Shown here: positions 1-64,000 of the stretch, in pieces
How positions within the stretch are numbered: position 1 is the first letter of the stretch
Layout of the letters: the number at the start of each line of letters is the position of its first letter
Source: a virus
Reading direction: 5' to 3' (one strand)
Length of the DNA stretch: 64,000 nt
Virus record (IMG/VR): IMGVR_UViG_3300042464_000422
Position numbers and translations under genes: made by a program
Notes under the pieces: generated by a model
Database searches by the model: none
Seen by the model: only the letters and a program-made list of their open reading frames with translations
What the model was told of the DNA's origin: nothing

Positions 1-139
1 GAGAAGTTTCAAATTGTAGATAACATCAATAAAGACCTTACTTCAGATAACAAAAAATTAAAGAGAAAAAATACAATCATACAGATAGTTTCCGCTGTAA
101 TTATAGGAGCATTAACATACGAAGTAGTAAGTAATTAAG

Positions 140-385
140 ATGGCGTTAACACAGGCAGATAAAAGAGAAATTGAAACACTTATTAAAAAAGAAATTAAAG
201 ATTTCTTAGGATCTTCTACCGCCAAACAATTTGAAGACAAATTAGTGGAAAGAATCTCTAAGGAGATGAAAAGAGGTAAGTTGGAAAAAGACGTTAAGGA
301 GTTAATTATTAAATCATTTAGGGAGTTTTATACCATAATGTACCAGCAAAGAAGTTTCTGGGAATCTAAATTCAAAAGTTCATAA
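140..385 (+). CDS. hypothetical protein (K/E-rich, 81 aa)
   Basis: Intact ORF; its stop overlaps the next start (TAATG). Codon usage matches the neighbours. Confidence 0.5.
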   Translation: MALTQADKREIETLIKKEIKDFLGSSTAKQFEDKLVERISKEMKRGKLEKDVKELIIKSFREFYTIMYQQRSFWESKFKSS

Positions 386-1149
386 TGGATTTAATTGATT
401 TATTTAATAAAGAATATAATAAAAATGCTACCGATTTGGGAGTTACTGGAACTGAATTGGCTAAACAAAGAAAAAATTTCCAACCAATGGCCGAAGAGAA
501 CGAAAAAAAGAAAAAAACAAAACCTCAGGATTATCTTAAAGATAAGAATGATTTAAAAGACATTTTAGTGTTGGTAAAAAATAAAAGATTATCGGCAAAT
601 AAAACAAGGGTTGAATTGAAAAAAATGTTGGAGGATCCGGAAGATCTTAATGATTTCCTTAATTCATTATTAAAAGTCACTAAAGGTAAAAAAGAAGAAC
701 CTAAAGAAATGGGTGCAGTATCTGCGGGGGCATATTCAGGTCAATTGTTTACGTCCAAAGAGATGAAAGAAGAAGAGTATTGTGATTCTTGTGATAGAGT
801 TAAATCTAAATGTGTTTGTAATAGACCTAAAAAGGTTGAAACAAAAGAAGGTGCAAGTACCACATCATCAGGTCAATATTCAGGACCCAAGATGTGGGCG
901 AAGTCAACTAGTAAAAAAGATTGGGGACCAAGCCGTAAAACACAATTACCTGGTGGTAAGTTTGTCCAAGTTAAGAAAAAGTGTAAAAAGTTTCCTTATT
1001 GTAATCAGGGTGATATTAATGCGCTTAAAATCTTTGAAAATGAAGGGTTAAAGAAAGTAATATCAAATATAAGTGAATCTTATGGTCTCACAGAGAGTTA
1101 TATTAGAAACATAATTTATTTGGAGATGGAAAAATTGAATAAACATTGA
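385..1149 (+). CDS. Lys-rich hypothetical protein with Cys cluster (CDSCDRVKSKCVC)
   Basis: 254-aa ORF with a highly basic low-complexity region and a C-x2-C...C-x-C cluster. No recognisable domain. Confidence 0.55.
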   Translation: MDLIDLFNKEYNKNATDLGVTGTELAKQRKNFQPMAEENEKKKKTKPQDYLKDKNDLKDILVLVKNKRLSANKTRVELKKMLEDPEDLNDFLNSLLKVTKGKKEEPKEMGAVSAGAYSGQLFTSKEMKEEEYCDSCDRVKSKCVCNRPKKVETKEGASTTSSGQYSGPKMWAKSTSKKDWGPSRKTQLPGGKFVQVKKKCKKFPYCNQGDINALKIFENEGLKKVISNISESYGLTESYIRNIIYLEMEKLNKH

Positions 1150-1171
1150 TATTTATATAAAAAACAAGAAA

Positions 1172-2581
1172 ATGAAAAATAACAAATATTATGATGTTTT
1201 ATTGAAAAAAATCCTCAATGAAACTTTAGAAGATAAGGCAAATGAAGTAATGGAAAAATTAAAATTTAATAAACCAGGTTCTTCATTTGATTATGTTGAG
1301 GAAGGTGAAACTTGCGAATGTGGGTCACCTATGGTTGAAGGGCAATGTATGGAGTGTGGTTATATGAAAGACGGTGAAGTATTAGAAATTGGGTTAGATG
1401 ATCTTGAAATGGACAAAAAATATAAATACAACCCGAAAAAGTTTAAGAGAGAAGAAAGTGGAAAAGAATTATCTTATAAAGGTAGGACTAATTACCCACA
1501 AGGAGGAACTCAACATAACATATTCCAAGATGATATGATGGGTATGTTAATACCTGATGAAGGTTTAGATGATTTTGATGAAATTGATGAAATTGATATT
1601 GAGGAAATTACTGAAAGATTATTATCTAAAGGACAAAAATTTATCGCAAAACAAGCAAAACCTCACAATAAAATTGATGCGGAAGATTTTAAAATGTTAA
1701 GAAAGAAAAAAGAAACAAAAGAAAATCGTGGTGAATGTATGGAATGTGGTGACAAATGGTCAATGGAAGAGGAAGAAACTTCGGAAGGTAATGCATTTAC
1801 AGATAAATTAAGGAACACACCAAAAGGTGGTAAATTTAAACTTGGTAATAAAGAATATACTGATAATTCTTCATTAGAAGAGGGAGTATTATACAAATTA
1901 CAATCAGGTAATGATTCTGAATTATTTACTGAAAGTGAAATTGTTGATATGATAGAACAAATTATTATGGAAGAAAAAGATAATATTAAGAAAGGAAAAA
2001 CACCGGCAGGTTTAGAAGCGTATGAAAAGGCTCACAAAGGATCGGGTAAAGAGAATAAAGAATACATGAAAGAATTCACAAAGAAAATTACTGAATATCA
2101 GAAAGATGGGTCTAAAGAGAAATTTACAACAGATCCAAAACATTTCCCCAAAGGTAACGGTGAATTAGAAAAGATGAGTAAAAAGGCTTATGTTATGTCT
2201 GATGGTGGAAAAGAATTTTTAGATGATTATATGAGTCCTGGTATGGAGGATCTTGTACCTGAAGAAATCACATATGATGAAGATTGGGTAAAAGATAACA
2301 TCAAAGGCTCGTCAAGAACTGGTAATAACCCTGAGTGGGCTAATGCGGAAGAAACCGATTTAGGTGAAAAATTAGTTAAAAAACAAAAGGCTAAAAAATT
2401 CCACAAAGCTAAAGAAACTGCTTATAGAAAATCTAAACAACCTATAAGTGATGGTACGGGTGAGAACTCAGGAAGCGGTGTTAATATTAAACTTGAAAGT
2501 GTTGATAAAAAAACAGAAAAATTAAACGAAGAGTTTAACAGAATGAAAAGTTTAATTGGGTATAACCAAAAGACCCAATAA
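1172..2581 (+). CDS. hypothetical protein with two zinc-ribbon-like motifs (CECG..CMECG; CMECG)
   Basis: 469-aa ORF, acidic and Lys-rich, with CxC/CxxC pairs. Followed by a hairpin plus T-tract. Confidence 0.6.
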   Translation: MKNNKYYDVLLKKILNETLEDKANEVMEKLKFNKPGSSFDYVEEGETCECGSPMVEGQCMECGYMKDGEVLEIGLDDLEMDKKYKYNPKKFKREESGKELSYKGRTNYPQGGTQHNIFQDDMMGMLIPDEGLDDFDEIDEIDIEEITERLLSKGQKFIAKQAKPHNKIDAEDFKMLRKKKETKENRGECMECGDKWSMEEEETSEGNAFTDKLRNTPKGGKFKLGNKEYTDNSSLEEGVLYKLQSGNDSELFTESEIVDMIEQIIMEEKDNIKKGKTPAGLEAYEKAHKGSGKENKEYMKEFTKKITEYQKDGSKEKFTTDPKHFPKGNGELEKMSKKAYVMSDGGKEFLDDYMSPGMEDLVPEEITYDEDWVKDNIKGSSRTGNNPEWANAEETDLGEKLVKKQKAKKFHKAKETAYRKSKQPISDGTGENSGSGVNIKLESVDKKTEKLNEEFNRMKSLIGYNQKTQ

Positions 2582-2611
2582 TTTACATATACCATATCTT
2601 TATTATAATTT

Positions 2612-2644
2612 CTCCATAGACATAAATCTATGGAGAATTTTTTT
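2612..2644 (+). terminator. hairpin (9-bp perfect stem ctccataga/tctatggag, loop cataaa) plus T-tract; its 3' arm contains the ATG of the next gene
   Basis: Inverted repeat 2612-2620 / 2627-2635 followed by aattttttt. The ATG at 2630 lies inside the stem. Confidence 0.5.
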
Positions 2645-3097
2645 AACTATATAACCCAACCGATGAAACCTGAGGATGTTGATATTTGGTTTAGGATTAA
2701 TAATATAATTCCTGAAAAAATGGATTTATATTATGATTTCACCTTTTCGCTATATTATTTGATAGTTGAGACATATTTGGGTGATGACAACAACGGATCT
2801 GAAACAAAGATCAACATGACAGATGACGACAAGAAAAATCATTTTCAATGGTGTTGGAAAAAAACAATAGAAAATTTTAATAAAGAAAGCCTCATTTTTA
2901 ATGAGAAGGGTGATCATCTTGATTACTTCTTAGATTTTTTTATGGAGATATTTTATTTACAAAAAGAGGATAAGATAAAGAATTCTATACCTACTTTTTT
3001 TACGGATGTTTTTGATAGAAAAAAACCGTTTACAAAATCTGATTTAGATATGATATCTAGTATATATAAGTCGTTAGATAAAAATATACTCTTATAG
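2630..3097 (+). CDS. hypothetical protein
   Basis: 155-aa ORF. The start codon is sequestered in the upstream hairpin. Confidence 0.55.
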   Translation: MENFFNYITQPMKPEDVDIWFRINNIIPEKMDLYYDFTFSLYYLIVETYLGDDNNGSETKINMTDDDKKNHFQWCWKKTIENFNKESLIFNEKGDHLDYFLDFFMEIFYLQKEDKIKNSIPTFFTDVFDRKKPFTKSDLDMISSIYKSLDKNILL

Positions 3098-3164
3098 TAT
3101 TTACAAACGACATTTATTGATTTAGATTTGATTATATAAAAATAAACAATTATTATTTTAAACA

Positions 3165-3338
3165 ATGGAAACTTTAGAAAAAATTAAAACGTTGACAGAA
3201 GAATTAAATGTTGATGTAACTAAATTCTACGGTGGTAATAAAAGTGCTGGAACACGTGCTAGAAAAACATCACAAGAATTGAAAGCGTTGTTACAAACAC
3301 TTAGAGGTGAGATTTTGGAAACAAGAAAAAATGACTAA
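3165..3338 (+). CDS. small histone H1-like DNA-binding protein (Bacteroidetes type), 57 aa; missed by the 60-aa ORF cutoff
   Basis: Translation METLEKIKTLTEELNVDVTKFYGGNKSAGTRARKTSQELKALLQTLRGEILETRKND matches the 'F..GNK.AG.R.RK..QELK.L.Q.LR' pattern of Bacteroidetes histone-H1-like proteins. Confidence 0.5.
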   Translation: METLEKIKTLTEELNVDVTKFYGGNKSAGTRARKTSQELKALLQTLRGEILETRKND

Positions 3339-3519
3339 TATTAATACAATATATTTATTTGTTTTTGTTTTCTCGGCAATCTTATTGGTGAGAACAACGT
3401 TCAAATTTATTATCTCCTTATTACAAACAAATCCTGAAAGAATGGTTTTAAGTAGTAAGGAGATTTTATTCAACGGTTTAGCATTAAGTTATATAATAAC
3501 ATATTTAATACAAGTATAA
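3331..3519 (+). CDS. small hydrophobic (membrane) protein; ATG start preferred over the track's upstream GTG
   Basis: MTNINTIYLFVFVFSAILLV... has one predicted TM segment. The track's 3307 start overlaps the histone-like ORF in another frame. Confidence 0.35.
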   Translation: MTNINTIYLFVFVFSAILLVRTTFKFIISLLQTNPERMVLSSKEILFNGLALSYIITYLIQV

Positions 3520-3957
3520 ATGAGCTTATTTAAGGAATTTACAATATTATTCCCATATTTACAATCGGTTAGGAAATTAAAGACATACTTATCGTTTGAT
3601 ATTGAATTTCCCGATACTTGGAAATTACCTAAAAAATATGTGAATGAAGAAAAAGTGGTTGAAAATGATAAATCAAAACAAGGGTTTAGATTCTTTTCAT
3701 TTGTTTCAGAATTTGATGAAAAATCAGTTGATGAGATTATATCAAACATTAAAAATATAATTGCATATAATAAGGAAAGAGAAGAAAAGGAAAAATTATT
3801 CCAAGTAAAGGTGGATGAACTTAAAAAGATGTTTGAAAAAGAAAAGTTAGATGATCTACAAGCATTAAAATTTGAAATCATCGAAGAAAAAATTATGTTA
3901 GATGACACAGAAGAAACCATCAAGCCGGTTGGAGGGAATGCAACAATGGCTAAATAA
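3520..3957 (+). CDS. hypothetical protein
   Basis: 145-aa ORF with a coiled-coil-like E/K-rich C-terminus. Confidence 0.55.
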   Translation: MSLFKEFTILFPYLQSVRKLKTYLSFDIEFPDTWKLPKKYVNEEKVVENDKSKQGFRFFSFVSEFDEKSVDEIISNIKNIIAYNKEREEKEKLFQVKVDELKKMFEKEKLDDLQALKFEIIEEKIMLDDTEETIKPVGGNATMAK

Positions 3958-4108
3958 TGAAATTGAAAAAGACCAACTTGATTTGATAAACGAAAAAAAT
4001 CGTTTCATTAATCAAATTAAAAAAATTAATAAAGAAGATATTATTCCCGTTAAAAAGAAAATAAAACTAACCATATGGCAGAAGATCAAAAAAGTATTGA
4101 TGGGATAA
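3938..4108 (+). CDS. small hypothetical protein (start moved to the ATG preceded by GGAGGG)
   Basis: The in-frame ATG at 3938 has an SD-like GGAGGG at 3928-3933. The track's ORF 3902..4108 overlaps the upstream gene extensively. Confidence 0.4.
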   Translation: MQQWLNNEIEKDQLDLINEKNRFINQIKKINKEDIIPVKKKIKLTIWQKIKKVLMG

Positions 4109-4395
4109 TTGAAAAGTTAGCAATGATAACAGACGCGACTCAAACACTATTTCCAAATGGTAAAAGTGCTATAGTCCTTGAGTTACCTTTTGATGACTTT
4201 AAAAAAGTGCAATCAAATTTTAGGCAAATAGATCAAGGTTTTAAACAATTTAAAATTGATCTATCCGGTGTTGAAGTTATTTTTATTTTAGATGGGGAAT
4301 TTAAAATTGTTGAACCACCAAAAGAAATTAAAAAACAAGGGTTTTTTTCTAAAGTACTATCTCTTATACGTGGTAAATCTACGGTAAAGAACTGA
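4075..4395 (+). CDS. hypothetical protein
   Basis: 106-aa ORF. Confidence 0.5.
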   Translation: MAEDQKSIDGIIEKLAMITDATQTLFPNGKSAIVLELPFDDFKKVQSNFRQIDQGFKQFKIDLSGVEVIFILDGEFKIVEPPKEIKKQGFFSKVLSLIRGKSTVKN

Positions 4396-4992
4396 TTTAG
4401 AATAACCATTTTCTGACAAAAGATCGTACATATATTTCTTTTGTTCTTTTGAAGAATCTTTAACTAAAAGACAATCAATCCTTCCCTCGTTTAACATATG
4501 GGAAGAAAGACAATCCATTAACCGATCACAATCATCCTCACTCTTAAGTGAAAAAAGAAATATCTTATCATCGTTTTGTATAACAATTTTATTGTTAAGT
4601 TTAGATACTAATTTAACTCCAACTTTAGGTAAGTATTGTTTCAATAATGTAGGAACGGTTATCTTCTTTGATTTATTAAGATCATATATTAATTCTTCCT
4701 TATTATATTGATTAATAACCGTGATGTTAAAATCAGGATCATCAAGATCAATTTTAATTTGTCTACCAAATTGGTCTCTTACAAAATAAGGTCTGTGAGC
4801 AATTACTCGTTCCAGAAAACCAATTTCATATTCACACGGTTTACCATTCTCCGTTTTCATTCCAAATATAACCGATTGACTTTCCTTAACTAAATTATCA
4901 TAAAATTTTTTAGCCCTATCAAATGTCTTAAATTTCTTGATAATTTTCTTTTTTGTTTTATTTTTAAACAATACGATTATATAGTTATCCAT
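4357..4992 (-). CDS. hypothetical protein (start trimmed to the internal Met MDNYIIV)
   Basis: Minus-strand ORF. The first 33 track codons look like non-coding read-through, so the ATG at 4992 is preferred. Confidence 0.5.
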   Translation of the reverse strand: MDNYIIVLFKNKTKKKIIKKFKTFDRAKKFYDNLVKESQSVIFGMKTENGKPCEYEIGFLERVIAHRPYFVRDQFGRQIKIDLDDPDFNITVINQYNKEELIYDLNKSKKITVPTLLKQYLPKVGVKLVSKLNNKIVIQNDDKIFLFSLKSEDDCDRLMDCLSSHMLNEGRIDCLLVKDSSKEQKKYMYDLLSENGYSKSVLYRRFTTYKR

Positions 4993-5043
4993 TTTGATTA
5001 TTATATATCTGTTAAATATAAGTGTAAATAAGTTAAAATAAAT

Positions 5044-5973
5044 ATGGAAGATTATTATAGTGTTTTGGGGGTTAATGAAAGTGCGACCCAAGAGGAGATT
5101 AAAAGAGAATATAGAAAGTTAGTAAAAGAGAACCATCCTGATAAAGGAGGGGATGAAGAGAAGTTTAAAAAAATCTCAACGGCTTATGATACAATAGGTG
5201 ACGAAACTAAACGTAGGCAGTACGATCAACAAAAAAACAATCCATTTGGTAACATGGGTGGATTTGGTGGAGCATCTATGGAAGAAATGATGAACAGTAT
5301 GTTTGGTGGTAATCGTAGACAACAAACTAGAGTTCACGATACTGTTATTGATGTTCATATTGGTGTGATAGAATCTTATATGGGTGGAAAGAAAACAATG
5401 ACATATAATAGAAAGGATAAATGTAATCCTTGTAATGGAACAGGTGGTGAAAAGAAAGTATGTCACACTTGTGGAGGACAAGGATATACAGTTAAACAAA
5501 TGGGTTCAGGTATGTTCATTCAAATTGTACAGGTTGCTTGTGGAACTTGTAATGGTGTTGGAAAAATAACAACCGCCGCTTGTTATGCTTGCGGTGGACA
5601 AGGGGCTAAAAACACAATAAACACAATAGAAGTACAATTACCACATGGTATTGATGATGGTCAATTTTTAAGGTTACAAGGACTTGGTGATTACAGAAAT
5701 GGGGGTTACGGTAATTTAGTTGTGAGAATAAGAACGATAAATGAGGGAAATTTTGAAAAGGATGGACCTAATTTAATATATAATGCATTTTTAAATATTG
5801 GAGATTTTCAAAAAGGGGATTTTGAGGTACCTCATCCCGATGGATCAATAAGTATTAAGTTTCCTAATAATATAGATACCTCAATGCCGTTAAGAGTTAA
5901 GGGTAAAGGGTTCAAATATCAACCACAAGGTGATTTATTAATTAATCAATATTTAAAATATAATAGAGGTTAG
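5044..5973 (+). CDS. dnaJ: DnaJ-like co-chaperone (J domain, G/F-rich region, CxxCxGxG zinc finger)
   Basis: N-terminal DYYSVLGV...HPDK J-domain motif; GGFGG G/F region; four CxxCxGxG repeats (CNPCNGTG, CHTCGGQG, CGTCNGVG, CYACGGQG). Confidence 0.85.
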   Translation: MEDYYSVLGVNESATQEEIKREYRKLVKENHPDKGGDEEKFKKISTAYDTIGDETKRRQYDQQKNNPFGNMGGFGGASMEEMMNSMFGGNRRQQTRVHDTVIDVHIGVIESYMGGKKTMTYNRKDKCNPCNGTGGEKKVCHTCGGQGYTVKQMGSGMFIQIVQVACGTCNGVGKITTAACYACGGQGAKNTINTIEVQLPHGIDDGQFLRLQGLGDYRNGGYGNLVVRIRTINEGNFEKDGPNLIYNAFLNIGDFQKGDFEVPHPDGSISIKFPNNIDTSMPLRVKGKGFKYQPQGDLLINQYLKYNRG

Positions 5974-6137
5974 AATAAGGATTTAATATCATAAATTAAT
6001 GATACTAATCCGTAGATTGATAACATCAACATTAAACCTCCAGTTATAAAAACAAATTTTTGAGTTCTTCCTGTTGTTTGGTTACATTTTCTACATCCGG
6101 TTACTTGAGTTGCTTCAGTTTTCATTTCGTCTTCCAT
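5970..6137 (-). CDS. possible small tail-anchored membrane protein (55 aa)
   Basis: Minus-strand ORF MEDEMKTEATQVTGCRKCNQ...GGLMLMLSIYGLVSLIYDIKSLF with a C-terminal TM segment, sitting in an otherwise empty 239-nt gap. An ORF this long is uncommon at this AT content. Confidence 0.3.
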   Translation of the reverse strand: MEDEMKTEATQVTGCRKCNQTTGRTQKFVFITGGLMLMLSIYGLVSLIYDIKSLF

Positions 6138-6212
6138 GATTTCTTTTTATTAATAATAAATATTATTGATTGACATATAAATATAAAATAACTATTTTTA
6201 CACTAAAAAATT

Positions 6213-7052
6213 ATGCTATCATATATCGGAGGTAAAAGTAAAATTGGAAAGTGGATTGTCCCTTTCTATGATAAAAATATGGAAACATATCTTGAAACAT
6301 TTGGAGGTATGTTTTGGTGTTTTTATAACATGGATTTAAAACAATTTCCCAATTTAAATAAAGTTGTGTATAACGACTTTAACCCACTCAACCACAATTT
6401 ATTTAAGTGTGTTCAAAACCCAACTGAATTATTAAGGTCAATCAACTCAATTGACTGTCAAAAATTTGGTAATGAGGTAACACCTGAAATATATCGTGAA
6501 CAATTTGTTTCTTTCCAAAGTGAGTTATTTAATGACGGATTCAAAATTGATGGAGTTGATTATGATGCTGCGGCTAAATATGTTTACGTGTTAACTCAGG
6601 TTTTTAGTGGGTCAAAACCAGAAACGTCAAAATTTATTGACTTAAAAGGAAAATATAAGTCAAAATACCTTACCTTTAGAGACAAGTTAATGAAACCTGA
6701 TTGGGTAGATCATTTCTTAAAGATTACAGATGTTGAAAACATGGATTTTGCGGATGTAATCAATAAGTACGACTCACCATCAACATACATTTACTTGGAC
6801 CCGCCTTATTGGAAAACTGAGAACTACTACTCCAACCACGACTTTGATCGTGACGATCATGAGCGTTTAGCAAATGTGTTAGATGAGGTTAAAGGTAAGT
6901 TTTCATTGTCTTACTATGACTTTGACTTACTTCGTGAATGGTTCCCTGAGGATAAATATACTTGGGTTAGAAAAGAGTTTGCAAAAGCGGCGGCAGCTAA
7001 GAAAGGGGAGAAACAAAATATGGGTGAAGAGTTACTTATAATGAATTACTAA
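6213..7052 (+). CDS. dam: DNA N6-adenine methyltransferase, D12 (Dam) class
   Basis: N-terminal YIGGKSK motif and catalytic DPPY (YLDPPYW). Confidence 0.8.
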   Translation: MLSYIGGKSKIGKWIVPFYDKNMETYLETFGGMFWCFYNMDLKQFPNLNKVVYNDFNPLNHNLFKCVQNPTELLRSINSIDCQKFGNEVTPEIYREQFVSFQSELFNDGFKIDGVDYDAAAKYVYVLTQVFSGSKPETSKFIDLKGKYKSKYLTFRDKLMKPDWVDHFLKITDVENMDFADVINKYDSPSTYIYLDPPYWKTENYYSNHDFDRDDHERLANVLDEVKGKFSLSYYDFDLLREWFPEDKYTWVRKEFAKAAAAKKGEKQNMGEELLIMNY

Positions 7053-7093
7053 TTTTTTTTATTTCTTAGATATTTATATTAAAAAAAGTCAAC

Positions 7094-9157
7094 ATGGAAT
7101 TAGTAAGAATTTTATCAAAAGTTATTAAAGAAAACGTAAATATTAAAAAAATATTATTAGAATATCCCGAATCAACGGTTAAAAAACTATTGGATAAGTT
7201 TTCTGGAGAAACTGATGATACTGAGGATGAAATCAAGAAAACAATATCTGATTTTGAAAGATTTAAAGGTGGTTTTGCTATAGATGAAAAAAATGAACTT
7301 AAACAACTTAACGACGAGTTAAAAACTTTAGAACCGTCTTCTCAAGAGTATATAGATTTACAAAATAGAATTCGTGATTTAAACAAAAGAGTACAAGATA
7401 CCTTAGACATATTCAAGTACGACTATGAGAGTTTAAAAAATCTGACCGCAGATAAATCCACAAAACAAAAAACCAAAAAAGATCTTGAAAGTATAGCTCA
7501 AGAATTTGTTACCAAACATAAAGGTGCTGACTTACAATTAGTGAAAACAAATATTAAAAAATATTTTGAGTTAAAAACTTTGTTCCCTGAACAAAAATTA
7601 TTCAAAAGAGAGATAACTGAATTAACACCATCTCAGTTGAGTGATTTAGTTGGTAAATTCTTTTCTAAATTTAATGAAAGAGGGGAAAATGAGTTAACAA
7701 AAAGGATGACGGAAAAGTTTTCTAAAGAAAATCCGGATGATGATCCACTTACCGTAATATTACCAAGGGTTAAAAGATTTGTACATCACTTTGAATTAAT
7801 TCCATTAAACGCTAAATTAAGTGCGTTTATGACATTTGATGACTTTGAACATTTAGTTGATGGTTACACACCAATGGGTGAAGATGAATATAGTTTACCT
7901 GAAATTGATTTAGATGACGTTGATATTGCGTATGAAGATGATGACATATTAATTTTTGCTCCTGATGAAAAACAAAAATGTATTAACATTAGAAAAAAAC
8001 ACGCTCCTGATAGAAAATGGTGTACATCTTGGGAAGGATCAAGTAATTACTACTACAATTATAGATTAAATCAAAACTTAACATTATATTATGTTATTAG
8101 TAAGAATTTACCTGAATCTGATGTGAACTATGCGGTTGTTGTTCTTGTTGATAGATGGGGAGGAATGAGATTGGCGGATGGTACCAATTCAGGTAAATAT
8201 GCTGGTGGACAAGAAATTGATTGGTCTGAAATTATTAGAAAGGTCCCTACATTACGAGATAAGAAAGAATATCTTGAACCAAAACCATTTAGTAATGAGG
8301 ATCAAGAAAAAATGCAGAGATACAAATCTTATAACTTAAAAACTGATGACCCAATACAAGAGTTAGGTAGTGTTGAAGAAGTTGAATTATGGATAGAATT
8401 AAGAGGTCCTGACTTTAGTCATATGAGTAATGGTGATGTAATATTTGGTAAATTACCTGAAGAATTACAAAGAAAATATATTGGTTTAGGAACTGAGTTA
8501 AGTGGTGGGATGGTTAAAGTCCTTAAAGGTGGGGCACTAGGTTATTATGTGTCAAAGAAAAAAGAGAAGTTACTTACAAAGACATTAAGTCAGTTAACTT
8601 CAAGTGATATTGAAACAATTAAGACCTTAGAAATGAGACCTTATTTAAGAGAGTTAAAAAGAAAATTCTCTAAGGAGTTAGTTTCTAAGGATATGGGATC
8701 ATATGTTCAATTAGAATACCCTAAAGATGATGCGTCTAAATATGTTGCTCTATTTGGTTTTGAGGAATATTTTGATTCTATTCCTGATAATGTTGAATTT
8801 ATTAACATAGAGAATAAATCAAATGATGTGATTGCGGAGAAACTACCTGAATCAATAGGAAGATTTACTGAACTTAAAACATTGGTAATTGATAATTATA
8901 TTAAATCAATACCTGAAAGTATTGGAAATTGTAGACAATTGTCATTCTTAAATTTAACTAATAATAGTCAATTGGATAAATTGCCGGGATCTATTTCTAA
9001 ATTAACTTGTTTGGAGTTCTTCTCAATTATGGGATCAGATCCAAACATTAAAATACCTAAAAAATTAAAGGATTATATGACACCGGATGAAGATTTTTTC
9101 TTACTACACTTCCCTGAAAATATGAAAAAACACTGTACCGGAATGGTAGGGTTCTAA
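7094..9157 (+). CDS. member A of the four-paralog 'KWC-core' family, with a C-terminal leucine-rich-repeat extension (687 aa)
   Basis: Core HAPDRKWCTSWEGSSNYYYNYRL...LYYVISK aligns with the ORFs at 24282, 30142 and 38232. C-terminal LxxLxLxxN repeats (LPESIGRFTELKTLVIDN..IPESIGNCRQLSFLNLTNNSQLDKLPGSISKLTCLEF). Confidence 0.7.
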   Translation: MELVRILSKVIKENVNIKKILLEYPESTVKKLLDKFSGETDDTEDEIKKTISDFERFKGGFAIDEKNELKQLNDELKTLEPSSQEYIDLQNRIRDLNKRVQDTLDIFKYDYESLKNLTADKSTKQKTKKDLESIAQEFVTKHKGADLQLVKTNIKKYFELKTLFPEQKLFKREITELTPSQLSDLVGKFFSKFNERGENELTKRMTEKFSKENPDDDPLTVILPRVKRFVHHFELIPLNAKLSAFMTFDDFEHLVDGYTPMGEDEYSLPEIDLDDVDIAYEDDDILIFAPDEKQKCINIRKKHAPDRKWCTSWEGSSNYYYNYRLNQNLTLYYVISKNLPESDVNYAVVVLVDRWGGMRLADGTNSGKYAGGQEIDWSEIIRKVPTLRDKKEYLEPKPFSNEDQEKMQRYKSYNLKTDDPIQELGSVEEVELWIELRGPDFSHMSNGDVIFGKLPEELQRKYIGLGTELSGGMVKVLKGGALGYYVSKKKEKLLTKTLSQLTSSDIETIKTLEMRPYLRELKRKFSKELVSKDMGSYVQLEYPKDDASKYVALFGFEEYFDSIPDNVEFINIENKSNDVIAEKLPESIGRFTELKTLVIDNYIKSIPESIGNCRQLSFLNLTNNSQLDKLPGSISKLTCLEFFSIMGSDPNIKIPKKLKDYMTPDEDFFLLHFPENMKKHCTGMVGF

Positions 9158-9167
9158 ATTATAAAAT

Positions 9168-9464
9168 ATGAAAAACATAGATGTTGAGGTTTACATAAGT
9201 CAAATGATCACTTTTTTTGAAAACAATCCTAGTGATTTTATGGATTTAGTTGGTACCGCACAAAAAGATGAGTTCTTTCAAAAAATGAAAGAAAAATCAT
9301 TAGAAAATGTTGAAAAAGGTGAAGATTTTATTTTAACTAAACAACAAATTTTAGATATTGTATTAGAGTTAAAGGCACCTGAATTAACGGAAAAGTTAGG
9401 ATCAATTGAAAAAATTGAACAACATATTATGAAAACAAAATTCGGAGATATATTTTTAAATTAA
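9168..9464 (+). CDS. hypothetical protein
   Basis: 98-aa ORF. Confidence 0.55.
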   Translation: MKNIDVEVYISQMITFFENNPSDFMDLVGTAQKDEFFQKMKEKSLENVEKGEDFILTKQQILDIVLELKAPELTEKLGSIEKIEQHIMKTKFGDIFLN

Positions 9465-9505
9465 AAAAAAAGTAAAAAAGTTATTGTGGTTTTTAAAAAA
9501 AGCAT

Positions 9506-9513
9506 TATCTTTG
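9506..9513 (+). promoter_or_regulatory. Bacteroidetes sigma-A-type -7 element TATCTTTG (TTG at 9484-9486, 20 nt upstream)
   Basis: Matches the TAnnTTTG -7 consensus with a -33 TTG. It lies 24 nt upstream of the ATG at 9537. Confidence 0.55.
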
Positions 9514-9536
9514 TGGTATAATTAAAATTTATACTT

Positions 9537-10292
9537 ATGATTTACACACCAGAATTAATTAAACAAGTGGCACCATCGGTGTTCGCAACAGAACCTTCAA
9601 GTAAATTAACTAACAAATATTCTTTTGTACCTACGGATCAGGTAATTGAATATTTTGTAAGAGAAGGTTGGGATGTTTCTTCGGCACATCAAACGGGTAG
9701 AGGTATCCATGCTTTACATGAAGTTAAATTCCGTAACAAACAATTACCGGCAGTTGGTGATACCTTAGTTGAGGCGATTGTTCGTAACTCACACAATGGT
9801 ACTTCAGGGTTTTCTTTGGGGGCTGGTCTTTATCGTTTGGTTTGTAGTAATGGTCTTGTTGTCCCTACGTCTGTTTCTGAAAGATTTAATATTCGTCATA
9901 AGGCATTTACTTTAGATGAGGTTAAAGAATTGACTGAAAGTTTTAGTAAGAAATTACCTAAGATTGAACATTCTGTTGGTAGAATGATGGCAAGAACATT
10001 AACAATTGATGAGAAGATTGATTTTGTTGAAAAATCCTCTAAGTTTAGATGGTCAATGGGATCTGTACCTGCGGAGTTAAATATTGAAGAAATATTAACA
10101 CCTTTAAGACACGAAGATTCTGGAGATGACCTTTGGTCAACATTCAATATGGTTCAGGAAAAATTTGTCCGAGGGGGTATTGAGTATAAGACAAAAACAG
10201 GTCGTAGATCAAGTTTAAGAAGTTTGAAAAACATATCATCTTTGAATTATGTTAACACAAAACTTTGGGAAACTGCTGAATCGATGTTGTAA
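9537..10292 (+). CDS. DUF932-family protein (phage/plasmid-like)
   Basis: The N-terminal region (...SFVPTDQVIEYF...GIHALHEVKFRNKQLP...IVRNSHNGTSGFSLGAGLYRLVCSNGLVV) resembles DUF932. Flanked by a promoter and a terminator. Confidence 0.55.
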   Translation: MIYTPELIKQVAPSVFATEPSSKLTNKYSFVPTDQVIEYFVREGWDVSSAHQTGRGIHALHEVKFRNKQLPAVGDTLVEAIVRNSHNGTSGFSLGAGLYRLVCSNGLVVPTSVSERFNIRHKAFTLDEVKELTESFSKKLPKIEHSVGRMMARTLTIDEKIDFVEKSSKFRWSMGSVPAELNIEEILTPLRHEDSGDDLWSTFNMVQEKFVRGGIEYKTKTGRRSSLRSLKNISSLNYVNTKLWETAESML

Positions 10293-10299
10293 ATACTAT

Positions 10300-10322
10300 G
10301 GGGTCTACGGACCCCATTTTTT
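10300..10322 (+). terminator. rho-independent terminator (GGGGTC-TACG-GACCCC followed by ATTTTTT)
   Basis: Perfect 6-bp GC stem, a tetraloop and a T-tract immediately after the stop of 9537..10292. Confidence 0.75.
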
Positions 10323-10327
10323 AAATT

Positions 10328-10663
10328 ATGGAAGATAAATATTTTTTAAAGGAAAATGACTTTTTGGGGATCCTTAAGGATAAACACCAAAAATTATATG
10401 GTATAATAAAAGTTAATAGTCATCTTATTTTAACTCCTGATTTATTAATCCAAAAAGAATTTGATATCGAATATCTTAATGGGGATGAGTACAACGGGGA
10501 GATAAAATATAATGAAGGGATTTTTAGACATAGATCTGGTTTTTATATATATTTATCTAAGATTACGGCAACAGAATTAAATTTTAGTGTTAGAGTTTAT
10601 TATGATGTTGATCAATTAGAAGAGGTAAAATTCTTCATAAAAAATTTGTTAAAATTAAAGTAA
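10328..10663 (+). CDS. hypothetical protein
   Basis: 111-aa ORF. Confidence 0.5.
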   Translation: MEDKYFLKENDFLGILKDKHQKLYGIIKVNSHLILTPDLLIQKEFDIEYLNGDEYNGEIKYNEGIFRHRSGFYIYLSKITATELNFSVRVYYDVDQLEEVKFFIKNLLKLK

Positions 10664-10668
10664 AAAAA

Positions 10669-10983
10669 ATGGAAATTACGAGTGTAGAATTACAAGAAAA
10701 AATCAACAAAGGTGAAAAACTTATTATTGAGTTTTGGGCTGAATGGTGTGGGCCATGTAGAATGATGAAACCCATCTTTGAGAGAATCTCAACTGAAAAT
10801 ACATCTGACGTACAAATGTATACAATGAATGTTGATTTAAATAGAGAAGTTGGGGCATCGTTAGGTATTAGAAGTATCCCTACGATTAAGGTAATCAATT
10901 CTGGTGAAGTTATTGACACAAAAGTTGGTGTTCTTAACGAAGGACAACTAAAAGGTATGTTAACTGAATTAATTAATGGATAA
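10669..10983 (+). CDS. trxA: thioredoxin
   Basis: WAEWCGPCRMM active-site motif (WCGPC) in a thioredoxin-sized fold. Confidence 0.85.
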   Translation: MEITSVELQEKINKGEKLIIEFWAEWCGPCRMMKPIFERISTENTSDVQMYTMNVDLNREVGASLGIRSIPTIKVINSGEVIDTKVGVLNEGQLKGMLTELING

Positions 10984-11260
10984 GGTAGCGGTTCTTTTTA
11001 CGATGAAACAATGTCCTTTTTGTCATATGTTAAAAGAAATGTTAGACAAAGAGGGTGTTGAATATGTTGATCGTGACATACACGAATATGAGGAAGAGTA
11101 TAACTTATTTGTTGAAGTAACAGAAAATGAGTTTGTTCCTGCGTTTATGTTGATTGAATCACCTGAGAATAATCCTGTTACTAGATTATTTGCCCCTGAC
11201 CGAGATTTTGAAGATATCAATCAGGGTGCTAAAATCATTAAAGAATTCTTTGAAAGATAG
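10976..11260 (+). CDS. glutaredoxin-like protein (NrdH-like), CPFC active site
   Basis: TMKQCPFCHMLKEML is a CxxC redoxin motif in a 94-aa protein overlapping the thioredoxin gene. Confidence 0.6.
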   Translation: MDKVAVLFTMKQCPFCHMLKEMLDKEGVEYVDRDIHEYEEEYNLFVEVTENEFVPAFMLIESPENNPVTRLFAPDRDFEDINQGAKIIKEFFER

Positions 11261-11292
11261 ATTAGAAGACAATAACGTCTTCCAATCTATCT
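11255..11292. terminator. long imperfect inverted repeat (16-bp arms, one mismatch) spanning the convergent stops of 10976..11260 (+) and 11262..11957 (-)
   Basis: agatagattagaagac-aataac-gtcttccaatctatct. The stem is formed by the last codons of both genes. Confidence 0.4.
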
Positions 11293-11957
11293 TGGATAAG
11301 ATATGGTTTTTCTCCCATAGGATCTAATATATCTTGAATTATATTATATCCATCCACTTTAGTTTTAAAGTCCTCTAAATCAAAGTCAAATAGGTCTAAT
11401 ATTAAAGATTTAATAATATTTTTATCTAATCCTTTATCTGTCACTATTTTAATTTTAAAATCTTCATTGGAATCAATTTTCTTACTAAAGAAAAAGTGAA
11501 CCTCATCAGTCATTATTGTGCTATAAACTTGGTTAAACATATAGTGGGTGTAGTAAACCATTAATCTACCACAGTTTAAACTATGACCGTAGGGGAATTC
11601 AGAATTGATTGATATTTCACTTAAAGGTTCAGGTTCTTCAACGAACGGGTGTTTATTAACTTTAACCCATCCTTTCTCAATGTTACCAATTTCTTGGTTA
11701 TATTTGATAATATCAATAACGTTAAGTGATTTTATTTCTAATGACGTTAAGATGTCTTGAAATTTTTCCGTAAATTCATCTCTTATTAAATTTACATCTA
11801 AAAATGTTTCACTTGTGGTTATACCATTTATAACATAAAAAGATCCCACATCTGAAACTTGTATTATTGAATTTTCATTCTTATCAATTTTAGATAAAAT
11901 GAAATCGGCAAATAAATTAACAATGCCTCTTTTTGAATTTTTATTTATTAATCTCAT
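11262..11957 (-). CDS. hypothetical protein
   Basis: 231-aa minus-strand ORF. Confidence 0.55.
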   Translation of the reverse strand: MRLINKNSKRGIVNLFADFILSKIDKNENSIIQVSDVGSFYVINGITTSETFLDVNLIRDEFTEKFQDILTSLEIKSLNVIDIIKYNQEIGNIEKGWVKVNKHPFVEEPEPLSEISINSEFPYGHSLNCGRLMVYYTHYMFNQVYSTIMTDEVHFFFSKKIDSNEDFKIKIVTDKGLDKNIIKSLILDLFDFDLEDFKTKVDGYNIIQDILDPMGEKPYLIQDRLEDVIVF

Positions 11958-12018
11958 ACCTTTTTTTTACAATTGATATGGATTTTAAATGAATATCTAA
12001 ATAGTTAATGATTTTTAG

Positions 12019-13104
12019 TTAAATATAATCTGATAACATATCATTTATATTCTTCTCAACTTCACGGTAGTCAGGATAATCTGGTATTCTAAAATCTAAG
12101 TAATCCATTATTTCCGAATCCATTAAATGTTTAATCATTTCGGTATATGATCCGTGATAGTCAAGGTTATCTTCGTTATATCCTGAACCTTCAAATGAAC
12201 TAAGAAATCTGTGTACATCATTATAAAAATCTCGTATTTTAATATATGGGGTATAATAAGTTCTATCATTCTTTGTTGACTGTTCTTCGGTTATGTCACC
12301 AACAAATAATCTTTCTAATTCTGATCTAACATCGTCATAAATTTCACTTTCATAAGCACTGTTATATGAGTTACTGTGTAGTGAGTACAATTCTTGTTTT
12401 AAATCATCAAGATCGTCATTAAGAAGTAGTTTCATTGATTCTTCATCTCTGAGTAATTCACCGACATTTTCCGTTGTAATTGTAAATTCTCCCGATTCAT
12501 TTGAAATACTATCAAAAAATTCAGTTTCATAATCATCAATTGATAAAACCTGATTACCAATACGATCAACTATATAATGAGAGATAACTTCTAAATTTTC
12601 TTTATCTAAAACTTCAATAACATCCCTATAAACATCATTAGTTGTGTCCCAATATGGTTCAAATATATCATCTTCACCTAAAACTGATTTTGCAACATCA
12701 CGGGGAGAAGTACTTCTACCATAATCTTTAAAAAATTGAGATAATTCTTCTCGGTCTGTTAAACGAAGGTAATAATCTTCACCCCTTAGCTCAACGTCTG
12801 ATAAAAGGTCATCACAAATAAATGACAAAGTTTCTTTTGGATTTTTCTCTAATTTATACAAAAGAAATTTATTTGATGATTCGTCTGGAACTGATCTATA
12901 TTCTAAATTATCTAAAAGACCTAAAGAATCCAAAAATTCCATTTCAGGAAAATCATCTTCCGGTATCTGATTTATATCAATTCTATCTAATAAGTTTTTA
13001 CCTTTTAAAAATTTTAAAAAAGTCGTAATTTTACGATTAAAAATAGGTGATATATCTTCCCAATCACCATCATTAAAATTTTGTATAATTTGTCTTAAAT
13101 CCAT
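12019..13104 (-). CDS. highly acidic hypothetical protein (361 aa)
   Basis: Minus-strand ORF, very D/E-rich. Confidence 0.6.
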   Translation of the reverse strand: MDLRQIIQNFNDGDWEDISPIFNRKITTFLKFLKGKNLLDRIDINQIPEDDFPEMEFLDSLGLLDNLEYRSVPDESSNKFLLYKLEKNPKETLSFICDDLLSDVELRGEDYYLRLTDREELSQFFKDYGRSTSPRDVAKSVLGEDDIFEPYWDTTNDVYRDVIEVLDKENLEVISHYIVDRIGNQVLSIDDYETEFFDSISNESGEFTITTENVGELLRDEESMKLLLNDDLDDLKQELYSLHSNSYNSAYESEIYDDVRSELERLFVGDITEEQSTKNDRTYYTPYIKIRDFYNDVHRFLSSFEGSGYNEDNLDYHGSYTEMIKHLMDSEIMDYLDFRIPDYPDYREVEKNINDMLSDYI

Positions 13105-13121
13105 ATCTAATTAATAAATAT

Positions 13122-13151
13122 AAAAAAAGGTGGAAAAATAATTCTCCACCT
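13122..13151 (-). terminator. minus-strand hairpin (7-bp stem AGGTGGA/TCCACCT) followed by a U-tract (A7 on +)
   Basis: Inverted repeat 13128-13134 / 13145-13151 with aaaaaaa at 13122-13128. It lies downstream of the minus-strand small ORF. Confidence 0.45.
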
Positions 13152-13172
13152 CAACAATTAGCATAACACCTA

Positions 13173-13313
13173 TTACTTATTCTTGTAATATTTCTCAACA
13201 ATTTTTTTCACAGATTCCTGAACCGTAGCATTTTGTGGTGCTGGCTGAGGTTGTGCTTGTGGTTGAGGTGCCGCTTGTGCTTGATTTTTTTTACATCCGC
13301 ATCCCATGATCAT
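13173..13313 (-). CDS. possible small Q/P/A-rich protein (46 aa), MIMGCGCKKNQAQAAPQPQAQPQPAPQ...
   Basis: Minus-strand ORF in a locally GC-richer patch, followed on its strand by a hairpin/T-tract terminator. Confidence 0.3.
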   Translation of the reverse strand: MIMGCGCKKNQAQAAPQPQAQPQPAPQNATVQESVKKIVEKYYKNK

Positions 13314-13357
13314 TTGTTTTTATTAGGTTTATTTATCTATAAATATCTAAAGATTAT

Positions 13358-13365
13358 TATATTTG
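13358..13365 (+). promoter_or_regulatory. -7 element TATATTTG
   Basis: TAnnTTTG match upstream of the acidic protein gene (8 nt before the ATG at 13373, 26 nt before the ATG at 13391). Confidence 0.4.
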
Positions 13366-13372
13366 TAAAGAA

Positions 13373-14881
13373 TTGAATATTTATTATTATATGTCAAGAA
13401 TAGTAGAGATAAAGGAAAGTGATTTAGTTGATCTAATAAAAACTATAATATTTGAGGAAACTGAAGATCAAAATGATTATTATGATCTTTCACCTGAACA
13501 GTATTATAAATTGTTACGATCTGTTAATTATGTGGCTCAGGCAATACCTAAGTTACCAATGTTTAAAGGTAAAAAACTTAGAGTTAATGGTAATTTAAAT
13601 TTATCCGATAAACCTATTAAAAGTTTGGGTGAATTATCAATAACTGGACAGTTAGATTTTAGGAATACAAATATAAAAAGTTTAGAGGGTGTTGAATATG
13701 GTGTCCTTGGGACTTATTATGGTACGCCATATTCGGAAGAAATTGAAAGACGTAAAAAACAAAAAGAAAGAGACGATGCCGATCAGAGAAGAATTGATGA
13801 TGAGTGGAATTTAAACGATACTGATAATACTGGGGAAATGGCTCATGCGGTATTCCGATTTATGGTTAATGAGGGTGATATTGATGAGTTAGATGAAGAT
13901 GAAATTGAAGAGTTAAAAAGTTTAGAACAAAAACTAGAGGAACTCCAAGATAGGATTGATGTTGAATCAGATGCTGATGTGGTTGATGAATTAACAAATG
14001 ATTATGATGAGTTACAATATGATATTGACGAACTTAAATCTAAAAATAATGATGTTTACGGATTAATTCCAACCGGTTATAATCATTATGAGATGGATAC
14101 ATTTAGATCAATTCATGATGATACAAATGGAAATACATATGCGGTTGGTACCGAATACGAAGCGGATAAATCTCTTGAAACTTATTATGATGATATGGTG
14201 GATGATTTAAGTAATTTTGATAAAAATACTTTATCTTATTATATTGATGGTGATGAGGTGGCTGAATATTTTGAGGAAACAATAAGAGAATGGATCTATG
14301 ATGACCCGGATAATTATGATGTGACAAGATATCTGTCCAAATCTCAAGAAACCGAAATAAAAGAATTAGAGGTTGAGTTATTTTTATTAAACTATGGTAT
14401 TATACCACCATTAGAATTGGTTGTTAACCGAGAAAATAATTGGGAGTACACTGATGGTGTCGGAAATAAAATAAACTTTATTTCCAACCAAGACGGTAGT
14501 AGTACGGTTTTATTAAATGGGACACCAACTCTCAAGAATCCGGTATATGAAGATATTGATTGGGATGAAATGTCAGAAAATATTTCTGAAAGAATTGTTG
14601 ATATTAATGATGAGATAGAAACAATAAAAGATAATCCGGATGGAGATCTTGATGACAGTACTGTTGAAAGAGAAGTTGAAGAAAAAATGGATGAAATAAA
14701 AGATGATCCAGTTAGATGGTTGGACGACTATGGTATGGAGTATCAACAATTTGTAGATGTGAGAGGTTTAAAGGACCAATTAGTAAGTGAATCGGATTAT
14801 GGTACATTGGCAAGTTATGACGGAACTTATGATGAAATTAGAGTTGATAATACAAACTACGTTGTCTTTAGAATTGACTAA
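13373..14881 (+). CDS. very acidic protein (D/E-rich, 502 aa) with an N-terminal LRR-like segment; possible DNA mimic or virion protein. Start could be 13391.
   Basis: Long ORF with extreme acidity. Confidence 0.65.
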   Translation: MNIYYYMSRIVEIKESDLVDLIKTIIFEETEDQNDYYDLSPEQYYKLLRSVNYVAQAIPKLPMFKGKKLRVNGNLNLSDKPIKSLGELSITGQLDFRNTNIKSLEGVEYGVLGTYYGTPYSEEIERRKKQKERDDADQRRIDDEWNLNDTDNTGEMAHAVFRFMVNEGDIDELDEDEIEELKSLEQKLEELQDRIDVESDADVVDELTNDYDELQYDIDELKSKNNDVYGLIPTGYNHYEMDTFRSIHDDTNGNTYAVGTEYEADKSLETYYDDMVDDLSNFDKNTLSYYIDGDEVAEYFEETIREWIYDDPDNYDVTRYLSKSQETEIKELEVELFLLNYGIIPPLELVVNRENNWEYTDGVGNKINFISNQDGSSTVLLNGTPTLKNPVYEDIDWDEMSENISERIVDINDEIETIKDNPDGDLDDSTVEREVEEKMDEIKDDPVRWLDDYGMEYQQFVDVRGLKDQLVSESDYGTLASYDGTYDEIRVDNTNYVVFRID

Positions 14882-14922
14882 TATCTTTACAGAATAGAAA
14901 AATATTATTATCTTTATGTGTA

Positions 14923-15705
14923 ATGGGAAGAAAGAAAAAAATAGAGTTTTTAATGAACACCGAGTGGATGTTTGAAAAACCTATTGACCAAGAGCACAAA
15001 GAATACAAGTTATTATCGTACTTCCAAAAAATGGGAGAAAAATTAGACAACATGGAACTGTATCCAAGTTTCATTGAATTATCATTACATTTAGCGAATA
15101 TCCAAACCTTAATTAAGGATAAGAAAATAATTTATACCGATAAGAAATTTTCAACAATAGACGATGAGTTACTTGTTAAAGATTTAAAGATCAAAGAAAT
15201 CCCAACACTGGAAAGTGATGAAATGGGTGAATTTACAAAAATACTTTCGTATAGTGCTCCAAGGATGTTAGAATACTTTAACATAGCAAAATCTGTTTGG
15301 GAAATAGTTTTTGATAGTATTGTTATGAAGTTAAAGAAAAACAAAAGTGAAGTTTTACAAAAAAAAGGTTATTTTTATTATATTAATCCTAAAGATGAGA
15401 TGTATTATGTTTGGGAGTATGATATTAAACCTGTTAATAAAAAATCACCTGAAAGTAAAACTTTAGTGAATTTAATATATTCAGATAAAAAAAATAATTT
15501 GACAATTACAAAAATTATAAATACATTTAGTCAATGGAACACAGAAAATAAATCAAAGTTACCTCTATTTGAAATGAGTTGTGAGGGTGAGTTTCCGATT
15601 AATGAAACACTTTTACCTCTTTTCAAAAGAAAGTTGATTAGTTATGTAAACCAAGTACAAATGTTGGAAAACTACAAAAAGAACAAGGAACAATTAAATT
15701 CTTAA
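14923..15705 (+). CDS. hypothetical protein
   Basis: 260-aa ORF with a TATCTTTA variant box at 14908-14915. Confidence 0.55.
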   Translation: MGRKKKIEFLMNTEWMFEKPIDQEHKEYKLLSYFQKMGEKLDNMELYPSFIELSLHLANIQTLIKDKKIIYTDKKFSTIDDELLVKDLKIKEIPTLESDEMGEFTKILSYSAPRMLEYFNIAKSVWEIVFDSIVMKLKKNKSEVLQKKGYFYYINPKDEMYYVWEYDIKPVNKKSPESKTLVNLIYSDKKNNLTITKIINTFSQWNTENKSKLPLFEMSCEGEFPINETLLPLFKRKLISYVNQVQMLENYKKNKEQLNS

Positions 15706-15706
15706 T

Positions 15707-15859
15707 ATGGATAAAAATTTTGACAAATTAATTGAAAAATTAATTAAGGATCTACCAAATGATATGGAGTTAGGTAGAGAAATCAGAAAGGCATATATTA
15801 AAAATGTAAAAGAAAAAAAATCCGAAACCCTTAAATCTAATTTAAATGGGATTCAATAA
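15707..15859 (+). CDS. small hypothetical protein (50 aa), missed by the track
   Basis: ATG 1 nt after the upstream stop (TAAtATG); overlaps the next ORF by 14 nt. Confidence 0.35.
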   Translation: MDKNFDKLIEKLIKDLPNDMELGREIRKAYIKNVKEKKSETLKSNLNGIQ

Positions 15860-16028
15860 AAGAATTTTCACAAAAGAACTTATTATAAGACACATTTATG
15901 ATATTGAAAGATATCTAAGTGTTGATGCGGCATTTTTGAGAGATGATTTCTCAAGAGATGTTTATAGAATGCATAATGAGGGAAAATCAAAAGAAGAAAT
16001 AATAAAATACATAAATGAAAACAAATGA
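15846..16028 (+). CDS. small hypothetical protein (60 aa)
   Basis: ATGA overlap with the glutamine synthetase start. Confidence 0.4.
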   Translation: MGFNKRIFTKELIIRHIYDIERYLSVDAAFLRDDFSRDVYRMHNEGKSKEEIIKYINENK

Positions 16029-17149
16029 AAATTAAGTTAGAGTATGTTTGGCTTGATGGATACAAACCAGAACCAAACCTTAGAAGTAAAGTTAAAATTG
16101 TTGAAAGTGAAGTTCCTATGGAATTAAAAGATATTCCGGTATGGAATTTTGATGGATCATCCACTTCTCAAGCGGAAACAGGTAATTCGGATCGTCTTTT
16201 AAAACCTGTTAGACAATATACAACCCATGGATTCCCATTCATAAATGATACTGTGTATGTGTTATGTGAAGTATTAAATCCTGATGGTACACCACACGAA
16301 TCAAATAAAAGATCTCAGATTGGAGATAACTTTGAAGATCTTTGGTTTGGTTTTGAACAAGAATACTTTATTCGTGAAGAAATTAACGGAAACATTTTAG
16401 GACATAAAAGAAACATTCTTAAAGGTCAGGGTGAATATTATTGTGGTGTGGGTCATAATGTTGTTGGTCGTGATTTTGTTGAAGAACATTTAGAAATGTG
16501 TTTAAACTACGGAATTGATATTACCGGTATAAATGCTGAAGTTGCTTTAGGCCAGTGGGAATATCAAGTATTTTCAAAAGGAAAACATAAAGGAGGAGAT
16601 GATCTCTGGATGACTCGTTACTTCTTATTTAAGATGGGGGAAAAATACGGATATCATATTGAACTACATCCAAAACCATTAACTCACGGAGAATGGAATG
16701 GATCAGGACTCCACACAAATTTTTCAACAGATATGATGAGAAACGAGGGGAATGAGAAATATTTTATGGCTTTGTTTAATGCATTTGAATCAAGACACCA
16801 AGATCATATTAAAGCGTATGGGTCCAACAACAACCTTCGTTTAACTGGTGAGTATGAAACTCAATCAATTGATAAGTTCAGTTGGGGTGTGTCTGATCGA
16901 GGAGCGTCAATTAGAGTTCCACAAGATACCGCAAAAGAATGGAAAGGTTATGTTGAAGATCGTAGACCTGGATCAAACGCGGATCCATACAAAATTATTC
17001 GTGAGATTGTTAAATCATTAGACACCACTAAACAAATCTATGAAATGAAAGATATAATGACTAGATTTGTTGATATGGATGGTTTAAGTGGTAAGTACAA
17101 TGCCATATCAAATGAAGAATTATTAAAAGAATATAGAGAGGAGGAATAA
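16025..17149 (+). CDS. glutamine synthetase type II-like (eukaryote-type GSII catalytic fold)
   Basis: Near-collinear match to GSII landmarks: YVWLDG..., WNFDGSSTSQAETGNSD, FEQEYF, YYCGVG...GRD, NAEV..GQWEYQV, NGSG.HTNFST, GASIR.P, YVEDRRP.SNADPY. Confidence 0.85.
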   Translation: MKIKLEYVWLDGYKPEPNLRSKVKIVESEVPMELKDIPVWNFDGSSTSQAETGNSDRLLKPVRQYTTHGFPFINDTVYVLCEVLNPDGTPHESNKRSQIGDNFEDLWFGFEQEYFIREEINGNILGHKRNILKGQGEYYCGVGHNVVGRDFVEEHLEMCLNYGIDITGINAEVALGQWEYQVFSKGKHKGGDDLWMTRYFLFKMGEKYGYHIELHPKPLTHGEWNGSGLHTNFSTDMMRNEGNEKYFMALFNAFESRHQDHIKAYGSNNNLRLTGEYETQSIDKFSWGVSDRGASIRVPQDTAKEWKGYVEDRRPGSNADPYKIIREIVKSLDTTKQIYEMKDIMTRFVDMDGLSGKYNAISNEELLKEYREEE

Positions 17150-17151
17150 TA

Positions 17152-17436
17152 ATGGATAATTTAAAAGTGTGTTTATGTGGGGGTACAGGACCTTGTCAGT
17201 GTCCTCCACTAAAAGTAGAACAAGTTAACCATCCACTACATTATGGTGGAGTAAACAATCCTTACGAAGCCATCAAGGTAATAGATGCTTGGGGATTAGG
17301 ATTTAGTTTAGGTAATACAGTAAAATACATTTCAAGAGCCGGAAAGAAAGATTCGGATAAAGAATTACAAGATTTAAAAAAGGCATTATGGTACTTACAA
17401 CACCATATTAAAATGTTAGAAAATCAAAATGGATAA
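17152..17436 (+). CDS. DUF3310-like phage protein
   Basis: The NHPLHYGG...EAIKVIDAWGLGF..GNTVKYISRAGKK...DLKKALWYL pattern resembles DUF3310. Confidence 0.45.
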   Translation: MDNLKVCLCGGTGPCQCPPLKVEQVNHPLHYGGVNNPYEAIKVIDAWGLGFSLGNTVKYISRAGKKDSDKELQDLKKALWYLQHHIKMLENQNG

Positions 17437-17749
17437 AAAAACTAAAAAAGTATTAGAAAAAGAGATTGTTGTTTTAGATGCGATAACAAGTCCGGGGGAA
17501 CTTATAAGAGAAACTTTAATTAATTTTACTTGGGGATTATTAGGGAACTCCGTAGTGGTTTTTGTTTCTAAAGAAATGGATTTCATGGTTTTAATTAACT
17601 ATATTTTATACTACATTTTAATATCATATATTGTGAATAGAAAAAAATACGAAACCATGTTAGGTAAGTTTATTGTACTTCCTGGATCGGCAGCAATCGG
17701 TGCTTATACGGGATACAAAATTGCACAATTAATTTCAGGAACATTATGA
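17429..17749 (+). CDS. small membrane protein (2 predicted TM)
   Basis: Hydrophobic segments FTWGLLGNSVVVFV and VLINYILYYILISYIV. Confidence 0.5.
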   Translation: MDKKTKKVLEKEIVVLDAITSPGELIRETLINFTWGLLGNSVVVFVSKEMDFMVLINYILYYILISYIVNRKKYETMLGKFIVLPGSAAIGAYTGYKIAQLISGTL

Positions 17750-18684
17750 AAATAGTAGTAACGGGAGGGGCGGGTTTTATAGGTTCCGCATTTATAAATC
17801 ACTTATTAGATAACTTTGAATGTGATGTTCTTTGTATTGATAAACTGACTTATGCTGGTAAAAGAGAAAATATCAAACATAATGTTTCGTTTCTACAAAA
17901 AGATATTTGTGAGGTGACGGCAGATCAACTTGGTGAATTTGATTATATTGTTCATTTTGCTGCGGAATCTCATGTAGATAATTCAATTAAAAATGGGTTA
18001 CCATTTGTTAGAACTAATGTGGAAGGAACATTCAATTTGTTGGAGATTTCAAGAAAGAATAAAAATCTTAAGAAATTTATTCACATCTCAACTGATGAAG
18101 TTTATGGGGACATGGATGATCATTTTGCAATAAACCATACTGCAACAGAGGAGAATAAGATTAAACCAAGTTCCTATTACTCATCAACTAAGGCAGCTTC
18201 TGATATGTTAGTTATTTCCGCAAATAGGACATATGGGTTACCATACTTAATCACAAGAACTTGTAATAATTTTGGGGAACATCAATTTGAAGAGAAATTC
18301 CTCCCAACAATTACAAGATCAATTAATGAGGGTAACTCAATACCTGTTTATGGTGATGGAAAACAGGTAAGGGAATGGATGTATGTGTATGATAATGTAA
18401 AAGTAATATGTGACCTAATGTTTGATGATGAGGTTATAAATCAAATTTTTAACATTGGAACACGTTTTAGATTAACTAATTTAGATATTATTAAAGAAAT
18501 AGGTATTATTTTAAATAAAGATGTTAAAATAAAACACGTTGAGGATAGATTAGGTCATGATAAGAAATATGGTTTAAATACCAATAAAATGGATAACTAC
18601 TATAAAAATAAACATGGACAAATACCTGAATTTTTAAATTTAATAAACTATCTAAAAAAAATTTACGGAAATGAAATGGGATAG
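17746..18684 (+). CDS. NAD-dependent epimerase/dehydratase (RmlB-like dTDP-glucose 4,6-dehydratase family)
   Basis: N-terminal TGGAGFIGS Rossmann motif and catalytic YSSTKAASD (YxxxK). Confidence 0.8.
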   Translation: MKIVVTGGAGFIGSAFINHLLDNFECDVLCIDKLTYAGKRENIKHNVSFLQKDICEVTADQLGEFDYIVHFAAESHVDNSIKNGLPFVRTNVEGTFNLLEISRKNKNLKKFIHISTDEVYGDMDDHFAINHTATEENKIKPSSYYSSTKAASDMLVISANRTYGLPYLITRTCNNFGEHQFEEKFLPTITRSINEGNSIPVYGDGKQVREWMYVYDNVKVICDLMFDDEVINQIFNIGTRFRLTNLDIIKEIGIILNKDVKIKHVEDRLGHDKKYGLNTNKMDNYYKNKHGQIPEFLNLINYLKKIYGNEMG

Positions 18685-18824
18685 GAATGAATGGCAAGGA
18701 AGATCGGAGGAACAGGTAAAACGTAACTATAAAGTATTTGGAATGGGTATTATAAGTATTTTTGTTGTTACCACTGGACTTTTAATTATTTATTTATTAT
18801 TATTATAAAAAACAAAAAAAAGAA

Positions 18825-19670
18825 ATGATAGAAACAGGAAAAATAATAAATGGGGATTGTGTTGAGGTAATGAAAACACTACCTGAAGGAACGGTAGATC
18901 TGATTGTAACGTCTCCACCTTATGGGGTTGGCATTGCGTATGATGTTCACGAAGATGATGTTGAATTTGATGAATATGTTGAGTTTGCAAAAAATTGGTT
19001 AACAGAAGCGTATAGATTATTAAAAGATGATGGAAGAATCGCTTTGAATATTCCATATGAGATTAATCGTCAAAAAAAAGGAGGTCGTATCTTTTTTGTA
19101 TCTGAGATGTGGCAAATTATGAAAGAGATTGGTTATGGGTTCTTTGGAATCGTTGACCTTGAAGAACAATCACCACATAGAAGCAAGACAACGGCTTGGG
19201 GATCTTGGATGAGTCCTAGTTCACCATATATCTATAACCCAAAAGAATGTGTTATCTTAGCGTATAAGAAACAACACATCAAAAAAGTTAAAGGTCAACC
19301 ACAATGGACCGGAGTTCCAACTGATATTGAACAGGAAGATGGAACATTAAAGAAAAAAGTAGTTTATGAAGAGGAAGATAAGAAAGAGTTTATGGAGCTT
19401 GTTTTTGGTCAGTGGAATTATTTTGCAGATACAAAATCACTCACCAAGGCGACCTTCTCAATGGACATCCCAACGAAAGCAATCAAAATATTGTCCTACA
19501 AAAACGATGTAGTATTAGATCCGTTTGCGGGATCTGGAACAACTTTAGTGGCGGCAGAAATATTAAATCGTAGATGGTTAGGAATTGAATTATCACCTAA
19601 TTATATGGAAATTGCTTTAGAAAGAGTTAGTTTATTTGCGAATCAGAAATCACTCTTTGATCAAAATTGA
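18825..19670 (+). CDS. beta-class DNA amino-methyltransferase (N6A or N4C), SPPY motif
   Basis: DLIVTSPPYGVG (motif IV) near the N-terminus and FAGSGTT (motif I) near the C-terminus, which is the beta-class order. Confidence 0.8.
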   Translation: MIETGKIINGDCVEVMKTLPEGTVDLIVTSPPYGVGIAYDVHEDDVEFDEYVEFAKNWLTEAYRLLKDDGRIALNIPYEINRQKKGGRIFFVSEMWQIMKEIGYGFFGIVDLEEQSPHRSKTTAWGSWMSPSSPYIYNPKECVILAYKKQHIKKVKGQPQWTGVPTDIEQEDGTLKKKVVYEEEDKKEFMELVFGQWNYFADTKSLTKATFSMDIPTKAIKILSYKNDVVLDPFAGSGTTLVAAEILNRRWLGIELSPNYMEIALERVSLFANQKSLFDQN

Positions 19671-20006
19671 ATCTCCCTCGGTGATATCGTATTTGATACA
19701 ATCACCACCATTGATCTCTAAGATCATATCACCAACACCTTCATAGTGGGAACATTTCGTATTGTCTTGTTCCCTACATGGAGGACAGTCACTGTAAATT
19801 TTTTGAATTTTACCGTCTGATATGTAAATGATGTCTAAAGAAATCAAACAATCTTTCATCCAAAATGAATGATAACCTTCATTCATTACAAATAACATTC
19901 CATTAAATGTGTCATTAAATTTTTTACCTTTCATCCCTTCTTGAATGTCTTTATCAGTTATTGCTGATTTGACATTAAAAAGATTATTGTTTATTATTAT
20001 TTCCAT
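19650..20006 (-). CDS. DUF192-family protein
   Basis: FWMKDCLISLDIIYISDGKI...MILEINGGDCIKYDITEGDSI resembles DUF192 (COG1430). Minus strand, convergent with the methyltransferase gene. Confidence 0.5.
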   Translation of the reverse strand: MEIIINNNLFNVKSAITDKDIQEGMKGKKFNDTFNGMLFVMNEGYHSFWMKDCLISLDIIYISDGKIQKIYSDCPPCREQDNTKCSHYEGVGDMILEINGGDCIKYDITEGDSILIKE

Positions 20007-20025
20007 ATTTATAAATATAGGAGGT

Positions 20026-20445
20026 ATGAAGAAAAATAAAAGATTTTCCGGTATATTAGTTAAATGTAATGATAAGGTATTGTTGTGTAAGAGAAGTAAT
20101 GATAATACTTTACCTGGCGTTTGGTCAATACCTGGTGGTGGGATAGAAGATGGGGAAAGTCCTGAAGATGCTGCTCGTAGAGAGTTTTATGAAGAAACAA
20201 ATATCAAAGTTGATGGTAATTTAGATTTAGTTGGATTTATTGATCGTTATAATAAAGACGGGACTTATTTAAAAGGATTTATGTATGTGTACTCTTTAGA
20301 GGTGGATGAAGAGATTTATCCCGATTTAGAAAACGCAGTTGATGGTGGAGAACATACTGAATGTGGTTACTTTGGTATTAATAATTTACCATTGGATAAA
20401 AAAAATGATGAATTTTATAATATTATTGTAAATAATTTAAAATAA
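20026..20445 (+). CDS. NUDIX hydrolase
   Basis: Nudix box GGGIEDGESPEDAARREFYEETNI. The start is moved to ATG 20026, which is preceded by AGGAGG at 20019-20024. Confidence 0.75.
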   Translation: MKKNKRFSGILVKCNDKVLLCKRSNDNTLPGVWSIPGGGIEDGESPEDAARREFYEETNIKVDGNLDLVGFIDRYNKDGTYLKGFMYVYSLEVDEEIYPDLENAVDGGEHTECGYFGINNLPLDKKNDEFYNIIVNNLK

Positions 20446-20536
20446 AATTGAATTTTGGTAAATAATGGTATATTTATATCATACAAAAACAACCAAAATC
20501 CCCCTTCTCAGTTATTTAATGGTTAATCAAAACATA

Positions 20537-20586
20537 ATCCCATAATTTTTTTAAAAAAAAAGTTGTGGGATTTTTTGTTTTTGTTT
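20537..20586 (+). terminator. long AT-rich hairpin (about 16 bp, aatcccataattttttt / aaaaaaagttgtgggatt) followed by TTTTTTGTTTTTGTTT
   Basis: Inverted repeat plus T-rich tail between the NUDIX gene and the promoter of 20641. Confidence 0.5.
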
Positions 20587-20606
20587 GGCAGTTTAAAAAA
20601 TAGTAT

Positions 20607-20614
20607 TACCTTTG
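20607..20614 (+). promoter_or_regulatory. -7 element TACCTTTG with a -33 TTG (20585-20587), 20-nt spacing
   Basis: Good Bacteroidetes sigma-A architecture, 27 nt upstream of the ATG at 20641. Confidence 0.55.
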
Positions 20615-20640
20615 TAGTGTAATTAAAAACATAAACAATT

Positions 20641-21099
20641 ATGACAACTACAAAAACCAACACAATTATCACAGTTAATGAAGGAACAATGGCTGGTGAC
20701 GTATTCTACGGATCTTTTAGTACAATCGTTAAAAACAAGGTACATAAGGTACTAGTTACTAATCATCTTAAAGATGAGAATCAAGAATATGAATTCCGTA
20801 TCGCGGGAAAATGTAGAGCAGGGTTTATTAGTATCCACGATACTAAAGGAACACCTTCTAGTGTTATTCGTGGGTATAAGAAAAATGTATTAGTTAACAT
20901 CCAAATGAAAAATGAGTTTGGTCATTGGATGAATGTTTATACTACTAAAGGTGGTAAGTGGTTTTCAATAGATAAAGCATTCTTGGAAACATTAACTGTT
21001 GGGACTATGAGAGAATCATTCCCTGATATGTGTGACATGAATATTTGGACCCGAATGGGAGCAAAAACTTGGGCTGATAAAGCGTTTAGTCAAAATTAA
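20641..21099 (+). CDS. hypothetical protein (152 aa) in a monocistronic unit with a strong promoter and terminator; likely abundant
   Basis: Flanked upstream by a promoter and downstream by a perfect GC hairpin terminator. Confidence 0.6.
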   Translation: MTTTKTNTIITVNEGTMAGDVFYGSFSTIVKNKVHKVLVTNHLKDENQEYEFRIAGKCRAGFISIHDTKGTPSSVIRGYKKNVLVNIQMKNEFGHWMNVYTTKGGKWFSIDKAFLETLTVGTMRESFPDMCDMNIWTRMGAKTWADKAFSQN

Positions 21100-21106
21100 T
21101 TAATCT

Positions 21107-21137
21107 TCCCCCCTTAATTGGGGGGATTTAAATTTTA
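21107..21137 (+). terminator. rho-independent terminator (CCCCCC-TTAATT-GGGGGG followed by ATTTAAATTTT)
   Basis: The 6-7-bp all-GC stem is conspicuous in an AT-rich genome; T-rich tail. Confidence 0.8.
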
Positions 21138-21142
21138 AAACA

Positions 21143-21472
21143 ATGGGAACTTACATTTATACTTACAAGAAGAAATTAGATAAGAAGGCAACTCTTGATG
21201 GACAAGAGGTTATAGTTGGAGAAGCAACTTTCTTGTGTAGACAAGATTGGTCTGGAAATTACACACCACAAGAAAAACGTGAAATGACAAGATCAGCATC
21301 TTTACTTGAACACGATCAACCGGAATATATTACATTCGGTGAAGAAGTTTATAAAAATAATAAACGTGGTCTTTGGAGTGATGGTAGTGGTTTTTGGTCA
21401 GGAATTGATTATAAAAACGACTATGTTGGTAAGTTAGAAAAACAAGGTAAAAAATATATAATAACAAAATAA
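21143..21472 (+). CDS. hypothetical protein
   Basis: 109-aa ORF. Confidence 0.5.
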   Translation: MGTYIYTYKKKLDKKATLDGQEVIVGEATFLCRQDWSGNYTPQEKREMTRSASLLEHDQPEYITFGEEVYKNNKRGLWSDGSGFWSGIDYKNDYVGKLEKQGKKYIITK

Positions 21473-21473
21473 T

Positions 21474-21926
21474 ATGGGAAGTGTAATTGATAATATCGAA
21501 TGTCCAAACTGTAAACAAGAAGCGTTTAGCGACTTCTATTATAAAACAGGAGAAGAATATATAGGTTGTAATAATTGTGGTTATCGTAGATTGGCATTTT
21601 ATAAAAGAGATGAGAACGGTAAACTTGTAACCGAAGATGGTACTGATAATTATAAATTTGAAAATCTTATTATGGAATTTTCGGAACTTAAAAATCCATA
21701 TGGATCATATAGGATAAAGACCTACAACTCACCGGCAACACAGATAGGTTCATTTGAAAATGAAGAACAATATAATGAGTTTAAGTTACAACTTGAAGGG
21801 GATGTTGAAATTGAGTTTTGTTCCGTGTCAAAATTTGTTGATGGTGAAATAAAAGTTGAAGTTTTAATTGATAATGGGCCACAAATTGATTCATCAGGAT
21901 TTACACATGAAGATAATTTTTTATAA
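21474..21926 (+). CDS. hypothetical protein with an N-terminal zinc ribbon (CPNC...CNNCG)
   Basis: 150-aa ORF; ATG 2 nt after the upstream stop. Confidence 0.5.
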   Translation: MGSVIDNIECPNCKQEAFSDFYYKTGEEYIGCNNCGYRRLAFYKRDENGKLVTEDGTDNYKFENLIMEFSELKNPYGSYRIKTYNSPATQIGSFENEEQYNEFKLQLEGDVEIEFCSVSKFVDGEIKVEVLIDNGPQIDSSGFTHEDNFL

Positions 21927-21955
21927 TAAAAATTTGTTATTGTAAAATAGTTTAC

Positions 21956-21963
21956 TATCTTTG
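21956..21963 (+). promoter_or_regulatory. -7 element TATCTTTG with a -33 TTG (21934-21936)
   Basis: 17 nt upstream of the ATG at 21980. Confidence 0.5.
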
Positions 21964-21979
21964 TTTAAAATTATAGAAT

Positions 21980-22264
21980 ATGTCAAAACCAACAATTACA
22001 GGATACACATTAAAAGTCATCAACGAGAACATGGGTGTGTTAATTGATGAGAAGTTTATGGATCAGATTCAATTCAAATTGTTTCTAAAAATGATTCATG
22101 GATCAATTGAGTTAAAACACAATTTAAGTTTTTACAATGGTGATACATTTTTAGTTCACATTCCATATAAAATTTTGGTTAACTCTGTAATTATTAGTAA
22201 TGAGAGTGAGATCTTAATGTCAGAACAAGTTAAGAGTAAGATTGAATCATTAGTAACACAATAG
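21980..22264 (+). CDS. hypothetical protein
   Basis: 94-aa ORF. Confidence 0.5.
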   Translation: MSKPTITGYTLKVINENMGVLIDEKFMDQIQFKLFLKMIHGSIELKHNLSFYNGDTFLVHIPYKILVNSVIISNESEILMSEQVKSKIESLVTQ

Positions 22265-22267
22265 ATT

Positions 22268-22720
22268 ATGAAGAGAATATTTTTTTTATTAGTATTATCC
22301 TTGGGTTTGTTTTCTTGTGAGAAACAAGTAATTGAACCGGGAGTGTATCAACCACCGGTTCCTACTAACCCAAACCCACAGGATACTACAGAGTATTCAT
22401 TGGTTGGACAAACTTGGGTGATCAAACAATACCGTATTGGTGAAATGGGATTACCATTGGATATGACCCCACCTGATACAATTAAATTTATCACAAAGAG
22501 TGTGTATAAGTATAATTCAATGGGACCATATAACTATGGGTTTAATTCAGTTGGAACTGTTTATTCTTTAACATTGAATTACACAATATTTGGGTATTTG
22601 ACTGGTAATCTGAATAAGGTTAATTTAGAAATGGGATATATAATTGGGGGTAGATTTACAGATATTTCAATAGGTGTGGTTAATCCTCCAAACTACTACC
22701 TTTGGATTGAAAGAATATAG
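22268..22720 (+). CDS. putative lipoprotein (signal peptide + lipobox LFSC)
   Basis: MKRIFFLLVLSLGLFSCEKQ is an SPII lipobox. Confidence 0.55.
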   Translation: MKRIFFLLVLSLGLFSCEKQVIEPGVYQPPVPTNPNPQDTTEYSLVGQTWVIKQYRIGEMGLPLDMTPPDTIKFITKSVYKYNSMGPYNYGFNSVGTVYSLTLNYTIFGYLTGNLNKVNLEMGYIIGGRFTDISIGVVNPPNYYLWIERI

Positions 22721-22722
22721 AT

Positions 22723-23202
22723 ATGGGAACAAATTATTACAGAATACCAACTGTAAATGAATTGGAAACAAGACGAAATCGTCTTATGTCTAGAATTAGA
22801 CAAATGGAATTAAATGTGGAATCAGTTAGTAAAGATTTTACGATTGGGGATCCTACTAAATTTGACAATTGGTCACCTTGGGATGAGTTTAGTGATAATG
22901 TAAAAGTTCATTTAGGTAAACGTAGTATGGGGTGGAAGTTCCTTTGGAATTTTAATGATGATAAGTATTTTAAGGATAAAGAATCACTATTTAAATTCAT
23001 TAGATCAGGACGTATTATAGATGAATACGGAAATGAAATGAGTCAGGAAAAATTCATTGTTATGGCTCTTTCTTGGGGTAAGGAAGATGGGTATGATATT
23101 GAGTCATACTATTTGGAATATCCTGAACGTAGAACTTCCTGGAGTAAACCTGAACGTTATGTGGATGGATTAAGAATATCAGATTCAACAAACTTTAGTT
23201 AA
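22723..23202 (+). CDS. hypothetical protein
   Basis: 159-aa ORF. Confidence 0.5.
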   Translation: MGTNYYRIPTVNELETRRNRLMSRIRQMELNVESVSKDFTIGDPTKFDNWSPWDEFSDNVKVHLGKRSMGWKFLWNFNDDKYFKDKESLFKFIRSGRIIDEYGNEMSQEKFIVMALSWGKEDGYDIESYYLEYPERRTSWSKPERYVDGLRISDSTNFS

Positions 23203-23261
23203 TTTTCCTTGTTTAGTAAAACAAGGTGGTGGAGTCGGACAATTCGTTGTCGACCTTTAAA

Positions 23262-23287
23262 GGGAGGGGTTAACCTTCCCTTTTTTT
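23262..23287 (+). terminator. hairpin (GGGAGGG/CCTTCCC, 7 bp with one G-U) followed by T7; overlaps the 3' end of the minus-strand sigma gene
   Basis: agggaggggttaaccttccc then ttttttt. A second near-palindrome, gtcggacaattcgttgtcgac, lies at 23237-23257. Confidence 0.55.
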
Positions 23288-23830
23288 ATTTAGTTTTTCT
23301 AAATAAGATTTAACATTTGCTTTTGCTTTAAATAAATTTGATTTTGAGGTCCCATCACTAATTCCTAATTCATCGGCAATTTCTTGGTGAGACATATTTT
23401 CAAAATAATACATATTAAAAATTCTTTTATATGATGGTGATAAACTTTCCATCGCATCTTTAATATCTGACATAGAAAAAATGGGTTCTTCATTTGGTAT
23501 ATCCTCAAGACCTAAATCTTCATAACCAAAATCAACATCTTTTCTTTTTGGAGATCTTTTTTCTTTTCTTAATTCATCAATAATTGTATTTTTTATAATA
23601 CGTTGAATCCAACCTTCAAGGCTACCTGAACCATCGTACATAGACATTTTTTGGTGAACTTTAATAAACCCTAATTGACAAAAATCATTTGCCTTTTCTA
23701 TATCACCATTTGCATATCTTAAACAAATTTGTTTAAATAGTTTTGGGTATAATCTTTTATATTCAAGATCAAAATTAAAACCTTCATTTAATAGGTGTTG
23801 ATATTGTAACTCAGTCAAGATAATTTTCAT
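23270..23830 (-). CDS. ECF-type sigma-70 family RNA polymerase sigma factor
   Basis: Region-2-like segment (LGFIKVHQKM...GWIQRIIKNTIIDELRK) and region-4 HTH (YYFENMSHQEIADELGISDGTSKSNLFKAK). Confidence 0.75.
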   Translation of the reverse strand: MKIILTELQYQHLLNEGFNFDLEYKRLYPKLFKQICLRYANGDIEKANDFCQLGFIKVHQKMSMYDGSGSLEGWIQRIIKNTIIDELRKEKRSPKRKDVDFGYEDLGLEDIPNEEPIFSMSDIKDAMESLSPSYKRIFNMYYFENMSHQEIADELGISDGTSKSNLFKAKANVKSYLEKLNKKREG

Positions 23831-23865
23831 ACATATAAATAGTTGTTTATTAAAAAAAAATTTTC

Positions 23866-23874
23866 TATATTTTG
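23866..23874 (+). promoter_or_regulatory. imperfect -7-like element TATATTTTG directly abutting the ATG (G, then 3 nt, then ATG)
   Basis: Same arrangement as the TATATTTG-N4-ATG sites at 40353 and 58346. Confidence 0.3.
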
Positions 23875-23877
23875 ATT

Positions 23878-24279
23878 ATGGAAAAAATATTATATATTGT
23901 TCGTGGAATTCCAGGATCCGGTAAATCCACATTTGCCAAATCTTTAGGTGGTACTCACTTTGAAACTGATATGTTTTTTATGAAAGACGGTGAGTATAAA
24001 TTTGATATGTTTAAACTTAAAGAGGCTCATAAATGGTGCCAGGATAGTGTTTATAGTGCAATGCTATTAAATCATACTGCGTTATTAAACAACGTAATTG
24101 TTGTTTCAAACACATTCACTCAAGAATGGGAAATGAAACCATATTTTGAAATGGCGGAATATTTTGAATATAAAATTTTTTCCATAATTGTGGAAAACAG
24201 GCACGGTGGTATTAACGAACATAATGTACCTGAAGAAACATTAACCTCAATGAGAAATCGGTTTGAAATAAATTTGTAG
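23878..24279 (+). CDS. P-loop kinase, polynucleotide-kinase-like (Walker A GIPGSGKST)
   Basis: YIVRGIPGSGKSTFAK parallels the T4 Pnkp kinase motif GCPGSGKST. The start is moved from the track's TTG to ATG 23878. Confidence 0.6.
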   Translation: MEKILYIVRGIPGSGKSTFAKSLGGTHFETDMFFMKDGEYKFDMFKLKEAHKWCQDSVYSAMLLNHTALLNNVIVVSNTFTQEWEMKPYFEMAEYFEYKIFSIIVENRHGGINEHNVPEETLTSMRNRFEINL

Positions 24280-24281
24280 TT

Positions 24282-25196
24282 ATGAGTAGATTAGATAAAT
24301 TAAAAGAACAACATCCTGAATTAAACATTACAATTATTGATCTTATTGGTATGATAGATCCTACCGATACTTACAAGTATTCGGAGTTTCTAATTAAAAT
24401 TTTGAAAAATTGGTATGATAATATGGACATACGATATGGAATTGGGGTTGATCTTTTTGGTGATGAGAATGTAGAGACCTTAAATGAGTTTGAAAAACAT
24501 TGTAAGGCAAAAAGAATTGAAAAAAACGATATTAGTCAACATACCACCTTTATAACTTTACAAAGTGAGGTTAATAAGGCTAAAGAAATTCTTAGATTGA
24601 AAGAGTTAGAAAAACAAACCAAAAAATTACTTGAACACGGAGAATGGTTGGTTATGATACCATTAAGTTATGAAGCGGCGAAGTTATATGGGGCAAATAC
24701 TAAATGGTGTATAACTGAATTAAAATATTGGAATAACTATGTTGAGAATTATAAAATTATTTATGTGATCAATAGAAGTACGGATGTTAAATACGCTATC
24801 TCTAGAGATAAAACGGATAATAAAGATTTAAAAGCGTGGTTGTCTGATGATAGTGAGACAAGTCCATTACTATTAAATATACCTCAGGAAATATGGTCGG
24901 TGGTAATACCTGAATTACAAAAAGAAGAATCAATATGGGATTTACTACCAGATAATAATAAGATTATTCCACATAATTTGGGTTCGGATAACATCCTTGA
25001 TAGAGTGAGAAATTTATTAATCAGCAATAGTACGGGCACAACAAATTTGACCGGAGGTTATATGGGTGACATAAATACTGATTTCCGCACTGACGCATAT
25101 AAAACTTACAGTACATATGGTACATATGGAGATGATTTTGAAAAGTATTTAAGAGAATATATGTATACGTCAGATGAATCAATTGATTTACCTTAA
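24282..25196 (+). CDS. member B of the 'KWC-core' paralog family
   Basis: Core LSYEAAKLYGANTKWCITELKYWNNYVENYKIIYVINR. Confidence 0.6.
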   Translation: MSRLDKLKEQHPELNITIIDLIGMIDPTDTYKYSEFLIKILKNWYDNMDIRYGIGVDLFGDENVETLNEFEKHCKAKRIEKNDISQHTTFITLQSEVNKAKEILRLKELEKQTKKLLEHGEWLVMIPLSYEAAKLYGANTKWCITELKYWNNYVENYKIIYVINRSTDVKYAISRDKTDNKDLKAWLSDDSETSPLLLNIPQEIWSVVIPELQKEESIWDLLPDNNKIIPHNLGSDNILDRVRNLLISNSTGTTNLTGGYMGDINTDFRTDAYKTYSTYGTYGDDFEKYLREYMYTSDESIDLP

Positions 25197-25207
25197 ATAA
25201 AAAGAAT

Positions 25208-25861
25208 ATGAAATTTGATAAAATATTAACAACAGGTAGAGTGTGGGTCACATCGGATCCACATTACAACCATAAAAACATTTGTAGAGGGGTAACGAAT
25301 TGGAGAACCCAAGATGGTGAGATTCCTATTAATAGTACAAGAGATTTTCACACAATAGATCTAATGAATAATGTTTTAGTGGATAACATAAACTCAAAAG
25401 TTGGACAGAACGACACATTAATTATATTGGGTGATGTTGCGTTCGGTGGTTTTGAAAGTATTAGAATTTTCTTGGATCGTTTGGTGTGTAAGAATATTCA
25501 TTTAGTTATGGGTAATCATGATCAACACATAAGAAACAATAGAGATAACATCAAAGATATGTTTTTATCTGTGAGCGATTACCTCCAAGTTAATATTGAC
25601 GGTGCCGATTTTGTTATGACACATTATCCATTTGAAAGTTGGAATGGTCTTAATAAAGGTGTTATACACCTTCACGGACACGTTCACTTACCTGCAAGTA
25701 AAAAGTGGGGTAAAGGTAAACGATTAGATGTTGGTGTTGATGGTAACAATCTATCACCATATAGTATAACTGAAATTGTACATATGATGGATAAACGAGA
25801 TATCGTTCCTGAAATGGAAGGTGATCACCATTTAGATGATTTAATTGGGGTTATTGGATAA
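25208..25861 (+). CDS. calcineurin-like metallophosphoesterase
   Basis: Motifs SDPHYNH (DxH), ILGDVAFGG (GD), GNHD, HGHVH. Confidence 0.75.
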   Translation: MKFDKILTTGRVWVTSDPHYNHKNICRGVTNWRTQDGEIPINSTRDFHTIDLMNNVLVDNINSKVGQNDTLIILGDVAFGGFESIRIFLDRLVCKNIHLVMGNHDQHIRNNRDNIKDMFLSVSDYLQVNIDGADFVMTHYPFESWNGLNKGVIHLHGHVHLPASKKWGKGKRLDVGVDGNNLSPYSITEIVHMMDKRDIVPEMEGDHHLDDLIGVIG

Positions 25862-25888
25862 TTTAATATCCTCAATATATTTATTAGT

Positions 25889-27127
25889 ATGAAAATTATT
25901 ATAACTGAAAGTCAATGTAGAATTATTAATGAGGCGTTAGGTGTTCCTGACAATATTCTTGATGCCGCAGAAAAACTATTTGAGATAGTATCTAAAGATA
26001 TTCAAACCATTAATACCAAACAAGAAGAATATAATTTTGAGGGGGATTTAGATATTGAGTTAGGGTATAATAAAAAAATAATTATTGATCATTATGAGTT
26101 ATCGGTTGAGGTAAAAGAATTTGATGAATACAATGGTGAACCGGATGTTCTATCAATGGGTATGGGTCAAACATTTAGGTTTGATAGAAAAATTATGATG
26201 AAAAAAGTTAAACCATCAACGAATGCCGCTTTAGTAATAACATTTGCGGTTTCACCATATTGGGAACCTAACCAGTTATATGAAACTTTAATAAAAAACA
26301 AGAGTGAACATTTATCTTCACTAGCGCATGAACTAAAACATAAGTACGATAAACAAGCGAAACAAACTGATTTAATCGGTAGAGATGTAAAATATAGTGC
26401 AACACAAAAAATCTCTACATTTGGAATACCTGTGATAGATAAACAATTTTTTAGGTATATGTACTATACTTCTATTGCTGAAAATTTAGTAAGACCAACT
26501 GAAATTGCATCTGGACTTAAAAGTGAAAATATAACAAAATCTCAATTCAGGGAATTTTTACAAAACAATAGAGTTTATAAAGAATTAATTGAAATTAAAA
26601 ATTTTACATACGAAAAACTTATTGAAGGTTTGTATGAAAGGATGGACAGAGTGGATGCATTACTTAACCATATTGGAGAAGATACGGATGAAATGACGGA
26701 TCAAGAAAAAGTTGAAAGAGTACTAGAACTTGTATTTATAAATCTTGCAAATATAAAAATTGAAATATTTGATGAAATGGTTAGTACTGAGAACGATATG
26801 TTAAAAAGTTTTTTTAGACAAATGGTGGGTAATGTACCTTCATTTATGGAAGATGATGAAGAAAAAAACGTGGATAAAGTAAGGAGAAAAATTATAAATA
26901 GTATTGTTAAATATGAAAAAGACCCCTTAAGATTCTTCCAAGACGAGTGCGAAAAATTTAATTACATTACAACAAAAATGTTGAAAAAAATTGGTAAACT
27001 TTATGCTATGGCAAAAGATGATGAACCGGTTAATGAATCTATCATTAATTGGGAACTTCATCAGAAGTTAATGGAAAAAAAGTATGGAAAAAGACCAATA
27101 CACAAAAAAATTTCTTACTTAAAGTAA
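25889..27127 (+). CDS. hypothetical protein (412 aa)
   Basis: Long intact ORF with no recognisable motif. Confidence 0.55.
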   Translation: MKIIITESQCRIINEALGVPDNILDAAEKLFEIVSKDIQTINTKQEEYNFEGDLDIELGYNKKIIIDHYELSVEVKEFDEYNGEPDVLSMGMGQTFRFDRKIMMKKVKPSTNAALVITFAVSPYWEPNQLYETLIKNKSEHLSSLAHELKHKYDKQAKQTDLIGRDVKYSATQKISTFGIPVIDKQFFRYMYYTSIAENLVRPTEIASGLKSENITKSQFREFLQNNRVYKELIEIKNFTYEKLIEGLYERMDRVDALLNHIGEDTDEMTDQEKVERVLELVFINLANIKIEIFDEMVSTENDMLKSFFRQMVGNVPSFMEDDEEKNVDKVRRKIINSIVKYEKDPLRFFQDECEKFNYITTKMLKKIGKLYAMAKDDEPVNESIINWELHQKLMEKKYGKRPIHKKISYLK

Positions 27128-27147
27128 ATTAATCAAAATTTTTTTAT

Positions 27148-27155
27148 TATCTTTG
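27148..27155 (+). promoter_or_regulatory. -7 element TATCTTTG, 7 nt upstream of the ATG at 27163
   Basis: TAnnTTTG match; a very short leader is implied. Confidence 0.4.
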
Positions 27156-27162
27156 TTCTTAT

Positions 27163-27342
27163 ATGAAAAAACCATGTAAGGAATGTCCTCATTTTATCAA
27201 AAATCATCACAATGATATGATTGTTAGTTTTGCCGAAAGAACCGGTAAAAAACATAATTGTCATATGACGGAAGGAAAAAAAGATTTGTGGAATGTAACG
27301 GATAAGAAACTTGAATGTTATGGTAGTAGAAAGGACAGTTAA
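27163..27342 (+). CDS. small Cys/His-rich zinc-finger-like protein (59 aa); missed by the 60-aa cutoff
   Basis: MKKPCKECPHFIKNHHNDMIVSFAERTGKKHNCHMTEGKKDLWNVTDKKLECYGSRKDS, with a promoter box immediately upstream. Confidence 0.4.
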   Translation: MKKPCKECPHFIKNHHNDMIVSFAERTGKKHNCHMTEGKKDLWNVTDKKLECYGSRKDS

Positions 27343-27601
27343 GAAGAAATATATCATTGTGTTTTTAAGTGCTTCGGTTCTTGAAATTGGGAGTACTTTT
27401 TACATTAGTGTGGTCTCAGATAAGGATTATCTTGGTATGATGTTTTTTGCATTTATTGGGCCATTTCTATCATTACCATTTGTTGGTTTTATGGTTGAAT
27501 CAAAAACTTGGAAAGAAAGATTAAAACTTGCTTTATGGTCAGGTTTTGGTTATTTGATTGGTTCATTAATAACTATTATATTTTTTGAAATATTAAAATG
27601 A
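27311..27601 (+). CDS. small membrane protein (true start may be an internal Met)
   Basis: Hydrophobic segments; overlaps the zinc-finger ORF. Confidence 0.4.
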   Translation: MNVMVVERTVKKKYIIVFLSASVLEIGSTFYISVVSDKDYLGMMFFAFIGPFLSLPFVGFMVESKTWKERLKLALWSGFGYLIGSLITIIFFEILK

Positions 27602-27960
27602 AAAAAAAAGAAACAAAATTTGGAACCTATATAGATATGGAAACAAAAAGTAACTCAGAAATAACCGGAGATAAAATCACGGTATTCGTAGAAAGATTAA
27701 AAAAGATTGGTATTGAAGTTAAACTTGTGGGTAACTATCCTTGGGTTTATATTGATGAAATCTGTGGTATTAAAGTAAAAGAGAAGTTCGCGGGTAATCA
27801 CGGGTTTACTATAATCTTTCTTCCTGTAAGAACTGACACACCGCCAAGCGATTTTACCGATATTGGGGAGACATTCAAATTGATAAGAAAATACAGTAGA
27901 CAAGCTCTATTGGTAAAACTTATGAAAGATGATGAAGAAAGTGGAATGTATGAAAATTAA
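27598..27960 (+). CDS. hypothetical protein
   Basis: 120-aa ORF with an ATGA overlap. Confidence 0.5.
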   Translation: MKKKETKFGTYIDMETKSNSEITGDKITVFVERLKKIGIEVKLVGNYPWVYIDEICGIKVKEKFAGNHGFTIIFLPVRTDTPPSDFTDIGETFKLIRKYSRQALLVKLMKDDEESGMYEN

Positions 27961-27971
27961 AAAAAATAAAA

Positions 27972-28415
27972 ATGGAAAAACAAAAATATAGAATTTATTT
28001 GGATGATGTAAGAACACCGGTTAGTCCTAACAATGCATTGGTGGATGGTATTCCTGAGTGGACTGTGGTTCGTTCTTACGACGAGTTCGTACAAAAGATA
28101 AACTCAATTGGTTTGGAGAACATTGAGTTAATCTCATTAGATCACGACTTGGGTGACAGTGCTATGTCAGAATGGTTATATGGTGTTACTAAAAACTATT
28201 CAATTAACTACGATAACATTACCGAAAAAACCGGTATGGATTGTACTAAATGGTTAGTGAATCAATGGTTAGATGGTAAACCTGTTGTTGAAGTTGTAGT
28301 TCATTCCGCAAACGCTGTTGGTAGTGCAAATATGATGGGTTACATTAACAATTACCGACACCTCAATCGTTTACCACAAAATTGTGTGAGAGTACAAATA
28401 GAACATACAGTATAA
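27972..28415 (+). CDS. hypothetical protein
   Basis: 147-aa ORF. Confidence 0.5.
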   Translation: MEKQKYRIYLDDVRTPVSPNNALVDGIPEWTVVRSYDEFVQKINSIGLENIELISLDHDLGDSAMSEWLYGVTKNYSINYDNITEKTGMDCTKWLVNQWLDGKPVVEVVVHSANAVGSANMMGYINNYRHLNRLPQNCVRVQIEHTV

Positions 28416-28425
28416 AAATAAAGTT

Positions 28426-28686
28426 ATGGAATTAGAAAAATTTGAACAAGCAAAAAAAGTAAAAGAAAACCTTGATAGGTTGGAAAGACAGAAGTATAAA
28501 TTGGAATCTGCGCTTAAATCTTGTGGTTTGAGTGTCACGATTGGATTTACACACTCTGGAGGATTCAACAGAAAAGGTGAGGTCAGTTTCTATAACAAAG
28601 AGATTATTAAAGAAATGATCTCTAAAGAACTTGATAGAGTGAATGAAGAAATTGATTTAGTAAAAAAAGAATTTGAAAACGTATAA
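28426..28686 (+). CDS. small coiled-coil protein
   Basis: 86-aa E/K-rich heptad pattern. Confidence 0.45.
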   Translation: MELEKFEQAKKVKENLDRLERQKYKLESALKSCGLSVTIGFTHSGGFNRKGEVSFYNKEIIKEMISKELDRVNEEIDLVKKEFENV

Positions 28687-28689
28687 AAA

Positions 28690-29823
28690 ATGGAAAATTT
28701 AAATAGTGTATGTTATGTTGGTGTGATCGGAGAGATATTACCAATAGATGGAGCGGATAACATTGAACTTGCATTGGTTGGTGGTTGGCAAGCCATTACT
28801 AAGAAAGGTGAATATAGTGTTGGTGATAAGGTTGTTGTTGCAACTACCGATGCGGTAATCCCTGTTGAATTATCTGATTTAATGGGCGTAACTAATTACC
28901 TAAGAAAAGGTCAAAGAGTTCGCACCGTTAAACTTCGTAAAGTTTACTCTGAGTGTTTGTTAATACCATTCAAATACTTGGCACCAAGGTCTTTGGAGAA
29001 CAATGTAAATGAAGGTCACGACATGATGGAACTGTTAGGTATCACTAAATATGAACCACCAGTTAAGATGGTTGAGATGAGTGTTGGTGGAAGAAAATTC
29101 AAATACCACCAAAACCCGAACTTCCACATTTACTACAAATTCCCAAATATGAAGAACGTACCTGATATGTTCAATGAGGAGGATGAAGTATGTATCACTC
29201 GTAAGTTACACGGAACCAATGCTCGTTACGGTATTGTGAGAAAGAAAAAACTTTCAATCCTTGATAAGATTAAAGGGTGGTTTGGTAATCAATGGGTTGG
29301 TTACGAATACGTTTATGGATCCCACAACGTTGAGAAGGGATCTGACTCTCAAGGTTTTTATGCAACTGATGTGTGGAAAACAGTTGCGGAAAAATATGAT
29401 ATCCGTAAAAAACTTTGGGATCACGTTAAAGATACTTTTGATCCTAATGATGTTGGTTCAGGATTTATCATCTATGGTGAAATCTATGGACACGGAATAC
29501 AAAAGAATTACGACTATGGTTTAACTGAAATCCGTTTTGCGGGATTTGACGTTGAGGTTGATGGATCTTATGTTGATAACATTTACCAATCAACTCATTT
29601 TAAATGTTTAGGTTTAGAAGAAGTTGAAACTTTATATTCAGGTCTTTGGTCAAAAGAAGAACAAGATAAATATGTGTTTAATAACAACATTCAAGGAACT
29701 AAAGTTCCTCACGAAGGTATTGTTGTAAAATGTTTATCTGGTAATCGTCATAAGATTGGAAAAGTAATCAACCCTGATTATTTAATTTACGGTGAAAAAA
29801 ATAACGTAGGTGACTCCCATTAA
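28690..29823 (+). CDS. ATP-dependent RNA ligase (Rnl2-like nucleotidyltransferase) with an N-terminal OB/tRNA-binding-like domain
   Basis: Motif I RKLHGTNARYG (KxHGxN), motif III FIIYGEIYG, motif V PHEGIVVK. The N-terminus (ILPIDGADNIELALVGGWQAI) resembles Trbp111-type OB folds. Confidence 0.7.
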   Translation: MENLNSVCYVGVIGEILPIDGADNIELALVGGWQAITKKGEYSVGDKVVVATTDAVIPVELSDLMGVTNYLRKGQRVRTVKLRKVYSECLLIPFKYLAPRSLENNVNEGHDMMELLGITKYEPPVKMVEMSVGGRKFKYHQNPNFHIYYKFPNMKNVPDMFNEEDEVCITRKLHGTNARYGIVRKKKLSILDKIKGWFGNQWVGYEYVYGSHNVEKGSDSQGFYATDVWKTVAEKYDIRKKLWDHVKDTFDPNDVGSGFIIYGEIYGHGIQKNYDYGLTEIRFAGFDVEVDGSYVDNIYQSTHFKCLGLEEVETLYSGLWSKEEQDKYVFNNNIQGTKVPHEGIVVKCLSGNRHKIGKVINPDYLIYGEKNNVGDSH

Positions 29824-29846
29824 CTTGATGGGATCACTTTTTTTAT
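29810..29846 (+). terminator. hairpin (gtgactcccat / atgggatcac) followed by TTTTTTTATTT; the stop codon sits in the loop
   Basis: Imperfect 10-bp stem followed by a T-tract after the ligase gene. Confidence 0.55.
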
Positions 29847-29867
29847 TTATATTTAAAAAAATAACAA

Positions 29868-30140
29868 ATGAGTTGGGTTAGAATTGATGTGGATTTAGAT
29901 GAGGTTTATAATGAAATGAGCCGCAATGATAAAAGAGATATGGCCGAATGGTTACACGAAGATGGAATTTTGGAATCACATCCAAATCCTGAAATACGTA
30001 AAGTGGTTAGAGGTGACCGAGAATCTCCAGGGGAAAAAGAATTAAGAGATAATCTCCTTAGAATATGGAATTCTTATTATCAGTTAACACAAGAAGATGA
30101 AGAAATAATAAAAAAAATAACAAATAAATTACCTTTATAG
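29868..30140 (+). CDS. hypothetical protein
   Basis: 90-aa ORF. Confidence 0.45.
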   Translation: MSWVRIDVDLDEVYNEMSRNDKRDMAEWLHEDGILESHPNPEIRKVVRGDRESPGEKELRDNLLRIWNSYYQLTQEDEEIIKKITNKLPL

Positions 30141-30141
30141 T

Positions 30142-31242
30142 ATGGGAATAAAACATTTAATTCAGGAAAATCCTAATATGGATATAAATTTGGTTCGTTT
30201 AATATCTAAACTTGATCCAAGCAAAACAAATAAACTAACACCATTTATGGTAAAAGTTTTTAAAAAAAGAATGGTTGATTTTGAAAAAGAAATCACTCAA
30301 GAGGAAGGTATTTATGGATTAAGATATGAATATGTTAATAGTAAGATGAGTGATGCAAGTGGTTTTGAAAAATTAATATTAACTTGGGTTATAGATCAAT
30401 TTAGAGCGGAAAATATTGAAATCTTAAGAGAATTTAATGAGGTTTTGGATAAAGGTTTAGTGGATCAAAATGACATATCTAAATACGAAAATTTTGAAGA
30501 GATTACAAATCAATTGTCGGTTGCTAGAACAAAAGATTTATTGAAGAAATCTAGAAAAGAAATCTCTGTTGTCTATGAAGATGATGAAATTATGATGCTT
30601 AAACCATTATCTTTTGAGGCATCTTTGAAATATGGTGCTGGAACAAAATGGTGTACAGCAATGAAAAATGAACCTGAATATTTTTATAGATACTCTAAAA
30701 ATGGTATTTTAATCTATCTTATTAATAAAGAAACCGGTAGAAAATTTGGGTGTCATTCGGAAAGATATAATGATAATAGAGTTCAAATCTTTAATGAGAT
30801 TGATCAGGTTATTGATTCTTTCCATATGGGTTTACCATATGAAAAATTAACTATCTTAATGGATTTAATGGATTCAGAAAAATATGGTGTTAATTCAGAG
30901 TTATTTAGTGAAGAGGAAAAAAGTAAGTATGGGTTAAGAGTGAATAAATATTCGGTAGATGAGGTGATGGATATGCCAACTGAAGAAATGCCAGTGAATG
31001 AAGAATTACCAAGATTGATGCCAAGATTGAACAGACGAATCCCAATTACGGATCAAGAAATGAGAATAATGGAAGACCCAATGGTAGAAGAGCAAGGACC
31101 GATAGAAATTGAATACAATATGGCTGTACCTGATAGAATGTTAATGAGAGAGATTCAAAAAGAAATTGATTCCATTATGGTTCTTGATCGTGCGGGAGCT
31201 TTCGCTCATCTTGAAAATGAAGAGGGTGACACATTACCATGA
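30142..31242 (+). CDS. member C of the 'KWC-core' paralog family
   Basis: Core LSFEASLKYGAGTKWCTAMKNEPEYFYRYSKNGILIYLINKETGRKFG. Confidence 0.6.
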   Translation: MGIKHLIQENPNMDINLVRLISKLDPSKTNKLTPFMVKVFKKRMVDFEKEITQEEGIYGLRYEYVNSKMSDASGFEKLILTWVIDQFRAENIEILREFNEVLDKGLVDQNDISKYENFEEITNQLSVARTKDLLKKSRKEISVVYEDDEIMMLKPLSFEASLKYGAGTKWCTAMKNEPEYFYRYSKNGILIYLINKETGRKFGCHSERYNDNRVQIFNEIDQVIDSFHMGLPYEKLTILMDLMDSEKYGVNSELFSEEEKSKYGLRVNKYSVDEVMDMPTEEMPVNEELPRLMPRLNRRIPITDQEMRIMEDPMVEEQGPIEIEYNMAVPDRMLMREIQKEIDSIMVLDRAGAFAHLENEEGDTLP

Positions 31243-31285
31243 TTAGATTACGAAGATAAACAAGGATAAAAATAAATAAAATAAT

Positions 31286-31489
31286 ATGCAAACACTAACA
31301 TTTAACACAACAAAAAGAGAAGTTAAAGTAGTTAACTCTCAAGGGGATACGATTTATAGTCAAGATAACGTCCCAACGGTAAAAGTAATGGAACAACACT
31401 ATGAAGTTTATGTTGAGGATTTTGAAGGAAAAAAAATCCCAACATTTAGAGCCCCAATTGCTAACACAAATATGTTTATTCAAAAATAG
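31286..31489 (+). CDS. small hypothetical protein
   Basis: 67-aa ORF. Confidence 0.4.
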   Translation: MQTLTFNTTKREVKVVNSQGDTIYSQDNVPTVKVMEQHYEVYVEDFEGKKIPTFRAPIANTNMFIQK

Positions 31490-31495
31490 TAAGTC

Positions 31496-31786
31496 ATGGA
31501 TGAACCTCAAGAACGTATTAACAAAATGTATTTGAGAATAAATGGTGAAATAACAGATCGTGAAATGCCACCACCTCCACCTAAAAAAGGTAAAACTAAA
31601 ACTTTTACTCTTGATGAAAATCAAGTTAAAAAGTTGGAGGAGTGGCAGAGCCACATAAAGGCAATCTATGGGAGTTATGGAAACTACGAATATACATTCT
31701 CAAGTAGTGGTATAGGACAAAATGTCGTAGTATACAGCGAATTAGCTGACACAGAATTAGATTTGACAGACGTTGATAGTTGGTAA
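31496..31786 (+). CDS. hypothetical protein
   Basis: 96-aa ORF. Confidence 0.45.
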   Translation: MDEPQERINKMYLRINGEITDREMPPPPPKKGKTKTFTLDENQVKKLEEWQSHIKAIYGSYGNYEYTFSSSGIGQNVVVYSELADTELDLTDVDSW

Positions 31787-31787
31787 A

Positions 31788-31810
31788 CTGACAAAATGTC
31801 AGTATTTTAC
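31788..31810 (+). terminator. weak hairpin (CTGACA-AAA-TGTCAG) followed by TATTTTA
   Basis: 6-bp stem and short U-run upstream of dnaK. Confidence 0.3.
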
Positions 31811-31886
31811 GAATGGAACATTTTTTGGGAAACTTGGTACGACTGAAAAGTAATAATAAATAAAAAATAAAAACTAAAAATTAAAA

Positions 31887-33743
31887 ATGGGAAAAATAAT
31901 TGGAATTGACTTGGGAACAACTAACTCGTGTGTTGCCGTGATGGAAGGAAAGGAACCTGTAGTTATTACAAATAACGAAGGTAAACGAACAACGCCATCT
32001 GTAATCGGATTCATTAAAGATGGTGAAAGAAAGATTGGGGATCCGGCTAAACGACAAGCGGTAACCAATCCTGAAAAAACCGTACATTCAATTAAACGAT
32101 TTATGGGAACAAGTTTTACTGAATCTAAAAATGAGGTAAAGAAAGTTCCTTATAAAGTTGTAAAAGGAGATGGTGGATCACCAAGAGTGGATATTGATAA
32201 ACGACAGTATTCTCCGCAGGAACTTTCCGCAATGGTTTTACAAAAAATGAAACAAACTGCTGAGGATTATTTGGGTGAGACGGTTACTGAGGCGGTTATT
32301 ACGGTACCAGCGTATTTTAATGATGCTCAACGACAGGCAACCAAAGAAGCGGGTGAGATTGCGGGTTTGGAAGTAAAACGTATCATTAATGAGCCAACAG
32401 CGGCGGCATTAGCATATGGTTTAGATAAAATGTCTAAAGATATGGTAGTGGTTGTGTTTGACTGTGGTGGTGGTACACACGATGTTTCTATTCTTGAATT
32501 AGGTGATGGTGTATTTGAAGTATTGTCTACTGATGGTGATACTCACTTAGGTGGTGATGACTTTGATCAGGTTATTATTGAATGGTTAGCAAATGAATTC
32601 AAAGATGAGAATGGAATTGATGTGACCAAGGATCCGATGGCGTTACAACGTTTACGAGAAGCGGCAGAAAAGGCAAAAGTTGAATTATCTTCAACCTCAT
32701 CAACGGAAATTAATTTACCGTATTTGATGCCGGTAGATGGGATGCCAAAACACTTGGTTAGAACTTTATCAAAATCTAAATTTGAACAACTGGCAGATTC
32801 ATTAATCAAACGAACTATTGAACCTTGTAAGACAGCGTTGAAAAATGCTAAGATGGATGTGTCTGATGTTGATGAAATTATCTTGGTTGGAGGTACAACA
32901 AGAATTCCGGCAATTCAAGAAGCGGTTAAACAATTCTTTGGTAAGGAACCATCTAAAGGTGTTAATCCTGATGAGGTAGTTGCTTTAGGTGCGGCGATCC
33001 AAGGTGGTGTACTTGCTGGTGATGTTAAAGATGTCTTATTATTAGATGTGACTCCATTATCTTTAGGTATTGAAACTATGGGTGGAGTTATGACTAAATT
33101 GATTGATGCTAACACCACGATCCCAACTAAAAAATCTCAGGTGTTCTCAACGGCAGTAGATAATCAACCAACAGTTGAGATCCACGTACTTCAGGGAGAA
33201 CGAGCAATGGCAAAAGATAATAAAACCATTGGTAAGTTCAATTTAGATGGTGTTCCACCAGCGATGAGAGGTGTTCCACAAATTGAGGTTACGTTTGATA
33301 TTGATGCGAATGGTATTATCAATGTTTCTGCAATGGATAAAGGTACAAACAAACAACAAACAATTCGTATCGAAGCGTCCTCAGGTTTATCAAAAGAAGA
33401 GATTGAGAAAATGAAACAAGAAGCTGAGTTAAATGCCGAACAGGATAAAAAACTCAGAGAAGATGCTGAAGTTCTAAACACGGCTGATGGTACAATCTTC
33501 CAAACTGAGAAGTCAATCAAAGATTTGGAAGATAAATTAACTGAAGAACAAAAGAGTGAACTTGATGGATTACTTGGAACGTTAAAAGAATCTTACGCAA
33601 AAAAAGACATTGAGAAGATTAATCAAGATATTGAAAATCTTAATAGTCAGTTCCACCATATTAGTCAATCATTGTACGAACAAACTACAACTGAAGAAGG
33701 TAATGATGCTCCGTCTGACGTTGAATTTGAAGAAGTACTTTAA
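31887..33743 (+). CDS. dnaK: molecular chaperone DnaK (Hsp70)
   Basis: Collinear Hsp70 signatures: [36 protein letters not shown], the substrate-binding domain and a C-terminal lid. Confidence 0.95.
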
Positions 33744-33832
33744 AAAAGTTATCGGGGCCTCAAAAATAAATTGGGGTCCCGCTTGACTTAACGGTATTTA
33801 TAACTTATACTTTCATACAAAAAATATTTATT

Positions 33833-34267
33833 ATGACAATTAAGCAAGCTCTGAAACAAAAAAATAAACTGATCAAACAGATTGGTGAGAACACAAAGTT
33901 GATGCAAGAATACAACTCAATAGAGGTTGGAAATGAAAGACCATATAGTTCAATTATACTATTGGCTAAAATCTCTGAAGACACAAAAGAGTTGGCTAAT
34001 TTGAAATCAAAAATCCATATTGCCAACACACCGGTATTGGAAGACATCTTTTTGATGTCAGAGTTGAAATCCATTGCTCAATCACTTAAAAAAATGGATT
34101 GTACCGAAGGTAAATCAAATCGTGATCGTTACCGATTAGAAAGTGAGAGTGTTAAAACCTCAGAAATCTCTTTGGTTAGACGAAATGAAACAATTAAAGA
34201 GTTGGAAACTCGTATTGAAGAAATCCAAGATCGTTTGGATGTATTCAACGCAACCACTCAAATCTAA
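33833..34267 (+). CDS. hypothetical protein (coiled-coil)
   Basis: 144-aa ORF; not recognisably GrpE. Confidence 0.5.
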   Translation: MTIKQALKQKNKLIKQIGENTKLMQEYNSIEVGNERPYSSIILLAKISEDTKELANLKSKIHIANTPVLEDIFLMSELKSIAQSLKKMDCTEGKSNRDRYRLESESVKTSEISLVRRNETIKELETRIEEIQDRLDVFNATTQI

Positions 34268-34444
34268 TATAGTTTGTGGATAGGGTCAAAATGATATGTG
34301 TTCTATACATGGAGGCTGCATAGTCGGATAATTGATAGTGATAACGTAATGGTCCCAAACTCATTATTCAAATACTCAAAAGTCATTTGATTAAAATTTA
34401 AAACTCTTGTCTACATAATTTTAATTCTTGAAACAAACTATACG

Positions 34445-34474
34445 AAACCCTCACAGAAATGTGGGGGTTTTTTT
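34445..34474 (+). terminator. rho-independent terminator with a GNRA loop (aaaccctcaca-GAAA-tgtgggggttt followed by T7)
   Basis: 8-11-bp stem, a GAAA tetraloop and a T-tract, about 180 nt downstream of the nearest stop. Confidence 0.75.
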
Positions 34475-34508
34475 GACTATATGATTTTTATTTATTATTA
34501 TTACATAA

Positions 34509-34790
34509 ATGAACTCAAACAAGAAAATATTAATTAAAAAGTTTCTTTCCTTACACTATAGTAATTTAGAGTATAGTCCTAAACGAATGCTGTATTATAA
34601 GGAAGGTAAAGTTTATTTTGAGTATCAACCAAAAGACGAAATAATATTTTTGAATTTTAAGTTAATGGTTGAACCAATGATAAGAACACTTAGAATTGAT
34701 GATAAAGATCCTGTCATACTAACAGAAGTTTATAAAGTGATGGAAGAATGGTTTGAGGAGAAGTTTAATATAATAGGTGCAATAACATAA
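34509..34790 (+). CDS. hypothetical protein
   Basis: 93-aa ORF. Confidence 0.45.
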   Translation: MNSNKKILIKKFLSLHYSNLEYSPKRMLYYKEGKVYFEYQPKDEIIFLNFKLMVEPMIRTLRIDDKDPVILTEVYKVMEEWFEEKFNIIGAIT

Positions 34791-34793
34791 AGT

Positions 34794-35378
34794 ATGAAAG
34801 TATTATTTTTAGATCATGATGGTGTAATTTGTCTCTCCAATAATTGGGGTGGACGAACAAAGAAATGGGCGAAATATCGTTCTGAAAATCCTGAATCCTC
34901 CTCAAATCTAAAAGAGGGTCCGGTGTCTGTACGATTTGATGACTTTGATCAAAAGGCAATTAAGATCCTTAATGAGATTGTTGAAGAGACAGGATGTGAA
35001 ATTGTGGTAAGTTCAGATTGGAAGCTACACGCAACTCTTGAAGAACTTGGTGAATATTATGAATTACATGGGATAAGTAAAAAACCAATTGCGTTAACAC
35101 CAAATATACAAGATTGTAAAGTTCATGGTAATTTATTTATATGGTCACCAAGATGGGATTTAGAACAAACACGAACTATTGAAATCAGACAATATCTTCA
35201 GGATCATCCTGAGGTTACACATTGGGTTTCTGTTGATGATTTAAATATGGGTAAAATTGGTGAGGATTGGAAAGATGTATGGGCGATAGATAATTTTGTT
35301 TTAACGCCAAGATCAAATGAGGGAATAAAACAGAGCGGAGTTAAAGAAAAAATATTAAAGTTTTTGAAAAATGACTAA
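34794..35378 (+). CDS. HAD-like hydrolase, possibly 5'(3')-deoxyribonucleotidase-type
   Basis: N-terminal VLFLDHDGVI (HAD motif I DxDG); weak overall resemblance to the NT5C family. Confidence 0.4.
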   Translation: MKVLFLDHDGVICLSNNWGGRTKKWAKYRSENPESSSNLKEGPVSVRFDDFDQKAIKILNEIVEETGCEIVVSSDWKLHATLEELGEYYELHGISKKPIALTPNIQDCKVHGNLFIWSPRWDLEQTRTIEIRQYLQDHPEVTHWVSVDDLNMGKIGEDWKDVWAIDNFVLTPRSNEGIKQSGVKEKILKFLKND

Positions 35379-35769
35379 AAATATAGAAGAAGAAATGAAT
35401 GAGTATCTTGAGTCCATTGGAGGACTTGAGAGTGGGTTTTTTACGGATAGACCACCAATTACTGATAGTGGTTTTTTTAGTGTTGGTTTGGGTTGGTACC
35501 CAATCATTAAAGATCTAATAGAAGATCTCATTAAACTTGGATGGAATAAACAATTGTGTCAGGTTAAAGAAAAATTTGGTGGATTACGGTTTTACATTAA
35601 TGAGGGATCGGATGAAATACATAAAAGAATCCGACTTGCTGAAGATCAAAGTTATGAAATCTGTGAGATCTGCGGTGAAAAAGGGGAGTTAAGAACAAAT
35701 ATAGGTTGGTATAGTACATTATGTGAAAATCATTACAATGAAAAATATAAATCAAATATTCAAAAATAA
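35371..35769 (+). CDS. hypothetical protein with a Cys/His cluster (CEICGEKG...LCENH)
   Basis: 132-aa ORF with an 8-nt overlap. Confidence 0.5.
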   Translation: MTKNIEEEMNEYLESIGGLESGFFTDRPPITDSGFFSVGLGWYPIIKDLIEDLIKLGWNKQLCQVKEKFGGLRFYINEGSDEIHKRIRLAEDQSYEICEICGEKGELRTNIGWYSTLCENHYNEKYKSNIQK

Positions 35770-36049
35770 TAGACACCTGATGGATGAACCTGAAGTTATG
35801 GAGTTAATAGAGTATTGTAGAGAATTAGAAGGAGACGTTATGGAAGTGGAGATCAATAGACAATACGATAAAGAAGAAATCCTACATAACGTGGTTAAAG
35901 AAATCTATAGTAGTTGTCGGCAACTAATCAAAGATGAGGAAGATTCTGTTAGATTTGGTGAAACTCCGAGAGTTGATTTTGAAAAATCTATCACTAACCT
36001 TAAAGAGTATATTGAGGATATAAATAGAACATACAAGTTTGGGTTATGA
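35723..36049 (+). CDS. hypothetical protein
   Basis: 108-aa ORF. Confidence 0.45.
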   Translation: MKIITMKNINQIFKNNRHLMDEPEVMELIEYCRELEGDVMEVEINRQYDKEEILHNVVKEIYSSCRQLIKDEEDSVRFGETPRVDFEKSITNLKEYIEDINRTYKFGL

Positions 36050-36363
36050 AAAAGATAAGATTAAGTGAAAATTGTTTTGGTCCTGATGTTGAAATTGATG
36101 ATGAGTCATTATTTATACATGAGTATGATAATAGAAATCCTGAGATGATTAGTGATTTACAAGATCAATTAATTGATAAATTAAAATCATTAAAAAACAA
36201 TTTGGGAATGAGTGATTGGACTGAAATTACAATGATGGTTATTAATAGTGGTGATGAGTTTGAATATGATGTGGATAACTCAAAAGAATACGAACCTTGC
36301 GATCAGTGTGGTAATTGGAACCATAATCACATATATATAAAAAAAGATAAAAATGATGAATAA
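36046..36363 (+). CDS. hypothetical protein
   Basis: 105-aa ORF with an ATGA overlap. Confidence 0.45.
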   Translation: MKKIRLSENCFGPDVEIDDESLFIHEYDNRNPEMISDLQDQLIDKLKSLKNNLGMSDWTEITMMVINSGDEFEYDVDNSKEYEPCDQCGNWNHNHIYIKKDKNDE

Positions 36364-36655
36364 GATTATTATAATGGAAAAGGAACCGTACTTGGTTTCA
36401 GATGAAGAGATCCAATTAGGAGATGTTGCAATTGTAACGGTGGGCAATCAATACCCTTCAAGAGTTGTTTGTGAAAACGAAACGGTACTATCCTTAATAA
36501 AAGATCCAAAATTAACTCTAACTAAGAGTTATAAGTTGGTTGGTGAACCTGATAAAGTAAAATTACCTGAAGCCAGAATCAATACCATAATTGAGAATGG
36601 TGGTATATGTGATGTTATAATTGATGGTGCGGAACTTAAATTTACTACGGTATGA
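36353..36655 (+). CDS. hypothetical protein
   Basis: 100-aa ORF. Confidence 0.45.
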   Translation: MMNKIIIMEKEPYLVSDEEIQLGDVAIVTVGNQYPSRVVCENETVLSLIKDPKLTLTKSYKLVGEPDKVKLPEARINTIIENGGICDVIIDGAELKFTTV

Positions 36656-36751
36656 TGTTAATAGAAGGTATATTACATTTGGTTGGGATTGGTTTTTTAC
36701 TTATTGTTATGCCAATATGTTGGATTATAAAAAACTATAAAAATAAAAAAT

Positions 36752-37306
36752 ATGGTCATAGAAATTAATAATTTTTTATCGTACGAAGAATGTGATAATT
36801 TAATAAGTTTAGCCTCAGATATTTTTGATGAAGTTGGAGTTCTTGGTGAGAGTATTGAAGGGTATAGAGTTGCAAAAGGGGCTTGGTTAGATGAAGAACA
36901 TGGGGATGTTGTTATAAAATATAGAGACCTTATTTCTGAGACGACCAAACTACCAAAAATTAATATGGAAAGTATTCATGTTGTTAAATATAGTGTTGGT
37001 GAAGAATATAAAGATCATCATGATTTTTTTCATCCTGGTGAAGAATACTATGAGGATGAGGTAAATAGAGGTGGACAAAGATTAAAAACGGCTTTGGTTT
37101 ACTTAAATGATGATTTTGAAGGTGGAGAAACAAATTTCCCAAATTTAAATATTAAAGTTGATCCTAAAAAAGGTAAACTTGTATTGTGGGACAACATTAA
37201 AGATGATGGTTCTTTAGATTACGATAGCCTTCATGCTGGATTACCCGTAAAAAGTGGTTACAAGTATATTGCGGTAATTTGGATTAGAGAGAATGAATTT
37301 TATTAA
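36752..37306 (+). CDS. 2OG-Fe(II) oxygenase (prolyl-4-hydroxylase-like)
   Basis: HHDFFHPG (HxD) ... LHAGLPV (distal His) ... KYIAVIWI fits a P4H-type double-stranded beta-helix. Confidence 0.6.
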   Translation: MVIEINNFLSYEECDNLISLASDIFDEVGVLGESIEGYRVAKGAWLDEEHGDVVIKYRDLISETTKLPKINMESIHVVKYSVGEEYKDHHDFFHPGEEYYEDEVNRGGQRLKTALVYLNDDFEGGETNFPNLNIKVDPKKGKLVLWDNIKDDGSLDYDSLHAGLPVKSGYKYIAVIWIRENEFY

Positions 37307-37334
37307 AAATTTGTTTTATTTAAAAAATAATTAC

Positions 37335-37342
37335 TATATTTG
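37335..37342 (+). promoter_or_regulatory. -7 element TATATTTG with a -33 TTG (37312-37314)
   Basis: 17 nt upstream of the ATG at 37360. Confidence 0.5.
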
Positions 37343-37359
37343 TCTAATAATATAATTTT

Positions 37360-37596
37360 ATGGACCCAATCAAAGCAAATTTATTAAGTCAAACTTTGGA
37401 AATGACATACACCCAAGAGGCGGATTGTTGTACAACTGAGGAACAATATTTAACGATCAAAACAGATAATGGTGGTGGTGGTGATTTTTATGTCATTGAG
37501 ACAAAAAGATGGGCATTTGATACTGTTGAAGAGATCATTGAATTATTAAATCAATTTAAAGAAAAACACCTTAAAATAAAAGAAGAAAATCTATGA
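37360..37596 (+). CDS. hypothetical protein
   Basis: 78-aa ORF. Confidence 0.45.
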   Translation: MDPIKANLLSQTLEMTYTQEADCCTTEEQYLTIKTDNGGGGDFYVIETKRWAFDTVEEIIELLNQFKEKHLKIKEENL

Positions 37597-37835
37597 AAAA
37601 GTTAATATTAATTACTTTAGTTGGGATAGTATTGTTTTCTTGTAAGAGAAAAGAATATAAATATGAAATTCACGGGAAAGTTTATATCCCAACCTCAGGG
37701 TTGAACCCAATGCATGATGCAATATGGTATACGGATACAATTAGTTTTGATGGTGACACATTATATTATTTTAATAGTGATGGGTCTGAAGTAAGAATTT
37801 ATCCACCGTATATTTTAAAAGATAATTCAAAATGA
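37593..37835 (+). CDS. putative lipoprotein (lipobox VLFSC)
   Basis: MKKLILITLVGIVLFSCKRK. Confidence 0.5.
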   Translation: MKKLILITLVGIVLFSCKRKEYKYEIHGKVYIPTSGLNPMHDAIWYTDTISFDGDTLYYFNSDGSEVRIYPPYILKDNSK

Positions 37836-38245
37836 AGATAGGAATAACTTGCTCCTGTTTTGATTTATTTCATGCGGGACACGTAAAGATGTTGGAGGAA
37901 GCTAAAACTCAATGTGATTATTTAATTATTGCGTTACAAACAGATCCAACAATTGATAGACCAGAAAAAAACAAACCAATACAATCGGTCGTTGAAAGAT
38001 ACATTCAACTTAAAGGTTGTAAATTCGTTGATGAGATCATACCATACGAAACTGAAAAAGATTTAGAAGATCTTTTTAACACATTAAAATTAGATGTTAG
38101 AATTATTGGTGAGGACTATAAGGGTAAAGATTTCACCGCAAAACAAATATGTTTAGATAGGAGTATTGTGTTATACTACAATGAAAGAAAACACAATTTC
38201 TCAAGTACAGAACTTAAAAAAAGAATAAACAATGGCAAAAATTGA
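37832..38245 (+). CDS. cytidylyltransferase-like nucleotidyltransferase (HxGH; TagD/RfaE-domain-II type)
   Basis: GITCSCFDLFHAGHVKML matches the (H/T)xGH motif of the cytidylyltransferase family. Confidence 0.7.
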   Translation: MKIGITCSCFDLFHAGHVKMLEEAKTQCDYLIIALQTDPTIDRPEKNKPIQSVVERYIQLKGCKFVDEIIPYETEKDLEDLFNTLKLDVRIIGEDYKGKDFTAKQICLDRSIVLYYNERKHNFSSTELKKRINNGKN

Positions 38246-39125
38246 TGAACTAAGAAAAAAATACCCAAAAGTTAATAAATCTACGGGTGATAAATTTTTT
38301 GAGGGAGATAAAACACCAACCAAAAAATATCTTGAATTTATGTTTAAGATGTGGTCAACAAGAAATGAACGTCCAGTTGAGGGAGTATCGGCACCTCAGT
38401 ATGTTAAAATAATTAATGAGTTTGATCAGTTGTTACCATATATTCAAAATAAAGACATTTATAGTAGTCAATATAAATCTATGATGCAGTTATTTAGGAT
38501 AGTTGAAAATGCTAAAGCATTAAAAGAGGAAAATGAATTTATTCGTGAAGATCATATTGATGTTTTAATTGAAAATGATGATTATCTTTTAATTAGTCCT
38601 TTAACTTTAAAGGGATCCCTAAAATATGGTGCGGATACTAAATGGTGTACCGCCAGTAAATCAAGTTCTTATCAGTTTACAAGTTACACTAAAGACGGTT
38701 ATTTGTTTTATTTGATCTCAAAAAAAGAAAGAGCTAAAAATTATAATAAGGTTGCATTTTATTCACGTAGTAAAAATGAACACTTGACCACATATTATAC
38801 AATTTATAATCAAATTGATACTGAAGTTAATGAGCAAAAAGTTATTTTGAATGATTGGACTATGTTTGAACTATTTGAAATAATGGCTAAAATAAGAGTT
38901 TATACTTATGAAAAGTATATAATTGAAAAGGCTAAAACTGATGTTGAAAAAACTGTTAATGTTCTGAAATCAGTTAATTTAGATGAATTTTTACGACAAG
39001 TTAATTTGTTGGAGAAATACGGAGAAAGTGGGAAAATAGAAGGAAAAGATGAATTGGAAAAAGTAATTCAAACTTTAAGTAAAAAAACAGAAGATTTATT
39101 TGGTAAATCTAAAATTAATGTGTAG
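38232..39125 (+). CDS. member D of the 'KWC-core' paralog family
   Basis: Core LTLKGSLKYGADTKWCTASKSSSYQFTSYTKDGYLFYLISKKERAKNY. Confidence 0.6.
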   Translation: MAKIDELRKKYPKVNKSTGDKFFEGDKTPTKKYLEFMFKMWSTRNERPVEGVSAPQYVKIINEFDQLLPYIQNKDIYSSQYKSMMQLFRIVENAKALKEENEFIREDHIDVLIENDDYLLISPLTLKGSLKYGADTKWCTASKSSSYQFTSYTKDGYLFYLISKKERAKNYNKVAFYSRSKNEHLTTYYTIYNQIDTEVNEQKVILNDWTMFELFEIMAKIRVYTYEKYIIEKAKTDVEKTVNVLKSVNLDEFLRQVNLLEKYGESGKIEGKDELEKVIQTLSKKTEDLFGKSKINV

Positions 39126-39168
39126 ATTTGTCATTCACAAGTTAAATCATATAAAATAAATGAAGTAA

Positions 39169-39390
39169 ATGTTTAAAACAGAAAAGTTAGGACTATGGGG
39201 AGTCATAATACTAACAACGATCTATCTCTATCTAATCAATTTATATTTTGAATATATCCTTAGTAGAGAGGTGGCAAGTGAAATCCAAATTGTTGTAAGT
39301 TTAGTAGCCTTGGCTTACACAATTTTTCAAGTAAAATTAATAGTAAAAAAGGCAGTTAGTTTATTTAAAAAAGAAGAAAAAAATGATTAG
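39169..39390 (+). CDS. small two-TM membrane protein, possible SPFH partner (NfeD-like role)
   Basis: 73-aa hydrophobic protein overlapping the SPFH gene start by 8 nt. Confidence 0.45.
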   Translation: MFKTEKLGLWGVIILTTIYLYLINLYFEYILSREVASEIQIVVSLVALAYTIFQVKLIVKKAVSLFKKEEKND

Positions 39391-40285
39391 TATTGTATTA
39401 TTTATTGTGTTTATTGCTATTGGGGCAATGATGTTTTTATCAGGTCGTGCAAATGACGATGACCGTAGAACTATAATGGGAATTGCCGTTGCGGTGATTG
39501 GAATTTTGGTTACAATATTCCAACCATATTCAATTGAAAAAATTGATTCGGGTCACAAAGGATTAAAAATTAATTTGATTGGTAATCAACGAGGAGTGTC
39601 AAGTTATCAATATAAGACAGGTTGGGTTTTTTATAATAGTTGGACAGAACAAGTTTTAGAGTTCCCAACATACCAACAACATATTGAATACGAAGATCAA
39701 GGTGTGATCCTAAAAGGTGGGTTCTCTGCGACTATTAAACCAACGTTCAACTATTCATTACGTGAAGATGCGATTGGAGATATGTTTGTTAACTTAAGAA
39801 AAGATATCAAAGAGATTGAACAAGGTTGGTTGAAAAATGCCATTATCGGAGCGGTTAATGATGTTGCTAATACATGGGAAGTAGATAGTATCTTTAATCA
39901 CCGACAAGCATTTGAGGCGGCTATTGTAACCGAATGTAATGTACGTTTATCTAAGTGGTTTAATGTGTCTCAATTACGAACTAATATTATCCCACCTGAT
40001 GCATTACAAGAATCTATTATAGCAAAAACAAAGGCAATCCAACAAGCGGAAGCATCAGAGCAACAAGCGATCGCTGCGATCTCTGAAGGTAGACGTAAGG
40101 TGGCTGTGGCACGAGCTGACTCGGCAGAAACTATCATCAACGCACAAGCGGCGGCATTGGCAATCAAAATTAAACAAAACCAATTGTCTCCATTGTATAT
40201 TGAATATGTTAAGTGGAATGCTTGGGATGGGAAACTTCCTACAACAGTGGCTGGTGGATCAGGAACTTTATTAAACATTAAGTAA
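39383..40285 (+). CDS. SPFH/band-7 (prohibitin/stomatin-like) membrane protein
   Basis: N-terminal TM, SPFH-like core, and a C-terminal Ala/Gln-rich coiled coil (QQAEASEQQAIAAISEGRRKVAVARADSAETIINAQAAALAIKI). Confidence 0.7.
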   Translation: MISIVLFIVFIAIGAMMFLSGRANDDDRRTIMGIAVAVIGILVTIFQPYSIEKIDSGHKGLKINLIGNQRGVSSYQYKTGWVFYNSWTEQVLEFPTYQQHIEYEDQGVILKGGFSATIKPTFNYSLREDAIGDMFVNLRKDIKEIEQGWLKNAIIGAVNDVANTWEVDSIFNHRQAFEAAIVTECNVRLSKWFNVSQLRTNIIPPDALQESIIAKTKAIQQAEASEQQAIAAISEGRRKVAVARADSAETIINAQAAALAIKIKQNQLSPLYIEYVKWNAWDGKLPTTVAGGSGTLLNIK

Positions 40286-40303
40286 TTCACTAATATTATA
40301 ATT

Positions 40304-40335
40304 AAACCCCATCTTTTTTACAGGTGGGGTTTTTT
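40304..40335 (+). terminator. rho-independent terminator (aaaccccatc / gatggggttt-like stem followed by T6)
   Basis: About 10-bp stem containing the GGGG/CCCC core, then ttttttatttaaaaaa. Confidence 0.7.
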
Positions 40336-40352
40336 ATTTAAAAAACTTTTAT

Positions 40353-40360
40353 TATATTTG
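40353..40360 (+). promoter_or_regulatory. -7 element TATATTTG placed 4 nt before the ATG (predicted leaderless transcript)
   Basis: TATATTTGTATTATG; a TSS about 4-7 nt after the box coincides with the ATG at 40365. Confidence 0.4.
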
Positions 40361-40364
40361 TATT

Positions 40365-40598
40365 ATGGAAAAAAGAAGTACACACTACGGAGACGTACAA
40401 AAATGGATTGAGAAAGTTATTGACTCTTGTGAGACATATGAACAAACTCGTTCAGCAAGAGTTTTAGTTTGGAATTTTGAAAAACAAATGATTAGAAATA
40501 AAGTAGATAGTGGTATTCTTTATACTATAGGACATTATTTACGTGACGTGATTAGTTACAAAGTTCAGGCAATACAAGGAAAATATTTAGAATCATAA
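40365..40598 (+). CDS. hypothetical protein
   Basis: 77-aa ORF. Confidence 0.45.
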   Translation: MEKRSTHYGDVQKWIEKVIDSCETYEQTRSARVLVWNFEKQMIRNKVDSGILYTIGHYLRDVISYKVQAIQGKYLES

Positions 40599-40611
40599 AA
40601 AATAAAACAAT

Positions 40612-40785
40612 ATGGAAAATAAAATAGATAAGATCGCGATAGCAATTGGAATTGTTATTGGTTGTGTTTTAGGTAGTATCATGTCGTACTCAATGTTGAA
40701 GGAAGCTAAAAAATGTGAACTACTTGTTGAAGAAAATAAAATGTTGAGAGATATGCTCTATGAAGAGCAAAACGATGGTCAGTAA
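40612..40785 (+). CDS. small TM protein (57 aa), missed by the track; holin-like topology
   Basis: MENKIDKIAIAIGIVIGCVLGSIMSYSML + a charged coiled tail. TAAATG junction with the next gene. Confidence 0.4.
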   Translation: MENKIDKIAIAIGIVIGCVLGSIMSYSMLKEAKKCELLVEENKMLRDMLYEEQNDGQ

Positions 40786-41031
40786 ATGAAAGGTACGTTA
40801 ATATATTTTGAACCTGATGAAGAAACAGGTTATAAAGGTAATTGGGTGATACAGATACCTACTGAAAAACCTTATAATAATATATTCTCACTTTCTGATG
40901 AAAGTGTGAAATGGATTAAAGAAAATAATCCACCAAAAAAAATTGATGTTGATTTTGTGGTAATTTGTGATTGTCATTATGATGAGGAAACAAATACTGC
41001 TAAACACGCATTAGTTGCCACAATAAAATAA
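40786..41031 (+). CDS. hypothetical protein
   Basis: 81-aa ORF. Confidence 0.45.
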   Translation: MKGTLIYFEPDEETGYKGNWVIQIPTEKPYNNIFSLSDESVKWIKENNPPKKIDVDFVVICDCHYDEETNTAKHALVATIK

Positions 41032-41045
41032 TAAATAAAAAATTA

Positions 41046-41672
41046 ATGGAAAATTACGAAATACTTGAAAATGGTTTAATAAAACAAAAATCTATCGTTA
41101 ATAAGATCCAAACGTATGATACAAAATATGTGGATGAAAGATATAATCAATACGGTGAAAAAGGACCTCAAATGGCTGGTATTCGACTTGGATATTTAGT
41201 TGGGACTTTAGGTTACTGGCCACAATCCATACTAGATATTGGATATGGTAATGGTGATTTCTTAAAGGTCTGTAAAGGTGTTATTGAGTCATATGGTAAT
41301 GATGTTTCAGGATATCCTGTACCTGAAGGTGTTACATACACTGATAATATATTTGATAAACATTACGAGGTGATCTCATTCTTTGATGTATTGGAACATT
41401 TTGAGGAAATTGATTTCGTAAAAGATTTGGATTGTAATTACGTCTACATTAGTTTACCTTGGTGTCACAACTTTAGTGAAGAATGGTTTATGAATTGGAA
41501 ACACAGAAGACCTGATGAACATTTGTGGCATTTTAATGAAAAGTCAATTGAAAACTTCTTCAATGAAATGGGGTATGACATGGTTGATTATTCAAATGTT
41601 GAAGATTTAATAAGAGTTTCTGGTGAAGAATATCCTAACATTTTAACTTGTATCTTTAAGAAAAGAAAATAA
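41046..41672 (+). CDS. class I SAM-dependent methyltransferase-like
   Basis: ILDIGYGNGDF is a glycine-rich motif I, followed by an acidic motif II (VISFFDVLEH). Confidence 0.5.
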   Translation: MENYEILENGLIKQKSIVNKIQTYDTKYVDERYNQYGEKGPQMAGIRLGYLVGTLGYWPQSILDIGYGNGDFLKVCKGVIESYGNDVSGYPVPEGVTYTDNIFDKHYEVISFFDVLEHFEEIDFVKDLDCNYVYISLPWCHNFSEEWFMNWKHRRPDEHLWHFNEKSIENFFNEMGYDMVDYSNVEDLIRVSGEEYPNILTCIFKKRK

Positions 41673-42589
41673 TGGGAGAATTTGGAATAAAAGTTTCTGA
41701 GACATTTGGAGATACGATATATATGACACCTGTAATTGCTTACATGAGCAGGTGTCATAATAAAAAGTTTCATGTTGAGACAATGTTTCCTGATCTATTC
41801 AAAAACAATCCTTATGTGGAAAAAGTATATAACACCAAAAATGGTGAATTTTTTCCTGAAGATATAATCGTTTATGAAGCGAAACGAATATTTGAAGGGG
41901 ATATGTTTAGGCAAAGAAAAATGCATTCAATTGACTTTTATTCAAGTAATCTTGGATTTATTTTAGCGCCTGAAGAAAAAACTTTATTATATTATCCTGA
42001 TGAATTGGATATGGAGTTACCTGAAGGAAGATATGTTGTTATAAATCCTTCCGTTACAACTACTTGTCGTACATGGGATAAAGAGAAATGGGAAACATTA
42101 ATAGATATGATCATCAGTACGGGTACAAAAGTTGTTGTTGTTGGTAAAGAAATAAATTACGACCATGAATTTAACAGAGGTGTTATGCGTGTTGGTGGTG
42201 ATAAAGTTATTGATCTAATCAATAAATTAAATACCTCACAGTTATGGCATATAATTGAGAATAGTTTAGTGATATTTACGATGAACGCAGGATTATGGCC
42301 GTTCGCAGGTACAACAGATGCCAACATAATTGCAATGGGAAGTACAATTAATCCTTATTATCGGGCACCATACAGACATGGTAGACAAGATTATAAACAT
42401 TATTTTGTTGGGGGTGAATGTAAAATATTTTGTCATACTGACATGAAGTATAATTCAAGTGGGGATATTAAAGTTACTGGAGGTTTTCCAATAGCAAAAT
42501 GTTTTGAAAATAAACCAACTTATGAGTGCCATCCAACGCCAGAAAATGTATTTAAAACATTTTTAAATTTACTTGAAAATAAAAATTAA
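41672..42589 (+). CDS. GT9-like glycosyltransferase (heptosyltransferase family), copy 1
   Basis: N-terminal FGDTIYMTPVI..., RYVVINPSVTTTCRTWDKEKWETLIDMI...KVVVVG resembles the GT9 pattern (GD..P., IvlnPgas...K.W., .vvl.G). Confidence 0.55.
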   Translation: MGEFGIKVSETFGDTIYMTPVIAYMSRCHNKKFHVETMFPDLFKNNPYVEKVYNTKNGEFFPEDIIVYEAKRIFEGDMFRQRKMHSIDFYSSNLGFILAPEEKTLLYYPDELDMELPEGRYVVINPSVTTTCRTWDKEKWETLIDMIISTGTKVVVVGKEINYDHEFNRGVMRVGGDKVIDLINKLNTSQLWHIIENSLVIFTMNAGLWPFAGTTDANIIAMGSTINPYYRAPYRHGRQDYKHYFVGGECKIFCHTDMKYNSSGDIKVTGGFPIAKCFENKPTYECHPTPENVFKTFLNLLENKN

Positions 42590-42591
42590 TA

Positions 42592-43515
42592 ATGAGATAC
42601 GGATTTAAAATAGAAGGTTGTTTTGGTGATGTGTTATATTCAACACCTGTGTTAAGATATTTGAGTGTGTGTCATAATGATAAGATAGATGTTGAAACTA
42701 ATTTCCCAATTATCTTTAAGAACAACCCATATGTTGGTAAAATATATGACACTAACCAAAATGAATTTTTACCTGGTGGTCAAGAATTTTATGATTGTAA
42801 TGGTCATAATTTTGAGGATGTTCAAAAACAAATTAGAAAAATGCATCTCACCGATTATTGGTCAACTCATTTGGGTTTTATTTTAACGCCAGAAGAAAAA
42901 ACAATTAATTTTTATCCGGATCCAATTGACATTGACTTACCTGAAGGTGATTACATTGTAATAAGTCCGTCAAAAACTTGGGAATGTAGAACGTGGGACA
43001 AAGAAAAATGGGAAAAGTTAACTGAAATGATTTTAAAGTTAGGGATAAAAGTTGTTGTTACTGGTAAAGATATAAGTTATGGTGATGATATAAAAAGCTC
43101 TATAGAAATTGACAATCCTAATGTGATAAATTTGATAAATAAATTAAATTTGTCTCAGTTATGGCATTTGGTTAATAATAGTTTGGTTACCATAACTATG
43201 AATGCTGGTTTATTACCTTTTGCTGGGACTACAGATGTAAATATTTTGGAATTAGGGGGAGCAATTAATCCGGCATATAGATCCCCATTTAGGAATGGAT
43301 CGCAGGAATATAAACACAAATTTGTTGGGGGTTCTTGTAAATTATTTTGTCAGTCAGATATGAAATATAATGTGATTGGAGATCAAAAAATTACAAGATG
43401 GAATAGTTTTGCAGCACCGGCTTGTTATGAAAAAAAACCAACATATGAATGTCACACATCAGTTAATGCTGCTTTTAATGGGGTTTTAGAGTTTTTAAAA
43501 ATGAAAAATAAATGA
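42592..43515 (+). CDS. GT9-like glycosyltransferase, tandem paralog (copy 2)
   Basis: Collinear similarity to 41672..42589 along the whole length (FGD.LY.TPV..., PEG.Y.VI.PS.T..CRTWDKEKWE.L..MI...G.KVVV.GK, ...KYN..GD.K.T). Confidence 0.55.
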   Translation: MRYGFKIEGCFGDVLYSTPVLRYLSVCHNDKIDVETNFPIIFKNNPYVGKIYDTNQNEFLPGGQEFYDCNGHNFEDVQKQIRKMHLTDYWSTHLGFILTPEEKTINFYPDPIDIDLPEGDYIVISPSKTWECRTWDKEKWEKLTEMILKLGIKVVVTGKDISYGDDIKSSIEIDNPNVINLINKLNLSQLWHLVNNSLVTITMNAGLLPFAGTTDVNILELGGAINPAYRSPFRNGSQEYKHKFVGGSCKLFCQSDMKYNVIGDQKITRWNSFAAPACYEKKPTYECHTSVNAAFNGVLEFLKMKNK

Positions 43516-43946
43516 TAAATCTAAAAGATTATAAAATCATAAAATATAATTACGTTTTATCTAATGAGGAATTAACAATTCAGTTATGGGATAAAATGAA
43601 TTTTGAGGAAACTAGATGGGCGGTTAAACTAACTTTGGAAGGTGTGAATGATTCTTCTTCAGGTGATCAATATCCTGCTTGGGATATGTTCTTTCTTGAA
43701 ACAAAATTGGAGGAAAAGATTAGTAATGTACTTTTTAAATATAATATTGAATACGTTATTGAGGATTTAACTGAAGAATTGTTAAAAGATGATACTGTAT
43801 TAACCGAAGAGTTATTAGATAAAATTGAATACTTTTTAGAAAAAAATTTAACCGTTGATGAAGTATTAGATAATATAATTGATGTTGGTATTGAAAATAT
43901 TAGTATCTTTGAAAAATACTATTTGAAAAAACAAAATAATGAATAA
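43512..43946 (+). CDS. acidic hypothetical protein
   Basis: 144-aa ORF. Confidence 0.45.
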   Translation: MINLKDYKIIKYNYVLSNEELTIQLWDKMNFEETRWAVKLTLEGVNDSSSGDQYPAWDMFFLETKLEEKISNVLFKYNIEYVIEDLTEELLKDDTVLTEELLDKIEYFLEKNLTVDEVLDNIIDVGIENISIFEKYYLKKQNNE

Positions 43947-45003
43947 CAAAGAGAAAATTGTAAAGAGGTTATTATTTGAAATAATTGATAAAATGAGTAA
44001 AGACGCTGATGTTTATCATAATAATGGATCTTTATGGTTAATTCATACTGATGATAGAAAATGGATCGTTGAGTACACAAAAGAACGAACATTGTGGTTT
44101 AATTATAATTTTTTTAGATCTGCCTTTAAATTTGTTTCTTTAGATATTAATGATAAAAATGAATATGTTACCGAATGGTTTGAGTCAAGATTTTTGAATA
44201 TGAATAGGGTAAAACACATTTTAGATGTGTCAAATCCTAATCCACCTGGTGTTGAAGACACCATTCAAAATGGGGTGAAACGCACCAAAACACTAAATTT
44301 GAAAATAGAAGAATCTGTTGAAGACACCATTGAAAATGGGGTGAAACACACCCGGCAATTTGCTGCAAATAAACACTTCGCGGTTGAAGACACCATTGAA
44401 AATGGGGTGAAGAACACCAGTTTTTATTACGATGGATATAACCAATATGTTGAAGACACCATCCAAAATGGAGTTAAACGCACCGTACCTGAATCAATTG
44501 CCGATTCATTCGCTATTGAAGATACCATTCAAAATGGTGTGAAAGAAACTAATCCTACAAATTTTGCTGCCGTTGATGAGGCAATTCAAAATGGGGTGAA
44601 GGACACCAAAACCTCGATGTCATACCAAACGTTTTCAGTTGAAGATACCATTCAAAATGGTGTTAAGGATACCAAACCAATGGATGAGTGGGTAAATGCT
44701 GAAAGTATTGTTGAAGGTGTAATGGAGTATGGTGTTAAAGAACTACAACCACTACCGGCACAAGATGGTAATATGGATTGGGGTAATTACTATCGCGGAA
44801 AAGAAGATAGGACAAAACCATTTAATGAATATCTTGATGAAGCAATTAGATTTGGTGTTAAAGAAGTTATTGAAGAAAATCATCACAGAACAAGAGAAGT
44901 TGTTGTAACAATAAAAGATGGTGTAAAAGAAACTCACCAAGATTGTTCAAATAACATTGCAAGAGTTGAAGGTATAATTAGAGTTGGGGAAAAATTAGAT
45001 TAA
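43939..45003 (+). CDS. tandem-repeat protein with about 10 copies of a (V/I)EDTIQNGVK.T unit
   Basis: In-frame periodic 36-nt core (gttgaagacaccattcaaaatggggtgaaacgcacc) repeated from 44251 with 27-30-nt variable linkers. Confidence 0.6.
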   Translation: MNNKEKIVKRLLFEIIDKMSKDADVYHNNGSLWLIHTDDRKWIVEYTKERTLWFNYNFFRSAFKFVSLDINDKNEYVTEWFESRFLNMNRVKHILDVSNPNPPGVEDTIQNGVKRTKTLNLKIEESVEDTIENGVKHTRQFAANKHFAVEDTIENGVKNTSFYYDGYNQYVEDTIQNGVKRTVPESIADSFAIEDTIQNGVKETNPTNFAAVDEAIQNGVKDTKTSMSYQTFSVEDTIQNGVKDTKPMDEWVNAESIVEGVMEYGVKELQPLPAQDGNMDWGNYYRGKEDRTKPFNEYLDEAIRFGVKEVIEENHHRTREVVVTIKDGVKETHQDCSNNIARVEGIIRVGEKLD

Positions 45004-45004
45004 G

Positions 45005-45310
45005 ATGGGATTTGATAAAAAAATAATGGAATTAAGTAGAACTATCTATCAAACATCTGTCATGTCTCACGGAACAAAAGCAGATCCAACAAAACAGATT
45101 GATAAGATCCGTGCTATGATTAGAGAGTTTATACGAGTTGAGGTGGTTCCATATGAATTAACTAATCAGGAAAAACTATCATTCATTTTAAAAAATGAGG
45201 CAATGATTAATAGTGCGGTTATGGGTGGTCATCAACCAACAAATCAAGATGAATACCAACCTGTTAGAAATAAAATAAAACAATACAGAAAAGAATTGGG
45301 GTTGATATAA
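45005..45310 (+). CDS. hypothetical protein
   Basis: 101-aa ORF. Confidence 0.45.
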   Translation: MGFDKKIMELSRTIYQTSVMSHGTKADPTKQIDKIRAMIREFIRVEVVPYELTNQEKLSFILKNEAMINSAVMGGHQPTNQDEYQPVRNKIKQYRKELGLI

Positions 45311-45498
45311 TGAAAAAAATTGATTATTATAAACTTGTTTATGAGATGTTGGATAAACTATACGAAAATCAGGGTTTTAGTGAGTGGTATGATAGTTTAG
45401 ATGATGATCAGGAGAATAAAATAAATGATGATCTTATTGAAATAGTAGAAAGAAGAATTAATAAAAATAAAATAGGAGATGGAGGAAAAATTAAATAA
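45310..45498 (+). CDS. small hypothetical protein
   Basis: 62-aa ORF with an ATGA overlap. Confidence 0.4.
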   Translation: MKKIDYYKLVYEMLDKLYENQGFSEWYDSLDDDQENKINDDLIEIVERRINKNKIGDGGKIK

Positions 45499-45721
45499 GT
45501 TACACAATCAATTAGAAGATTTTGAAAGCGTTAGATACCGAATGGGTGCTGAAGGATTTCATTATTGTTTTGAAAGTTACTCAAGTTTTGAAGAAATTGA
45601 GGATGATAAATTTCACGATTTAAGAAATGAATATCTCAGAGTGAGTAAAGAGTTGGAGAACTATGTGAAAAATAAAATTCATGAAATAGAAACTGAAATT
45701 GCGATCAATGAATATGAGTAG
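45479..45721 (+). CDS. small hypothetical protein
   Basis: 80-aa ORF. Confidence 0.4.
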   Translation: MEEKLNKLHNQLEDFESVRYRMGAEGFHYCFESYSSFEEIEDDKFHDLRNEYLRVSKELENYVKNKIHEIETEIAINEYE

Positions 45722-45884
45722 TACATTTGAGGAAATCTATAATGAGATTGTTGAGAGTTCCCGTGGTAATTTAACAAACGAAGAATATAGAGAATTAATC
45801 ACACTTGAATATGTTGTAACTCAAGGGTATGATAAAGTTGGTGATCTTGAAAGATTAAATGAATTAAGAAGTAAGAAACGATGA
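45699..45884 (+). CDS. small hypothetical protein
   Basis: 61-aa ORF. Confidence 0.4.
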   Translation: MRSMNMSSTFEEIYNEIVESSRGNLTNEEYRELITLEYVVTQGYDKVGDLERLNELRSKKR

Positions 45885-45963
45885 AAAAAATTTATATATT
45901 TTTTTGGTGGGTATGGAATTACCCTGAAATAGTTTGGATGAAAATTAAATCAAAATTTGAAAG

Positions 45964-46110
45964 ATGACGGAAGAAGAAAAGGATAACAGAATAAAAGAAC
46001 TTGAGGAATTTCTTGAAGAGGTTATTGAACATCCTTATATGTATGGGTCACACATTTGGGAAGAAGGATGTAAATTATTAAACAAAGATGAAGATGAACA
46101 AACTAGATAA
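45964..46110 (+). CDS. small acidic hypothetical protein (48 aa), missed by the track
   Basis: MTEEEKDNRIKELEEFLEEVIEHPYMYGSHIWEEGCKLLNKDEDEQTR; it fills the gap before thyA. Confidence 0.3.
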   Translation: MTEEEKDNRIKELEEFLEEVIEHPYMYGSHIWEEGCKLLNKDEDEQTR

Positions 46111-47221
46111 ACAATACCAAGAATTACTCCAAACCATATTGGATTACGGAGTTGAAAAGAAAGACAGAACAGGTACAGGAACCAAAAGTATTTTTGGTTA
46201 TACCATTCGTCATAATATGCAAGATGGATTTCCAGTTCTTACAACCAAGAAAATGGCTTGGAAACAAATTGTAACTGAATTATTATGGTTTTTAAGAGGA
46301 GATACCAACATTAAGTTTTTAGTTGACAATGGTTGTCACATTTGGGATGGTGATTGCTTTGCCAATTACATTAGAAATTTTTCTAAATATGTAGATTCAT
46401 TACCTGAAAATGGTGAAGCAGAATTTATTATTAACAAAGATAAGTTCATCAACAAAATCAAAACAGATGATGAATTTGCAAAGAAGTGGGGTGAATTAGG
46501 TCCTGTGTATGGTAAGCAATGGAGACATTGGACGGTATCCACAAATGACGAGTTAGATCCTAATCGAAAAATACCTGGAGGGTACAGATACAGCAATGGA
46601 GAATATACGGAAACCTACATAGACCAAATCGCAAACCTAATCAACGACCTTAAAACAAACCCAGACAGTAGACGTTTGATGGTAAATGCTTGGAATGTTG
46701 GAGAGATGGACCAAATGACTCTTCCACCTTGTCATTATGGATTTCAAGTTTATACAAGAGAGTTGAGTTTGAATGAGAAATGGGAACAATATACTAAATC
46801 AGGACTAAATATAGAAATAAATGGAACACCATTAGAATTAAAACATATGGGAACTCCATTCTATCCTAAATTATTACCACAACGAGCAATCTCTTTAATG
46901 TGGAATCAACGTTCAGTAGATACATTCTTAGGTTTACCATTCAACATCGCGTCTTACGGATTATTACTTACAATCTTGGCAAAAGAAGTGAATATGGTTC
47001 CTGACCAATTGATTGGAAACTTGGGTGATACTCATTTATACTTAAATCATATTGAACAGGCAAAAGAACAGATTGGTAGAGAACCATTTGAGTTACCAAC
47101 ACTAAATCAGTTCCCAACTTATGAAGGATCAAGACCAAGTATTGAATCTTATGTTGTTGGTGATTTTACACTAAAAGATTATCAATCACACCCCTCTATT
47201 AAAGCACCACTATCAAATTAA
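46088..47221 (+). CDS. thyA: thymidylate synthase (ThyA) with three insertions
   Basis: Landmarks collinear with E. coli ThyA: DRTGTGT, LPPCH..FQ.Y, QRS.D.FLGLPFNIASY (Asn retained), GD.HLY.NH. Confidence 0.9.
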   Translation: MKMNKLDKQYQELLQTILDYGVEKKDRTGTGTKSIFGYTIRHNMQDGFPVLTTKKMAWKQIVTELLWFLRGDTNIKFLVDNGCHIWDGDCFANYIRNFSKYVDSLPENGEAEFIINKDKFINKIKTDDEFAKKWGELGPVYGKQWRHWTVSTNDELDPNRKIPGGYRYSNGEYTETYIDQIANLINDLKTNPDSRRLMVNAWNVGEMDQMTLPPCHYGFQVYTRELSLNEKWEQYTKSGLNIEINGTPLELKHMGTPFYPKLLPQRAISLMWNQRSVDTFLGLPFNIASYGLLLTILAKEVNMVPDQLIGNLGDTHLYLNHIEQAKEQIGREPFELPTLNQFPTYEGSRPSIESYVVGDFTLKDYQSHPSIKAPLSN

Positions 47222-47225
47222 AATT

Positions 47226-47459
47226 ATGAGAACAAACACACCGTGGGATGACCCACAATTATCAGACGGAGATTTCCCGTCAAACCAACCTAAGTTTAGA
47301 GTTGGGGACAAAGCAATTAAAGTAAAAGGGTATAAGTTCCCATGTACAATCGTATCGGTATTCCAAACAGTGGAAGGAAATGTACGAGTTGTAGGTGAGA
47401 TGGATGAATACGGATTATTACATATTTTTAACGAAGAACAATTAGAAAAAACAAATTAA
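47226..47459 (+). CDS. hypothetical protein
   Basis: 77-aa ORF. Confidence 0.45.
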   Translation: MRTNTPWDDPQLSDGDFPSNQPKFRVGDKAIKVKGYKFPCTIVSVFQTVEGNVRVVGEMDEYGLLHIFNEEQLEKTN

Positions 47460-47460
47460 G

Positions 47461-48183
47461 ATGGATTACGGAAAAGAGTTTAGAAGTTTTGCAAAGAGCA
47501 AAGGAATTAATTCACTGGTATTAGATCAGTTTGAAAATGGTTTAACACCATACATTTTGGAAGAACGAGAAATGAGAGCAACGCAAATGGATATTTTCTC
47601 CAGATTGATGCGTGATCGTATCTTATGGGTATCAGGACCTGTTAATCAATATATGTCTGATATTGTTCAGGCTCAATTATTGTTTCTTGATTCTGTTGAG
47701 AAAAAAGATATCACATTATACATTAATTCACCTGGTGGATCTGTGTTATGTGGGTTAGGAATTGTTGATCTTATGAACTTTGTAAATTCAGATGTGGCGA
47801 CAACAAACATTGGGATGTGTGCATCAATGGGATCGGTATTATTATCTGCGGGAGCAAAAGGAAAACGATCATCTTTGATTTATTCAAAAGTAATGACACA
47901 CCAAGTGAGTCATGGTACGCAAGGTAATGTTCAGGATACACGTATTAATCAAATGGAAGCGGAGAAGTACAATTATGTATTATTCAAAATGATTGCTGAA
48001 AATTGCGGTAAATCTTTTGAAGAAGTGTTGGAGTTTTCAAGACGAGATCGTTGGTACAATTCTGATGAAGCATTGGCATTCGGTTTAGTTGATGAAGTTA
48101 TTGGAGCGGATAAAAATAAATCTATAACACAAATGTTAGAAGGATTTGATGATTACTACCAAAAAGAAGTAATGACTAAATGA
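47461..48183 (+). CDS. clpP: ClpP-family serine protease
   Basis: TTNIGMCASMGSVLLSAGAKGKR (active-site Ser context) and MTHQ (His) are collinear with ClpP. INSPGG near the N-terminus. Confidence 0.8.
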   Translation: MDYGKEFRSFAKSKGINSLVLDQFENGLTPYILEEREMRATQMDIFSRLMRDRILWVSGPVNQYMSDIVQAQLLFLDSVEKKDITLYINSPGGSVLCGLGIVDLMNFVNSDVATTNIGMCASMGSVLLSAGAKGKRSSLIYSKVMTHQVSHGTQGNVQDTRINQMEAEKYNYVLFKMIAENCGKSFEEVLEFSRRDRWYNSDEALAFGLVDEVIGADKNKSITQMLEGFDDYYQKEVMTK

Positions 48184-48419
48184 TTATGGAACCAACCCAA
48201 GAAATATTCAATGAAATGAGAAAAGCCGCAATCTCAATTTGGAGAGATTGTGATAATAGATTTGGATATGCAACAGAAAAAATTAAAAGAGTAAATTCAA
48301 TAGAAAATGTGTCAGACAATGCGATGGTATTCTATCGTATGTTTGACCATTGGAATAAACAATTAATGGTCTCCAAATTAAGTGAGGAGGCAATAAACTA
48401 TATTAATAGTAATAAATAA
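48180..48419 (+). CDS. hypothetical protein
   Basis: 79-aa ORF with an ATGA overlap. Confidence 0.45.
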   Translation: MIMEPTQEIFNEMRKAAISIWRDCDNRFGYATEKIKRVNSIENVSDNAMVFYRMFDHWNKQLMVSKLSEEAINYINSNK

Positions 48420-48721
48420 TGAGTGAAAAAATTATATTAAAAGAAACGGTAAGTAAAGAAAAAGTTCAGGTTGATAAAACCCCTAAGAAAAAATATTATA
48501 AACCTAGAAAGAAAAAAGAGGATGGTGATTTAAATCACGAAATTCAAAATTCTGAAAAACCATTTGTTGCTCAAAATGATTTTAAAATGACTAACACAGT
48601 TGGTAGATATTCAATCGGTGGAGGGAAAAAGTTTTCTATTTATTTGGATAAAAAACCAAATTGGTTACATAGAAAATGTATGAAATTATTTTTAGGTTGG
48701 ACTTGGGAAGATAATAAGTAA
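48419..48721 (+). CDS. hypothetical basic protein
   Basis: 100-aa ORF. Confidence 0.45.
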   Translation: MSEKIILKETVSKEKVQVDKTPKKKYYKPRKKKEDGDLNHEIQNSEKPFVAQNDFKMTNTVGRYSIGGGKKFSIYLDKKPNWLHRKCMKLFLGWTWEDNK

Positions 48722-48815
48722 AAATAAAAAGTAAATAAAAAATTAATAAATTTTATTGTCTTTGGGTTTTTTATGATATTTATGAATATCAAATTAACCT
48801 TTAAAAACAATATTA

Positions 48816-50726
48816 ATGTCTAAATTATTAAAAGTATTATTTACTTTATTTTTATTATCTCCGTTATTTGTGTTTTCACAAGTTCCTGCAGCACCATCTA
48901 ATGGTTTATGGGGAATTATTGCATCACAATATCAAGTCGGAACAACGGCTCAAGGAACTACTACAGCCAAAATTACATTACAAAATACGACCCTTACAAA
49001 ATTTGCGGGGGTCCAATTCAGGGTCTTCTACGATAAAGTTGCCTTTACAAACGCAACTGTATCGTTGATAGGTTCAACAACTAACTTAGATCTTCAATCT
49101 ATAACCAAGACTGCAAATGGTTATATAACTGTTACTTTAAGTTATACAGGTCCAAGTGCAACGTACACAATTGCAAATGGTGAAAGATTTTTAATCACTT
49201 TTACTCACGCACCTGCCGCTACGTTCAACAACTTAGCTTCCATCAGTAACTTAACATGGACAGGGGTTCAAACATTCACACCATATGCGGCAAAACAAGA
49301 TGGTATGGACACTACGTTAAGTGTTCATAACTACGGTGGTGTATTCACTCCTGTAAACTTTGCTTACAACGGAACATTTACAAACGTAACTGGTACGGCA
49401 GCAAAAACATTACACTTGGCTTTGGAAAGAAGACCATTCGGTGGGAATACTTGGACACAACACTCCACATATGTTACAGATAACAACGGCGCCTTTGCTA
49501 TTTCAGTTCCTTTAGATACTACTTATTGGGATGTGCGTTTAGCGGTTAAAGGAGACACTATGGGAGTTGGAAACATTATCTCATCAACAGATGCTCAGTT
49601 AATCAATCAATGGGTATTGGGTAACGGTAATATGACAGGATTTGACTACTATACTGCAGATGTTAATGGTTCAAACAACACAACTATCTCTGATGTATGG
49701 GGTGTGTTTGGTAGAGTATCGGGTAGATTTACACAATGGCCTAACAACATAGAAGATGTTAAATTCTTCACGGCTTCTGAATACACAACAATCAACGGTT
49801 CAGCAACCAACTACACGTCAACTATCGCAGGTGTAACTAACTTCACATTTGAAATTTTACCGGGTCAACCATCCTCTGTAACATATTATGTAATGGTACC
49901 GGGTGATGCGAATGGAACAGGTTATAACATGGCTCGTGTAACTCCAATTGAAGTATTGGTTGGACCAGCACCTGGATTACAAAATCAAATCTATAATGTT
50001 ATTGACACAAAAGTAGAATATGATTTTCCAACACAATCTATTGAAGTAAATGTACCAAACATTTCAGTACAAGCAGGTAACTTAGTTGAACTTCCTGTGA
50101 CTCTTAAAACTAATGGTATTGAATTAAGTTCATTACAATTTGGTTTAAAATATGATGATACCTTATTACAATTTAAAGGTGTTATTTCATCTGCGGGAGC
50201 AATGAAATGGTTGACATACATTAACCCTAATGATAGTGAAGTTGATTGGGGTGGTTTTGATCCTACAAATAACACTAATACATTAAAAGATGGTGATCAA
50301 GTAGTTACATTACAATTCATAGCGTTACAGCCACAAAATTTATGGGAAGCAAGTCCTTTATATACCACAAGAAAATTTGCCGGAAATACATACTCAAGTG
50401 ATTTAACATTGACTCCGACAAATGGAATTCTTCAAGTATTAAAAATGGAAGGTGGTGAAATATTAAGTGGTAATAATATGGAGGTATATCCTAACCCATA
50501 TCAAGATGAAGTTACAATCACATTTAAAGTTGAAGAAACAACAAATGCTACATTATCTGTGTATGATTTGGTTGGTAGAAAATTAGTTACAATCTTAGAT
50601 ACACAAATACCTGATGGAATTTATAACTACACTAAAAATTTAGGGGAATTAAAACCTGGTGTATATATAGTGAAACTTTCTGTTGAAAATGGAACACCAT
50701 CATTTGAGAGAATAGTAAAACAATAA
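48816..50726 (+). CDS. secreted protein with a signal peptide and a C-terminal T9SS (Por) sorting domain
   Basis: N-terminal MSKLLKVLFTLFLLSPLFVFSQ. C-terminal ...MEVYPNPYQDEVTITFKV...LSVYDLVGRKLV...GVYIVKLSVENGTPSFERIVKQ matches the T9SS type-A CTD pattern. Confidence 0.75.
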   Translation: MSKLLKVLFTLFLLSPLFVFSQVPAAPSNGLWGIIASQYQVGTTAQGTTTAKITLQNTTLTKFAGVQFRVFYDKVAFTNATVSLIGSTTNLDLQSITKTANGYITVTLSYTGPSATYTIANGERFLITFTHAPAATFNNLASISNLTWTGVQTFTPYAAKQDGMDTTLSVHNYGGVFTPVNFAYNGTFTNVTGTAAKTLHLALERRPFGGNTWTQHSTYVTDNNGAFAISVPLDTTYWDVRLAVKGDTMGVGNIISSTDAQLINQWVLGNGNMTGFDYYTADVNGSNNTTISDVWGVFGRVSGRFTQWPNNIEDVKFFTASEYTTINGSATNYTSTIAGVTNFTFEILPGQPSSVTYYVMVPGDANGTGYNMARVTPIEVLVGPAPGLQNQIYNVIDTKVEYDFPTQSIEVNVPNISVQAGNLVELPVTLKTNGIELSSLQFGLKYDDTLLQFKGVISSAGAMKWLTYINPNDSEVDWGGFDPTNNTNTLKDGDQVVTLQFIALQPQNLWEASPLYTTRKFAGNTYSSDLTLTPTNGILQVLKMEGGEILSGNNMEVYPNPYQDEVTITFKVEETTNATLSVYDLVGRKLVTILDTQIPDGIYNYTKNLGELKPGVYIVKLSVENGTPSFERIVKQ

Positions 50727-50744
50727 ACAAATAAAATAACAAAA

Positions 50745-51083
50745 ATGTCAGAAGAACAAACACAAGAAACGAACGACGGAACTTGGTCAGGATTGAAAAA
50801 AACAATCATTGGAACATTAACAACTGTAATTGCTGGTGGTGGAGTATGGGTTAGTACGTTAATATTTGGTGGGGGAGATGAACCTGCTGAAGAAACAAAA
50901 ACAGAACAACCTGCAAGTCAACCTGTAATTAATCTTAATGTACAGCAAAATCAAGAAAATAAACAAAAAACTGAGAACAATAACGGTGGTGGTGTAGTTC
51001 GTGAGAGAATTATCGAAAGACCGGCACAACAACCGCAAGCACAACCTGAAAAACCAAAAAAGGTTGAGGAAGAATCTTGGTAA
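50745..51083 (+). CDS. single-TM protein with a disordered Q/P/E-rich tail
   Basis: TM segment GTLTTVIAGGGVWVSTLIFGG, then low complexity. Confidence 0.45.
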   Translation: MSEEQTQETNDGTWSGLKKTIIGTLTTVIAGGGVWVSTLIFGGGDEPAEETKTEQPASQPVINLNVQQNQENKQKTENNNGGGVVRERIIERPAQQPQAQPEKPKKVEEESW

Positions 51084-51100
51084 TAAACAATTAAAATAAA

Positions 51101-51463
51101 ATGAAAAAAATGTCATTCTTAAAAAATTTATTAAACAGTGGATCAAATGAGTTTACGAAAGTAGAAAACTCACAACGTTTTAACTTTATGTTACAACAAA
51201 TGCAATCAAACAGATGGAAGATCACACTTATCATCTTATTAACATTTTTCTTTATCATCTTCGGTATTGTGTTATCGGTTATGTTTAAAGCATCGATCCA
51301 AGAATCTTGGAAAGAATTGTTATTGTTACTTTTAGGTGCATTCGTTGGTAACTTAAACAAAGTAATTGACTATTGGTTCTCTAATGAGGATAGAGATAAA
51401 ATGTTAGTTCAAAAAATGGACGAGGAAGATAACTCATCTGAATCTGATGTAACAGAAATCTAA
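51101..51463 (+). CDS. small membrane protein
   Basis: TM segments ITLIILLTFFFIIFGIVLSVMF and LLLLLLGAFVG. Confidence 0.45.
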   Translation: MKKMSFLKNLLNSGSNEFTKVENSQRFNFMLQQMQSNRWKITLIILLTFFFIIFGIVLSVMFKASIQESWKELLLLLLGAFVGNLNKVIDYWFSNEDRDKMLVQKMDEEDNSSESDVTEI

Positions 51464-51464
51464 T

Positions 51465-52208
51465 ATGAAAAGAATAGTATTCATACTTTCAATATTCACA
51501 TTATTTAGTTGTAAAACTTTACAAGCCCAGCCCCCACAAAACAGTGGGGGTATTGGTTCTGTAAAAACTGAACAATATCAAGCTGAATTTGAAAAGAAAC
51601 AATCAATTACAGATGTTGCCGAATACACTGATACAATACAAGTTCCTATCCAATTGTTAAAGATTGGTATTAACGAAGAATTGTATGAGTTATATCCTGA
51701 ACTTAAAGACAAACGAGTTGGTTTGGGGGTAACAAACATTGTAATTGAGTATTTGGAGTATACGGGTAGATTTGTATTTACCGAAGAAAAGGAGGACATC
51801 AAACAACGAATGATTGCTCAGGACAAAGCATCTGACAAAGGAATTTCGGTTAATAAAATTGATGTGAAAGGAAATGTAATTTTAGCAAAATATTTTGTGT
51901 ATATTGAGGTTTATGACTTTAGTGTTTCGGAAGATGAAGTGGTAAAAGTTAATGGGCAGCAGACAACAACACAAACAACAAGATTAGGATTACAAATTAA
52001 ATTTGTAGATGCTGAGACAAGTCAAGTGATCGTTGGATCTGGATTAGGTGAGGCAAGTACAGTAAAAACCTCAACTATCTTGGGGGACATCTCAGACGAT
52101 GTTAAATTCAACCAATCAACAATTGGTATAACAACAAAGAAGGCGTTGGAAACCGCATCTTCAAGGGTAGTGACACGACTTATTACAAAAGGTGTCTTTA
52201 AAAATTGA
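51465..52208 (+). CDS. CsgG-like lipoprotein (lipobox LFSC)
   Basis: Lipobox MKRIVFILSIFTLFSC. LGVTNIVIEYLEYTGRFVFTEEKEDIKQRM resembles the CsgG-family signature (..TDMLITAL..SGRF.VLER..L). Confidence 0.45.
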   Translation: MKRIVFILSIFTLFSCKTLQAQPPQNSGGIGSVKTEQYQAEFEKKQSITDVAEYTDTIQVPIQLLKIGINEELYELYPELKDKRVGLGVTNIVIEYLEYTGRFVFTEEKEDIKQRMIAQDKASDKGISVNKIDVKGNVILAKYFVYIEVYDFSVSEDEVVKVNGQQTTTQTTRLGLQIKFVDAETSQVIVGSGLGEASTVKTSTILGDISDDVKFNQSTIGITTKKALETASSRVVTRLITKGVFKN

Positions 52209-53800
52209 GATTAAATGTATTCATACTATTGTTCTTTTGCGTGTTTGGGTTCCTAAACCTGAACGCGCAAACTTACAATTATAGTTACTCTGATCCCTGT
52301 ACAGGGAATGTTAAAACGATAGTAGTACCAATTAATGGAAACGTAACAGTTTCGTACTACGGATCAATCGGGTCGTTTAGTCAAAACGATTTTACAAACG
52401 GAACATTTGATGCTTGGACTAATAACATATTTTCACAATATGGTACGAATAGTCCTTGCTCTGAAATAGTGGGGTTAGGGACTGCGGTTAATGTGACTCA
52501 AGGTACTGCCTTAAATGTCATTGGAATTCTTAATTCACTCTCATCAATTTCTGATTTAGCTGGCGGATCTACCAATTTAATAGGTGGATCTGTAACTACC
52601 ATTAATAATACGGGTGGGAATAATAATTCTAAAAATAACAAAGGAGGGAATAATTCCCAAAATGGAAGTGGTAATAATACAACAAATACTAATAACACCA
52701 CAACCAATAATAATCAAAATCAAACAAATGGAACAGGTAACACTAATGAAGGAAGTACAACCACTTCTGGAACAAATGAAACAAGTTCAAACGGAGGAAA
52801 TGGAACCCCTAATCAAAATGTTGGAACTCAAAATCCAACACAAGCAGGAGGAACTACAACTCAAGGTGGATCAAATGAAAATGGAAATACATCGTCTAAC
52901 ACGACTGTAAATGGTGAAACATCTGAAACACCAATAAATAATCAAACAACAACTGAAAATGGAAATAATGGTAGCAATCCTAGTGTCCCTAATAATGGGA
53001 GTAATGGTGGTAATGGGGGTAATGGGTCTGGTTCAGGAAATAATCAGACGGAAGAAGGTAATACGACAACTGAAGGAACGGAAGAAGGTGGACAAACAAA
53101 TATAACGGGTGGAGCAACCACAACGGTTAAAGCGTCCCCAACAAGTAAGGAAGGTGGGAAACCTACTATCGTTGCAAGTGGTGATTTTGTTGGTTTTAAC
53201 TTTAGGAATTCTGAGGTTAACACAGGTTTAAAGGTTACAGGTGGTTACACCGCAATGAGATGGGATGGTAAAAGAAGTTCAGGTATTTTGGGGGATTACA
53301 CATCCGCTCTTAGAGGTCCCAATATAACTGCTTTCTATGCCTTTATTAGATCTAAATCAATTGTGATAGGGTCAGGTACTTTAACTATTGGATTTGAGGG
53401 GAATAAATCATTATATGGTACAATAGCGGTAGGTCAAATGTTTTCATTTAAAAAACCTAAATCACTTAAACTATTATATATGGGTACGGTATCTTATGGT
53501 CAAGTATATAGAGAATCTTTTTTAGGTACCGCATTAATTGCGGGAGCAACTTATGATTTGAAGATCGGAAAACGATTAGATATTAAATTAATGAACTTAC
53601 TGGTTTACGCACCTTATGTTAGTTATTATAATGATGTTGTATTAAAATCACCTTATGTAATGTTACCAAGTATTGGGACAAACATAAAATTAACTAAAAA
53701 GTTTAAATTTAACATAAACGCCGGTGGTGCTTGGGATTTGAAAACAAGTGCTTTAAATTATACAGTAACGTGTGGAGCAAGAATGTTAGTAGGACAGTAA
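52205..53800 (+). CDS. secreted N/G/T/S-rich low-complexity protein with a C-terminal beta-barrel-like domain (TTG start)
   Basis: Signal peptide MRLNVFILLFFCVFGFLNLNAQ, about 250 aa of N/G/T-rich low complexity, and a C-terminus with alternating hydrophobic beta-strand periodicity. Confidence 0.55.
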   Translation: MRLNVFILLFFCVFGFLNLNAQTYNYSYSDPCTGNVKTIVVPINGNVTVSYYGSIGSFSQNDFTNGTFDAWTNNIFSQYGTNSPCSEIVGLGTAVNVTQGTALNVIGILNSLSSISDLAGGSTNLIGGSVTTINNTGGNNNSKNNKGGNNSQNGSGNNTTNTNNTTTNNNQNQTNGTGNTNEGSTTTSGTNETSSNGGNGTPNQNVGTQNPTQAGGTTTQGGSNENGNTSSNTTVNGETSETPINNQTTTENGNNGSNPSVPNNGSNGGNGGNGSGSGNNQTEEGNTTTEGTEEGGQTNITGGATTTVKASPTSKEGGKPTIVASGDFVGFNFRNSEVNTGLKVTGGYTAMRWDGKRSSGILGDYTSALRGPNITAFYAFIRSKSIVIGSGTLTIGFEGNKSLYGTIAVGQMFSFKKPKSLKLLYMGTVSYGQVYRESFLGTALIAGATYDLKIGKRLDIKLMNLLVYAPYVSYYNDVVLKSPYVMLPSIGTNIKLTKKFKFNINAGGAWDLKTSALNYTVTCGARMLVGQ

Positions 53801-55458
53801 TAACAATAACGTTATTATTATTTTCATTTAATGGAATGTCTCAGAATTTTACATATTCGGGATACATTTATAATGCGGATGGAACAGGTGCGGTTAATGT
53901 ACCTGTTAAGTTATATAAAAGAACTACACCTACATTGGCGGGGTTTACGTCTCAAACAAATTACAACGGACATTCATATTATCGTTCAACAGGATCAATG
54001 ACTTGGACAAGTGCAAAAACTGCTTGTGAAAATATGGGTGGACATTTGGCAACAGTTTCAAACGCCGCTGAAAATAACTTTTTATTTAATACTTGGCCAT
54101 CGGGTTGGATTGGATATTACCAAGATAGAGTTGCGGGATATACTTACTCCGAACCATTGGGTGGATATAGATGGACAGAAACTAAGGTCACAAGTGGTTT
54201 AGGTGCTGACTATGATGTCTCATCTTATACATCAAGCCCAACTTTAGTTGATATTAAATCATCGGTAAACGCGACATTATATAATTCCCCTATCTACTCA
54301 AGTACGGGAGGCAAATATTTAACATTCAATGGATCTAATCAATATGCAATAACTAATAATTTGGCATCACAATTTTCTTCAACTGCAATATCGGTAGTTG
54401 CTTGGGTTTACCCAACAGGAAATGGTGTGATTGCATCTGAATTAAATGTTCCAAGTACATCATCGGGTTGGCACGAATCAATTATGGAAATTACAGGGTC
54501 AAATACTTTACGAGTAGGATTTTGGAATGGTATAGGTATTACACAATTAAGTACACCAATTACATTAAACACATGGAATATGGTTTGTCTTACTTATGAT
54601 GGAACGACAATGAGAGGTTATTTAAATAACGTAAGTTTTGGAAGTGTAAACTTTTCTCGTCAAGCTGCATTTATTCATGGAGGAAATGGACAACAACATT
54701 TTGCATTTGGGTTGAGTGATGCAACCAATATGGGTTCAGGTGCGTTCGGGTCATTTAGATTAGGTGTCATCCAATTCTTTGACCGAGCAATTACCGTAGA
54801 TGAAATTGATAGAACATTTAATTTATATGCTTATAGATACAGAACAAATCAATATGCTAATTGGAATCCAGGTGAACCAAATAACTCAAGTAATGAAGAT
54901 TATACACAATTTGTTGGTGGTGGTATGTGGAATGATTTGGCGAACTCATCTTTACCTTATGTTATAGAATTTGATTATATTAACGACTTTACACCTTGGG
55001 TACTACACCAAACGGTTTATACTAATTCATCCGGTTATTATAGTTTTTCACAACCAACAAACCCAGCAACAGAATGGTACATACAATACGATGCAATGAC
55101 ACCAGTAACTACATTACAAGTAACGGATATGGTTGAAGTTTCTAAATTGGTTTTGGGAACAACTGCAATTAAAAGTATTCACTATCATAGATATGATGTT
55201 AATTATGATGGTAAAATAAATGTGGCTGATGAAAATTATATTAATCTAAGACGTTATGGTTTTAAATTAGGATGGATTACAATGACACCTTCTAGATTAT
55301 TCACACCTATCCAATATACAACATTAACAACAAATACATCAGACATGAGAATATCAATTCCTGGTGTATCATCTATAACAATAAACTCACCTGTAAGTGG
55401 GGGATCACAAAACTACTATCTGATTGCTCCTGGGTATAAAACAACCGTAAATTATTAA
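53731..55458 (+). CDS. secreted C-type-lectin / LamG-like / dockerin-like multidomain protein (start may be GTG 53770)
   Basis: Two C-type-lectin-like segments (WTSAKTACENMGGHLATV...; NWNPGEPNN...WNDL), a ConA-like segment (LTFNGSNQYAITNN...), and a dockerin/EF-hand-like YDVNYDGKINVADE. Signal peptide ...LLLFSFNGMSQ. Confidence 0.6.
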   Translation: MGFENKCFKLYSNVWSKNVSRTVITITLLLFSFNGMSQNFTYSGYIYNADGTGAVNVPVKLYKRTTPTLAGFTSQTNYNGHSYYRSTGSMTWTSAKTACENMGGHLATVSNAAENNFLFNTWPSGWIGYYQDRVAGYTYSEPLGGYRWTETKVTSGLGADYDVSSYTSSPTLVDIKSSVNATLYNSPIYSSTGGKYLTFNGSNQYAITNNLASQFSSTAISVVAWVYPTGNGVIASELNVPSTSSGWHESIMEITGSNTLRVGFWNGIGITQLSTPITLNTWNMVCLTYDGTTMRGYLNNVSFGSVNFSRQAAFIHGGNGQQHFAFGLSDATNMGSGAFGSFRLGVIQFFDRAITVDEIDRTFNLYAYRYRTNQYANWNPGEPNNSSNEDYTQFVGGGMWNDLANSSLPYVIEFDYINDFTPWVLHQTVYTNSSGYYSFSQPTNPATEWYIQYDAMTPVTTLQVTDMVEVSKLVLGTTAIKSIHYHRYDVNYDGKINVADENYINLRRYGFKLGWITMTPSRLFTPIQYTTLTTNTSDMRISIPGVSSITINSPVSGGSQNYYLIAPGYKTTVNY

Positions 55459-55459
55459 A

Positions 55460-56047
55460 ATGAAAAATTTATTACTAACGTTATTATTAACATTACCATT
55501 ATTCGTATTCAGTCAGAAAACATTAAGAGATTCAATTTACATCAAAACTGATATGTTTGAGATTGTTTATTCTGAAAAATTACAACAACCTAAATTCATA
55601 CGTTATAGCGTTCCATGTCCTAATGGGACTGCTTCAAGAAAAGGGATGGATTTTTATGTTTGTGATTCAATCCTTACTTCAGATAATAAGGATTATGAAA
55701 ATAATCCATACGACAAAGGTCATTTAGCTCCAGCGGCAAACTTTAGTTGTACAAAAGATATGATGTATAGGACTTTTACGTATTTGAATTGTTCTTTACA
55801 GCAAGAAAATCTTAATAGAACTACGTGGAGATTATTAGAAGCGAGAGAAAGAGAATTAGCAAAGACACAGACGGTAACGGTTGAAATCCGATGCGTATTT
55901 ACGTCTAAATCAATTGTTTTACCTTCAGGTGCTACAATTCCTGATGGATATTATAAAACAATAAAATATGGTAAAACAATGGAAAGATATTACTTTAAGA
56001 ATGAGAAACCATTATCAACCGATTATACAAAATACAAAATAAAATGA
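55460..56047 (+). CDS. secreted DNA/RNA non-specific endonuclease (Serratia-nuclease family)
   Basis: Signal peptide ...LFVFSQ; active-site-like DKGHLAPAANF corresponds to the family's DRGH motif. Confidence 0.65.
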   Translation: MKNLLLTLLLTLPLFVFSQKTLRDSIYIKTDMFEIVYSEKLQQPKFIRYSVPCPNGTASRKGMDFYVCDSILTSDNKDYENNPYDKGHLAPAANFSCTKDMMYRTFTYLNCSLQQENLNRTTWRLLEARERELAKTQTVTVEIRCVFTSKSIVLPSGATIPDGYYKTIKYGKTMERYYFKNEKPLSTDYTKYKIK

Positions 56048-56493
56048 AAAAATTATTATTTACCTTGATTATGCTATTTCCGTTTTTTATTTTTTCACAA
56101 GAGTGTGTTAAAGTTGATACGGTATTTGTAACGGCAAAACTAAGAGAACTTGGATCAAGAGACATTAGATTTGGAATAAAACAAATAGTGGAAGAAGAAC
56201 TTTCTCAAAAGTTTTGTTTATCAGATGATGGTGAACCAATTAAAGTTGAGGTGTTTTACTTTGGACTTCCAAAAACAACAATAAGAGTTGCTGGAGTTGA
56301 AAAAACTAATACAATAACACAGGTTGGTGTACGTTTACATTATAAAGGAGTTAAGTATGAAGGTATTGGTGAGTCAGATACTGAAATCAGAGCAATTATG
56401 ATTGAAGTTCAAGAAGGATCCATACCGTTTGAAAAAATGACAGTATCGTCATCATTAAAAAAAGCGATACACGAAGCGGCAATTAAATTATGA
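56044..56493 (+). CDS. secreted hypothetical protein
   Basis: Signal peptide MKKLLFTLIMLFPFFIFSQ with an ATGA overlap. Confidence 0.5.
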   Translation: MKKLLFTLIMLFPFFIFSQECVKVDTVFVTAKLRELGSRDIRFGIKQIVEEELSQKFCLSDDGEPIKVEVFYFGLPKTTIRVAGVEKTNTITQVGVRLHYKGVKYEGIGESDTEIRAIMIEVQEGSIPFEKMTVSSSLKKAIHEAAIKL

Positions 56494-56945
56494 AAAAATT
56501 ATTATCAGTTTTATTATTTTTATTTATTTCAATACATTCATTTGGGCAATTAAAAATCACTGATGTAGGTGATGGGTGGAAAAATAAAGTTGATAGTGCG
56601 TTAAAGATAATTCAAACGTATGATATTGAAAAATATAATGTAATCCTTGAAACTTGTACTCTTATTGGATATTGGAATGAATCCTTCTCAACTACTGAGG
56701 GGGATTCTGTCATTTTAATATCTACCAAAGACATTAATAATGAGAGTATAAATAATATTGCCGCAATATTAGTCCATGAATCCATGCATCTGTTTATCAA
56801 ACAGTTATATGCTAAAATTAATCCAAATAGAGAAGAAACTATTTGTTATGTGTATGAATTAAATTTCCTATACAAAGTCCCAAATGTTGAACCTTGGTTG
56901 ATTGAAAATGCCACGAGTAAAATAAAATATTATTCAAAAGGGTAG
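56490..56945 (+). CDS. secreted HExxH protein (putative zinc metallopeptidase)
   Basis: Signal peptide ...IHSFGQ and AAILVHESMHLF (HExxH). Confidence 0.45.
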   Translation: MKKLLSVLLFLFISIHSFGQLKITDVGDGWKNKVDSALKIIQTYDIEKYNVILETCTLIGYWNESFSTTEGDSVILISTKDINNESINNIAAILVHESMHLFIKQLYAKINPNREETICYVYELNFLYKVPNVEPWLIENATSKIKYYSKG

Positions 56946-56997
56946 TTGATTTTATTATTTTATTTGTTTAACTTTTTAAAGTAAAATTATATATAAT

Positions 56998-57225
56998 ATG
57001 GAAGCAATTTTAAAATTTAATTTACCTGATGATACCCACGAATTTAAAATGGCGTTAGATGGATCAAAATGGTCCAGTGCGATGTGGGAACTTGAACAAT
57101 GGTTAAGATCTGAAACAAAATATAATTCGGAGGCATTATCACAAGAAAAATACGATGCTTATTGTGAAATTAGAGATAAGATATATAGTATTTTAAATAA
57201 AGATGGAATTAGTTTTGATGATTAA
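56998..57225 (+). CDS. hypothetical protein
   Basis: 75-aa ORF. Confidence 0.4.
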   Translation: MEAILKFNLPDDTHEFKMALDGSKWSSAMWELEQWLRSETKYNSEALSQEKYDAYCEIRDKIYSILNKDGISFDD

Positions 57226-57502
57226 GAATATGGAAAAAAATAACATTAACGAAAATAATAGTCCCGAACTATTAATTGTTTTAATATTGGGTATTGCATT
57301 AGGTTTGTTTTTAATCTCTTGTGATGGACAAAAACCACAAACAATAGAAGAACCCATAGGGTTAAGACAGAAATCTGACGTTCGTTACAAAAATGTAACA
57401 GAATTCACATATGGAGGTTGTGAATACATTAAAGTAGGTTATGGAGATTGTGCTTGGGGTTCACATAAAGGAAATTGTACAAACCCAATACATAATAATT
57501 AA
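57203..57502 (+). CDS. small single-TM/secreted protein with a Cys-rich tail
   Basis: LLIVLILGIALGLFLISC is hydrophobic, followed by four Cys. Confidence 0.4.
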   Translation: MELVLMIKNMEKNNINENNSPELLIVLILGIALGLFLISCDGQKPQTIEEPIGLRQKSDVRYKNVTEFTYGGCEYIKVGYGDCAWGSHKGNCTNPIHNN

Positions 57503-57503
57503 T

Positions 57504-57827
57504 ATGACGGAGCAAGAAATACTTAAATTTGGTGAGATACAATATCTCAAAGGTCGTTTGGATGAATTATACAAAGCAATCCCAACCGTAACCAATATGG
57601 AAAGAAGACGTAAGTTAGATCAACGTATTGAAAAGTATATTACTAAACTTAAAAAAGTTGATGAGGTTGCTTATCGTTTATATGAGGTTGAGTTAAATGC
57701 GACTCATAGAGTTAAGGTTAAAGGAAAATTAGAAACTGAAAACTTATTTAAAGAAATATTACTTACAGAACAAATCACAGATGAAACTATAATTAAAAAA
57801 ATTAAAGATAAGTTAGAAACTTTGTGA
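57504..57827 (+). CDS. hypothetical coiled-coil protein (start trimmed to ATG 57504)
   Basis: The track's upstream extension overlaps the previous gene. Confidence 0.45.
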   Translation: MTEQEILKFGEIQYLKGRLDELYKAIPTVTNMERRRKLDQRIEKYITKLKKVDEVAYRLYEVELNATHRVKVKGKLETENLFKEILLTEQITDETIIKKIKDKLETL

Positions 57828-58201
57828 TGAGTGAGAAACCTGATAATGTTGCGGATAACCCTGGGTTATTACCGTATGGATCAAATGTAGGTGCTCCGTC
57901 AATAAAAGTTGATAACATTGAAAGTTGGAAAAACTCCAAAGTAATCAAGGTAAATAAGGAATTTAATAATAGATACGAATCTTTAAAGAAACAATACGAT
58001 GAATTACTAGAAGAGTTTAAATGGAATGAAATCGTTTATAATTCTAAGTTTAATTTTGAACCAGTAGTTGGTGAAACTTATCATTTATACTATGGACAAA
58101 ATGGATCAACGTTTCTATCATTAATAGAACCGAACCAATGGAGTAGAGAACACATTGGTTCATTTACATTAAACTATGATAATAAGTGGATTAAGTTATG
58201 A
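57824..58201 (+). CDS. hypothetical protein
   Basis: 125-aa ORF with an ATGA overlap. Confidence 0.45.
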   Translation: MMSEKPDNVADNPGLLPYGSNVGAPSIKVDNIESWKNSKVIKVNKEFNNRYESLKKQYDELLEEFKWNEIVYNSKFNFEPVVGETYHLYYGQNGSTFLSLIEPNQWSREHIGSFTLNYDNKWIKL

Positions 58202-58341
58202 GTGATAGATTTGGATTTTTCGTAGACACATTTAAAGGTATTGGATTTGGACTCACATTTGGAGTTTACGATAACTATCTAATGGGATTGGGAACATTTT
58301 TATGTTTTAATTTTTATATTGAAGTAAGAATAGGTAAATAA
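58198..58341 (+). CDS. small Gly-rich hydrophobic peptide (47 aa), missed by the track
   Basis: ATGA-coupled to the upstream gene; GIGFGLTFGVY hydrophobic core. Confidence 0.3.
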   Translation: MSDRFGFFVDTFKGIGFGLTFGVYDNYLMGLGTFLCFNFYIEVRIGK

Positions 58342-58345
58342 TTAG

Positions 58346-58353
58346 TATATTTG
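58346..58353 (+). promoter_or_regulatory. -7 element TATATTTG placed 4 nt before the ATG (predicted leaderless transcript)
   Basis: TATATTTGTAATATG; the ATG at 58358 begins a canonical MKI.IISDTH phosphoesterase N-terminus. Confidence 0.45.
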
Positions 58354-58357
58354 TAAT

Positions 58358-59050
58358 ATGAAAATAAGTATAATATCTGACACACACAACAAACACAAGT
58401 TTGTACATCATGATTTACCTGGTGGTGATTTGTTATTACACGCAGGTGACATAAGTTCTATGGGTTATGAACACGAGATACGTGAGTTTGCTGCTTGGTA
58501 TGATAAGATTGTTACTTATGGTCATAAAGTATTCATTGCTGGTAATCACGATTGGGGGTTCCAAAACAATGAAGAAAAAATAAAAGGATTGTTAACGGGA
58601 TATAAAACTATTGAGTATATCCAAGACGAATTAATAACCATACAAGATGGTGATGGACCTGAAGTTAAGATTTGGGGTAGTCCTTGGCAACCTGAGTTCT
58701 ACAATTGGGCATTTAACTTACCACGAAATGGTGAGGAGTTAAAGGCGGTTTGGGATATGATACCTGAAGGTATTGACATCTTAATCACTCATGGGCCTGC
58801 TTGGGGTTTCTTAGATGATGTTGAAGGTCGTAGAGGACAACACTTAGGTTGTGAGTTACTTGCGGAACGTATTAAACAAATTAAACCTAAGATTCATATT
58901 TGTGGTCATATTCACTCAGGTCACGGACACTATTATGACGGACATACACACTACTTCAATGCATCTGTGTTGAACGAACGATACCTTTATTCACATACAC
59001 CATGGAATATTGATTGGGATCCAATAACTAATGAAATTAAATTTTTATAA
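58358..59050 (+). CDS. calcineurin-like metallophosphoesterase
   Basis: ISDTHN (DxH), HAGDIS (GD), AGNHD, ITHGP, CGHIHSGHGH. Confidence 0.8.
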   Translation: MKISIISDTHNKHKFVHHDLPGGDLLLHAGDISSMGYEHEIREFAAWYDKIVTYGHKVFIAGNHDWGFQNNEEKIKGLLTGYKTIEYIQDELITIQDGDGPEVKIWGSPWQPEFYNWAFNLPRNGEELKAVWDMIPEGIDILITHGPAWGFLDDVEGRRGQHLGCELLAERIKQIKPKIHICGHIHSGHGHYYDGHTHYFNASVLNERYLYSHTPWNIDWDPITNEIKFL

Positions 59051-59547
59051 TGGAAAAGGCACATTTTATTGAGAACAGAATTTTTAGAGATAAAAGAGGA
59101 ACATTTAGTCCTTTAGATCTGGCTAAACTTGATAAAAATTGGGTCCAAAGTAATATTAGTACAAATCCCCAAAAATTTACACTCAGAGGATTACATTTTC
59201 AAAAGAATGAATACGCTCAAGCCAAGTTAATTAAAGTCATCTCAGGTAAGATATTGGACTTTGTGGTTGATATGAGGACCGTATCGGAAGATTATAATAA
59301 AGTATTCTTCTTTGAAATGAATGAGGGTGATGAGGTATATGTACCACGATACTTTGCTCATGGATTTATCACACTTGAAAAAGATACTGTGGTTCAATAT
59401 TTGGTTGATAATGATTATAGTCCTGAGAACGAAGGTGTGGTAGTTTGGTTATCTTATCCTGAAATTGAGAGACAAATAAAGAAGTTAGATACAACTTTTG
59501 ATAATGATAAGATCATTATTGAAAACAAAGATTTGATAGAAAAATAA
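59050..59547 (+). CDS. dTDP-4-dehydrorhamnose 3,5-epimerase-like cupin (RmlC-like)
   Basis: The pattern ENRIFRDKRGTF...LRGLHFQ...AQAKLIKVISGKILDFVVDMR fits RmlC-family epimerases. Confidence 0.65.
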   Translation: MEKAHFIENRIFRDKRGTFSPLDLAKLDKNWVQSNISTNPQKFTLRGLHFQKNEYAQAKLIKVISGKILDFVVDMRTVSEDYNKVFFFEMNEGDEVYVPRYFAHGFITLEKDTVVQYLVDNDYSPENEGVVVWLSYPEIERQIKKLDTTFDNDKIIIENKDLIEK

Positions 59548-59582
59548 CTATTGGTTGATATTTATAAATAAAAATAAATATT

Positions 59583-60080
59583 ATGGAAGAAAAAGATCTA
59601 ACTAGAAAAGTTTTTGAAGAACTAAAGAGACGTGGATTGTATGAACAAGACGATACTTTAGAAGATGAAGACGATAATGACGATGAAGAAAACGATACTC
59701 AAGACACTGAAACAAATGATGAGTTCTGTGAAATGGTTTGTCGTTTATTACATTCTCAAACTCAAGTACACGTATTTCACTTACAAACTAAATCATACTC
59801 TGAACACAAAGCTTTACAAGGATACTACGAAGGTATTGATGCGTTAGTTGACGGGATTATAGAGTCATACCAAGGTAAGTACGGTCTTATTACTAATTAC
59901 AAATCATATGATATGGAACAATATTCAAACGGGAAAAAAACGATTGGGTATTTTACAGAATTATTAAAAGTAATTGATGAGAATAGAGAATCAGTAGAAG
60001 ATTCTTATATCCAAAATCAAATTGATACTGTACAGGAATTGATTAACTCTACGGTATACAAACTTAAATTTTTAAAATAA
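59583..60080 (+). CDS. hypothetical protein with an acidic N-terminal tract
   Basis: 165-aa ORF; EDEDDNDDEENDTQDTETNDE. Confidence 0.5.
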   Translation: MEEKDLTRKVFEELKRRGLYEQDDTLEDEDDNDDEENDTQDTETNDEFCEMVCRLLHSQTQVHVFHLQTKSYSEHKALQGYYEGIDALVDGIIESYQGKYGLITNYKSYDMEQYSNGKKTIGYFTELLKVIDENRESVEDSYIQNQIDTVQELINSTVYKLKFLK

Positions 60081-60115
60081 TTTATTTTTTGTTTGACCAA
60101 TTCAAAATAAATTAT

Positions 60116-60123
60116 TATCTTTG
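60116..60123 (+). promoter_or_regulatory. -7 element TATCTTTG with a -33 TTG (60093-60095)
   Basis: 30 nt upstream of the ATG at 60153. Confidence 0.5.
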
Positions 60124-60152
60124 TTGAAGTATTAATTAAATTAATTTAAAAA

Positions 60153-60368
60153 ATGGGAAAAGGAACAACAAAAGGTCGTTACATTTGTAAAGTAGGATTT
60201 TATGACATCTATGCTGCGGATTCAATGAGAAAAAAACCAGGAAGAGGGGACAATAAAGAAGTGGCTTCTACGGTGTATAATATTTATCATGCAAAGAAAT
60301 TAGTTGATAAAGGTTTTAAAACCAAAGATATTGCCGTTGAACGAGCAAAGGTGTTAACAACTAAATAA
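60153..60368 (+). CDS. small basic hypothetical protein
   Basis: 71-aa ORF between a promoter and a terminator. Confidence 0.5.
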   Translation: MGKGTTKGRYICKVGFYDIYAADSMRKKPGRGDNKEVASTVYNIYHAKKLVDKGFKTKDIAVERAKVLTTK

Positions 60369-60373
60369 CAAGA

Positions 60374-60400
60374 AAGTCGGATGAAAGTCCGACTTTTTTA
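60374..60400. terminator. bidirectional rho-independent terminator (AAGTCGGA-TGAAAG-TCCGACTT followed by TTTTATTT) at a convergent junction
   Basis: Perfect 8-bp stem between the + gene ending at 60368 and the - gene ending at 60402. Confidence 0.75.
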
Positions 60401-60401
60401 T

Positions 60402-61388
60402 TTAATTAATATATGGGTTGTCAAGGTATGAGACATCAACAACAATGTCTCTTGAAACATCTCTACCTAATAATGCTGATGAATATCTTGATACATAATC
60501 TTTCATTTGATCTGTAACGTATTCTCTTGTTACTCCGATCATTTCATTTCTAAAGAAATTACCGGCTTCTTTATCGATTTTAAGTCCATTCATTTTATCT
60601 ACTTTTACTATGTTAACATCTACAACAGGATGACCATCTTCAATATCAACACTAGTAAAATTAAATGAAACCCTAACTCTTGGATCCCAACCTAATCTAA
60701 CCTGTTTGAACTCATTAAGTTCTCTTTCAATAGTGGCAACAAATTTATCATTTTTATTTGTAATAACTTTATCTACAGTTTCATTACCATTTAAAAGTTC
60801 TTTCATATCATTTCTTGATACAATAATCATTGTTTTACCAATTGAATTATTATATCTTCTTGGGTTAGATTGAGACATTTGTTTACTGGTTGATGAGGAA
60901 TATTTATTATCAACCTCAAACCATCTTCTATATTTATACATAAATACAGGGTACCAATCCCAAGAATAAACAACATACGCCCAATCACCTTTATTGTCTT
61001 GTTCCCATTGAGCTTTTAAGTTAGATCCTTTAAATGGTTTTAATTCTGCAACTAAATCCCCCGCTCTTTGATTGGAGGTTCTTTGAGATTTTAATTTATG
61101 GTATTGATTTAATTCACTTTTTTTAGTTAAGTCATATCTACCATCTTCTCTATAGTTTTGAGTATATAAATTAAAATAATGTGTATGTTCATCTGGATCA
61201 AGACCAAAGGATTTCATATTTGTTAACATGAAATTACCAAGTTTTGATGACGTTGCATCGGATGCTTTTCTATAGTTATTTAAAAACTTGAAGAATAATG
61301 ATTCCTTTTTTGTAAAAGCATTTTCCTCTTCATACTCTTTTAATAATTTTCGTAAAAAATCTCTCATAATATATAAATACTTAACCAA
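60402..61388 (-). CDS. hypothetical protein (328 aa)
   Basis: Minus-strand ORF. Confidence 0.55.
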   Translation of the reverse strand: MVKYLYIMRDFLRKLLKEYEEENAFTKKESLFFKFLNNYRKASDATSSKLGNFMLTNMKSFGLDPDEHTHYFNLYTQNYREDGRYDLTKKSELNQYHKLKSQRTSNQRAGDLVAELKPFKGSNLKAQWEQDNKGDWAYVVYSWDWYPVFMYKYRRWFEVDNKYSSSTSKQMSQSNPRRYNNSIGKTMIIVSRNDMKELLNGNETVDKVITNKNDKFVATIERELNEFKQVRLGWDPRVRVSFNFTSVDIEDGHPVVDVNIVKVDKMNGLKIDKEAGNFFRNEMIGVTREYVTDQMKDYVSRYSSALLGRDVSRDIVVDVSYLDNPYIN

Positions 61389-61452
61389 TTAAAAAATATC
61401 ATTTCTTTAGTATTAAGTAATTATTTTTATAATTAAGGTAAATAATATTTTT

Positions 61453-61806
61453 ATGGCACACCCATTATTACACGCAAGAAGTTCCGTCAAAAAGTTTGGG
61501 GGAAAAGTTGAAGATTATATTCACTTACATAATTGGATGGATGAAACAAAGGCATGGGTTGGACATTCTTATCATAGGATGTTTAGACACCATTCTGAGG
61601 GAATATTTGAGATGGAAAAAATATTTGGACCATCATTCATCAATAGTGATGATAAAGTTGTTTACACAAGATATGTGGGAGAACAGCACGTCAAAGAAGA
61701 TTGCTTTGATTACATCCCAAGTGCGAGAGAATGGATACTAGCCATCCAAAGTAAAGAAAAACCTATGTGGGTGACAAGAACTTTGGATCTTAAATTTGAT
61801 GATTAA
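61453..61806 (+). CDS. hypothetical protein
   Basis: 117-aa ORF. Confidence 0.5.
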   Translation: MAHPLLHARSSVKKFGGKVEDYIHLHNWMDETKAWVGHSYHRMFRHHSEGIFEMEKIFGPSFINSDDKVVYTRYVGEQHVKEDCFDYIPSAREWILAIQSKEKPMWVTRTLDLKFDD

Positions 61807-61829
61807 CATATTTATATAATAAAAAACTT

Positions 61830-62501
61830 ATGAAAAAATATTTTGAGGCCTTATTGGTTTATATGAGAAATTTGGGGGTTGATAGAGTGTGGACCGAAAT
61901 GACAATGGATGGAAGTCACGTGGATTATTGGGATCAAGAATTCCAAGCAACAAAAAATGGTGATTACAAAAAAATTGGTATGCCCAAACAATTTATAAAA
62001 TTATTTGATACATTGGTTGAGAAATATGGTCAAGAAATATGGGACGGATCACAGAATGAATGGGATTCTGAACATTACAGAGTTGATATTAATGTTTCGT
62101 TATCTGAAAGAAAAATAATCATTACTAGTGATATTGAAGAACAAACAACTGATGGTTCATCAGATGAATATGATGTTATTGAGGTTCCTTCAGTTCAGTC
62201 CTTTTTAGATGAAAATGAAATAGATGATTTTGAAGTTAGTTATTCTGGTGGAGGTGACGATGGTTATATTGAAGATGATGGATATGATGATGAAGGTAAT
62301 CAGTACAGGTTATCGGATGATTTAGAAAATTATTTATATTCAAAACTAAATAATTCTTTTGGTGGTTGGGAAATAAATGAAGGATCTAGTGGTAAATTTA
62401 TTATTAATAGCCAAACTATGGTGATTGAGCATGAATGGTACGAAAACGATTGGGTTGGTAGTGATTTAAGAATTGAGATAACAGAAAAAGATTTAGATTA
62501 A
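61830..62501 (+). CDS. acidic hypothetical protein (possible tandem paralog of 62502..63173)
   Basis: 223 aa; shares length and an N-terminal ...Y.RN.G...EM..D pattern with the next gene. Confidence 0.5.
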   Translation: MKKYFEALLVYMRNLGVDRVWTEMTMDGSHVDYWDQEFQATKNGDYKKIGMPKQFIKLFDTLVEKYGQEIWDGSQNEWDSEHYRVDINVSLSERKIIITSDIEEQTTDGSSDEYDVIEVPSVQSFLDENEIDDFEVSYSGGGDDGYIEDDGYDDEGNQYRLSDDLENYLYSKLNNSFGGWEINEGSSGKFIINSQTMVIEHEWYENDWVGSDLRIEITEKDLD

Positions 62502-63173
62502 ATGGAAAAAGACCTATTAAATAAATTAAAACCATTATTTGTTTACACAAAAAACATTGGTAAATGTATTATTACTGCGGAGATGGATCTTAGGAATGTT
62601 AGTTCAATATATAAGTATATTAGTAAAACTAATGATGAAGGAAATAACGTTCCAGTGATGCCGATGATATCAATGTTCAAAAATACAGTAAAAGAAGTGT
62701 TAGAATCGTATGGTGATGAAATGATTAGACACTTAGATAGTGAATATGATGATGAATTTCATTCCCCAACAATCACTATTTATCCTAATGAAAAAAAAAT
62801 AAATATTCGTGATTATGCGAATTATATTGTTGAGGAAGAAAAGGTAAAAGTTTTTAAAAATAGTGAACGATTGATGGAGGATATGATTGAAGATGAGGTT
62901 AAGTATTTTGAGTTTGATTTTTGGGGATCTTGGGGTGATAGCGAATTTGATATTTCTTATGTTAGAGGTGATAAAAATGTGGTACCTGGATTAGTTAACC
63001 CATATTATCGTTTTTTTAAGGATTTACTTGATGAGAATTTTTACAGTTGGGATTCTGATGAAGGTTCGTATGGTACAATATATGTGAAAGGTGATAAGAT
63101 TACAATTATTTGTAACTTTAGAAACAAAGAATGGGGTTGGACAGGATTTGAAAAAACTTTAAGTGTGAATTAG
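62502..63173 (+). CDS. acidic hypothetical protein
   Basis: 223 aa; ATG immediately follows the upstream stop. Confidence 0.5.
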   Translation: MEKDLLNKLKPLFVYTKNIGKCIITAEMDLRNVSSIYKYISKTNDEGNNVPVMPMISMFKNTVKEVLESYGDEMIRHLDSEYDDEFHSPTITIYPNEKKINIRDYANYIVEEEKVKVFKNSERLMEDMIEDEVKYFEFDFWGSWGDSEFDISYVRGDKNVVPGLVNPYYRFFKDLLDENFYSWDSDEGSYGTIYVKGDKITIICNFRNKEWGWTGFEKTLSVN

Positions 63174-63209
63174 TAAAGTAAAGACATATTTATTATAAAA
63201 CAAATAAAT

Positions 63210-63806
63210 ATGGGATATACAAAAGAACAAATTGAAGCGGCCGTAAAGGCTAAAGGTTATGTTTGGTTTGAGGACGCAAACAACAAAGGATACGATGTAA
63301 ACATCGTTGGTATTAGAAACTCTGCAACGGGTGATAAAGTTACAAATGCATTTGATGATCATTTAACAGTTTCCTACAAGGAAAACGGTGAATGGAAAAC
63401 TCATTCTTGGCCGGCAACAACGGATCCAGGTAAGAAAGGTGTTATGGAATATCACAACAAAGCTGGTGTTGCAAGATTGGTTGAAGGTCAATATCGTGGA
63501 TCACACGGAATTGGTTTACATCAAGGTAAATATGAGGCATTAAGACAAGCTAAAAACGTTAAAGTTTATCGTGATGCAAATCGTGATTTGACATATAATG
63601 AAGATAAAATCGCTGAAGGTGTATTTGGTATTAACATTCACAAAGCAGGTGCTGATTCAACATATGTTGAGAATTGGTCTGAAGGATGTCAAGTATTCAA
63701 AAAGGCTGCTGATTTTGAGGCATTTATGAAGATCTGTAGAAAGGCGAGAGACATTCATGGAAACTCATTTACATATACTTTAATTGAATCTTCGGACATT
63801 AAATAA
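63210..63806 (+). CDS. hypothetical protein, possibly a cell-wall hydrolase (weak)
   Basis: 198-aa ORF followed by a strong terminator. No secure catalytic motif. Confidence 0.45.
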   Translation: MGYTKEQIEAAVKAKGYVWFEDANNKGYDVNIVGIRNSATGDKVTNAFDDHLTVSYKENGEWKTHSWPATTDPGKKGVMEYHNKAGVARLVEGQYRGSHGIGLHQGKYEALRQAKNVKVYRDANRDLTYNEDKIAEGVFGINIHKAGADSTYVENWSEGCQVFKKAADFEAFMKICRKARDIHGNSFTYTLIESSDIK

Positions 63807-63824
63807 GTGTAATAACAATTCATT

Positions 63825-63868
63825 AAACCTCCAATTTTAAAAAAAGATTGGGGGTTTTGTTTTTTTAT
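63825..63868 (+). terminator. rho-independent terminator (acctccaat / attgggggt stem followed by TTTTGTTTTTTTATT)
   Basis: About 11-bp stem with a GGGGG/CCTCC core and a T-tract. Confidence 0.7.
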
Positions 63869-63882
63869 TGGAATTTTATTTA

Positions 63883-63890
63883 TATATTTG
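63883..63890 (+). promoter_or_regulatory. -7 element TATATTTG
   Basis: 18 nt upstream of the ATG at 63909. Confidence 0.4.
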
Positions 63891-63908
63891 TCTTCTTAAA
63901 ATAATCTA

Positions 63909-64000
63909 ATGGTAGAAAAATACAGAGAACAAATAAAAAACCGATTGAGTAGTTTTACATATTGGTTGTACGACATTGAAGGGTTAGGGTTACAAAAAGT
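63909..64000 (+). CDS. 5' fragment of a gene running off the window (MVEKYREQIKNRLSSFTYWLYDIEGLGLQK...)
   Basis: Open frame to the window end, preceded by a promoter box. Confidence 0.3.
   Translation, partial: MVEKYREQIKNRLSSFTYWLYDIEGLGLQK

Follow-up and report, generated by a model that had tools for sequence, protein, structure and literature searches.

Four ancient paralogues of a large virus-restricted protein family, with a conserved Trp-Cys head and variable tails, in one viral DNA segment rich in RNA-repair genes

The 64,000-nucleotide stretch of viral DNA analysed here (the window; IMG/VR record IMGVR_UViG_3300042464_000422) encodes four proteins, copies A to D, which by sequence comparison are ancient true paralogues of one family. 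The family is very large and essentially restricted to viruses. Its members combine a conserved head, for which structure comparison gave no recognisable relative among solved structures, with variable tails, and copies B, C and D lie amongst genes for RNA repair.

Four paralogues in one window

One collinear module recurs in all four ORFs (Table 1). It opens with an N-terminal helical domain and continues into an alpha/beta core, in which the pattern P...KWC...Y...Y.I is invariant. The paralogy, proposed in a preliminary description of this DNA, holds in a proper multiple alignment: MAFFT leaves L, E, P, K-W-C, Y, Y, I and D invariant in the four cores. Pairwise BLASTP likewise bears it out, joining B to C (E = 3e-24), C to D (2e-17) and B to D (3e-13), and copy A to C (4e-8), D (1e-7) and B (8e-3). 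A profile made from metagenomic homologues, free of any window sequence, retrieved C (5e-97), B (2e-82), D (1e-39) and A (5e-4) from the 512 six-frame ORFs of the window and matched no other ORF amongst them. A second profile, built separately from 32 orthologues of copy A, was aligned with the family profile by hhalign over 101 columns (probability 96%, P = 3.7e-9). Taken together, the two profile results identify copy A as a genuine yet divergent member of the family. No fifth copy was found in the window. An all-against-all BLAST of the window gave, besides this family, a tandem glycosyltransferase pair as the sole paralogues.

The N-terminal segment said to be common to three members is real for B, C and D, and according to profile alignment the helices just ahead of the core are also kept in copy A. 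The core pattern first given was correct in its collinearity but not in every residue, since copy A lacks 'PLS.EA..KYGA.T' and has 'APDEKQKCINIRKKHAPDRKWCTS' with a four-residue insertion, 'APDR' standing in place of the 'YG..T' motif.

Table 1. Family members and associated genes in the window (loci are the 75 non-close viral loci of the linkage count)
Feature	Position (nt)	Strand	Remarks
Copy A	7094..9157	+	687 aa ORF; divergent family member
Layout of copy A		+	Helical N-terminus aa 1-266; core 272-385; helical middle 400-528; LRR 537-671 (AF2, profiles)
Core domain of copy A	7907..8248	+	aa 272-385 (hhalign, AF2); K308-W309-C310 at nt 8015-8023
LRR array of copy A	8702..9106	+	aa 537-671; consensus LxxLxLxxN.LxxLPxSIGxL
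Pnk-like P-loop kinase (AAA_33)	23872..24279	+	Pfam 4e-8; directly upstream of B; 19/75 loci
Copy B	24282..25196	+	304 aa ORF; family member; core aa ~110-215 (nt 24609-24926), KWC at nt 24702-24710
Calcineurin-like metallophosphoesterase	25208..25861	+	Pfam 7.8e-8; directly downstream of B; 28/75 loci
cREC_REC, cyclic-phosphate-processing receiver domain protein	27972..28415	+	Pfam 5e-21; 9/75 loci
RNA ligase (RNA_ligase + PHA02142 OB-fold)	28690..29823	+	Pfam 2e-13; 6/75 loci
Copy C	30142..31242	+	366 aa ORF; family member; core aa 140-265 (nt 30559-30936), KWC at nt 30646-30654
HAD_SAK_2, HAD domain of 'Swiss Army Knife' RNA repair proteins	34794..35378	+	Pfam 4.7e-21; 16/75 loci
Cytidylyltransferase-like nucleotidyltransferase	37832..38245	+	Pfam 5.7e-16; overlaps start of D
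Copy D	38232..39125	+	297 aa ORF; family member; core aa ~106-205 (nt 38547-38846), KWC at nt 38640-38648
SPFH/Band-7 protein	39383..40285	+	Pfam 2.4e-15; downstream of D; 8/75 loci

Family size and architectures

At E <= 1e-3 the family comprises 10,017 representatives of 50% identity clusters, 6,517 of them at E <= 1e-10, and IMG/VR holds at least 448 confirmed matches. A search of 185,579 species genomes gave only four family loci, all in Bacteroidota MAGs. Members are found mainly on low-GC viral contigs, several of which exceed 200 kb. A few isolated jumbo phages also carry them; they occur in Salicola phage SCTP-2, CcrBL9 and PA5oct. The SCTP-2 genome has five to six matching places by tblastn, with three family ORFs within 12 kb.

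Homologous heads are joined to LRR_14-type LRR, BspA LRR_5, LRV/HEAT, ankyrin or WG repeats, others to long variable acidic tails, and a GNAT fusion was also seen. One module with such varied repeat domains and acidic tails fits the earlier idea that the copies address different targets, and the four would have diversified in function. Bacterial LRR effectors such as XopL and the ankyrin/F-box proteins of poxviruses and giant viruses are analogous, with a conserved module, repeats and many paralogues per genome. They differ in that they have no sequence or fold relationship to the family, and the head carries no E3-ligase or F-box motif (matches to Cedratvirus F-box proteins are weak, with E values of only 0.06-0.08).

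The C-terminus of copy A consists of tandem LxxLxLxxN units of 20-30 residues. About four repeats are clear in the sequence and five to six strand turns in the AF2 model, where residues 537-671 form a short strand every ~20-30 residues with pLDDT 85-94. Pfam LRR_14 matches with E = 1.1e-8 and 34.7 bits, under its gathering score of 40, LRR_4 and LRR_8 match weakly, and the NCBIfam LRR regions of XopAE, XopL and XopAC match at 4e-9 to 8e-7; a database protein identical to copy A bears a precomputed PF23598 assignment. These data support the LRR array noted in the preliminary description, and the repeats may well serve protein-protein targeting. The supposition that an LRR-bearing copy is unusual does not hold within the phage group, in which copy A has at least 241 homologues; among the 120 listed, nearly all are full-length, with 49-100% identity. 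Of the four copies, A shows the strongest conservation.

The conserved head

The head spans about 260 residues, a helical domain bearing a DP(S/T)xTxKY motif and then the alpha/beta core, in which AF2 places a beta-hairpin, three helices and a three-stranded sheet in that order. The AF2 models of copy C (pLDDT 77, with residues 1-270 confident) and copy A (pLDDT 80.8) have an identical order of head elements. In copy C the helical domain covers residues 1-139; beyond the core, residues 273-330 are predicted to be disordered and residues 332-355 to form a helix. Copy B also has an N-terminal helical domain, and its variable acidic C-terminal tail ends in the residues DLP.

The invariant Trp-Cys pair opens the second helix of the core, and the residues P, S, Y, G, T, K, Y, Y, K and D around it are near-invariant. 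In an alignment of 133 sequences the near-invariant positions are K31, F98, D111, Y115, P155, L156, S161, Y164, G165, T168, K169, W170, C171, Y184, L190, Y192, K201 and D221; no conserved His to partner the Cys is present in the invariant or near-invariant columns. Neither an RNA-binding motif nor a known catalytic one was recognised in the family. Papain-like and transglutaminase-like cysteine hydrolases pair a catalytic Cys at a helix N-terminus with conserved His and Asp/Asn on the strands that follow; this assignment was considered and rejected, since the Cys does lie at a helix start but there is no conserved His and no structural match.

The core had been described as unassignable to any known family. 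This stands for Pfam, NCBIfam and the PDB, in which no family covers the core and no confident profile match to a well-characterised domain was found, but not for PHROGs. The profile phrog_17056 matches the core in C (4.4e-14), D (8.1e-9) and B (2.1e-6), phrog_28193 matches C (1.3e-10), and the PHROGs matches of these three copies over the core span 4e-14 to 1e-4; copy A matches neither profile. Both are automated clusters of the same family and carry no functional annotation.

Probable distant relationship to PcfJ

The uncharacterised PcfJ domain is probably related to the head, though very distantly. The type member of the PcfJ-like domain (PF14284) is PcfJ of the Enterococcus faecalis plasmid pCF10, and the domain is also common in Herelleviridae phages. 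PcfJ is the sole Pfam family matched repeatedly by family members, a link that is weak and recurrent. With the Pfam model (gathering threshold 25 bits), copies A to D gave no match at E <= 1 and 38 close members none at E <= 10. Three of the 133 members reach E < 0.1. P0114 scores 1.7e-4, and two distant multi-copy members exceed the gathering score (P0049, 30.6 bits; P0058, 27.4 bits). With our own PcfJ HMM, some 20 of the 195 family proteins scored E < 1, most of them in the same register, as against 6 of 955 shuffled decoys. Alignment of the family (133 sequences) with a 12-sequence PcfJ alignment by hhalign covers 47 columns in the expected register, with only P = 0.047. The family profile does not retrieve pCF10 PcfJ, no solved PcfJ structure was found, and a 'PcfJ-like protein' model in BFVD is weakly similar to the copy C model (E = 0.12).

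The elements come in one order in both: helix, beta-hairpin with Pro at its end, helix, [H/W]-C at a helix start, Tyr helix and three strands. Both are uncharacterised and borne on mobile elements. The PcfJ motif is P...EG..L.HCV..Y, whereas the family has W-C(T/I) preceded by YG..TK. PcfJ is C-terminal in Firmicutes proteins of 450-800 aa; the family head lies at the N-terminus and brings a DPxxTxKY helical domain of its own. PcfJ belongs to Firmicutes plasmids and phages, in contrast to the low-GC contigs and Gram-negative-host jumbo phages of the family.

The invariant Trp-Cys at a helix start, together with about a dozen near-invariant polar residues, might suggest a family of stand-alone, cysteine-dependent effectors of host takeover or anti-defence. 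The head would supply a new catalytic domain (Cys, perhaps with the conserved Lys and Asp), and choice of substrate would fall to the tail, by analogy with bacterial effectors that couple LRRs to a catalytic domain. Such an assignment draws also on the Cys being the only polar residue shared with the H-C motif of PcfJ, on the resemblance of the copy A LRR to those of the type III effectors XopL, XopAE and XopAC, and on the AcrIIA9-family gene that adjoins pcfJ on pCF10. We regard the effector assignment as unlikely.

RNA-repair genes around copies B, C and D

Copy B starts 2 nt past the kinase gene and ends 11 nt ahead of the phosphoesterase gene, and the Pfam matches confirm its reported position between a Pnk-like kinase and a phosphoesterase. 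The RNA ligase gene is separated from copy C by 318 nt, which contain one 90-aa ORF. Copy D sits between the nucleotidyltransferase gene, which it overlaps by 14 nt, and the SPFH protein gene; its arrangement with the former is kept only in close relatives. Copy A is outside the island, following a Dam methylase gene in the window and DnaJ in a relative.

Linkage was counted for window ORFs of at least 90 aa lying within 10 kb of a family gene. The metallophosphoesterase, the kinase and HAD_SAK_2 head the count, and cREC_REC is joint fourth with five other window ORFs. The preliminary description had suggested looking for homologues near RNA-repair genes in other phages; such a gene lies near a family gene in 47 of 80 loci, corresponding to 20 of 33 family clusters (50% identity), the loci being phylogenetically related. 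Direct adjacency (<= 1 kb) to a kinase, phosphoesterase or ligase gene is rare, occurring in only three of the 33 clusters each. Many members reside in unrelated gene contexts outside RNA-repair islands, and the more distant contexts include PTH2, IF3, NADAR and HD genes. Because the loci come from related phages, the linkage may represent inherited synteny rather than functional coupling.

Phage RNA-repair cassettes are exemplified by T4, in which Pnkp and Rnl1 act against the PrrC anticodon nuclease. Burroughs and Aravind reportedly set out in 2016 a kinase/phosphatase/ligase/scaffold 'syntax' of RNA repair. The window resembles such cassettes in having a P-loop kinase, metallophosphoesterase, cREC_REC protein, RNA ligase, HAD_SAK_2 protein, nucleotidyltransferase and SPFH protein, with copies B, C and D interleaved amongst them and a linkage that recurs in other phages. 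It differs in that no described RNA-repair system is known to include the family, and no RNA-related domain was detected in the family proteins.

Multiple dispersed copies wedged tightly between conserved genes might instead be selfish insertions, spreading like free-standing homing-endonuclease genes and serving no phage function. Copy number does differ among related contigs, and copy B splits a kinase/phosphatase pair that other systems have as a single protein. However, each of A to D has orthologues and syntenic positions in close relatives, the homologues of copy A are numerous and nearly all full-length amongst those listed, and no nuclease family was detected with Pfam, NCBIfam or PHROGs. 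The strong residue conservation, moreover, points to selection on the protein. We consider selfish insertion very improbable.

Proposed function

Copies B, C and D lie in an island of RNA end-healing and sealing enzymes, and this linkage recurs in diverse related phages; we therefore prefer a mechanism based on RNA repair. Our proposal, which is tentative and made with somewhat less than even confidence, is that these proteins, with their conserved head and variable targeting tails, serve as scaffolds or accessory subunits in the RNA-repair or anti-ribonuclease counter-defence machinery of the phage. All heads would perform one common job, either binding a shared partner or ligand or using the cysteine for catalysis, and the tails would steer them to different partners. 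Some homologues carry two to five heads in one polypeptide, and five tandem heads are more usual for a binding module than for an enzyme. The tail is a helical domain plus LRR in copy A, and is acidic and largely disordered or helical in the others. The accessory or scaffold role would fall to B, C and D, and copy A would represent a core-like gene that bears an LRR and is conserved in the phage group.

One member is a poor fit to a role in RNA repair. Gp205 (EST35_0205) of the cultured Pseudomonas jumbo phage PA5oct, a protein of 482 aa with ~25% identity and a tail unlike those of the window copies, matches the family in hmmsearch (2.7e-13) and tblastn (8e-10). It is annotated as virion-associated from mass spectrometry ('structural protein, ESI-MS/MS') and lies inside a run of virion proteins; 93 gene products have been detected in PA5oct virions (PMC7318152). 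The family might accordingly consist of virion-associated proteins, the head acting as particle anchor or packaging signal and the tail acting in the host after ejection or as an adhesin. LRR, LRV, WG and ankyrin tails are typical binding domains, copy A is as strongly conserved as expected of a structural gene, and certain DGR target genes are reported to have a PcfJ-like motif ahead of their variable region (PMC5758913). This proteomic support concerns a single member, though, and jumbo-phage virion proteomes hold many non-structural proteins. Copies A to D are set amid methylase, kinase, ligase, chaperone and nucleotidyltransferase genes, with no recognisable head or tail gene adjoining, and in B and C the acidic, disordered tail does not resemble an adhesin. 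A virion role for the family appears doubtful to us.

For the preferred reading, as part of RNA repair or counter-defence, the siting of the family amongst RNA-repair genes provides a testable lead on its function.

The four-copy family

The four ORFs named in the preliminary description, here called A, B, C and D, are present as it gave them, and the observation of a four-member family is confirmed. Their cores are collinear on alignment, with invariant P, K-W-C, Y, Y, I and D, and pairwise BLASTP supports the paralogy (B-C, 3e-24; C-D, 2e-17; B-D, 3e-13; A-C, 4e-8; A-D, 1e-7; A-B, 8e-3). A profile built only from metagenomic homologues matches C at 5e-97, B at 2e-82, D at 1e-39 and A at 5e-4, and a family-profile search of all window ORFs recovers A-D only, with no fifth copy. 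B, C and D also share an N-terminal domain, as had been proposed for three of the members. A is the outlier. It retains YEDD, P, WCT, Y..Y and L.Y.I.K, but the family's 'EAS.KYG..T' is replaced by 'KCINIRKKHAPDR'. A profile of 32 A orthologues aligns with a family profile made without the window sequences over 101 columns (96% probability, P=3.7e-9), and this alignment takes in the helices preceding the core. Apart from A-D, an all-versus-all comparison reveals just one pair of paralogues in the window, two tandemly duplicated glycosyltransferase family 9 (heptosyltransferase-like) genes (41672-42589 and 42592-43515, 54% identity).

Coordinates of the family ORFs and of the genes of the RNA-repair island in the window
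Feature	Coordinates	Length	Remarks
A	7094-9157	687 aa	family ORF
Pnk-like P-loop kinase	23872-24279		RNA-repair island; B begins 2 nt after
B	24282-25196	304 aa	family ORF
Metallophosphoesterase	25208-25861		RNA-repair island; begins 11 nt past the end of B
cREC_REC protein	27972-28415		RNA-repair island
RNA ligase with PHA02142 OB-fold	28690-29823		RNA-repair island; one small ORF between ligase and C
C	30142-31242	366 aa	family ORF
HAD_SAK_2 protein	34794-35378		RNA-repair island
D	38232-39125	297 aa	family ORF

Distribution and age of the family

A word-indexed search returned just 44 short metagenomic matches. Exhaustive HMMER scanning of 1.84 billion representatives, each standing for a cluster at 50% identity, raised the count to 10,017 proteins at E<=1e-3, of which 6,517 reach E<=1e-10. 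Most are 270-450 aa in length; some reach 1,000-1,844 aa and carry two to five copies of the head, by which we mean the conserved N-terminal helical domain together with the core. IMG/VR holds at least 448 confirmed matches. The 80 IMG/VR loci examined, located with a four-sequence core alignment, are all of about 30% GC, with one to three family copies per 20 kb, on contigs of up to 335 kb. Among cultured phages, members occur in Caulobacter phage CcrBL9, the PA5oct group and Salicola phage SCTP-2, the last with five or six genomic match sites (tblastn) and three family ORFs within one 12 kb stretch. Structure searching places the family in giant-virus metagenome bins as well. When 185,579 species genomes were scanned with a sequence pattern, only four loci emerged, each on a contig of a Bacteroidota MAG; given the narrow pattern, this is a lower bound. 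The family as a whole is very large, virus-restricted and uncharacterised. The annotation of one member, PA5oct gp205, records its detection in virions by mass spectrometry, which would suit virion-associated or ejected proteins; we regard that as an unlikely account of the family.

Each window copy has orthologues of its own (P0046 for B, P0035 for C, P0002 and P0003 for D, P0212 onward for A) and the duplications must therefore be old. Since these orthologues are syntenic in close relatives and are under strong purifying selection, it is very unlikely that the copies are selfish insertions.

The best conserved copy is A, with at least 241 homologues. Of the 120 listed, on contigs of up to 290 kb, almost every one is full-length (about 645-690 aa; 49-100% identity) and most carry the leucine-rich repeat (LRR). 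Gene order downstream of A is conserved. A D12-class N6-adenine methyltransferase gene (6213-7052) lies directly upstream, and a DUF932 protein, a thioredoxin (10669-10983) and a glutaredoxin (10976-11260) are encoded downstream (9537-11260). A 224-kb metagenomic relative (L095 12255-13189) shows synteny for this thioredoxin/glutaredoxin pair and for the genes beyond it.

The window itself has a GC content of 30% and nearly every gene on the plus strand. Its products include an Hsp70, an RNA ligase, a glutamine-synthetase-like protein, a thymidylate synthase and a protein with a sorting domain for type IX secretion, a content consistent with a large phage infecting Bacteroidota. The last of these, a 636-aa protein with a cohesin domain (48816-50726), has its sorting domain (Por_Secre_tail) at the C-terminus, and this tag points to the Bacteroidota host. 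A 575-aa protein with C-type lectin and LamG domains is encoded at 53731-55458. The glutamine-synthetase-like protein (Gln-synt_N and Gln-synt_C) is phage-encoded at 16025-17149. Residues 8-376 of the 377-aa thymidylate synthase (46088-47221) cover the entire 266-position Pfam profile, so that about 100 additional residues are present as insertions. Megablast of window positions 24-32 kb against 50,697 phage records gave no nucleotide-level match, and neither tRNA genes (ARAGORN) nor Rfam families at gathering score were found across the 64-kb window. A promoter scan was uninformative (88 sites observed, 91 expected).

Architecture of head and tail

The AlphaFold2 model of C is confident for residues 1-270. 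A helical domain, with helices up to residue 139, precedes an alpha/beta core that opens with strands 141-146 and 150-155. Helices 158-164, 169-173 (beginning at K-W-C) and 178-186 follow, then strands 188-195, 201-207 and 214-217; two or three helices close the core, and the stretch 273-330 is disordered. In the model of A (pLDDT 81) the core elements occur in the same order at 278-383. The helical N-terminus in front of them is longer, and behind them come a second helical domain (400-528) and, at 537-671, an LRR solenoid. The C-terminal LRR attributed to A is thus seen in the model. Profile matches agree: Pfam LRR_14 scores 1.1e-8, short of its gathering score, and the LRR segments of the XopAE, XopL and XopAC models match as well.

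Three residues, P155, W170 and C171 (C numbering), never vary across 133 family sequences, and K31, F98, D111, Y115, L156, S161, Y164, G165, T168, K169, Y184, L190, Y192, K201 and D221 are at least 90% conserved. We consider it unlikely that the proteins are stand-alone cysteine enzymes directed at host targets.

The remainder of the protein, the tail, is variable. The head is joined to LRR_14-type LRRs in A and its orthologues, to BspA-type LRR_5 in P0068 and P0069 (the latter also with a GNAT domain), to LRV/HEAT repeats in P0074, to WG beta-repeats in P0045 and P0100, to ankyrin repeats in one BFVD entry and elsewhere to variable acidic tails. The occurrence of the same head on so many different tails points to a constant head and a tail for targeting. 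The largest such protein, of 1,844 aa with five tandem heads and WG repeats, is encoded on an 18-kb metagenomic contig (L093 5035-13497), adjoining Cas6, Cas7fv-like and DEAD-helicase genes.

Certain C-terminal endings recur across otherwise unrelated tails and might be docking or processing motifs. The signal is weak, with LP in 15 of 210 tails (as DDLP, DELP or IDLP; for example B, 25179-25193, and C, 31228-31239) and QG or RG in 19 of 210. We set the idea aside because the C orthologue in close relatives continues beyond 'LP'.

A probable distant relationship to PcfJ

The preliminary description could place the core in no known family, and our searches agree: single proteins and a 133-sequence profile found no match for the core in Pfam, NCBIfam or PDB sequences. 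The only recurrent Pfam link is to PcfJ (PF14284), whose type member lies on Enterococcus faecalis plasmid pCF10. Two distant multi-head members, P0049 and P0058, exceed the PcfJ gathering score, and P0114 and three of the 133 other members match weakly. We aligned pCF10 PcfJ with ten phage homologues taken from phage tblastn matches. Against the family, hhalign registers P...(E/Y)G...[H/W]C...Y...strand over 47 columns at only P=0.047, and at E<1 the PcfJ HMM picks up about 10% of the family proteins, for the most part in that register, versus 0.6% of shuffled decoys. The family profile found no match in pCF10 PcfJ, and a word-indexed search with the PcfJ domain of pCF10 retrieved close Enterococcus relatives only. 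The tie is probably a very distant superfamily relationship rather than membership, and the family is best regarded as a new, architecturally distinct branch.

A literature search for PcfJ function found no paper. In pCF10 the pcfJ gene shares 10 nt with a gene whose annotation places it in the AcrIIA9 family of Cas9 inhibitors (L002 15874-17984), an arrangement that hints at an anti-defence role for the PcfJ superfamily. A DpnD/PcfM gene is also near.

Gene neighbourhood

A phage RNA-repair gene island spans 23872-35378; two of its products, cREC_REC and HAD_SAK_2, belong to Pfam families that take their names from RNA repair. The region's two strongest terminator-like hairpins (23259-23283 and 40304-40332) bound a wider stretch that contains B, C and D. 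D overlaps a cytidylyltransferase-like gene and is followed by a gene for an SPFH protein; the intervening D-to-SPFH sequence folds no better than shuffled sequence (z=-1.2). A 184-aa protein encoded at 36752-37306 matches PHROGs annotated 2OG-Fe(II) oxygenase and DNA endonuclease.

Window genes recurring within 10 kb of a family gene were counted at 75 IMG/VR loci, leaving out close relatives. The most recurrent are the phosphoesterase (28), the kinase (19), HAD_SAK_2 (16) and cREC_REC (9, tied with five other window ORFs); SPFH is found at eight loci and the ligase at six. The co-occurrence with RNA-repair genes in other phages that had been suggested for checking is therefore found: in 20 of 33 family clusters, defined at 50% identity, the locus includes one or more of the phosphoesterase, kinase, HAD_SAK_2, cREC_REC and ligase genes. 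Because these loci come from related phages, the linkage may be inherited synteny. A kinase, phosphoesterase or ligase gene lies within 1 kb of the family gene in only three of the 33 clusters, and direct adjacency is confined to a few lineages. More distant members neighbour PTH2, IF3, NADAR or HD genes, and others still are in unrelated contexts, one beside Cas6/Cas7-like genes.

A full-length Hsp70/DnaK (Pfam, 859 bits; 31887-33743) is encoded just downstream of C, and DnaJ immediately upstream of the A orthologue in the 224-kb relative (L095 8847-9782). We rejected a chaperone partnership as a general link because Hsp70 is near family genes only in the five close relatives and ClpB in only one sub-clade.

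Implications for function

The family, its architecture and its gene linkage are observed, and the earlier interpretation of them is partly supported. The reading that we favour, tentatively, is that the heads would all carry out one shared step, either binding or cysteine-dependent, and the tails would supply specificity, with B, C and D acting as accessory or scaffold subunits of a phage RNA-repair or anti-ribonuclease module. Its main weakness is the relatedness of the loci. A bolder version, which we consider distinctly improbable, holds that the head is a structurally unprecedented domain defining a new and very widespread class of phage counter-defence factors. The tail of each paralogue would recognize a different host RNA-targeting nuclease or damaged RNA, and the protein would then recruit kinase, phosphatase and ligase or neutralize the nuclease through the Trp-Cys pocket. 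If so, head proteins would be the missing 'specificity subunit' of viral RNA repair and a first function would be assigned to the PcfJ superfamily of plasmids and phages.

Jumbo phages each carry hundreds of genes of unknown function. Here, a family of some 10,000 clusters at 50% identity, with several copies per genome, many binding-repeat partners and no relative of known structure, is reproducibly linked to RNA end-healing and sealing enzymes. This gives an anonymous ORF family a concrete hypothesis, that of accessory or specificity factors in viral RNA repair or counter-defence, which can be tested in the culturable phages PA5oct, CcrBL9 and SCTP-2. The function of the family, once found, would probably also be informative about PcfJ, a domain found in conjugative plasmids and Firmicutes phages that has long gone uncharacterised.

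Follow-up and report, generated by a model that had tools for sequence, protein, structure and literature searches.

Glutamine synthetase genes in huge phages

Glutamine synthetase (GS) genes in huge phages were described in a group of reports that appeared in 2025-2026. Three surveys (the HPGC preprint, 10.1101/2025.02.27.640493; the moraphage study, PMC12619734; and a study of large phages from mudflats, PMC13172472) record, in their passages on GS, 248 GS genes distributed over 247 huge phages of mainly freshwater or marine origin, and a published tree in which large-phage glnA groups with prokaryotic homologues. According to the corresponding passages on moraphages, these are freshwater phages of 200-307 kb with predicted Flavobacteriia hosts, placed by TerL, MCP, and PolB phylogeny, whose typical gene content comprises DnaK, DnaJ, GS, and glycosyltransferases but no RNA polymerase; GS was found in 9 of 25 (PMC12619734). 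A glutamine-supply interpretation is likewise given there for the GS of huge phages and moraphages. In the survey passages covered by keyword, the GS type, the state of the active site, a viral GS clade, a conserved locus, and a C-terminal tail were not found.

The gene analyzed here resembles the reported ones in kind, and so do the virus that carries it and its habitat, as far as those passages describe them; it is a well-supported, largely ordinary example. GS was present in 4 of 50,697 INPHARED records, all of them uncultured huge phages, and relatives of the phage protein occur in thousands of database clusters. The rarity assumed in the original prediction therefore stands for deposited phage genomes but not for aquatic jumbo phages, where relatives were detected on at least 594 IMG/VR contigs in addition to the published reports.

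Viral context and probable host

The window, i.e., the whole 64-kb stretch of DNA analyzed, comes from a 208,644-bp viral contig. Its genes include DUF3310, DUF932, Dam and N4/N6 methyltransferases, an RNA ligase, and an endolysin-like protein, together with DnaK, DnaJ, ClpP, a T9SS sorting-domain protein, and a sigma-70 family factor. Phage-type genes lie on both flanks of GS. The combination of bacterial-type and phage-type genes on a 208.6-kb viral contig identifies the virus as a jumbo phage, and the gene is indeed phage encoded, as had been proposed. PHROG and Pfam searches of 30 larger ORFs in the 64-kb window detected no gene for a capsid, portal, terminase, or tail protein, so that IMG/VR membership, contig size, and gene content are the grounds for the viral assignment. 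A cellular-type metabolic gene amid viral genes and under purifying selection (see below), GS is a phage auxiliary metabolic gene (AMG).

A giant-virus (NCLDV) origin was also considered and was ruled out by the bacterial-type DnaK/DnaJ, the sigma-70 family factor, and the T9SS sorting domain, as well as by the Dam and N4/N6 methyltransferases, DUF3310, and the overlapping start and stop codons. No match was obtained when 20 kb of the window was compared with INPHARED by Megablast, indicating that there is no close deposited phage, and a tRNA scan found none.

The host probably belongs to the Bacteroidota/Flavobacteriia, on the basis of the T9SS sorting domain and the moraphage paper (PMC12619734). 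A search for DnaK homologues, as a clue to the host, yielded sequences of the phage clade alone (identity, ≥90%) and so gave no indication of the host. Gene content (DnaK, DnaJ, GS), size class, and sample type (freshwater) all agree with the published moraphages, and the phage is probably one of them or a close relative, an assignment made from gene content since the marker genes lie outside the window.

A complete type II glutamine synthetase

The GS gene corresponds exactly to an ORF at positions 16025 to 17149 of the plus strand, which starts with ATG and encodes 374 aa plus the stop codon. ORF, Pfam, NCBIfam, and PDB data concur in identifying it as a complete type II GS (GSII) coding sequence. 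The two-domain GSII architecture (~330 to 375 aa) is present, with an N-terminal beta-grasp domain at 16037 to 16282 (plus strand; residues 5 to 86; Pfam PF03951, Gln-synt_N, 6e-09) and a catalytic domain at 16337 to 16990 (plus strand; residues 105 to 322; Pfam PF00120, Gln-synt_C, 8e-17). Residues 1 to 332 matched positions 1 to 328 of the 333 in the NCBIfam GlnII model NF041605 (E = 4e-98, 328.6 bits), a collinear match over the full length, so that the ORF is no fragment. The score falls below the curated NCBI equivalog cutoff of 500 bits; the protein is therefore a divergent GSII, and the threshold does not vouch for its strict equivalence in function. The models for the other classes remained far behind, at 61 bits for GSI (TIGR00653; cutoff, 429) and 32 bits for GSIII (TIGR03105; cutoff, 470), the GlnII model outscoring the GSI, GSIII, and PuuA models 5 to 10 times in bits. 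PDB sequence matches included yeast Gln1 (3FKY, 1e-85), Streptomyces coelicolor GlnII (4BAX, 1e-83), and the fly, plant, and human GSII enzymes (1e-74 to 1e-78), the best GSI chain reaching only 1e-10.

The end-to-end GlnII match (4e-98) and the GSII structures (1e-74 to 1e-85) bear out the description of the gene as a complete, unfragmented GSII. Its designation as "eukaryote-type" is acceptable as the traditional name of the class but not as a statement of origin, bacterial GlnII proteins being 52 to 58% identical (among the matches listed) and human GS 42.5%.

An AlphaFold2 monomer model was also generated from a shallow alignment of 49 sequences (79 to 95% identical) and was of low confidence (mean pLDDT, 54.9). 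Foldseek searches with this poor model returned GSII structures only; the model was left out of the reasoning on the active site and tail.

Conservation of the substrate sites

Alanine scanning in mammalian GS has tested 26 substrate-site residues (PMC6601560). In our alignment, 23 of these 26 human residues are identical in the phage GS, and none of the 23 varies among 240 relatives (120 close ones and another 120 that are 57 to 63% identical). T167 and S184 of the phage GS occupy the positions of human A191 and P208, dispensable in the same study, and K333 of human GS is replaced by W306, as in bacterial GlnII.

The residues of the metal, glutamate, and ATP sites, mapped to human GS and with their importance taken from the PMC6601560 mutagenesis, lie for the most part in the catalytic domain, where the site residues are E111, E113, Y139, E172, E179, N225, G226, H230, N232, S234, R239, R272, E278, R292, R297, Y309, E311, R313, and R314. 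The metal ligands E111, E113, E172, E179, H230, and E311 (human E134, E136, E196, E203, H253, and E338) are invariant in the 240 relatives. The same is true of the glutamate and ATP/phosphate site, where the phage residues are identical to human N248, G249, R299, R319, R324, R340, and R341 as well as N255, S257, R262, Y336, W130, and G192. The ammonium site and Glu flap are formed by D43, S46, Y139, and E278 (human D63, S66, Y162, and E305), again invariant in 240/240 relatives. D43 and S46, which in GSII structures are supplied to the ammonium site by the neighboring subunit, lie within the N-terminal domain.

As judged from the alignment, all residues shown by mutagenesis to be necessary in human GS are thus present in the phage GS, those of the ammonium site included. 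Inspection of the ammonium and glutamate sites, which the original prediction had put forward as a check, therefore found them canonical.

Organization and conservation of the GS locus

Immediately upstream of GS is a 60-aa ORF (15846 to 16028, plus strand) that shares an ATGA stop/start overlap with GS, an arrangement that suggests cotranscription and translational coupling; in 61 of 80 IMG/VR loci, GS is likewise adjoined by a small homologous ORF. Downstream, starting 3 nt past the GS stop codon, is a gene for a DUF3310 protein (17152 to 17436, plus strand; Pfam DUF3310, PHROG "nucleotide kinase" families). This is the most constant GS neighbor in the lineage, being the nearest recognized downstream gene (≤700 nt) in 77/80 IMG/VR loci, as it is also in the 295-kb contig L179. 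Pfam further identifies an RmlB-like NAD-dependent epimerase/dehydratase (17746 to 18684, plus strand) and an N4/N6 DNA methyltransferase (18825 to 19670, plus strand). DUF192 (minus strand, within 18825 to 20445) and NUDIX (19945 to 20445, plus strand) genes are, like the methyltransferase gene, part of the conserved collinear block, with a terminator-like hairpin (20536 to 20572) lying 3′ of it.

The RmlB-like, methyltransferase, and NUDIX genes reported to lie close by are hence all there. The RmlB-like gene, however, does not bear out a functional link, since it is confined to the closest relatives (10 of the 80 IMG/VR loci, namely, L011, L023, L037, and the seven whose GS is closest), is absent next to GS in contigs L179 and L180, and the GS neighbors in other huge phages are unrelated. 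It is a variable insertion in the block, unlinked to GS. The order Trx-Grx ... GS-DUF3310-MTase ... DUF192-NUDIX, on the other hand, recurs in contigs with as little as about 60% GS identity, indicating vertical inheritance.

A loss of synteny, as might be read from the different neighbors in the P0023 contigs, was discarded, GS-DUF3310-MTase-DUF192-NUDIX being the rule in the 80 IMG/VR loci and the ThyA-adjacent GS arrangement a minority among them. Sigma-70 promoter-like sites numbered 51, compared to 47.3 ± 6.4 in shuffled sequence; with no excess, no promoter is claimed.

Selection and phylogeny

The dN/dS of GS against 80 IMG/VR homologues has a median of 0.087 (range, 0.04 to 0.14), and the gene is thus under purifying selection. 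Across IMG/VR loci, GS remains 81 to 86% conserved where the flanking genes drop to 24 to 60%. A search of 1.84 billion cluster representatives found nothing outside the close clade above 57% identity, and in GTDB species genomes the best cellular match, among those listed, was 58% identical. The cellular relatives among the GTDB matches listed (52 to 58% identical) are bacterial and come from Saprospiraceae, Pirellula, and Flavobacteriaceae. In a neighbor-joining (NJ) tree, the deep nodes of which are poorly resolved, the phage GS sequences formed a clade with a bootstrap value of 100 (99 with P0121 added), which was included in neither the bacterial GlnII cluster of 75 tips (bootstrap, 73) nor the clade of Flavobacteriaceae GlnII (bootstrap, 82). 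The identical GS protein occurs with the same phage neighbors on contigs from 38 collection blocks, and the GC3 of the gene (0.23) is that of its neighbors (0.20 to 0.26).

A position within the host's own glnA clade, together with canonical substrate-site residues, had been named as the outcome that would mark GS as a recent passenger. The residues are canonical, but in the NJ tree the phage GS is not inside the GlnII clade of the presumed host. On these sequence comparisons, GS appears as a long-resident, vertically inherited gene in a virus-only clade, with no recent host capture.

A clade-specific C-terminal tail

Alignments revealed a C-terminal tail of ~40 aa (residues 335 to 374; 17027 to 17146, plus strand) that is specific to the phage clade. 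It is absent from cellular GlnII, the eukaryotic GSII examined, and the INPHARED huge-phage GS, and it is kept across subclades that are only about 60% identical, with conserved positions at M345, L354, K357, [YF]358, S362, and [ED]-L-L-x-E-Y370. Its dN/dS is 0.18, compared to 0.07 for the core. Domain searches detected no homology for the tail, and AlphaFold2 gave no confident structure (mean pLDDT, 54.9).

It is conceivable, if rather unlikely, that the tail gives the enzyme a phage-specific property, such as escape from host feedback or regulation, docking of a partner, or altered oligomerization. If so, the phage GS would not simply duplicate a host function and, taken with the other huge-phage GSII lineages, would suggest that very large phages have recruited GSII repeatedly and convergently.

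Alternative explanations

The possibility that GS is a recent host passenger, or that the contig is cellular or misassembled, with no phage-specific role for the gene, is hardly credible. Bacteroidota, including Flavobacteriaceae, carry GlnII that is 52 to 55% identical (among the GTDB matches listed), and a close fragment, P0085 on a 1.2-kb contig, is labeled as a Bacteroidetes MAG protein. However, no cellular sequence exceeds 58% identity among the GTDB matches listed or in the 1.84 billion cluster representatives, the clade is monophyletic and excluded from the host clades, and the identical protein recurs in 38 collection blocks beside the same phage genes. The position of the locus is also kept in divergent relatives, the codon-position GC matches that of the phage, and purifying selection is strong. 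It is very doubtful, too, that the phage GS is a gamma-glutamyl-amide ligase (PuuA/GlnA3/PauA7-like) that glutamylates a polyamine, nucleotide, or DNA base, and no less doubtful that it does so in a phage modification pathway with the neighboring RmlB-like, methyltransferase, and NUDIX genes. This chemistry is indeed known for the GS fold, from PuuA, GlnA3, and their relatives, the lineage-wide GS block includes a DUF3310/nucleotide-kinase-type gene, a DNA methyltransferase, and a NUDIX hydrolase, and a thymidylate-synthase-like gene adjoins GS in another sublineage. Against this, the known gamma-glutamyl-amine ligases have lost GSI D50, Y179, and E327 (PMC5403932), ammonium-site residues whose replacement by small or nonpolar ones, admitting bulky amines, is the criterion for such enzymes, whereas the phage GS retains the equivalents D43, Y139, and E278, plus S46, invariant in 240/240 relatives. 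The PuuA (gamma-glutamylputrescine synthetase) model NF045547 gave a mere 28.6 bits against its 650-bit cutoff. As to the proposed pathway, the RmlB-like gene is a variable insertion, GS has unrelated neighbors in other huge phages (AAA ATPase, PPK2, TnsA-like nuclease), and the conserved gene order spans >15 kb of unrelated genes, indicative of genome collinearity rather than an operon-specific link. The gamma-glutamylation idea of the original prediction is consequently disfavored.

It is unlikely, finally, that the phage GS is mainly a regulator or decoy whose tail binds a host or phage partner (a nitrogen-regulatory protein or defense factor) and that it does not produce bulk glutamine. 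GS enzymes are partners of regulators in some bacteria. The ~40-aa tail, with its invariant positions, purifying selection (dN/dS, 0.18), and absence from the cellular GSII examined, would be compatible with such a function, and the moraphage authors, in the passage concerned, place GS among host-takeover genes (PMC12619734). Conversely, the catalytic residues show no variation at all and the dN/dS of the core is 0.07, the pattern expected if catalysis itself is selected; moreover, the tail has neither detectable homology nor a confident structure.

Proposed role

We consider it likely that the gene encodes a catalytically competent, ammonia-using GSII, a vertically inherited AMG by which freshwater jumbo phages maintain the glutamine supply. 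What the sequence data establish is that the gene encodes a GSII with an intact active site, that it is under purifying selection in a viral setting, and that it keeps its position and stands apart from the host clades; enzyme activity, formation of the GSII decamer (two stacked pentamers with the active sites at subunit interfaces), expression timing, physiological benefit, and the role of the tail are matters of inference. Expressed from a tightly packed string of plus-strand genes, the enzyme would convert glutamate, NH4+, and ATP to glutamine, ADP, and Pi, and would thereby raise or maintain the glutamine supply of the infected cell independently of host nitrogen control. Glutamine donates the amide nitrogen used to make purines, pyrimidines, NAD, and amino sugars, which a genome of >200 kb needs in quantity. 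Searches of the 64-kb window revealed neither a glutamine amidotransferase nor any other enzyme that consumes glutamine, so that the proposed benefit has no pathway support there. Nitrogen/glutamine metabolism during infection, one of the functions initially suggested, is nevertheless the best-supported role, the benefit itself being presumptive. The tail, for which characterized GSII have no counterpart, could point to a modified role.

The locus provides a checked example for the emerging picture of very large aquatic phages that bring their own nitrogen-assimilation enzyme. To the survey passages it adds that the enzyme is of type II with a canonical ammonia-type site, that it belongs to an old, abundant virus-only clade with a fixed locus, and that it has a tail. 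If the enzyme is active, it would be the virus and not the host that controls ammonium assimilation in infected lake Bacteroidota, with a bearing on freshwater nitrogen flux that would be incremental rather than surprising.

Comparison with known glutamine synthetases

Bacterial GlnII (NF041605; S. coelicolor 4BAX) has the same two domains and the same metal, glutamate, ATP, and ammonium residues as the phage GS, as well as the W at the position of human K333; the phage GS differs in scoring below the equivalog cutoff, in forming its own virus-only clade, and in its extra C-terminal tail of ~40 aa. With eukaryotic GSII (yeast Gln1, 3FKY; human GLUL, 2OJW/8DNU; maize GS1a, 2D3A) it shares the fold and active site, but it is 42.5% identical to the human enzyme and lies in the opposite half of the midpoint-rooted NJ tree. 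PuuA, GlnA3, and PauA7 have in common with it the GS catalytic fold and the ATP-dependent activation of glutamate, yet lack the equivalents of D50, Y179, and E327 that the phage GS keeps. The huge phages LR756501, LR756502, and LR745206 (635 to 735 kb) likewise encode a complete GSII with all catalytic residues. Their proteins, however, are 46 to 56% identical to the present GS, have no tail and unrelated gene neighbors, and branch elsewhere in the NJ tree with weak support, that of LR756501 with Saprospiraceae/Chitinophagales. The separate branches, the missing tail, and the unrelated neighbors together suggest that phages have acquired GSII at least three times.

A complete type II glutamine synthetase with an intact active site

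The ORF at 16025-17149 (+ strand, ATG start) encodes a 374-aa protein with a glutamine synthetase (GS) beta-grasp domain (residues 5 to 86) and catalytic domain (residues 105 to 322) as defined by Pfam. Its residues 1 to 332 aligned with positions 1 to 328 of the 333-position NCBIfam GlnII model NF041605 (E = 4e-98, 328.6 bits); in the same scan the GSI, GSIII, and gamma-glutamylputrescine synthetase models reached 61, 32, and 29 bits. The top PDB sequence matches were yeast Gln1 (3FKY, 1e-85) and Streptomyces coelicolor GlnII (4BAX, 1e-83), with fly, plant, and mammalian GSII at 1e-74 to 1e-78 and GSI chains no better than 1e-10. The domains, the full-length GlnII match, and the PDB GSII matches thus identify the ORF, far beyond chance, as a complete GSII and not a fragment, as originally proposed. 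Given a score below the NCBI curated equivalog cutoff for the GlnII model (500 bits), it is a divergent GlnII member.

The 26 substrate-site residues alanine-scanned in mammalian GS (PMC6601560) were mapped onto the window protein via a human GS reference sequence identical to PDB 8DNU at 373/373 residues. Twenty-three were identical to human GS: the metal ligands E111, E113, E172, E179, H230, and E311; W107, G168, N232, S234, R239, R292, R297, Y309, and R314 of the ATP/phosphate site; and both the ammonium site and flap (D43, S46, Y139, and E278) and the glutamate site (N225, G226, R272, and R313), whose inspection had been suggested as a check and which proved canonical. The remaining three are substitutions relative to human GS, A191 to T167, P208 to S184, and K333 to W306. 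The first two positions were dispensable in the alanine scan (PMC6601560), and bacterial GlnII, like the window GS, has a tryptophan at the third. All 23 residues were invariant in 120 close relatives (78 to 95% identity) and in 120 more at only 57 to 63%. Pairwise dN/dS against 80 IMG/VR homologues had a median of 0.087 (range, 0.04 to 0.14), and the GS protein was 81 to 86% identical at loci where the flanking genes fall to 24 to 60%. Strong selection keeps the catalytic site of this gene intact.

Ammonia as the probable substrate

The original prediction had offered, as an alternative role, the gamma-glutamylation of another amine, a reaction for which the GS fold is used by the gamma-glutamyl-amine ligases GlnA3 and PauA7. 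In these enzymes, however, GSI residues D50, Y179, and E327 are replaced by glycine, alanine, and tryptophan, leaving room for bulky amines (PMC5403932), whereas the window GS retains the equivalents of all three; the PuuA profile, moreover, gave 28.6 bits against a cutoff of 650. Gamma-glutamylation is therefore disfavored. As judged from its sequence, the protein is very probably an active glutamine synthetase, and the favored mechanism is an active ammonia-dependent GSII that would sustain glutamine supply in infected cells. We regard this explanation, activity and glutamine supply combined, as likely, while glutamine supply as the physiological role, taken by itself, is only slightly favored; the same role is put forward for huge-phage GS in a passage of the HPGC preprint (10.1101/2025.02.27.640493).

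Origin of the phage GS

HMMER, run against 1.84 billion cluster representatives (50% clustering), found none above 57% identity outside the close clade. A profile-guided scan of GTDB (185,579 species genomes) gave best matches of 50 to 58% identity among the matches listed, the top ones being to Saprospiraceae, Pirellula, Puniceicoccaceae, and other Bacteroidota; GlnII of cultured Flavobacteriaceae (e.g., Aquimarina and Leeuwenhoekiella) was 53 to 55% identical. In a distance-based neighbor-joining tree (224 sequences, 300 columns, 100 bootstraps, midpoint rooted, deep nodes poorly supported), the phage GS clade was monophyletic with a bootstrap of 100, or 99 when a divergent member, P0121, was added. 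It lay beside, not within, the bacterial GlnII cluster, a 75-tip bacterial group excluding the phages at a bootstrap of 73, and the eukaryotic GSII references occupied the opposite half of the tree. GC3 was 0.23 for the GS gene and 0.20 to 0.26 for adjacent phage genes. From the identities, the tree, and GC3, "eukaryote-type" holds as the traditional class name but not as an origin (50 to 58% identity to bacterial GlnII among the matches listed versus 42.5% to human GS). The gene appears nearest to bacterial GlnII and long resident in phages. A recent passenger from within the host's glnA clade finds no place in this topology, in which Flavobacteriaceae GlnII forms a separate clade (bootstrap, 82).

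A conserved locus

The stop codon of a 60-aa ORF and the start codon of GS share an ATGA overlap, and the DUF3310 gene (17152-17436) starts 3 nt past the GS stop codon. Among the 80 best IMG/VR loci, 77 had DUF3310 as the first recognized gene downstream; where contigs were long enough, the order was GS, DUF3310, usually a 106-aa ORF, N4/N6 methyltransferase (18825-19670 in the window), DUF192, and NUDIX. The RmlB-like gene, previously linked to GS as a neighbor, was detected in just 10 of the 80 loci, varying even among close relatives, and is therefore a variable insertion.

A thymidylate-synthase-like gene, not DUF3310, adjoins GS in a sister sublineage; this arrangement occurs in the contigs carrying the relative P0023 and in two long ones of 274 and 291 kb. 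On 295-kb and 112-kb contigs with a GS only ~60% identical, the wider order is kept: Trx-Grx, then GS, DUF3310 or a guanylate-kinase-domain gene, and methyltransferase, then DUF192, followed in the 112-kb contig by NUDIX. The thioredoxin and glutaredoxin pair (10669-11260, +) holds the same relative position upstream of the GS block in the window. In one of these contigs (L180, 9368-9853) the guanylate-kinase-domain protein follows GS where the window has stand-alone DUF3310, and PHROG families matching DUF3310 carry a nucleotide kinase annotation. Genome collinearity together with vertical inheritance accounts better for this conserved order than a dedicated operon does; a connection with nucleotide supply is only weakly hinted at by the nucleotide-kinase-type, ThyA-like, and NUDIX neighbors that recur. 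The window's thymidylate-synthase-like gene (46088-47221, +) encodes 377 aa matching the PHROG thymidylate synthase end to end, with ~95 residues beyond the matched profile stretch that suggest an insertion.

The virus and its host

The identical GS protein occurs on a 208,644-bp metagenomic contig (JGI 3300034102, Ga0335029_0000014) and in contigs from 38 assembly-collection blocks, always with the same neighbors, and at least 594 IMG/VR viral contigs, some of 274 to 291 kb, carry a GS relative. The window has ~31% G+C, with nearly every gene on one strand; a sigma-70/ECF-like factor (23270-23830, Pfam regions 2 and 4 in the precomputed annotation) lies on the minority strand. No virion structural gene was found within the 64 kb, so that the window is assigned to a virus by its membership in IMG/VR, its gene content, and the size of the contig. 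The gene content includes Dam methyltransferase (6213-7052), DUF932 (9537-10292), a phage-type RNA ligase (28690-29823), an endolysin-like protein (63210-63806), and, as small auxiliary genes, a cREC_REC-domain protein and a 2OG-Fe(II) oxygenase (27972-28415 and 36752-37306, both +). A chaperone/protease set is complete within the window, comprising DnaK/Hsp70 (31887-33743, +; 860 bits to Pfam HSP70), three-domain DnaJ (5044-5973, +), and ClpP (47461-48183, +); DnaK has relatives at ≥90% identity in over 120 database clusters, all environmental. Sugar-nucleotide/glycosylation genes are dispersed through the window (17746-18684, 37832-38245, 41672-43515, and 59050-59547, all +) and encode an RmlB-like dehydratase, a cytidylyltransferase, two family-9 glycosyltransferases, and an RmlC-like dTDP-sugar isomerase. 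Glycosylation of DNA or of the virion is a possible function.

Besides a 575-aa C-type lectin and LamG domain protein (53731-55458, +), the window encodes a 636-aa cohesin protein (48816-50726, +) with a T9SS C-terminal sorting domain (Por_Secre_tail), which points to a Bacteroidota host whose system possibly exports this protein. As described in passages of a 2025 report, moraphages are freshwater phages of >200 kb with DnaK and DnaJ, GS (9 of 25 genomes), and glycosyltransferases, and Flavobacteriia as predicted hosts (PMC12619734). The window fits this profile in content, size, and habitat, no RNA polymerase having been found in it either, and from this fit we infer that it is probably of moraphage lineage.

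Comparison with known GS enzymes

The finding is real, and earlier publications have reported GS in huge phages. At JGI these proteins already carry a glutamine synthetase annotation; passages of a 2026 study group glnA of large phages with prokaryotic homologues, and those of a further survey place glnA among the AMGs of jumbo phages. The passages of huge-phage GS papers retrieved by keyword (10.1101/2025.02.27.640493, PMC12619734, PMC13172472, and the further survey) give no GS type, active-site audit, virus-only clade, fixed locus, or tail, and we found no description of the C-terminal tail in the literature passages searched.

This tail extends the window GS ~40 residues past the end of cellular GlnII. 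Conserved positions (M345, L354, K357, [YF]358, S362, and [ED]365-L-L-x-E-Y370) are common to both subclades, mutually ~60% identical, and certain clade members have a longer tail (398 to 423 aa in total). Its dN/dS was 0.18 versus 0.07 for the core, Pfam gave no match, and the predicted structure of the region was a poor, unreliable model; that the tail endows the enzyme with a regulatory or interaction property specific to phages seems improbable.

In alignments, bacterial GlnII and eukaryotic GSII lack the tail, as do the GSII proteins of three INPHARED huge phages (635 to 735 kb). The latter are only 46 to 56% identical to the window GS, take a different, weakly supported place in the tree, and have unrelated gene neighbors (AAA ATPase, PPK2, and TnsA-like nuclease); in the 735-kb phage LR756501, the PPK2 gene (5434-6648 of its GS locus) lies ~1.4 kb downstream of GSII. 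The low identity, missing tail, and different branching suggest that the window-type and INPHARED huge-phage GSII genes were acquired separately.

What the first reader, a model, noticed from the sequence alone, without database searches (positions are those of the whole stretch)
48816..56945. Island of about eight consecutive exported proteins with Bacteroidetes Q-rule signal peptides, including a T9SS-CTD cargo protein
Adjacent genes in this span include five with signal peptides ending ...FSQ, ...NAQ or ...FGQ (Gln at +1, the Bacteroidetes pyroglutamate 'Q-rule'), one lipobox LFSC lipoprotein and two TM proteins. Products include a T9SS C-terminal sorting-domain protein, a C-type-lectin/LamG protein, a Serratia-type nuclease and an HExxH protein. 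A phage encoding a battery of proteins routed through the host Sec and T9SS machinery is unusual. They could remodel the host surface (superinfection exclusion, receptor masking), digest extracellular DNA, or be virion-associated adhesins.
Basis: partly seen in the sequence, partly recalled or inferred. Interest (0 to 1): 0.7.

Follow-up and report, generated by a model that had tools for sequence, protein, structure and literature searches.

The report
Phage operon of exported cell-envelope proteins
A family of large Flavobacterium phages carries a tightly packed, conserved operon whose nine products are all sent into the host's membranes, periplasm or cell surface, apparently to rebuild the envelope of the infected cell; the anatomy is solid, but its purpose is still only inferred.

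Summary
Positions 48816-56945 hold nine translationally coupled + strand genes. Six have signal peptides ending in small residue-Gln, one is a lipoprotein (LFSC) and two are inner-membrane proteins. Seven of the nine signal-peptide-like N-termini among 102 window ORFs lie here (P about 6e-6).

The block is conserved in order in about 70 IMG/VR viral contigs (up to 373 kb) and in the cultured Flavobacterium phage immuto (gp012-gp019), away from its structural genes.

- Core genes: g1, g2, g4, g5, g6 and g8.
- Accessory genes: the nuclease (g7), the HExxH protein (g9), g3 and the LamG insert in g6.
- g1 is a T9SS type-A cargo with a cohesin and a dockerin-like module.
- g6 is an EPN/WND C-type lectin, split by the LamG insert, carrying the same dockerin-like domain.
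- g4 and g8 are divergent CsgG/HfaB-family proteins.
- g5 ends in a 12-stranded, autotransporter-like outer-membrane barrel behind a 34-385 aa disordered linker.

The trio g4-barrel-g8 also occurs in bacterial contigs attributed to Cloacimonadota and relatives (FCB group), in one of six directly downstream of T9SS cargo genes.

Best reading: a phage-encoded module that remodels the infected cell's envelope, for exclusion or adhesion. That function is untested. Phage T9SS cargo has a precedent (Cryophage, 2020).

The parts
48816..50726 (+). g1, 636 aa. Signal peptide (..VFS|Q), N-terminal beta-rich region (aa 22-195), a domain shared with g6 (aa 197-370) that contains a dockerin-like module, a cohesin domain and a T9SS type-A C-terminal sorting domain.
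   Evidence: Pfam Cohesin 34.8 bits and Por_Secre_tail 42.7 bits; TIGR04183 49.9 bits. Cohesin and CTD are kept in orthologues down to 39% identity and in immuto gp015. Present in 40/41 loci.
49545..49742 (+). g1 dockerin-like module (aa 244-309): two helix-loop segments, ISSTDAQLINQWVLG and ADVNGSNNTTISDVWGVFGRVSG.
   Evidence: phmmer aligns it over 66 residues to the dockerin chain of PDB 4UYP_B, weakly (E 0.035). An orthologue gives Dockerin_1 at 16.6 bits, below the cut-off of 22.9. The enclosing domain matches g6 aa 406-575 with hhalign E 1.6e-43.
50040..50330 (+). g1 cohesin domain (aa 409-505).
   Evidence: PF00963 E 2.2e-8, above the gathering score. Orthologues score 37-43 bits. Weak match to cohesin PDB 5N5P.
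50484..50723 (+). g1 T9SS type-A C-terminal sorting domain (aa 557-636), with the VYPNP motif.
   Evidence: TIGR04183 E 2.4e-13; PF18962 E 7.1e-11.
50745..51083 (+). g2, 112 aa. Bitopic inner-membrane protein: acidic N-terminus and KK before one Gly-rich transmembrane helix, then a Glu/Lys/Pro/Gln-rich C-terminal tail predicted to be periplasmic, ending in a conserved Trp.
   Evidence: Sequence. N-terminus and transmembrane helix are highly conserved. Present in 40/41 loci. Immuto gp016 is 57% identical.
51101..51463 (+). g3, 120 aa. Small membrane protein with one clear transmembrane helix and a second short hydrophobic segment. Variable member.
   Evidence: Detected in 16/41 loci. No family assignment.
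51465..52208 (+). g4, 247 aa. Lipoprotein (LFS|C) of the CsgG/HfaB superfamily and the best conserved protein of the cassette.
   Evidence: - Conservation: 65% identical to immuto gp017 and a median of 82% among loci.
- Family link: its family profile hits bacterial proteins that carry Pfam CsgG above cut-off (P0280: profile E 5.7e-18 and CsgG 63.7 bits). NCBI names these relatives 'CsgG/HfaB family'.
- Limits: no direct Pfam or PDB hit. The hairpins that span the membrane in CsgG are shorter and polar here.
52205..53800 (+). g5, 531 aa. Signal peptide (..LNA|Q), conserved Cys-containing N-domain (aa 22-126), Asn/Thr/Gly-rich disordered linker (aa 127-322) and a C-terminal outer-membrane barrel.
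   Evidence: Linker length is 34-385 aa among orthologues. Found only in this phage lineage: 81 clusters in 5.8e9 proteins. Present in 41/41 loci.
53165..53797 (+). g5 C-terminal 12-stranded beta-barrel (aa 321-531).
53770..55458 (+). g6, 562 aa from GTG 53770. Signal peptide (..GMS|Q), N-terminal beta-sandwich, a C-type lectin domain split by a LamG insertion, and a C-terminal dockerin-like domain shared with g1.
   Evidence: - Domains: Lectin_C 35.1 bits and Laminin_G_3 46.6 bits.
- Split lectin domain: in the 562-aa numbering from GTG 53770, the CD23, DC-SIGN and MBP carbohydrate-recognition domains align to aa 64-118 and 361-390, including the EPN and WND motifs.
- Contiguous form: immuto gp013 has an unsplit Lectin_C, 57.3 bits.
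- Start codon.
54328..54807 (+). LamG/concanavalin-like domain inserted inside the g6 lectin domain (aa 200-359 of the 575-aa ORF). Accessory.
   Evidence: PF13385 E 5.1e-12. This region is present in only 9/41 loci.
54946..55455 (+). g6 C-terminal domain (aa 406-575 of the 575-aa ORF), homologous to g1 aa 197-370, with the loop DVNYDGKINVAD.
   Evidence: hhalign E 1.6e-43. Dockerin_1 16.6 bits, below the cut-off.
55460..56047 (+). g7, 195 aa. Signal peptide (..VFS|Q) plus a DNA/RNA non-specific endonuclease. Accessory.
   Evidence: PF01223 69.7 bits; phrog_14168. DKGH motif conserved. Present in 15/41 loci. Immuto gp012 is 54% identical.
56044..56493 (+). g8, 149 aa. Signal peptide (..IFS|Q) plus a second, shorter CsgG/HfaB-like domain.
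   Evidence: hhalign against the g4 family: probability 96.6%, E 6e-10. The g8 HMM hits the third gene of the bacterial trios (E 3.7e-17 and 6.7e-11; hhalign E 1.7e-14). Present in 40/41 loci.
56490..56945 (+). g9, 151 aa. Signal peptide (..SFG|Q) plus a small protein with invariant HExxH and a downstream EE: a putative minimal zincin metalloprotease. Semi-accessory.
   Evidence: Invariant H96, E97, H100, E115 and E116. Only sub-threshold hits, all to zincin families such as SprT-like, DA1-like and M76. No PDB hit. Present in 31/41 loci.
57203..57502 (+). Possible tenth member: a 99-aa ORF with a hydrophobic stretch ending in a lipobox-like LISC.
   Evidence: Sequence. It is syntenic just downstream of g9 in 16 related loci. 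Not examined further.

Best explanation
This is a conserved, operon-like envelope module of a lineage of large Flavobacterium phages. It is made in the infected cell and distributed over all envelope layers.

Shown or strongly supported:
- All nine products carry Sec-type targeting signals, and the SPI junctions are followed by Gln as is usual in Bacteroidota.
- g1 carries a type-A CTD, so it should be handed to the host T9SS and released or attached at the cell surface.
- g4 is a CsgG/HfaB-family lipoprotein.
- g8 is a second CsgG-like protein.
- g5 ends in a 12-stranded outer-membrane barrel.
- g2 and g3 sit in the inner membrane.
- g6 is an EPN/WND C-type lectin.

Inferred:
- g4, g5 and g8 form one outer-membrane platform inherited from an uncharacterised bacterial three-gene module.
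- g5 displays or tethers its N-domain on a long disordered stalk.
- The cohesin of g1 binds the dockerin-like modules of g6 and of other g1 copies. A lectin-bearing protein layer would then form on, or under, the outer membrane.
- The nuclease (g7) and the zincin-like protein (g9) are optional periplasmic add-ons.

Most likely purpose (inferred): to change the surface and periplasm of the infected cell so that further phages, or the cell's own progeny phages, no longer adsorb or inject productively. This would combine receptor or glycan masking with a periplasmic nuclease. Altered adhesion of infected cells is the next best option.
For: Anatomy and targeting:
-.
- Clustering beyond chance.

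Conservation:
- Same gene order in about 70 viral contigs and in phage immuto.
- Core versus accessory members.
- The cassette supplies 7 of the only 16 window ORFs shared with immuto, and g4 has the highest identity of all shared proteins. This argues for selection on the block.

Position: in immuto it lies among replication and nucleotide-metabolism genes, far from the structural genes.

Individual parts:
- g4 is CsgG/HfaB-like.
- g8 is related to g4.
- g5 barrel.
- Cohesin, and the dockerin-like domain shared by g1 and g6.
- Split lectin domain with EPN and WND.

Bacterial counterpart: the CsgG-like / outer-membrane-protein-like / CsgG-like trio occurs in six bacterial contigs. In L085 it lies directly downstream of two T9SS-CTD genes, and in L089 a T9SS-CTD gene lies next to it on the opposite strand.

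Not a normal host locus: only four hits in 185,579 species genomes, all on MAG contigs.

Precedent: T9SS cargo in Cryophage was also proposed to serve exclusion. From established knowledge, T4 Imm/Sp and T5 Llp are phage envelope proteins that block superinfection, and periplasmic endonuclease I degrades excluded T4 DNA.
Against: - No expression, localisation or phenotype data exist.
- No homology to any known exclusion protein or defence system.
- The dockerin assignment is below Pfam threshold, and cohesin-dockerin binding is untested.
- g6, g7, g8 and g9 have no recognisable signal for crossing the outer membrane. A surface lectin layer would therefore need piggy-back export or release, which is not established for T9SS.
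- g4 lacks long amphipathic hairpins like those of CsgG, so a curli-type pore is not supported. Its AlphaFold model is poor (pLDDT 55).
- Homology between g5 and the bacterial middle gene is positional only (hhalign E 0.005, probability 7%).
- T9SS cargo sits next to the trio in only two of six bacterial contexts, with more distant cargo-like genes in a third.
- In immuto the g1 orthologue is split, leaving the cohesin+CTD half without a signal peptide. The cargo part may therefore be dispensable there.
Confidence: 0.45

Rival explanations
1. Dedicated export or anchoring apparatus. The g4-g5-g8 trio, perhaps with g2 and g3, would be a small outer-membrane secretion or anchoring machine related to curli CsgG, holdfast HfaB and Fap FapF systems. 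It would export or anchor the co-encoded proteins: the g5 N-domain with its Asn/Gly/Thr-rich stalk, the g6 lectin, or the g1 cargo after T9SS transit. The module's main job would then be to display an adhesin. Infected cells would stick to particles, algae or neighbouring host cells, favouring transmission.
For: - CsgG/HfaB family link of g4 and g8.
- The g5 barrel resembles autotransporter and FapF secretion barrels.
- g5 has the order signal peptide, N-domain, disordered linker, 12-stranded barrel, as in type Va autotransporters.
- The core proteins are binding modules (cohesin, dockerin-like, EPN lectin) rather than enzymes.
- The bacterial trio lies beside T9SS cargo genes in L085 and L089.
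Against: - g4 lacks long amphipathic transmembrane hairpins like those of CsgG.
- No autotransporter Pfam hit, and no confident alpha-helical plug before the barrel.
- The linker is compositionally disordered and very variable, not repeat-like as in curlins.
- The benefit of adhesion to a lytic phage is speculative.
Confidence: 0.25
2. Nutrient-scavenging auxiliary genes. The secreted nuclease, protease and glycan-binding proteins would harvest extracellular DNA, peptides and polysaccharide to feed replication of a large genome.
For: - Exported non-specific nuclease and HExxH protein.
- Lectin and LamG carbohydrate-binding domains.
- The region is rich in nucleotide-metabolism genes, such as thymidylate synthase at 46088-47221.
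- Phage immuto also carries PhoH.
Against: - The enzymes are the dispensable members: nuclease in 15/41 loci, HExxH protein in 31/41.
- The invariant core has no catalytic domain.
- Neither the nuclease nor the HExxH protein has a T9SS signal, so both are predicted to be periplasmic rather than extracellular.
- No transporter is encoded in the block.
Confidence: 0.1
3. Virion-associated adhesins or decoration proteins. The lectin and cohesin proteins would end up on phage particles, for example by binding after lysis, and help virions attach to host glycans or mucus.
For: Lectin, Ig-like and carbohydrate-binding domains are common on virions. Papers on crAss-like phages note T9SS-CTD and BACON proteins near head genes.
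Against: - All products have Sec signals, which remove them from the cytoplasm where tailed phages assemble.
- The cassette is about 65 kb from the first annotated structural genes in immuto.
- No cohesin or dockerin-like partner is encoded elsewhere in the immuto genome or in this window.
- An outer-membrane barrel, lipoproteins and inner-membrane proteins make no sense as virion parts.
Confidence: 0.05
4. Passenger DNA without a role in infection: a host-derived island or moron recently picked up and drifting.
For: The trio has bacterial relatives. Accessory members come and go. The immuto g1 orthologue is split.
Against: - Order and signal peptides are conserved across about 70 contigs spanning 38-96% protein identity, and between two phage lineages that share only 16 of 102 ORFs.
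- GC content, 0.32-0.36 in 2-kb windows, lies within the window's overall range of 0.28-0.37.
- Close relatives are absent from isolate genomes.
Confidence: 0.05

Closest known systems
Phage-encoded T9SS cargo proteins of 'Cryophage' (Bellas et al. 2020, PMC7468147)
   Same: A Bacteroidota phage encodes proteins with type-A T9SS C-terminal sorting domains. They are presumed to use the host secretion system, and the authors suggested a role in strain competition or superinfection exclusion.
   Different: - Cryophage is a 76-kb phage whose cargo proteins are hypervariable single genes: an endoglucanase, a GH39 and a PA14 protein.
- Here a single cargo protein with cohesin and dockerin-like modules is one fixed member of a conserved nine-gene envelope operon in much larger phages.
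Superinfection-exclusion and moron envelope proteins of coliphages (T4 Imm/Sp, T5 Llp, lambda Lom/Bor, Cor)
   Same: These are phage-encoded membrane proteins, lipoproteins or outer-membrane barrels made in the infected or lysogenic cell. They alter its envelope and block further infection. This rests on established knowledge and was not tested here.
   Different: - No sequence similarity.
- Those are one- or two-gene functions.
- This block has six to nine genes spanning all envelope layers and includes T9SS, cohesin-dockerin and lectin parts that they lack.
CsgG (curli) / HfaB (Caulobacter holdfast anchor) outer-membrane lipoproteins
   Same: g4 and g8 belong to the same superfamily by transitive profile searches. 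g4 is a lipoprotein of similar size that aligns along the whole CsgG chain.
   Different: - No direct Pfam or PDB hit.
- The two transmembrane hairpins are 6-7 residues shorter and polar.
- No CsgA/B/E/F or HfaA/D homologues.
- Instead there is a partner 12-stranded barrel and a second, truncated CsgG-like protein.
Type Va autotransporters (EstA, Hbp, NalP) and the amyloid exporter FapF
   Different: - Sequence identity is 7-11%.
- No Pfam autotransporter hit.
- No confident pore-plugging helix.
- The linker is a 34-385 aa Asn/Thr/Gly-rich disordered stretch.
- Topology of the N-domain is unknown.
Non-cellulosomal cohesin-dockerin pairs
   Same: A cohesin domain above the Pfam threshold and dockerin-like Ca-loop/helix pairs are encoded in the same operon.
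   Different: - The dockerin modules are sub-threshold and embedded in a larger beta-rich domain.
- g1 carries both partners.
- No glycoside hydrolases are attached.
- No phage example was found in the literature library.
Animal-type C-type lectin carbohydrate-recognition domains (CD23, DC-SIGN, mannose-binding protein)
   Same: g6 aligns to both halves of the domain and keeps the EPN and WND Ca/sugar-binding motifs.
   Different: In this window the domain is interrupted by a 160-aa LamG insertion, which is absent in most orthologues. It is fused to a dockerin-like domain and has a bacterial signal peptide.

Membership tests
T9SS type-A cargo (g1) | C-terminal sorting domain matching TIGR04183 / PF18962 above the curated cut-off | tested here: met
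   TIGR04183 49.9 bits (cut-off 23) and PF18962 42.7 bits (cut-off 27). Four of five full-length orthologues tested and immuto gp015 also pass; the fifth scores 26.4 against 27.
T9SS type-A cargo (g1) | N-terminal Sec signal peptide | tested here: met
   Heuristic plus 55/55 orthologues. No dedicated predictor was available.
T9SS type-A cargo (g1) | T9SS-dependent secretion and CTD cleavage in a host that has a T9SS | not testable with these tools
   Host inferred as Flavobacterium from phage immuto and MAG bins. That the genus has a T9SS is established knowledge.
Bacteroidota Q-rule signal peptides | Gln at +1 of the signal peptidase I site | tested here: met
   Six proteins here, and essentially all orthologues that have a hydrophobic N-terminus, show small residue-Gln after the hydrophobic region. 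The cleavage position itself is predicted, and pyroglutamate was not tested.
Cohesin (PF00963), g1 | Pfam model above the gathering score | tested here: met
   34.8 bits against 24.1. Five g1 orthologues and immuto gp015 score 36.7-43.4 bits; the most divergent sequence tested (24% identity) scores 21.8.
Dockerin type I (PF00404), g1 and g6 | Pfam model above the gathering score; duplicated Ca-binding loop and helix | tested here: inconclusive
   16.6 bits against 22.9 for g6 and for a g1 orthologue. A 66-residue alignment to the dockerin 4UYP_B has E 0.035. The second loop is canonical (DVNYDGKINVAD) and the first is degenerate.
Cohesin-dockerin pair | Physical binding of the two modules | not testable with these tools
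   No complex prediction or experiment was possible.
CsgG/HfaB family (g4) | Match to Pfam PF03783 | tested here: not met
   No direct hit for g4 or for 17 orthologues, and none to CsgG structures by sequence. The link is transitive only: the g4 profile hits P0280, P0244, P0317 and P0330 (E 5.7e-18 to 9.4e-12), which carry PF03783 at 27-64 bits.
CsgG/HfaB family (g4) | N-terminal lipobox | tested here: met
   LFS|C here. 38/57 orthologues have a lipobox, and the rest have an SPI-type A|Q site.
CsgG/HfaB family (g4) | Two long amphipathic beta-hairpins that build the 36-stranded pore | tested here: not met
Type Va autotransporter (g5) | C-terminal 12-stranded outer-membrane beta-barrel | tested here: met
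Type Va autotransporter (g5) | Sequence family match and alpha-helical linker inside the pore | tested here: not met
   No Pfam or NCBIfam hit. The segment before strand 1 is Gly/Thr/Ser-rich and has low confidence.
Type Va autotransporter (g5) | Surface exposure of the N-terminal passenger | not testable with these tools
   A FapF-like topology, with the N-domain in the periplasm, is equally compatible.
C-type lectin domain (g6) | Pfam PF00059 above cut-off, with Ca/sugar-binding EPN and WND motifs | tested here: met
   35.1 bits against 22.6. Both halves align to the CD23 and DC-SIGN domains, with GEPNN and WND. Immuto gp013 scores 57.3 bits. Sugar binding was not tested.
DNA/RNA non-specific endonuclease (g7) | Pfam PF01223 above cut-off with the catalytic His motif | tested here: met
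   69.7 bits against 23. The DKGH motif is conserved.
Zincin metallopeptidase (g9) | HExxH plus a third ligand; match to a defined peptidase family | tested here: inconclusive
   HExxH and a downstream EE are invariant. Only sub-threshold hits to SprT-like, DA1-like, M76 and similar families.
Known superinfection-exclusion or defence proteins | Homology to a described exclusion or defence family | tested here: not met
   PADLOC gave no significant hit. PHROGs gave only a nuclease family and families of unknown function.

The most novel reading that the evidence does not exclude
The g4-g5-g8 trio would be a previously unrecognised outer-membrane apparatus of FCB-group bacteria. It consists of a CsgG/HfaB-like lipoprotein, a 12-stranded barrel with a tethered N-domain, and a second CsgG-like protein. 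Large Flavobacterium phages would have captured it and wired it to a T9SS cargo and a dockerin-tagged lectin. Infected cells would then assemble a cohesin-dockerin 'virocell coat', possibly with the lectin exported piggy-back on the T9SS cargo.
Probability: 0.2. Interest if true: 0.8.

Novelty: new variant of a known kind. Interest (0 to 1): 0.55.

Why it matters
Phages are known to plant single proteins in the host envelope, mostly to block superinfection. Here a whole lineage of large, environmentally common Flavobacterium phages keeps a six-to-nine-gene operon that reaches every envelope layer. It also borrows the Bacteroidota-specific T9SS.

If the parts work together, this would be the most elaborate phage-directed rebuilding of a Gram-negative cell surface described so far. 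It would also be the first cohesin-dockerin pair in a phage, as far as the literature library shows.

The finding assigns a first biological context to an uncharacterised bacterial three-gene module (CsgG/HfaB-like, barrel, CsgG-like).

The question is experimentally tractable. Phage immuto and its host Flavobacterium sp. LMO8 are in culture, and genetics and T9SS mutants exist for Flavobacterium.

Tried and rejected
- DNA similarity. Megablast of the island against 50,697 phage records found nothing. The 'distant' mode failed because the query exceeded 8,000 bases.
- Huge-phage link. The neighbouring ClpP pointed to 635-kb huge phages, but the 40 kb around that hit holds no cassette homologue. 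I dropped this link.
- g4. Direct Pfam, NCBIfam, PHROG and PDB sequence searches gave nothing, either for the single sequence or for a 17-member profile. hhalign against a recalled E. coli CsgG sequence was not significant.
- g5. No PDB sequence hit and no relation of its N-domain to any other cassette domain. hhalign of the bacterial 'middle' proteins against the g5 barrel was not significant (E 0.005, probability 7%).
- g1. A second cohesin in its N-terminal region is not supported (hhalign probability 6.7%).
- Regulation. Sigma-70 promoter-like sites are not enriched (50 found, 46.8 expected). Eight terminator-like sites were found against 3.7 expected, none at the operon ends. I saw no clear Bacteroidota-type promoter upstream of g1.
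- Defence models. PADLOC gave nothing useful.
- Fold library. The afdb50 library was unavailable.
- Literature. The paper describing phage immuto is not in the library. No paper on phage cohesin-dockerin was found.
- Spanin or lysis-cassette reading, considered and rejected. The annotated endolysin and holin genes of immuto lie outside the cassette, the nearest endolysin about 6 kb downstream, and g4 is far larger than an o-spanin.

Full report
**1. What is in the sequence**

Positions 48816-56945 hold nine + strand ORFs (g1-g9). They are separated by at most 18 nt or overlap by 4-31 nt, the layout of a single translationally coupled operon.

- Six products begin with a basic N-terminus, a hydrophobic stretch and a small residue followed by Gln: g1 VFS|Q, g5 LNA|Q, g6 GMS|Q, g7 VFS|Q, g8 IFS|Q, g9 SFG|Q.
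- g4 has the lipobox LFS|C.
- g2 and g3 have internal transmembrane helices.
- The mechanical g6 ORF starts at TTG 53731. Its orthologues start at the codon that is GTG 53770 here (MWSKN...). The gene is therefore 53770-55458 and overlaps g5 by 31 nt.

I applied a simple heuristic to 102 non-overlapping window ORFs. It found nine signal-peptide-like N-termini, seven of them in this block. The hypergeometric P is 6.8e-8, or about 6e-6 after allowing for block position. GC content is 0.32-0.36 in 2-kb windows, within the window's overall range of 0.28-0.37. No dedicated signal-peptide predictor was available. The main support for the cleavage sites is conservation: the small residue-Gln junction is present in essentially all orthologues of all seven families.

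**2. Domain content**

- **g1 (636 aa).** It has a cohesin domain (PF00963, 34.8 bits) and a T9SS type-A sorting domain (TIGR04183 49.9 bits; PF18962 42.7 bits). Cohesin passes the Pfam cut-off in all five full-length orthologues tested, down to 39% identity, and in immuto gp015. The sorting domain passes in four of the five and in gp015; the fifth scores 26.4 against 27.
- **Domain shared by g1 and g6.** g1 residues 197-370 are homologous to g6 residues 406-575 (hhalign E 1.6e-43). This domain contains a dockerin-like pair of helix-loop segments. phmmer aligns g1 244-309 to the dockerin chain of PDB 4UYP (E 0.035). Pfam Dockerin_1 scores 16.6 bits in g6 and in a g1 orthologue, below the 22.9 cut-off. 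I therefore call it dockerin-like, not a dockerin.
- **g6.** It carries a C-type lectin domain split in two. In the 562-aa numbering from GTG 53770, the two halves are aa 64-118 and 361-390. They align to the CD23, DC-SIGN and mannose-binding-protein carbohydrate-recognition domains, including the Ca/sugar-binding EPN and WND motifs. A LamG domain is inserted between them. The immuto orthologue gp013 has a contiguous lectin domain (57.3 bits).
- **g7.** An Endonuclease_NS enzyme (69.7 bits).
- **g9.** It has invariant H96-E97-x-x-H100 and E115/E116, but only sub-threshold hits to zincin families.

**3. The three proteins with no direct annotation**

*g4.* It gave no Pfam, NCBIfam, PHROG or PDB hit, either alone or as a profile. 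It has 4,107 close homologues in the 5.8-billion-protein set, and JGI names some of them CsgG.

A profile of g4 homologues was searched against 1.84 billion cluster representatives. It found only 249 clusters. The more distant full-length hits carry Pfam CsgG above its cut-off:
- P0280: profile E 5.7e-18, PF03783 63.7 bits.
- P0244: 6.7e-29, 27.2 bits.
- P0317 and P0330 likewise.

*g8.* It is homologous to the C-terminal two-thirds of g4 (hhalign probability 96.6%, E 6e-10).

*g5.* It has a conserved N-domain of about 105 aa containing cysteines. An Asn/Thr/Gly-rich low-complexity linker follows, whose length ranges from 34 to 385 aa among orthologues. The C-terminal domain occurs in only 81 protein clusters, all from this phage lineage. 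AlphaFold2 folds it as a 12-stranded barrel (pLDDT 75, pTM 0.72).

- the 12-stranded porins KdgM and NanC;
- the amyloid exporter FapF (19.1).

Predicted phage proteins with similar barrels, some named autotransporter beta-domain proteins, exist in BFVD.

**4. Conservation and origin**

A scan of IMG/VR with g4 returned 75 viral loci, from contigs up to 373 kb. tblastn of all nine proteins shows the same order, g1-g2-(g3)-g4-g5-g6-(g7)-g8-(g9), almost everywhere.

Among the 41 loci with enough flanking sequence, the counts are:

| Gene or feature | Loci with it (of 41) |
|---|---|
| g1 | 40 |
| g2 | 40 |
| g3 | 16 |
| g4 | 41 |
| g5 | 41 |
| g6 | 39 |
| g7 | 15 |
| g8 | 40 |
| g9 | 31 |
| LamG insertion in g6 | 9 |

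The flanks (thymidylate synthase, ClpP, a metallophosphoesterase and others) are syntenic too, and the window is collinear with L005.

The only records with g4 or g1 homologues among 50,697 phage records are those of Flavobacterium phage vB_FspM_immuto, a T4-like myovirus of 160 kb. There gp012-gp019 are, in order:
- gp012, the nuclease;
- gp013, the lectin;
- gp014 and gp015, which together correspond to g1, split in two;
- gp016 = g2;
- gp017 = g4 (65% identity);
- gp018 = g5;
- gp019 = g8.

This block lies among replication and nucleotide-metabolism genes, about 65 kb from the first annotated structural genes. Only 16 of 102 window ORFs have an immuto homologue. Seven of these are the cassette, and g4 has the highest identity of all. 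The block is thus kept across otherwise very divergent phages.

In one genome for each of 185,579 bacterial and archaeal species, only four hits appeared. All are on MAG contigs: Flavobacterium, Sediminibacterium and an unclassified Bacteroidetes. This fits mis-binned phage DNA and a Flavobacteriia or wider Bacteroidota host.

**5. A bacterial counterpart of the g4-g5-g8 trio**

I looked up the genomic context of six bacterial CsgG/HfaB relatives of g4. The contigs are attributed to Cloacimonadota, 'Glassbacteria' and other or unnamed bacteria. All six show a three-gene unit:
- a CsgG-like lipoprotein of about 230 aa;
- a protein of 296-424 aa with a signal peptide which, in the five contigs with DNA available, ends in a hydrophobic-x-F outer-membrane-protein tail (..GANYRF, ..GSSIRF, ..GAGWRF, ..GGTVLF, ..GAKSRF);
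- a protein of about 210 aa.

The g4 HMM hits the first gene (E 7e-43 and 1e-47). The g8 HMM hits the third (E 3.7e-17 and 6.7e-11; hhalign E 1.7e-14). The middle gene is only a positional and architectural analogue of g5 (hhalign E 0.005).

In L085 the trio follows directly after two T9SS-CTD genes. In L089 a T9SS-CTD gene lies next to it on the opposite strand. In L091 cargo-like genes lie further away. In the other three contigs none is near.

The phage cassette therefore looks like a captured bacterial envelope module of unknown function. To it are joined a T9SS cargo, a dockerin-tagged lectin, small inner-membrane proteins and optional enzymes.

**6. How it most likely works**

*Shown or well supported:* Sec export of all products; T9SS routing of g1 only; a lipoprotein (g4); an outer-membrane barrel (g5); inner-membrane proteins (g2, g3); and periplasmic default locations for g6-g9. 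The last point is an inference from the absence of a CTD and of a lipoprotein export signal.

*Inferred:*
- g4, g5 and g8 form one outer-membrane platform.
- The g5 N-domain is held on a long disordered tether, either outside (autotransporter-like) or in the periplasm (FapF-like).
- The g1 cohesin binds the dockerin-like modules of g6 and of g1 itself, giving a lectin-bearing assembly.

*Purpose:* the invariant core consists of binding and scaffolding parts, and the enzymes are optional. I therefore favour remodelling of the infected cell's envelope over catalysis. The most likely aim is masking of surface glycans or receptors, or blocking secondary infection, with the periplasmic nuclease as an optional second line. 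The analogy is with T4 Imm/Sp, T5 Llp and the role of periplasmic endonuclease I in breaking down excluded T4 DNA (established knowledge). Bellas et al. suggested the same role for the T9SS cargo of Cryophage.

My confidence in the anatomy is high, about 0.85. It is about 0.4 that the parts form one assembly, and about 0.3 for exclusion specifically.

*Rivals:*
- a dedicated export or anchoring apparatus that displays an adhesin (0.25);
- nutrient scavenging (0.1);
- virion decoration (0.05), disfavoured by the Sec signals, the genomic position and the absence of partner domains elsewhere in the immuto genome or in this window;
- drifting passenger DNA (0.05).

**7. Novelty**

Phage-encoded envelope proteins, and phage T9SS cargo in particular, are known. 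Phage outer-membrane barrels also exist in databases.

I could not find any of the following described:
- this conserved multi-compartment operon;
- a cohesin with dockerin-like modules in a phage;
- the LamG-split C-type lectin;
- the paired CsgG/HfaB-like proteins with a 12-stranded barrel, together with their bacterial three-gene counterpart.

I rate it a new variant of a known kind, of moderate to good interest. A cultured phage-host pair (immuto and Flavobacterium sp. LMO8) makes it directly testable.

Noticed in passing
window 57203-57502 (+): A 99-aa ORF 260 nt downstream of g9 has a hydrophobic stretch ending in a lipobox-like LISC. It is syntenic just after g9 in 16 related viral loci, so it may be a tenth exported member of the module.
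   Followed up: partly
window 22268-22720 and 37593-37835 (+): Two further small ORFs have lipoprotein-type signal peptides (both with an LFSC lipobox). They are the only other signal-peptide-like N-termini among the 102 window ORFs.
   Followed up: no
window 5044-5973, 31887-33743, 47461-48183 (+): The phage carries DnaJ-like, DnaK-like and ClpP genes. The closest phage match of ClpP (62%) is the 635-kb uncultured huge phage LR745206, followed by other huge phages (including Lak phages) and short gut-phage contigs. The 40 kb around the LR745206 hit has no cassette homologue.
   Followed up: partly
L002 (NC_055915.1) 11598-13422: In all deposited immuto isolates the g1 orthologue is split into two ORFs in different frames. 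gp014 has the signal peptide and the dockerin-like part. gp015 has the cohesin and T9SS CTD but no signal peptide. This could be a pseudogene, a sequencing error or a frameshift.
   Followed up: partly
proteins P0301, P0310, P0320, P0317: The CsgG-like domain of the g4 family also occurs fused to caspase (Peptidase_C14) domains or to a Ser/Thr protein kinase in other metagenomic proteins.
   Followed up: no
L085 7001-9816; L087 7001-9275; L089 8001-10883; L090 8001-10844; L091 8001-10786: Bacterial metagenomic contigs share an uncharacterised three-gene unit: a CsgG/HfaB-like lipoprotein, an outer-membrane-protein-like protein of 296-424 aa ending in ..RF or ..LF, and a second CsgG-like protein. 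In L085 it lies directly after two T9SS-CTD genes.
   Followed up: partly
window 52583-53170 (g5 aa 127-322): The linker is composed almost only of Asn, Thr, Gly and Ser (48 N, 43 T, 40 G, 19 S of 196 residues). Its length varies from 34 to 385 aa between orthologues, while both flanking domains are conserved.
   Followed up: partly
window 28690-29823 (+): This is an RNA ligase (phrog_968, E 1.9e-58). Most other large ORFs of the window have no PHROG match at all, as is typical of accessory regions of very large phages.
   Followed up: no
window 17746-18684 and 59050-59547 (+); L082 23753-34569: By eye, two window ORFs look like nucleotide-sugar enzymes: a dehydratase/epimerase-like ORF (27% identical to a stretch of immuto overlapping its annotated epimerase gene) and a dTDP-4-dehydrorhamnose-epimerase-like ORF. 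Neither was tested against domain models. Immuto carries an annotated block of glycosyltransferase and sugar-modifying genes. Surface-glycan modification may accompany the envelope module.
   Followed up: no
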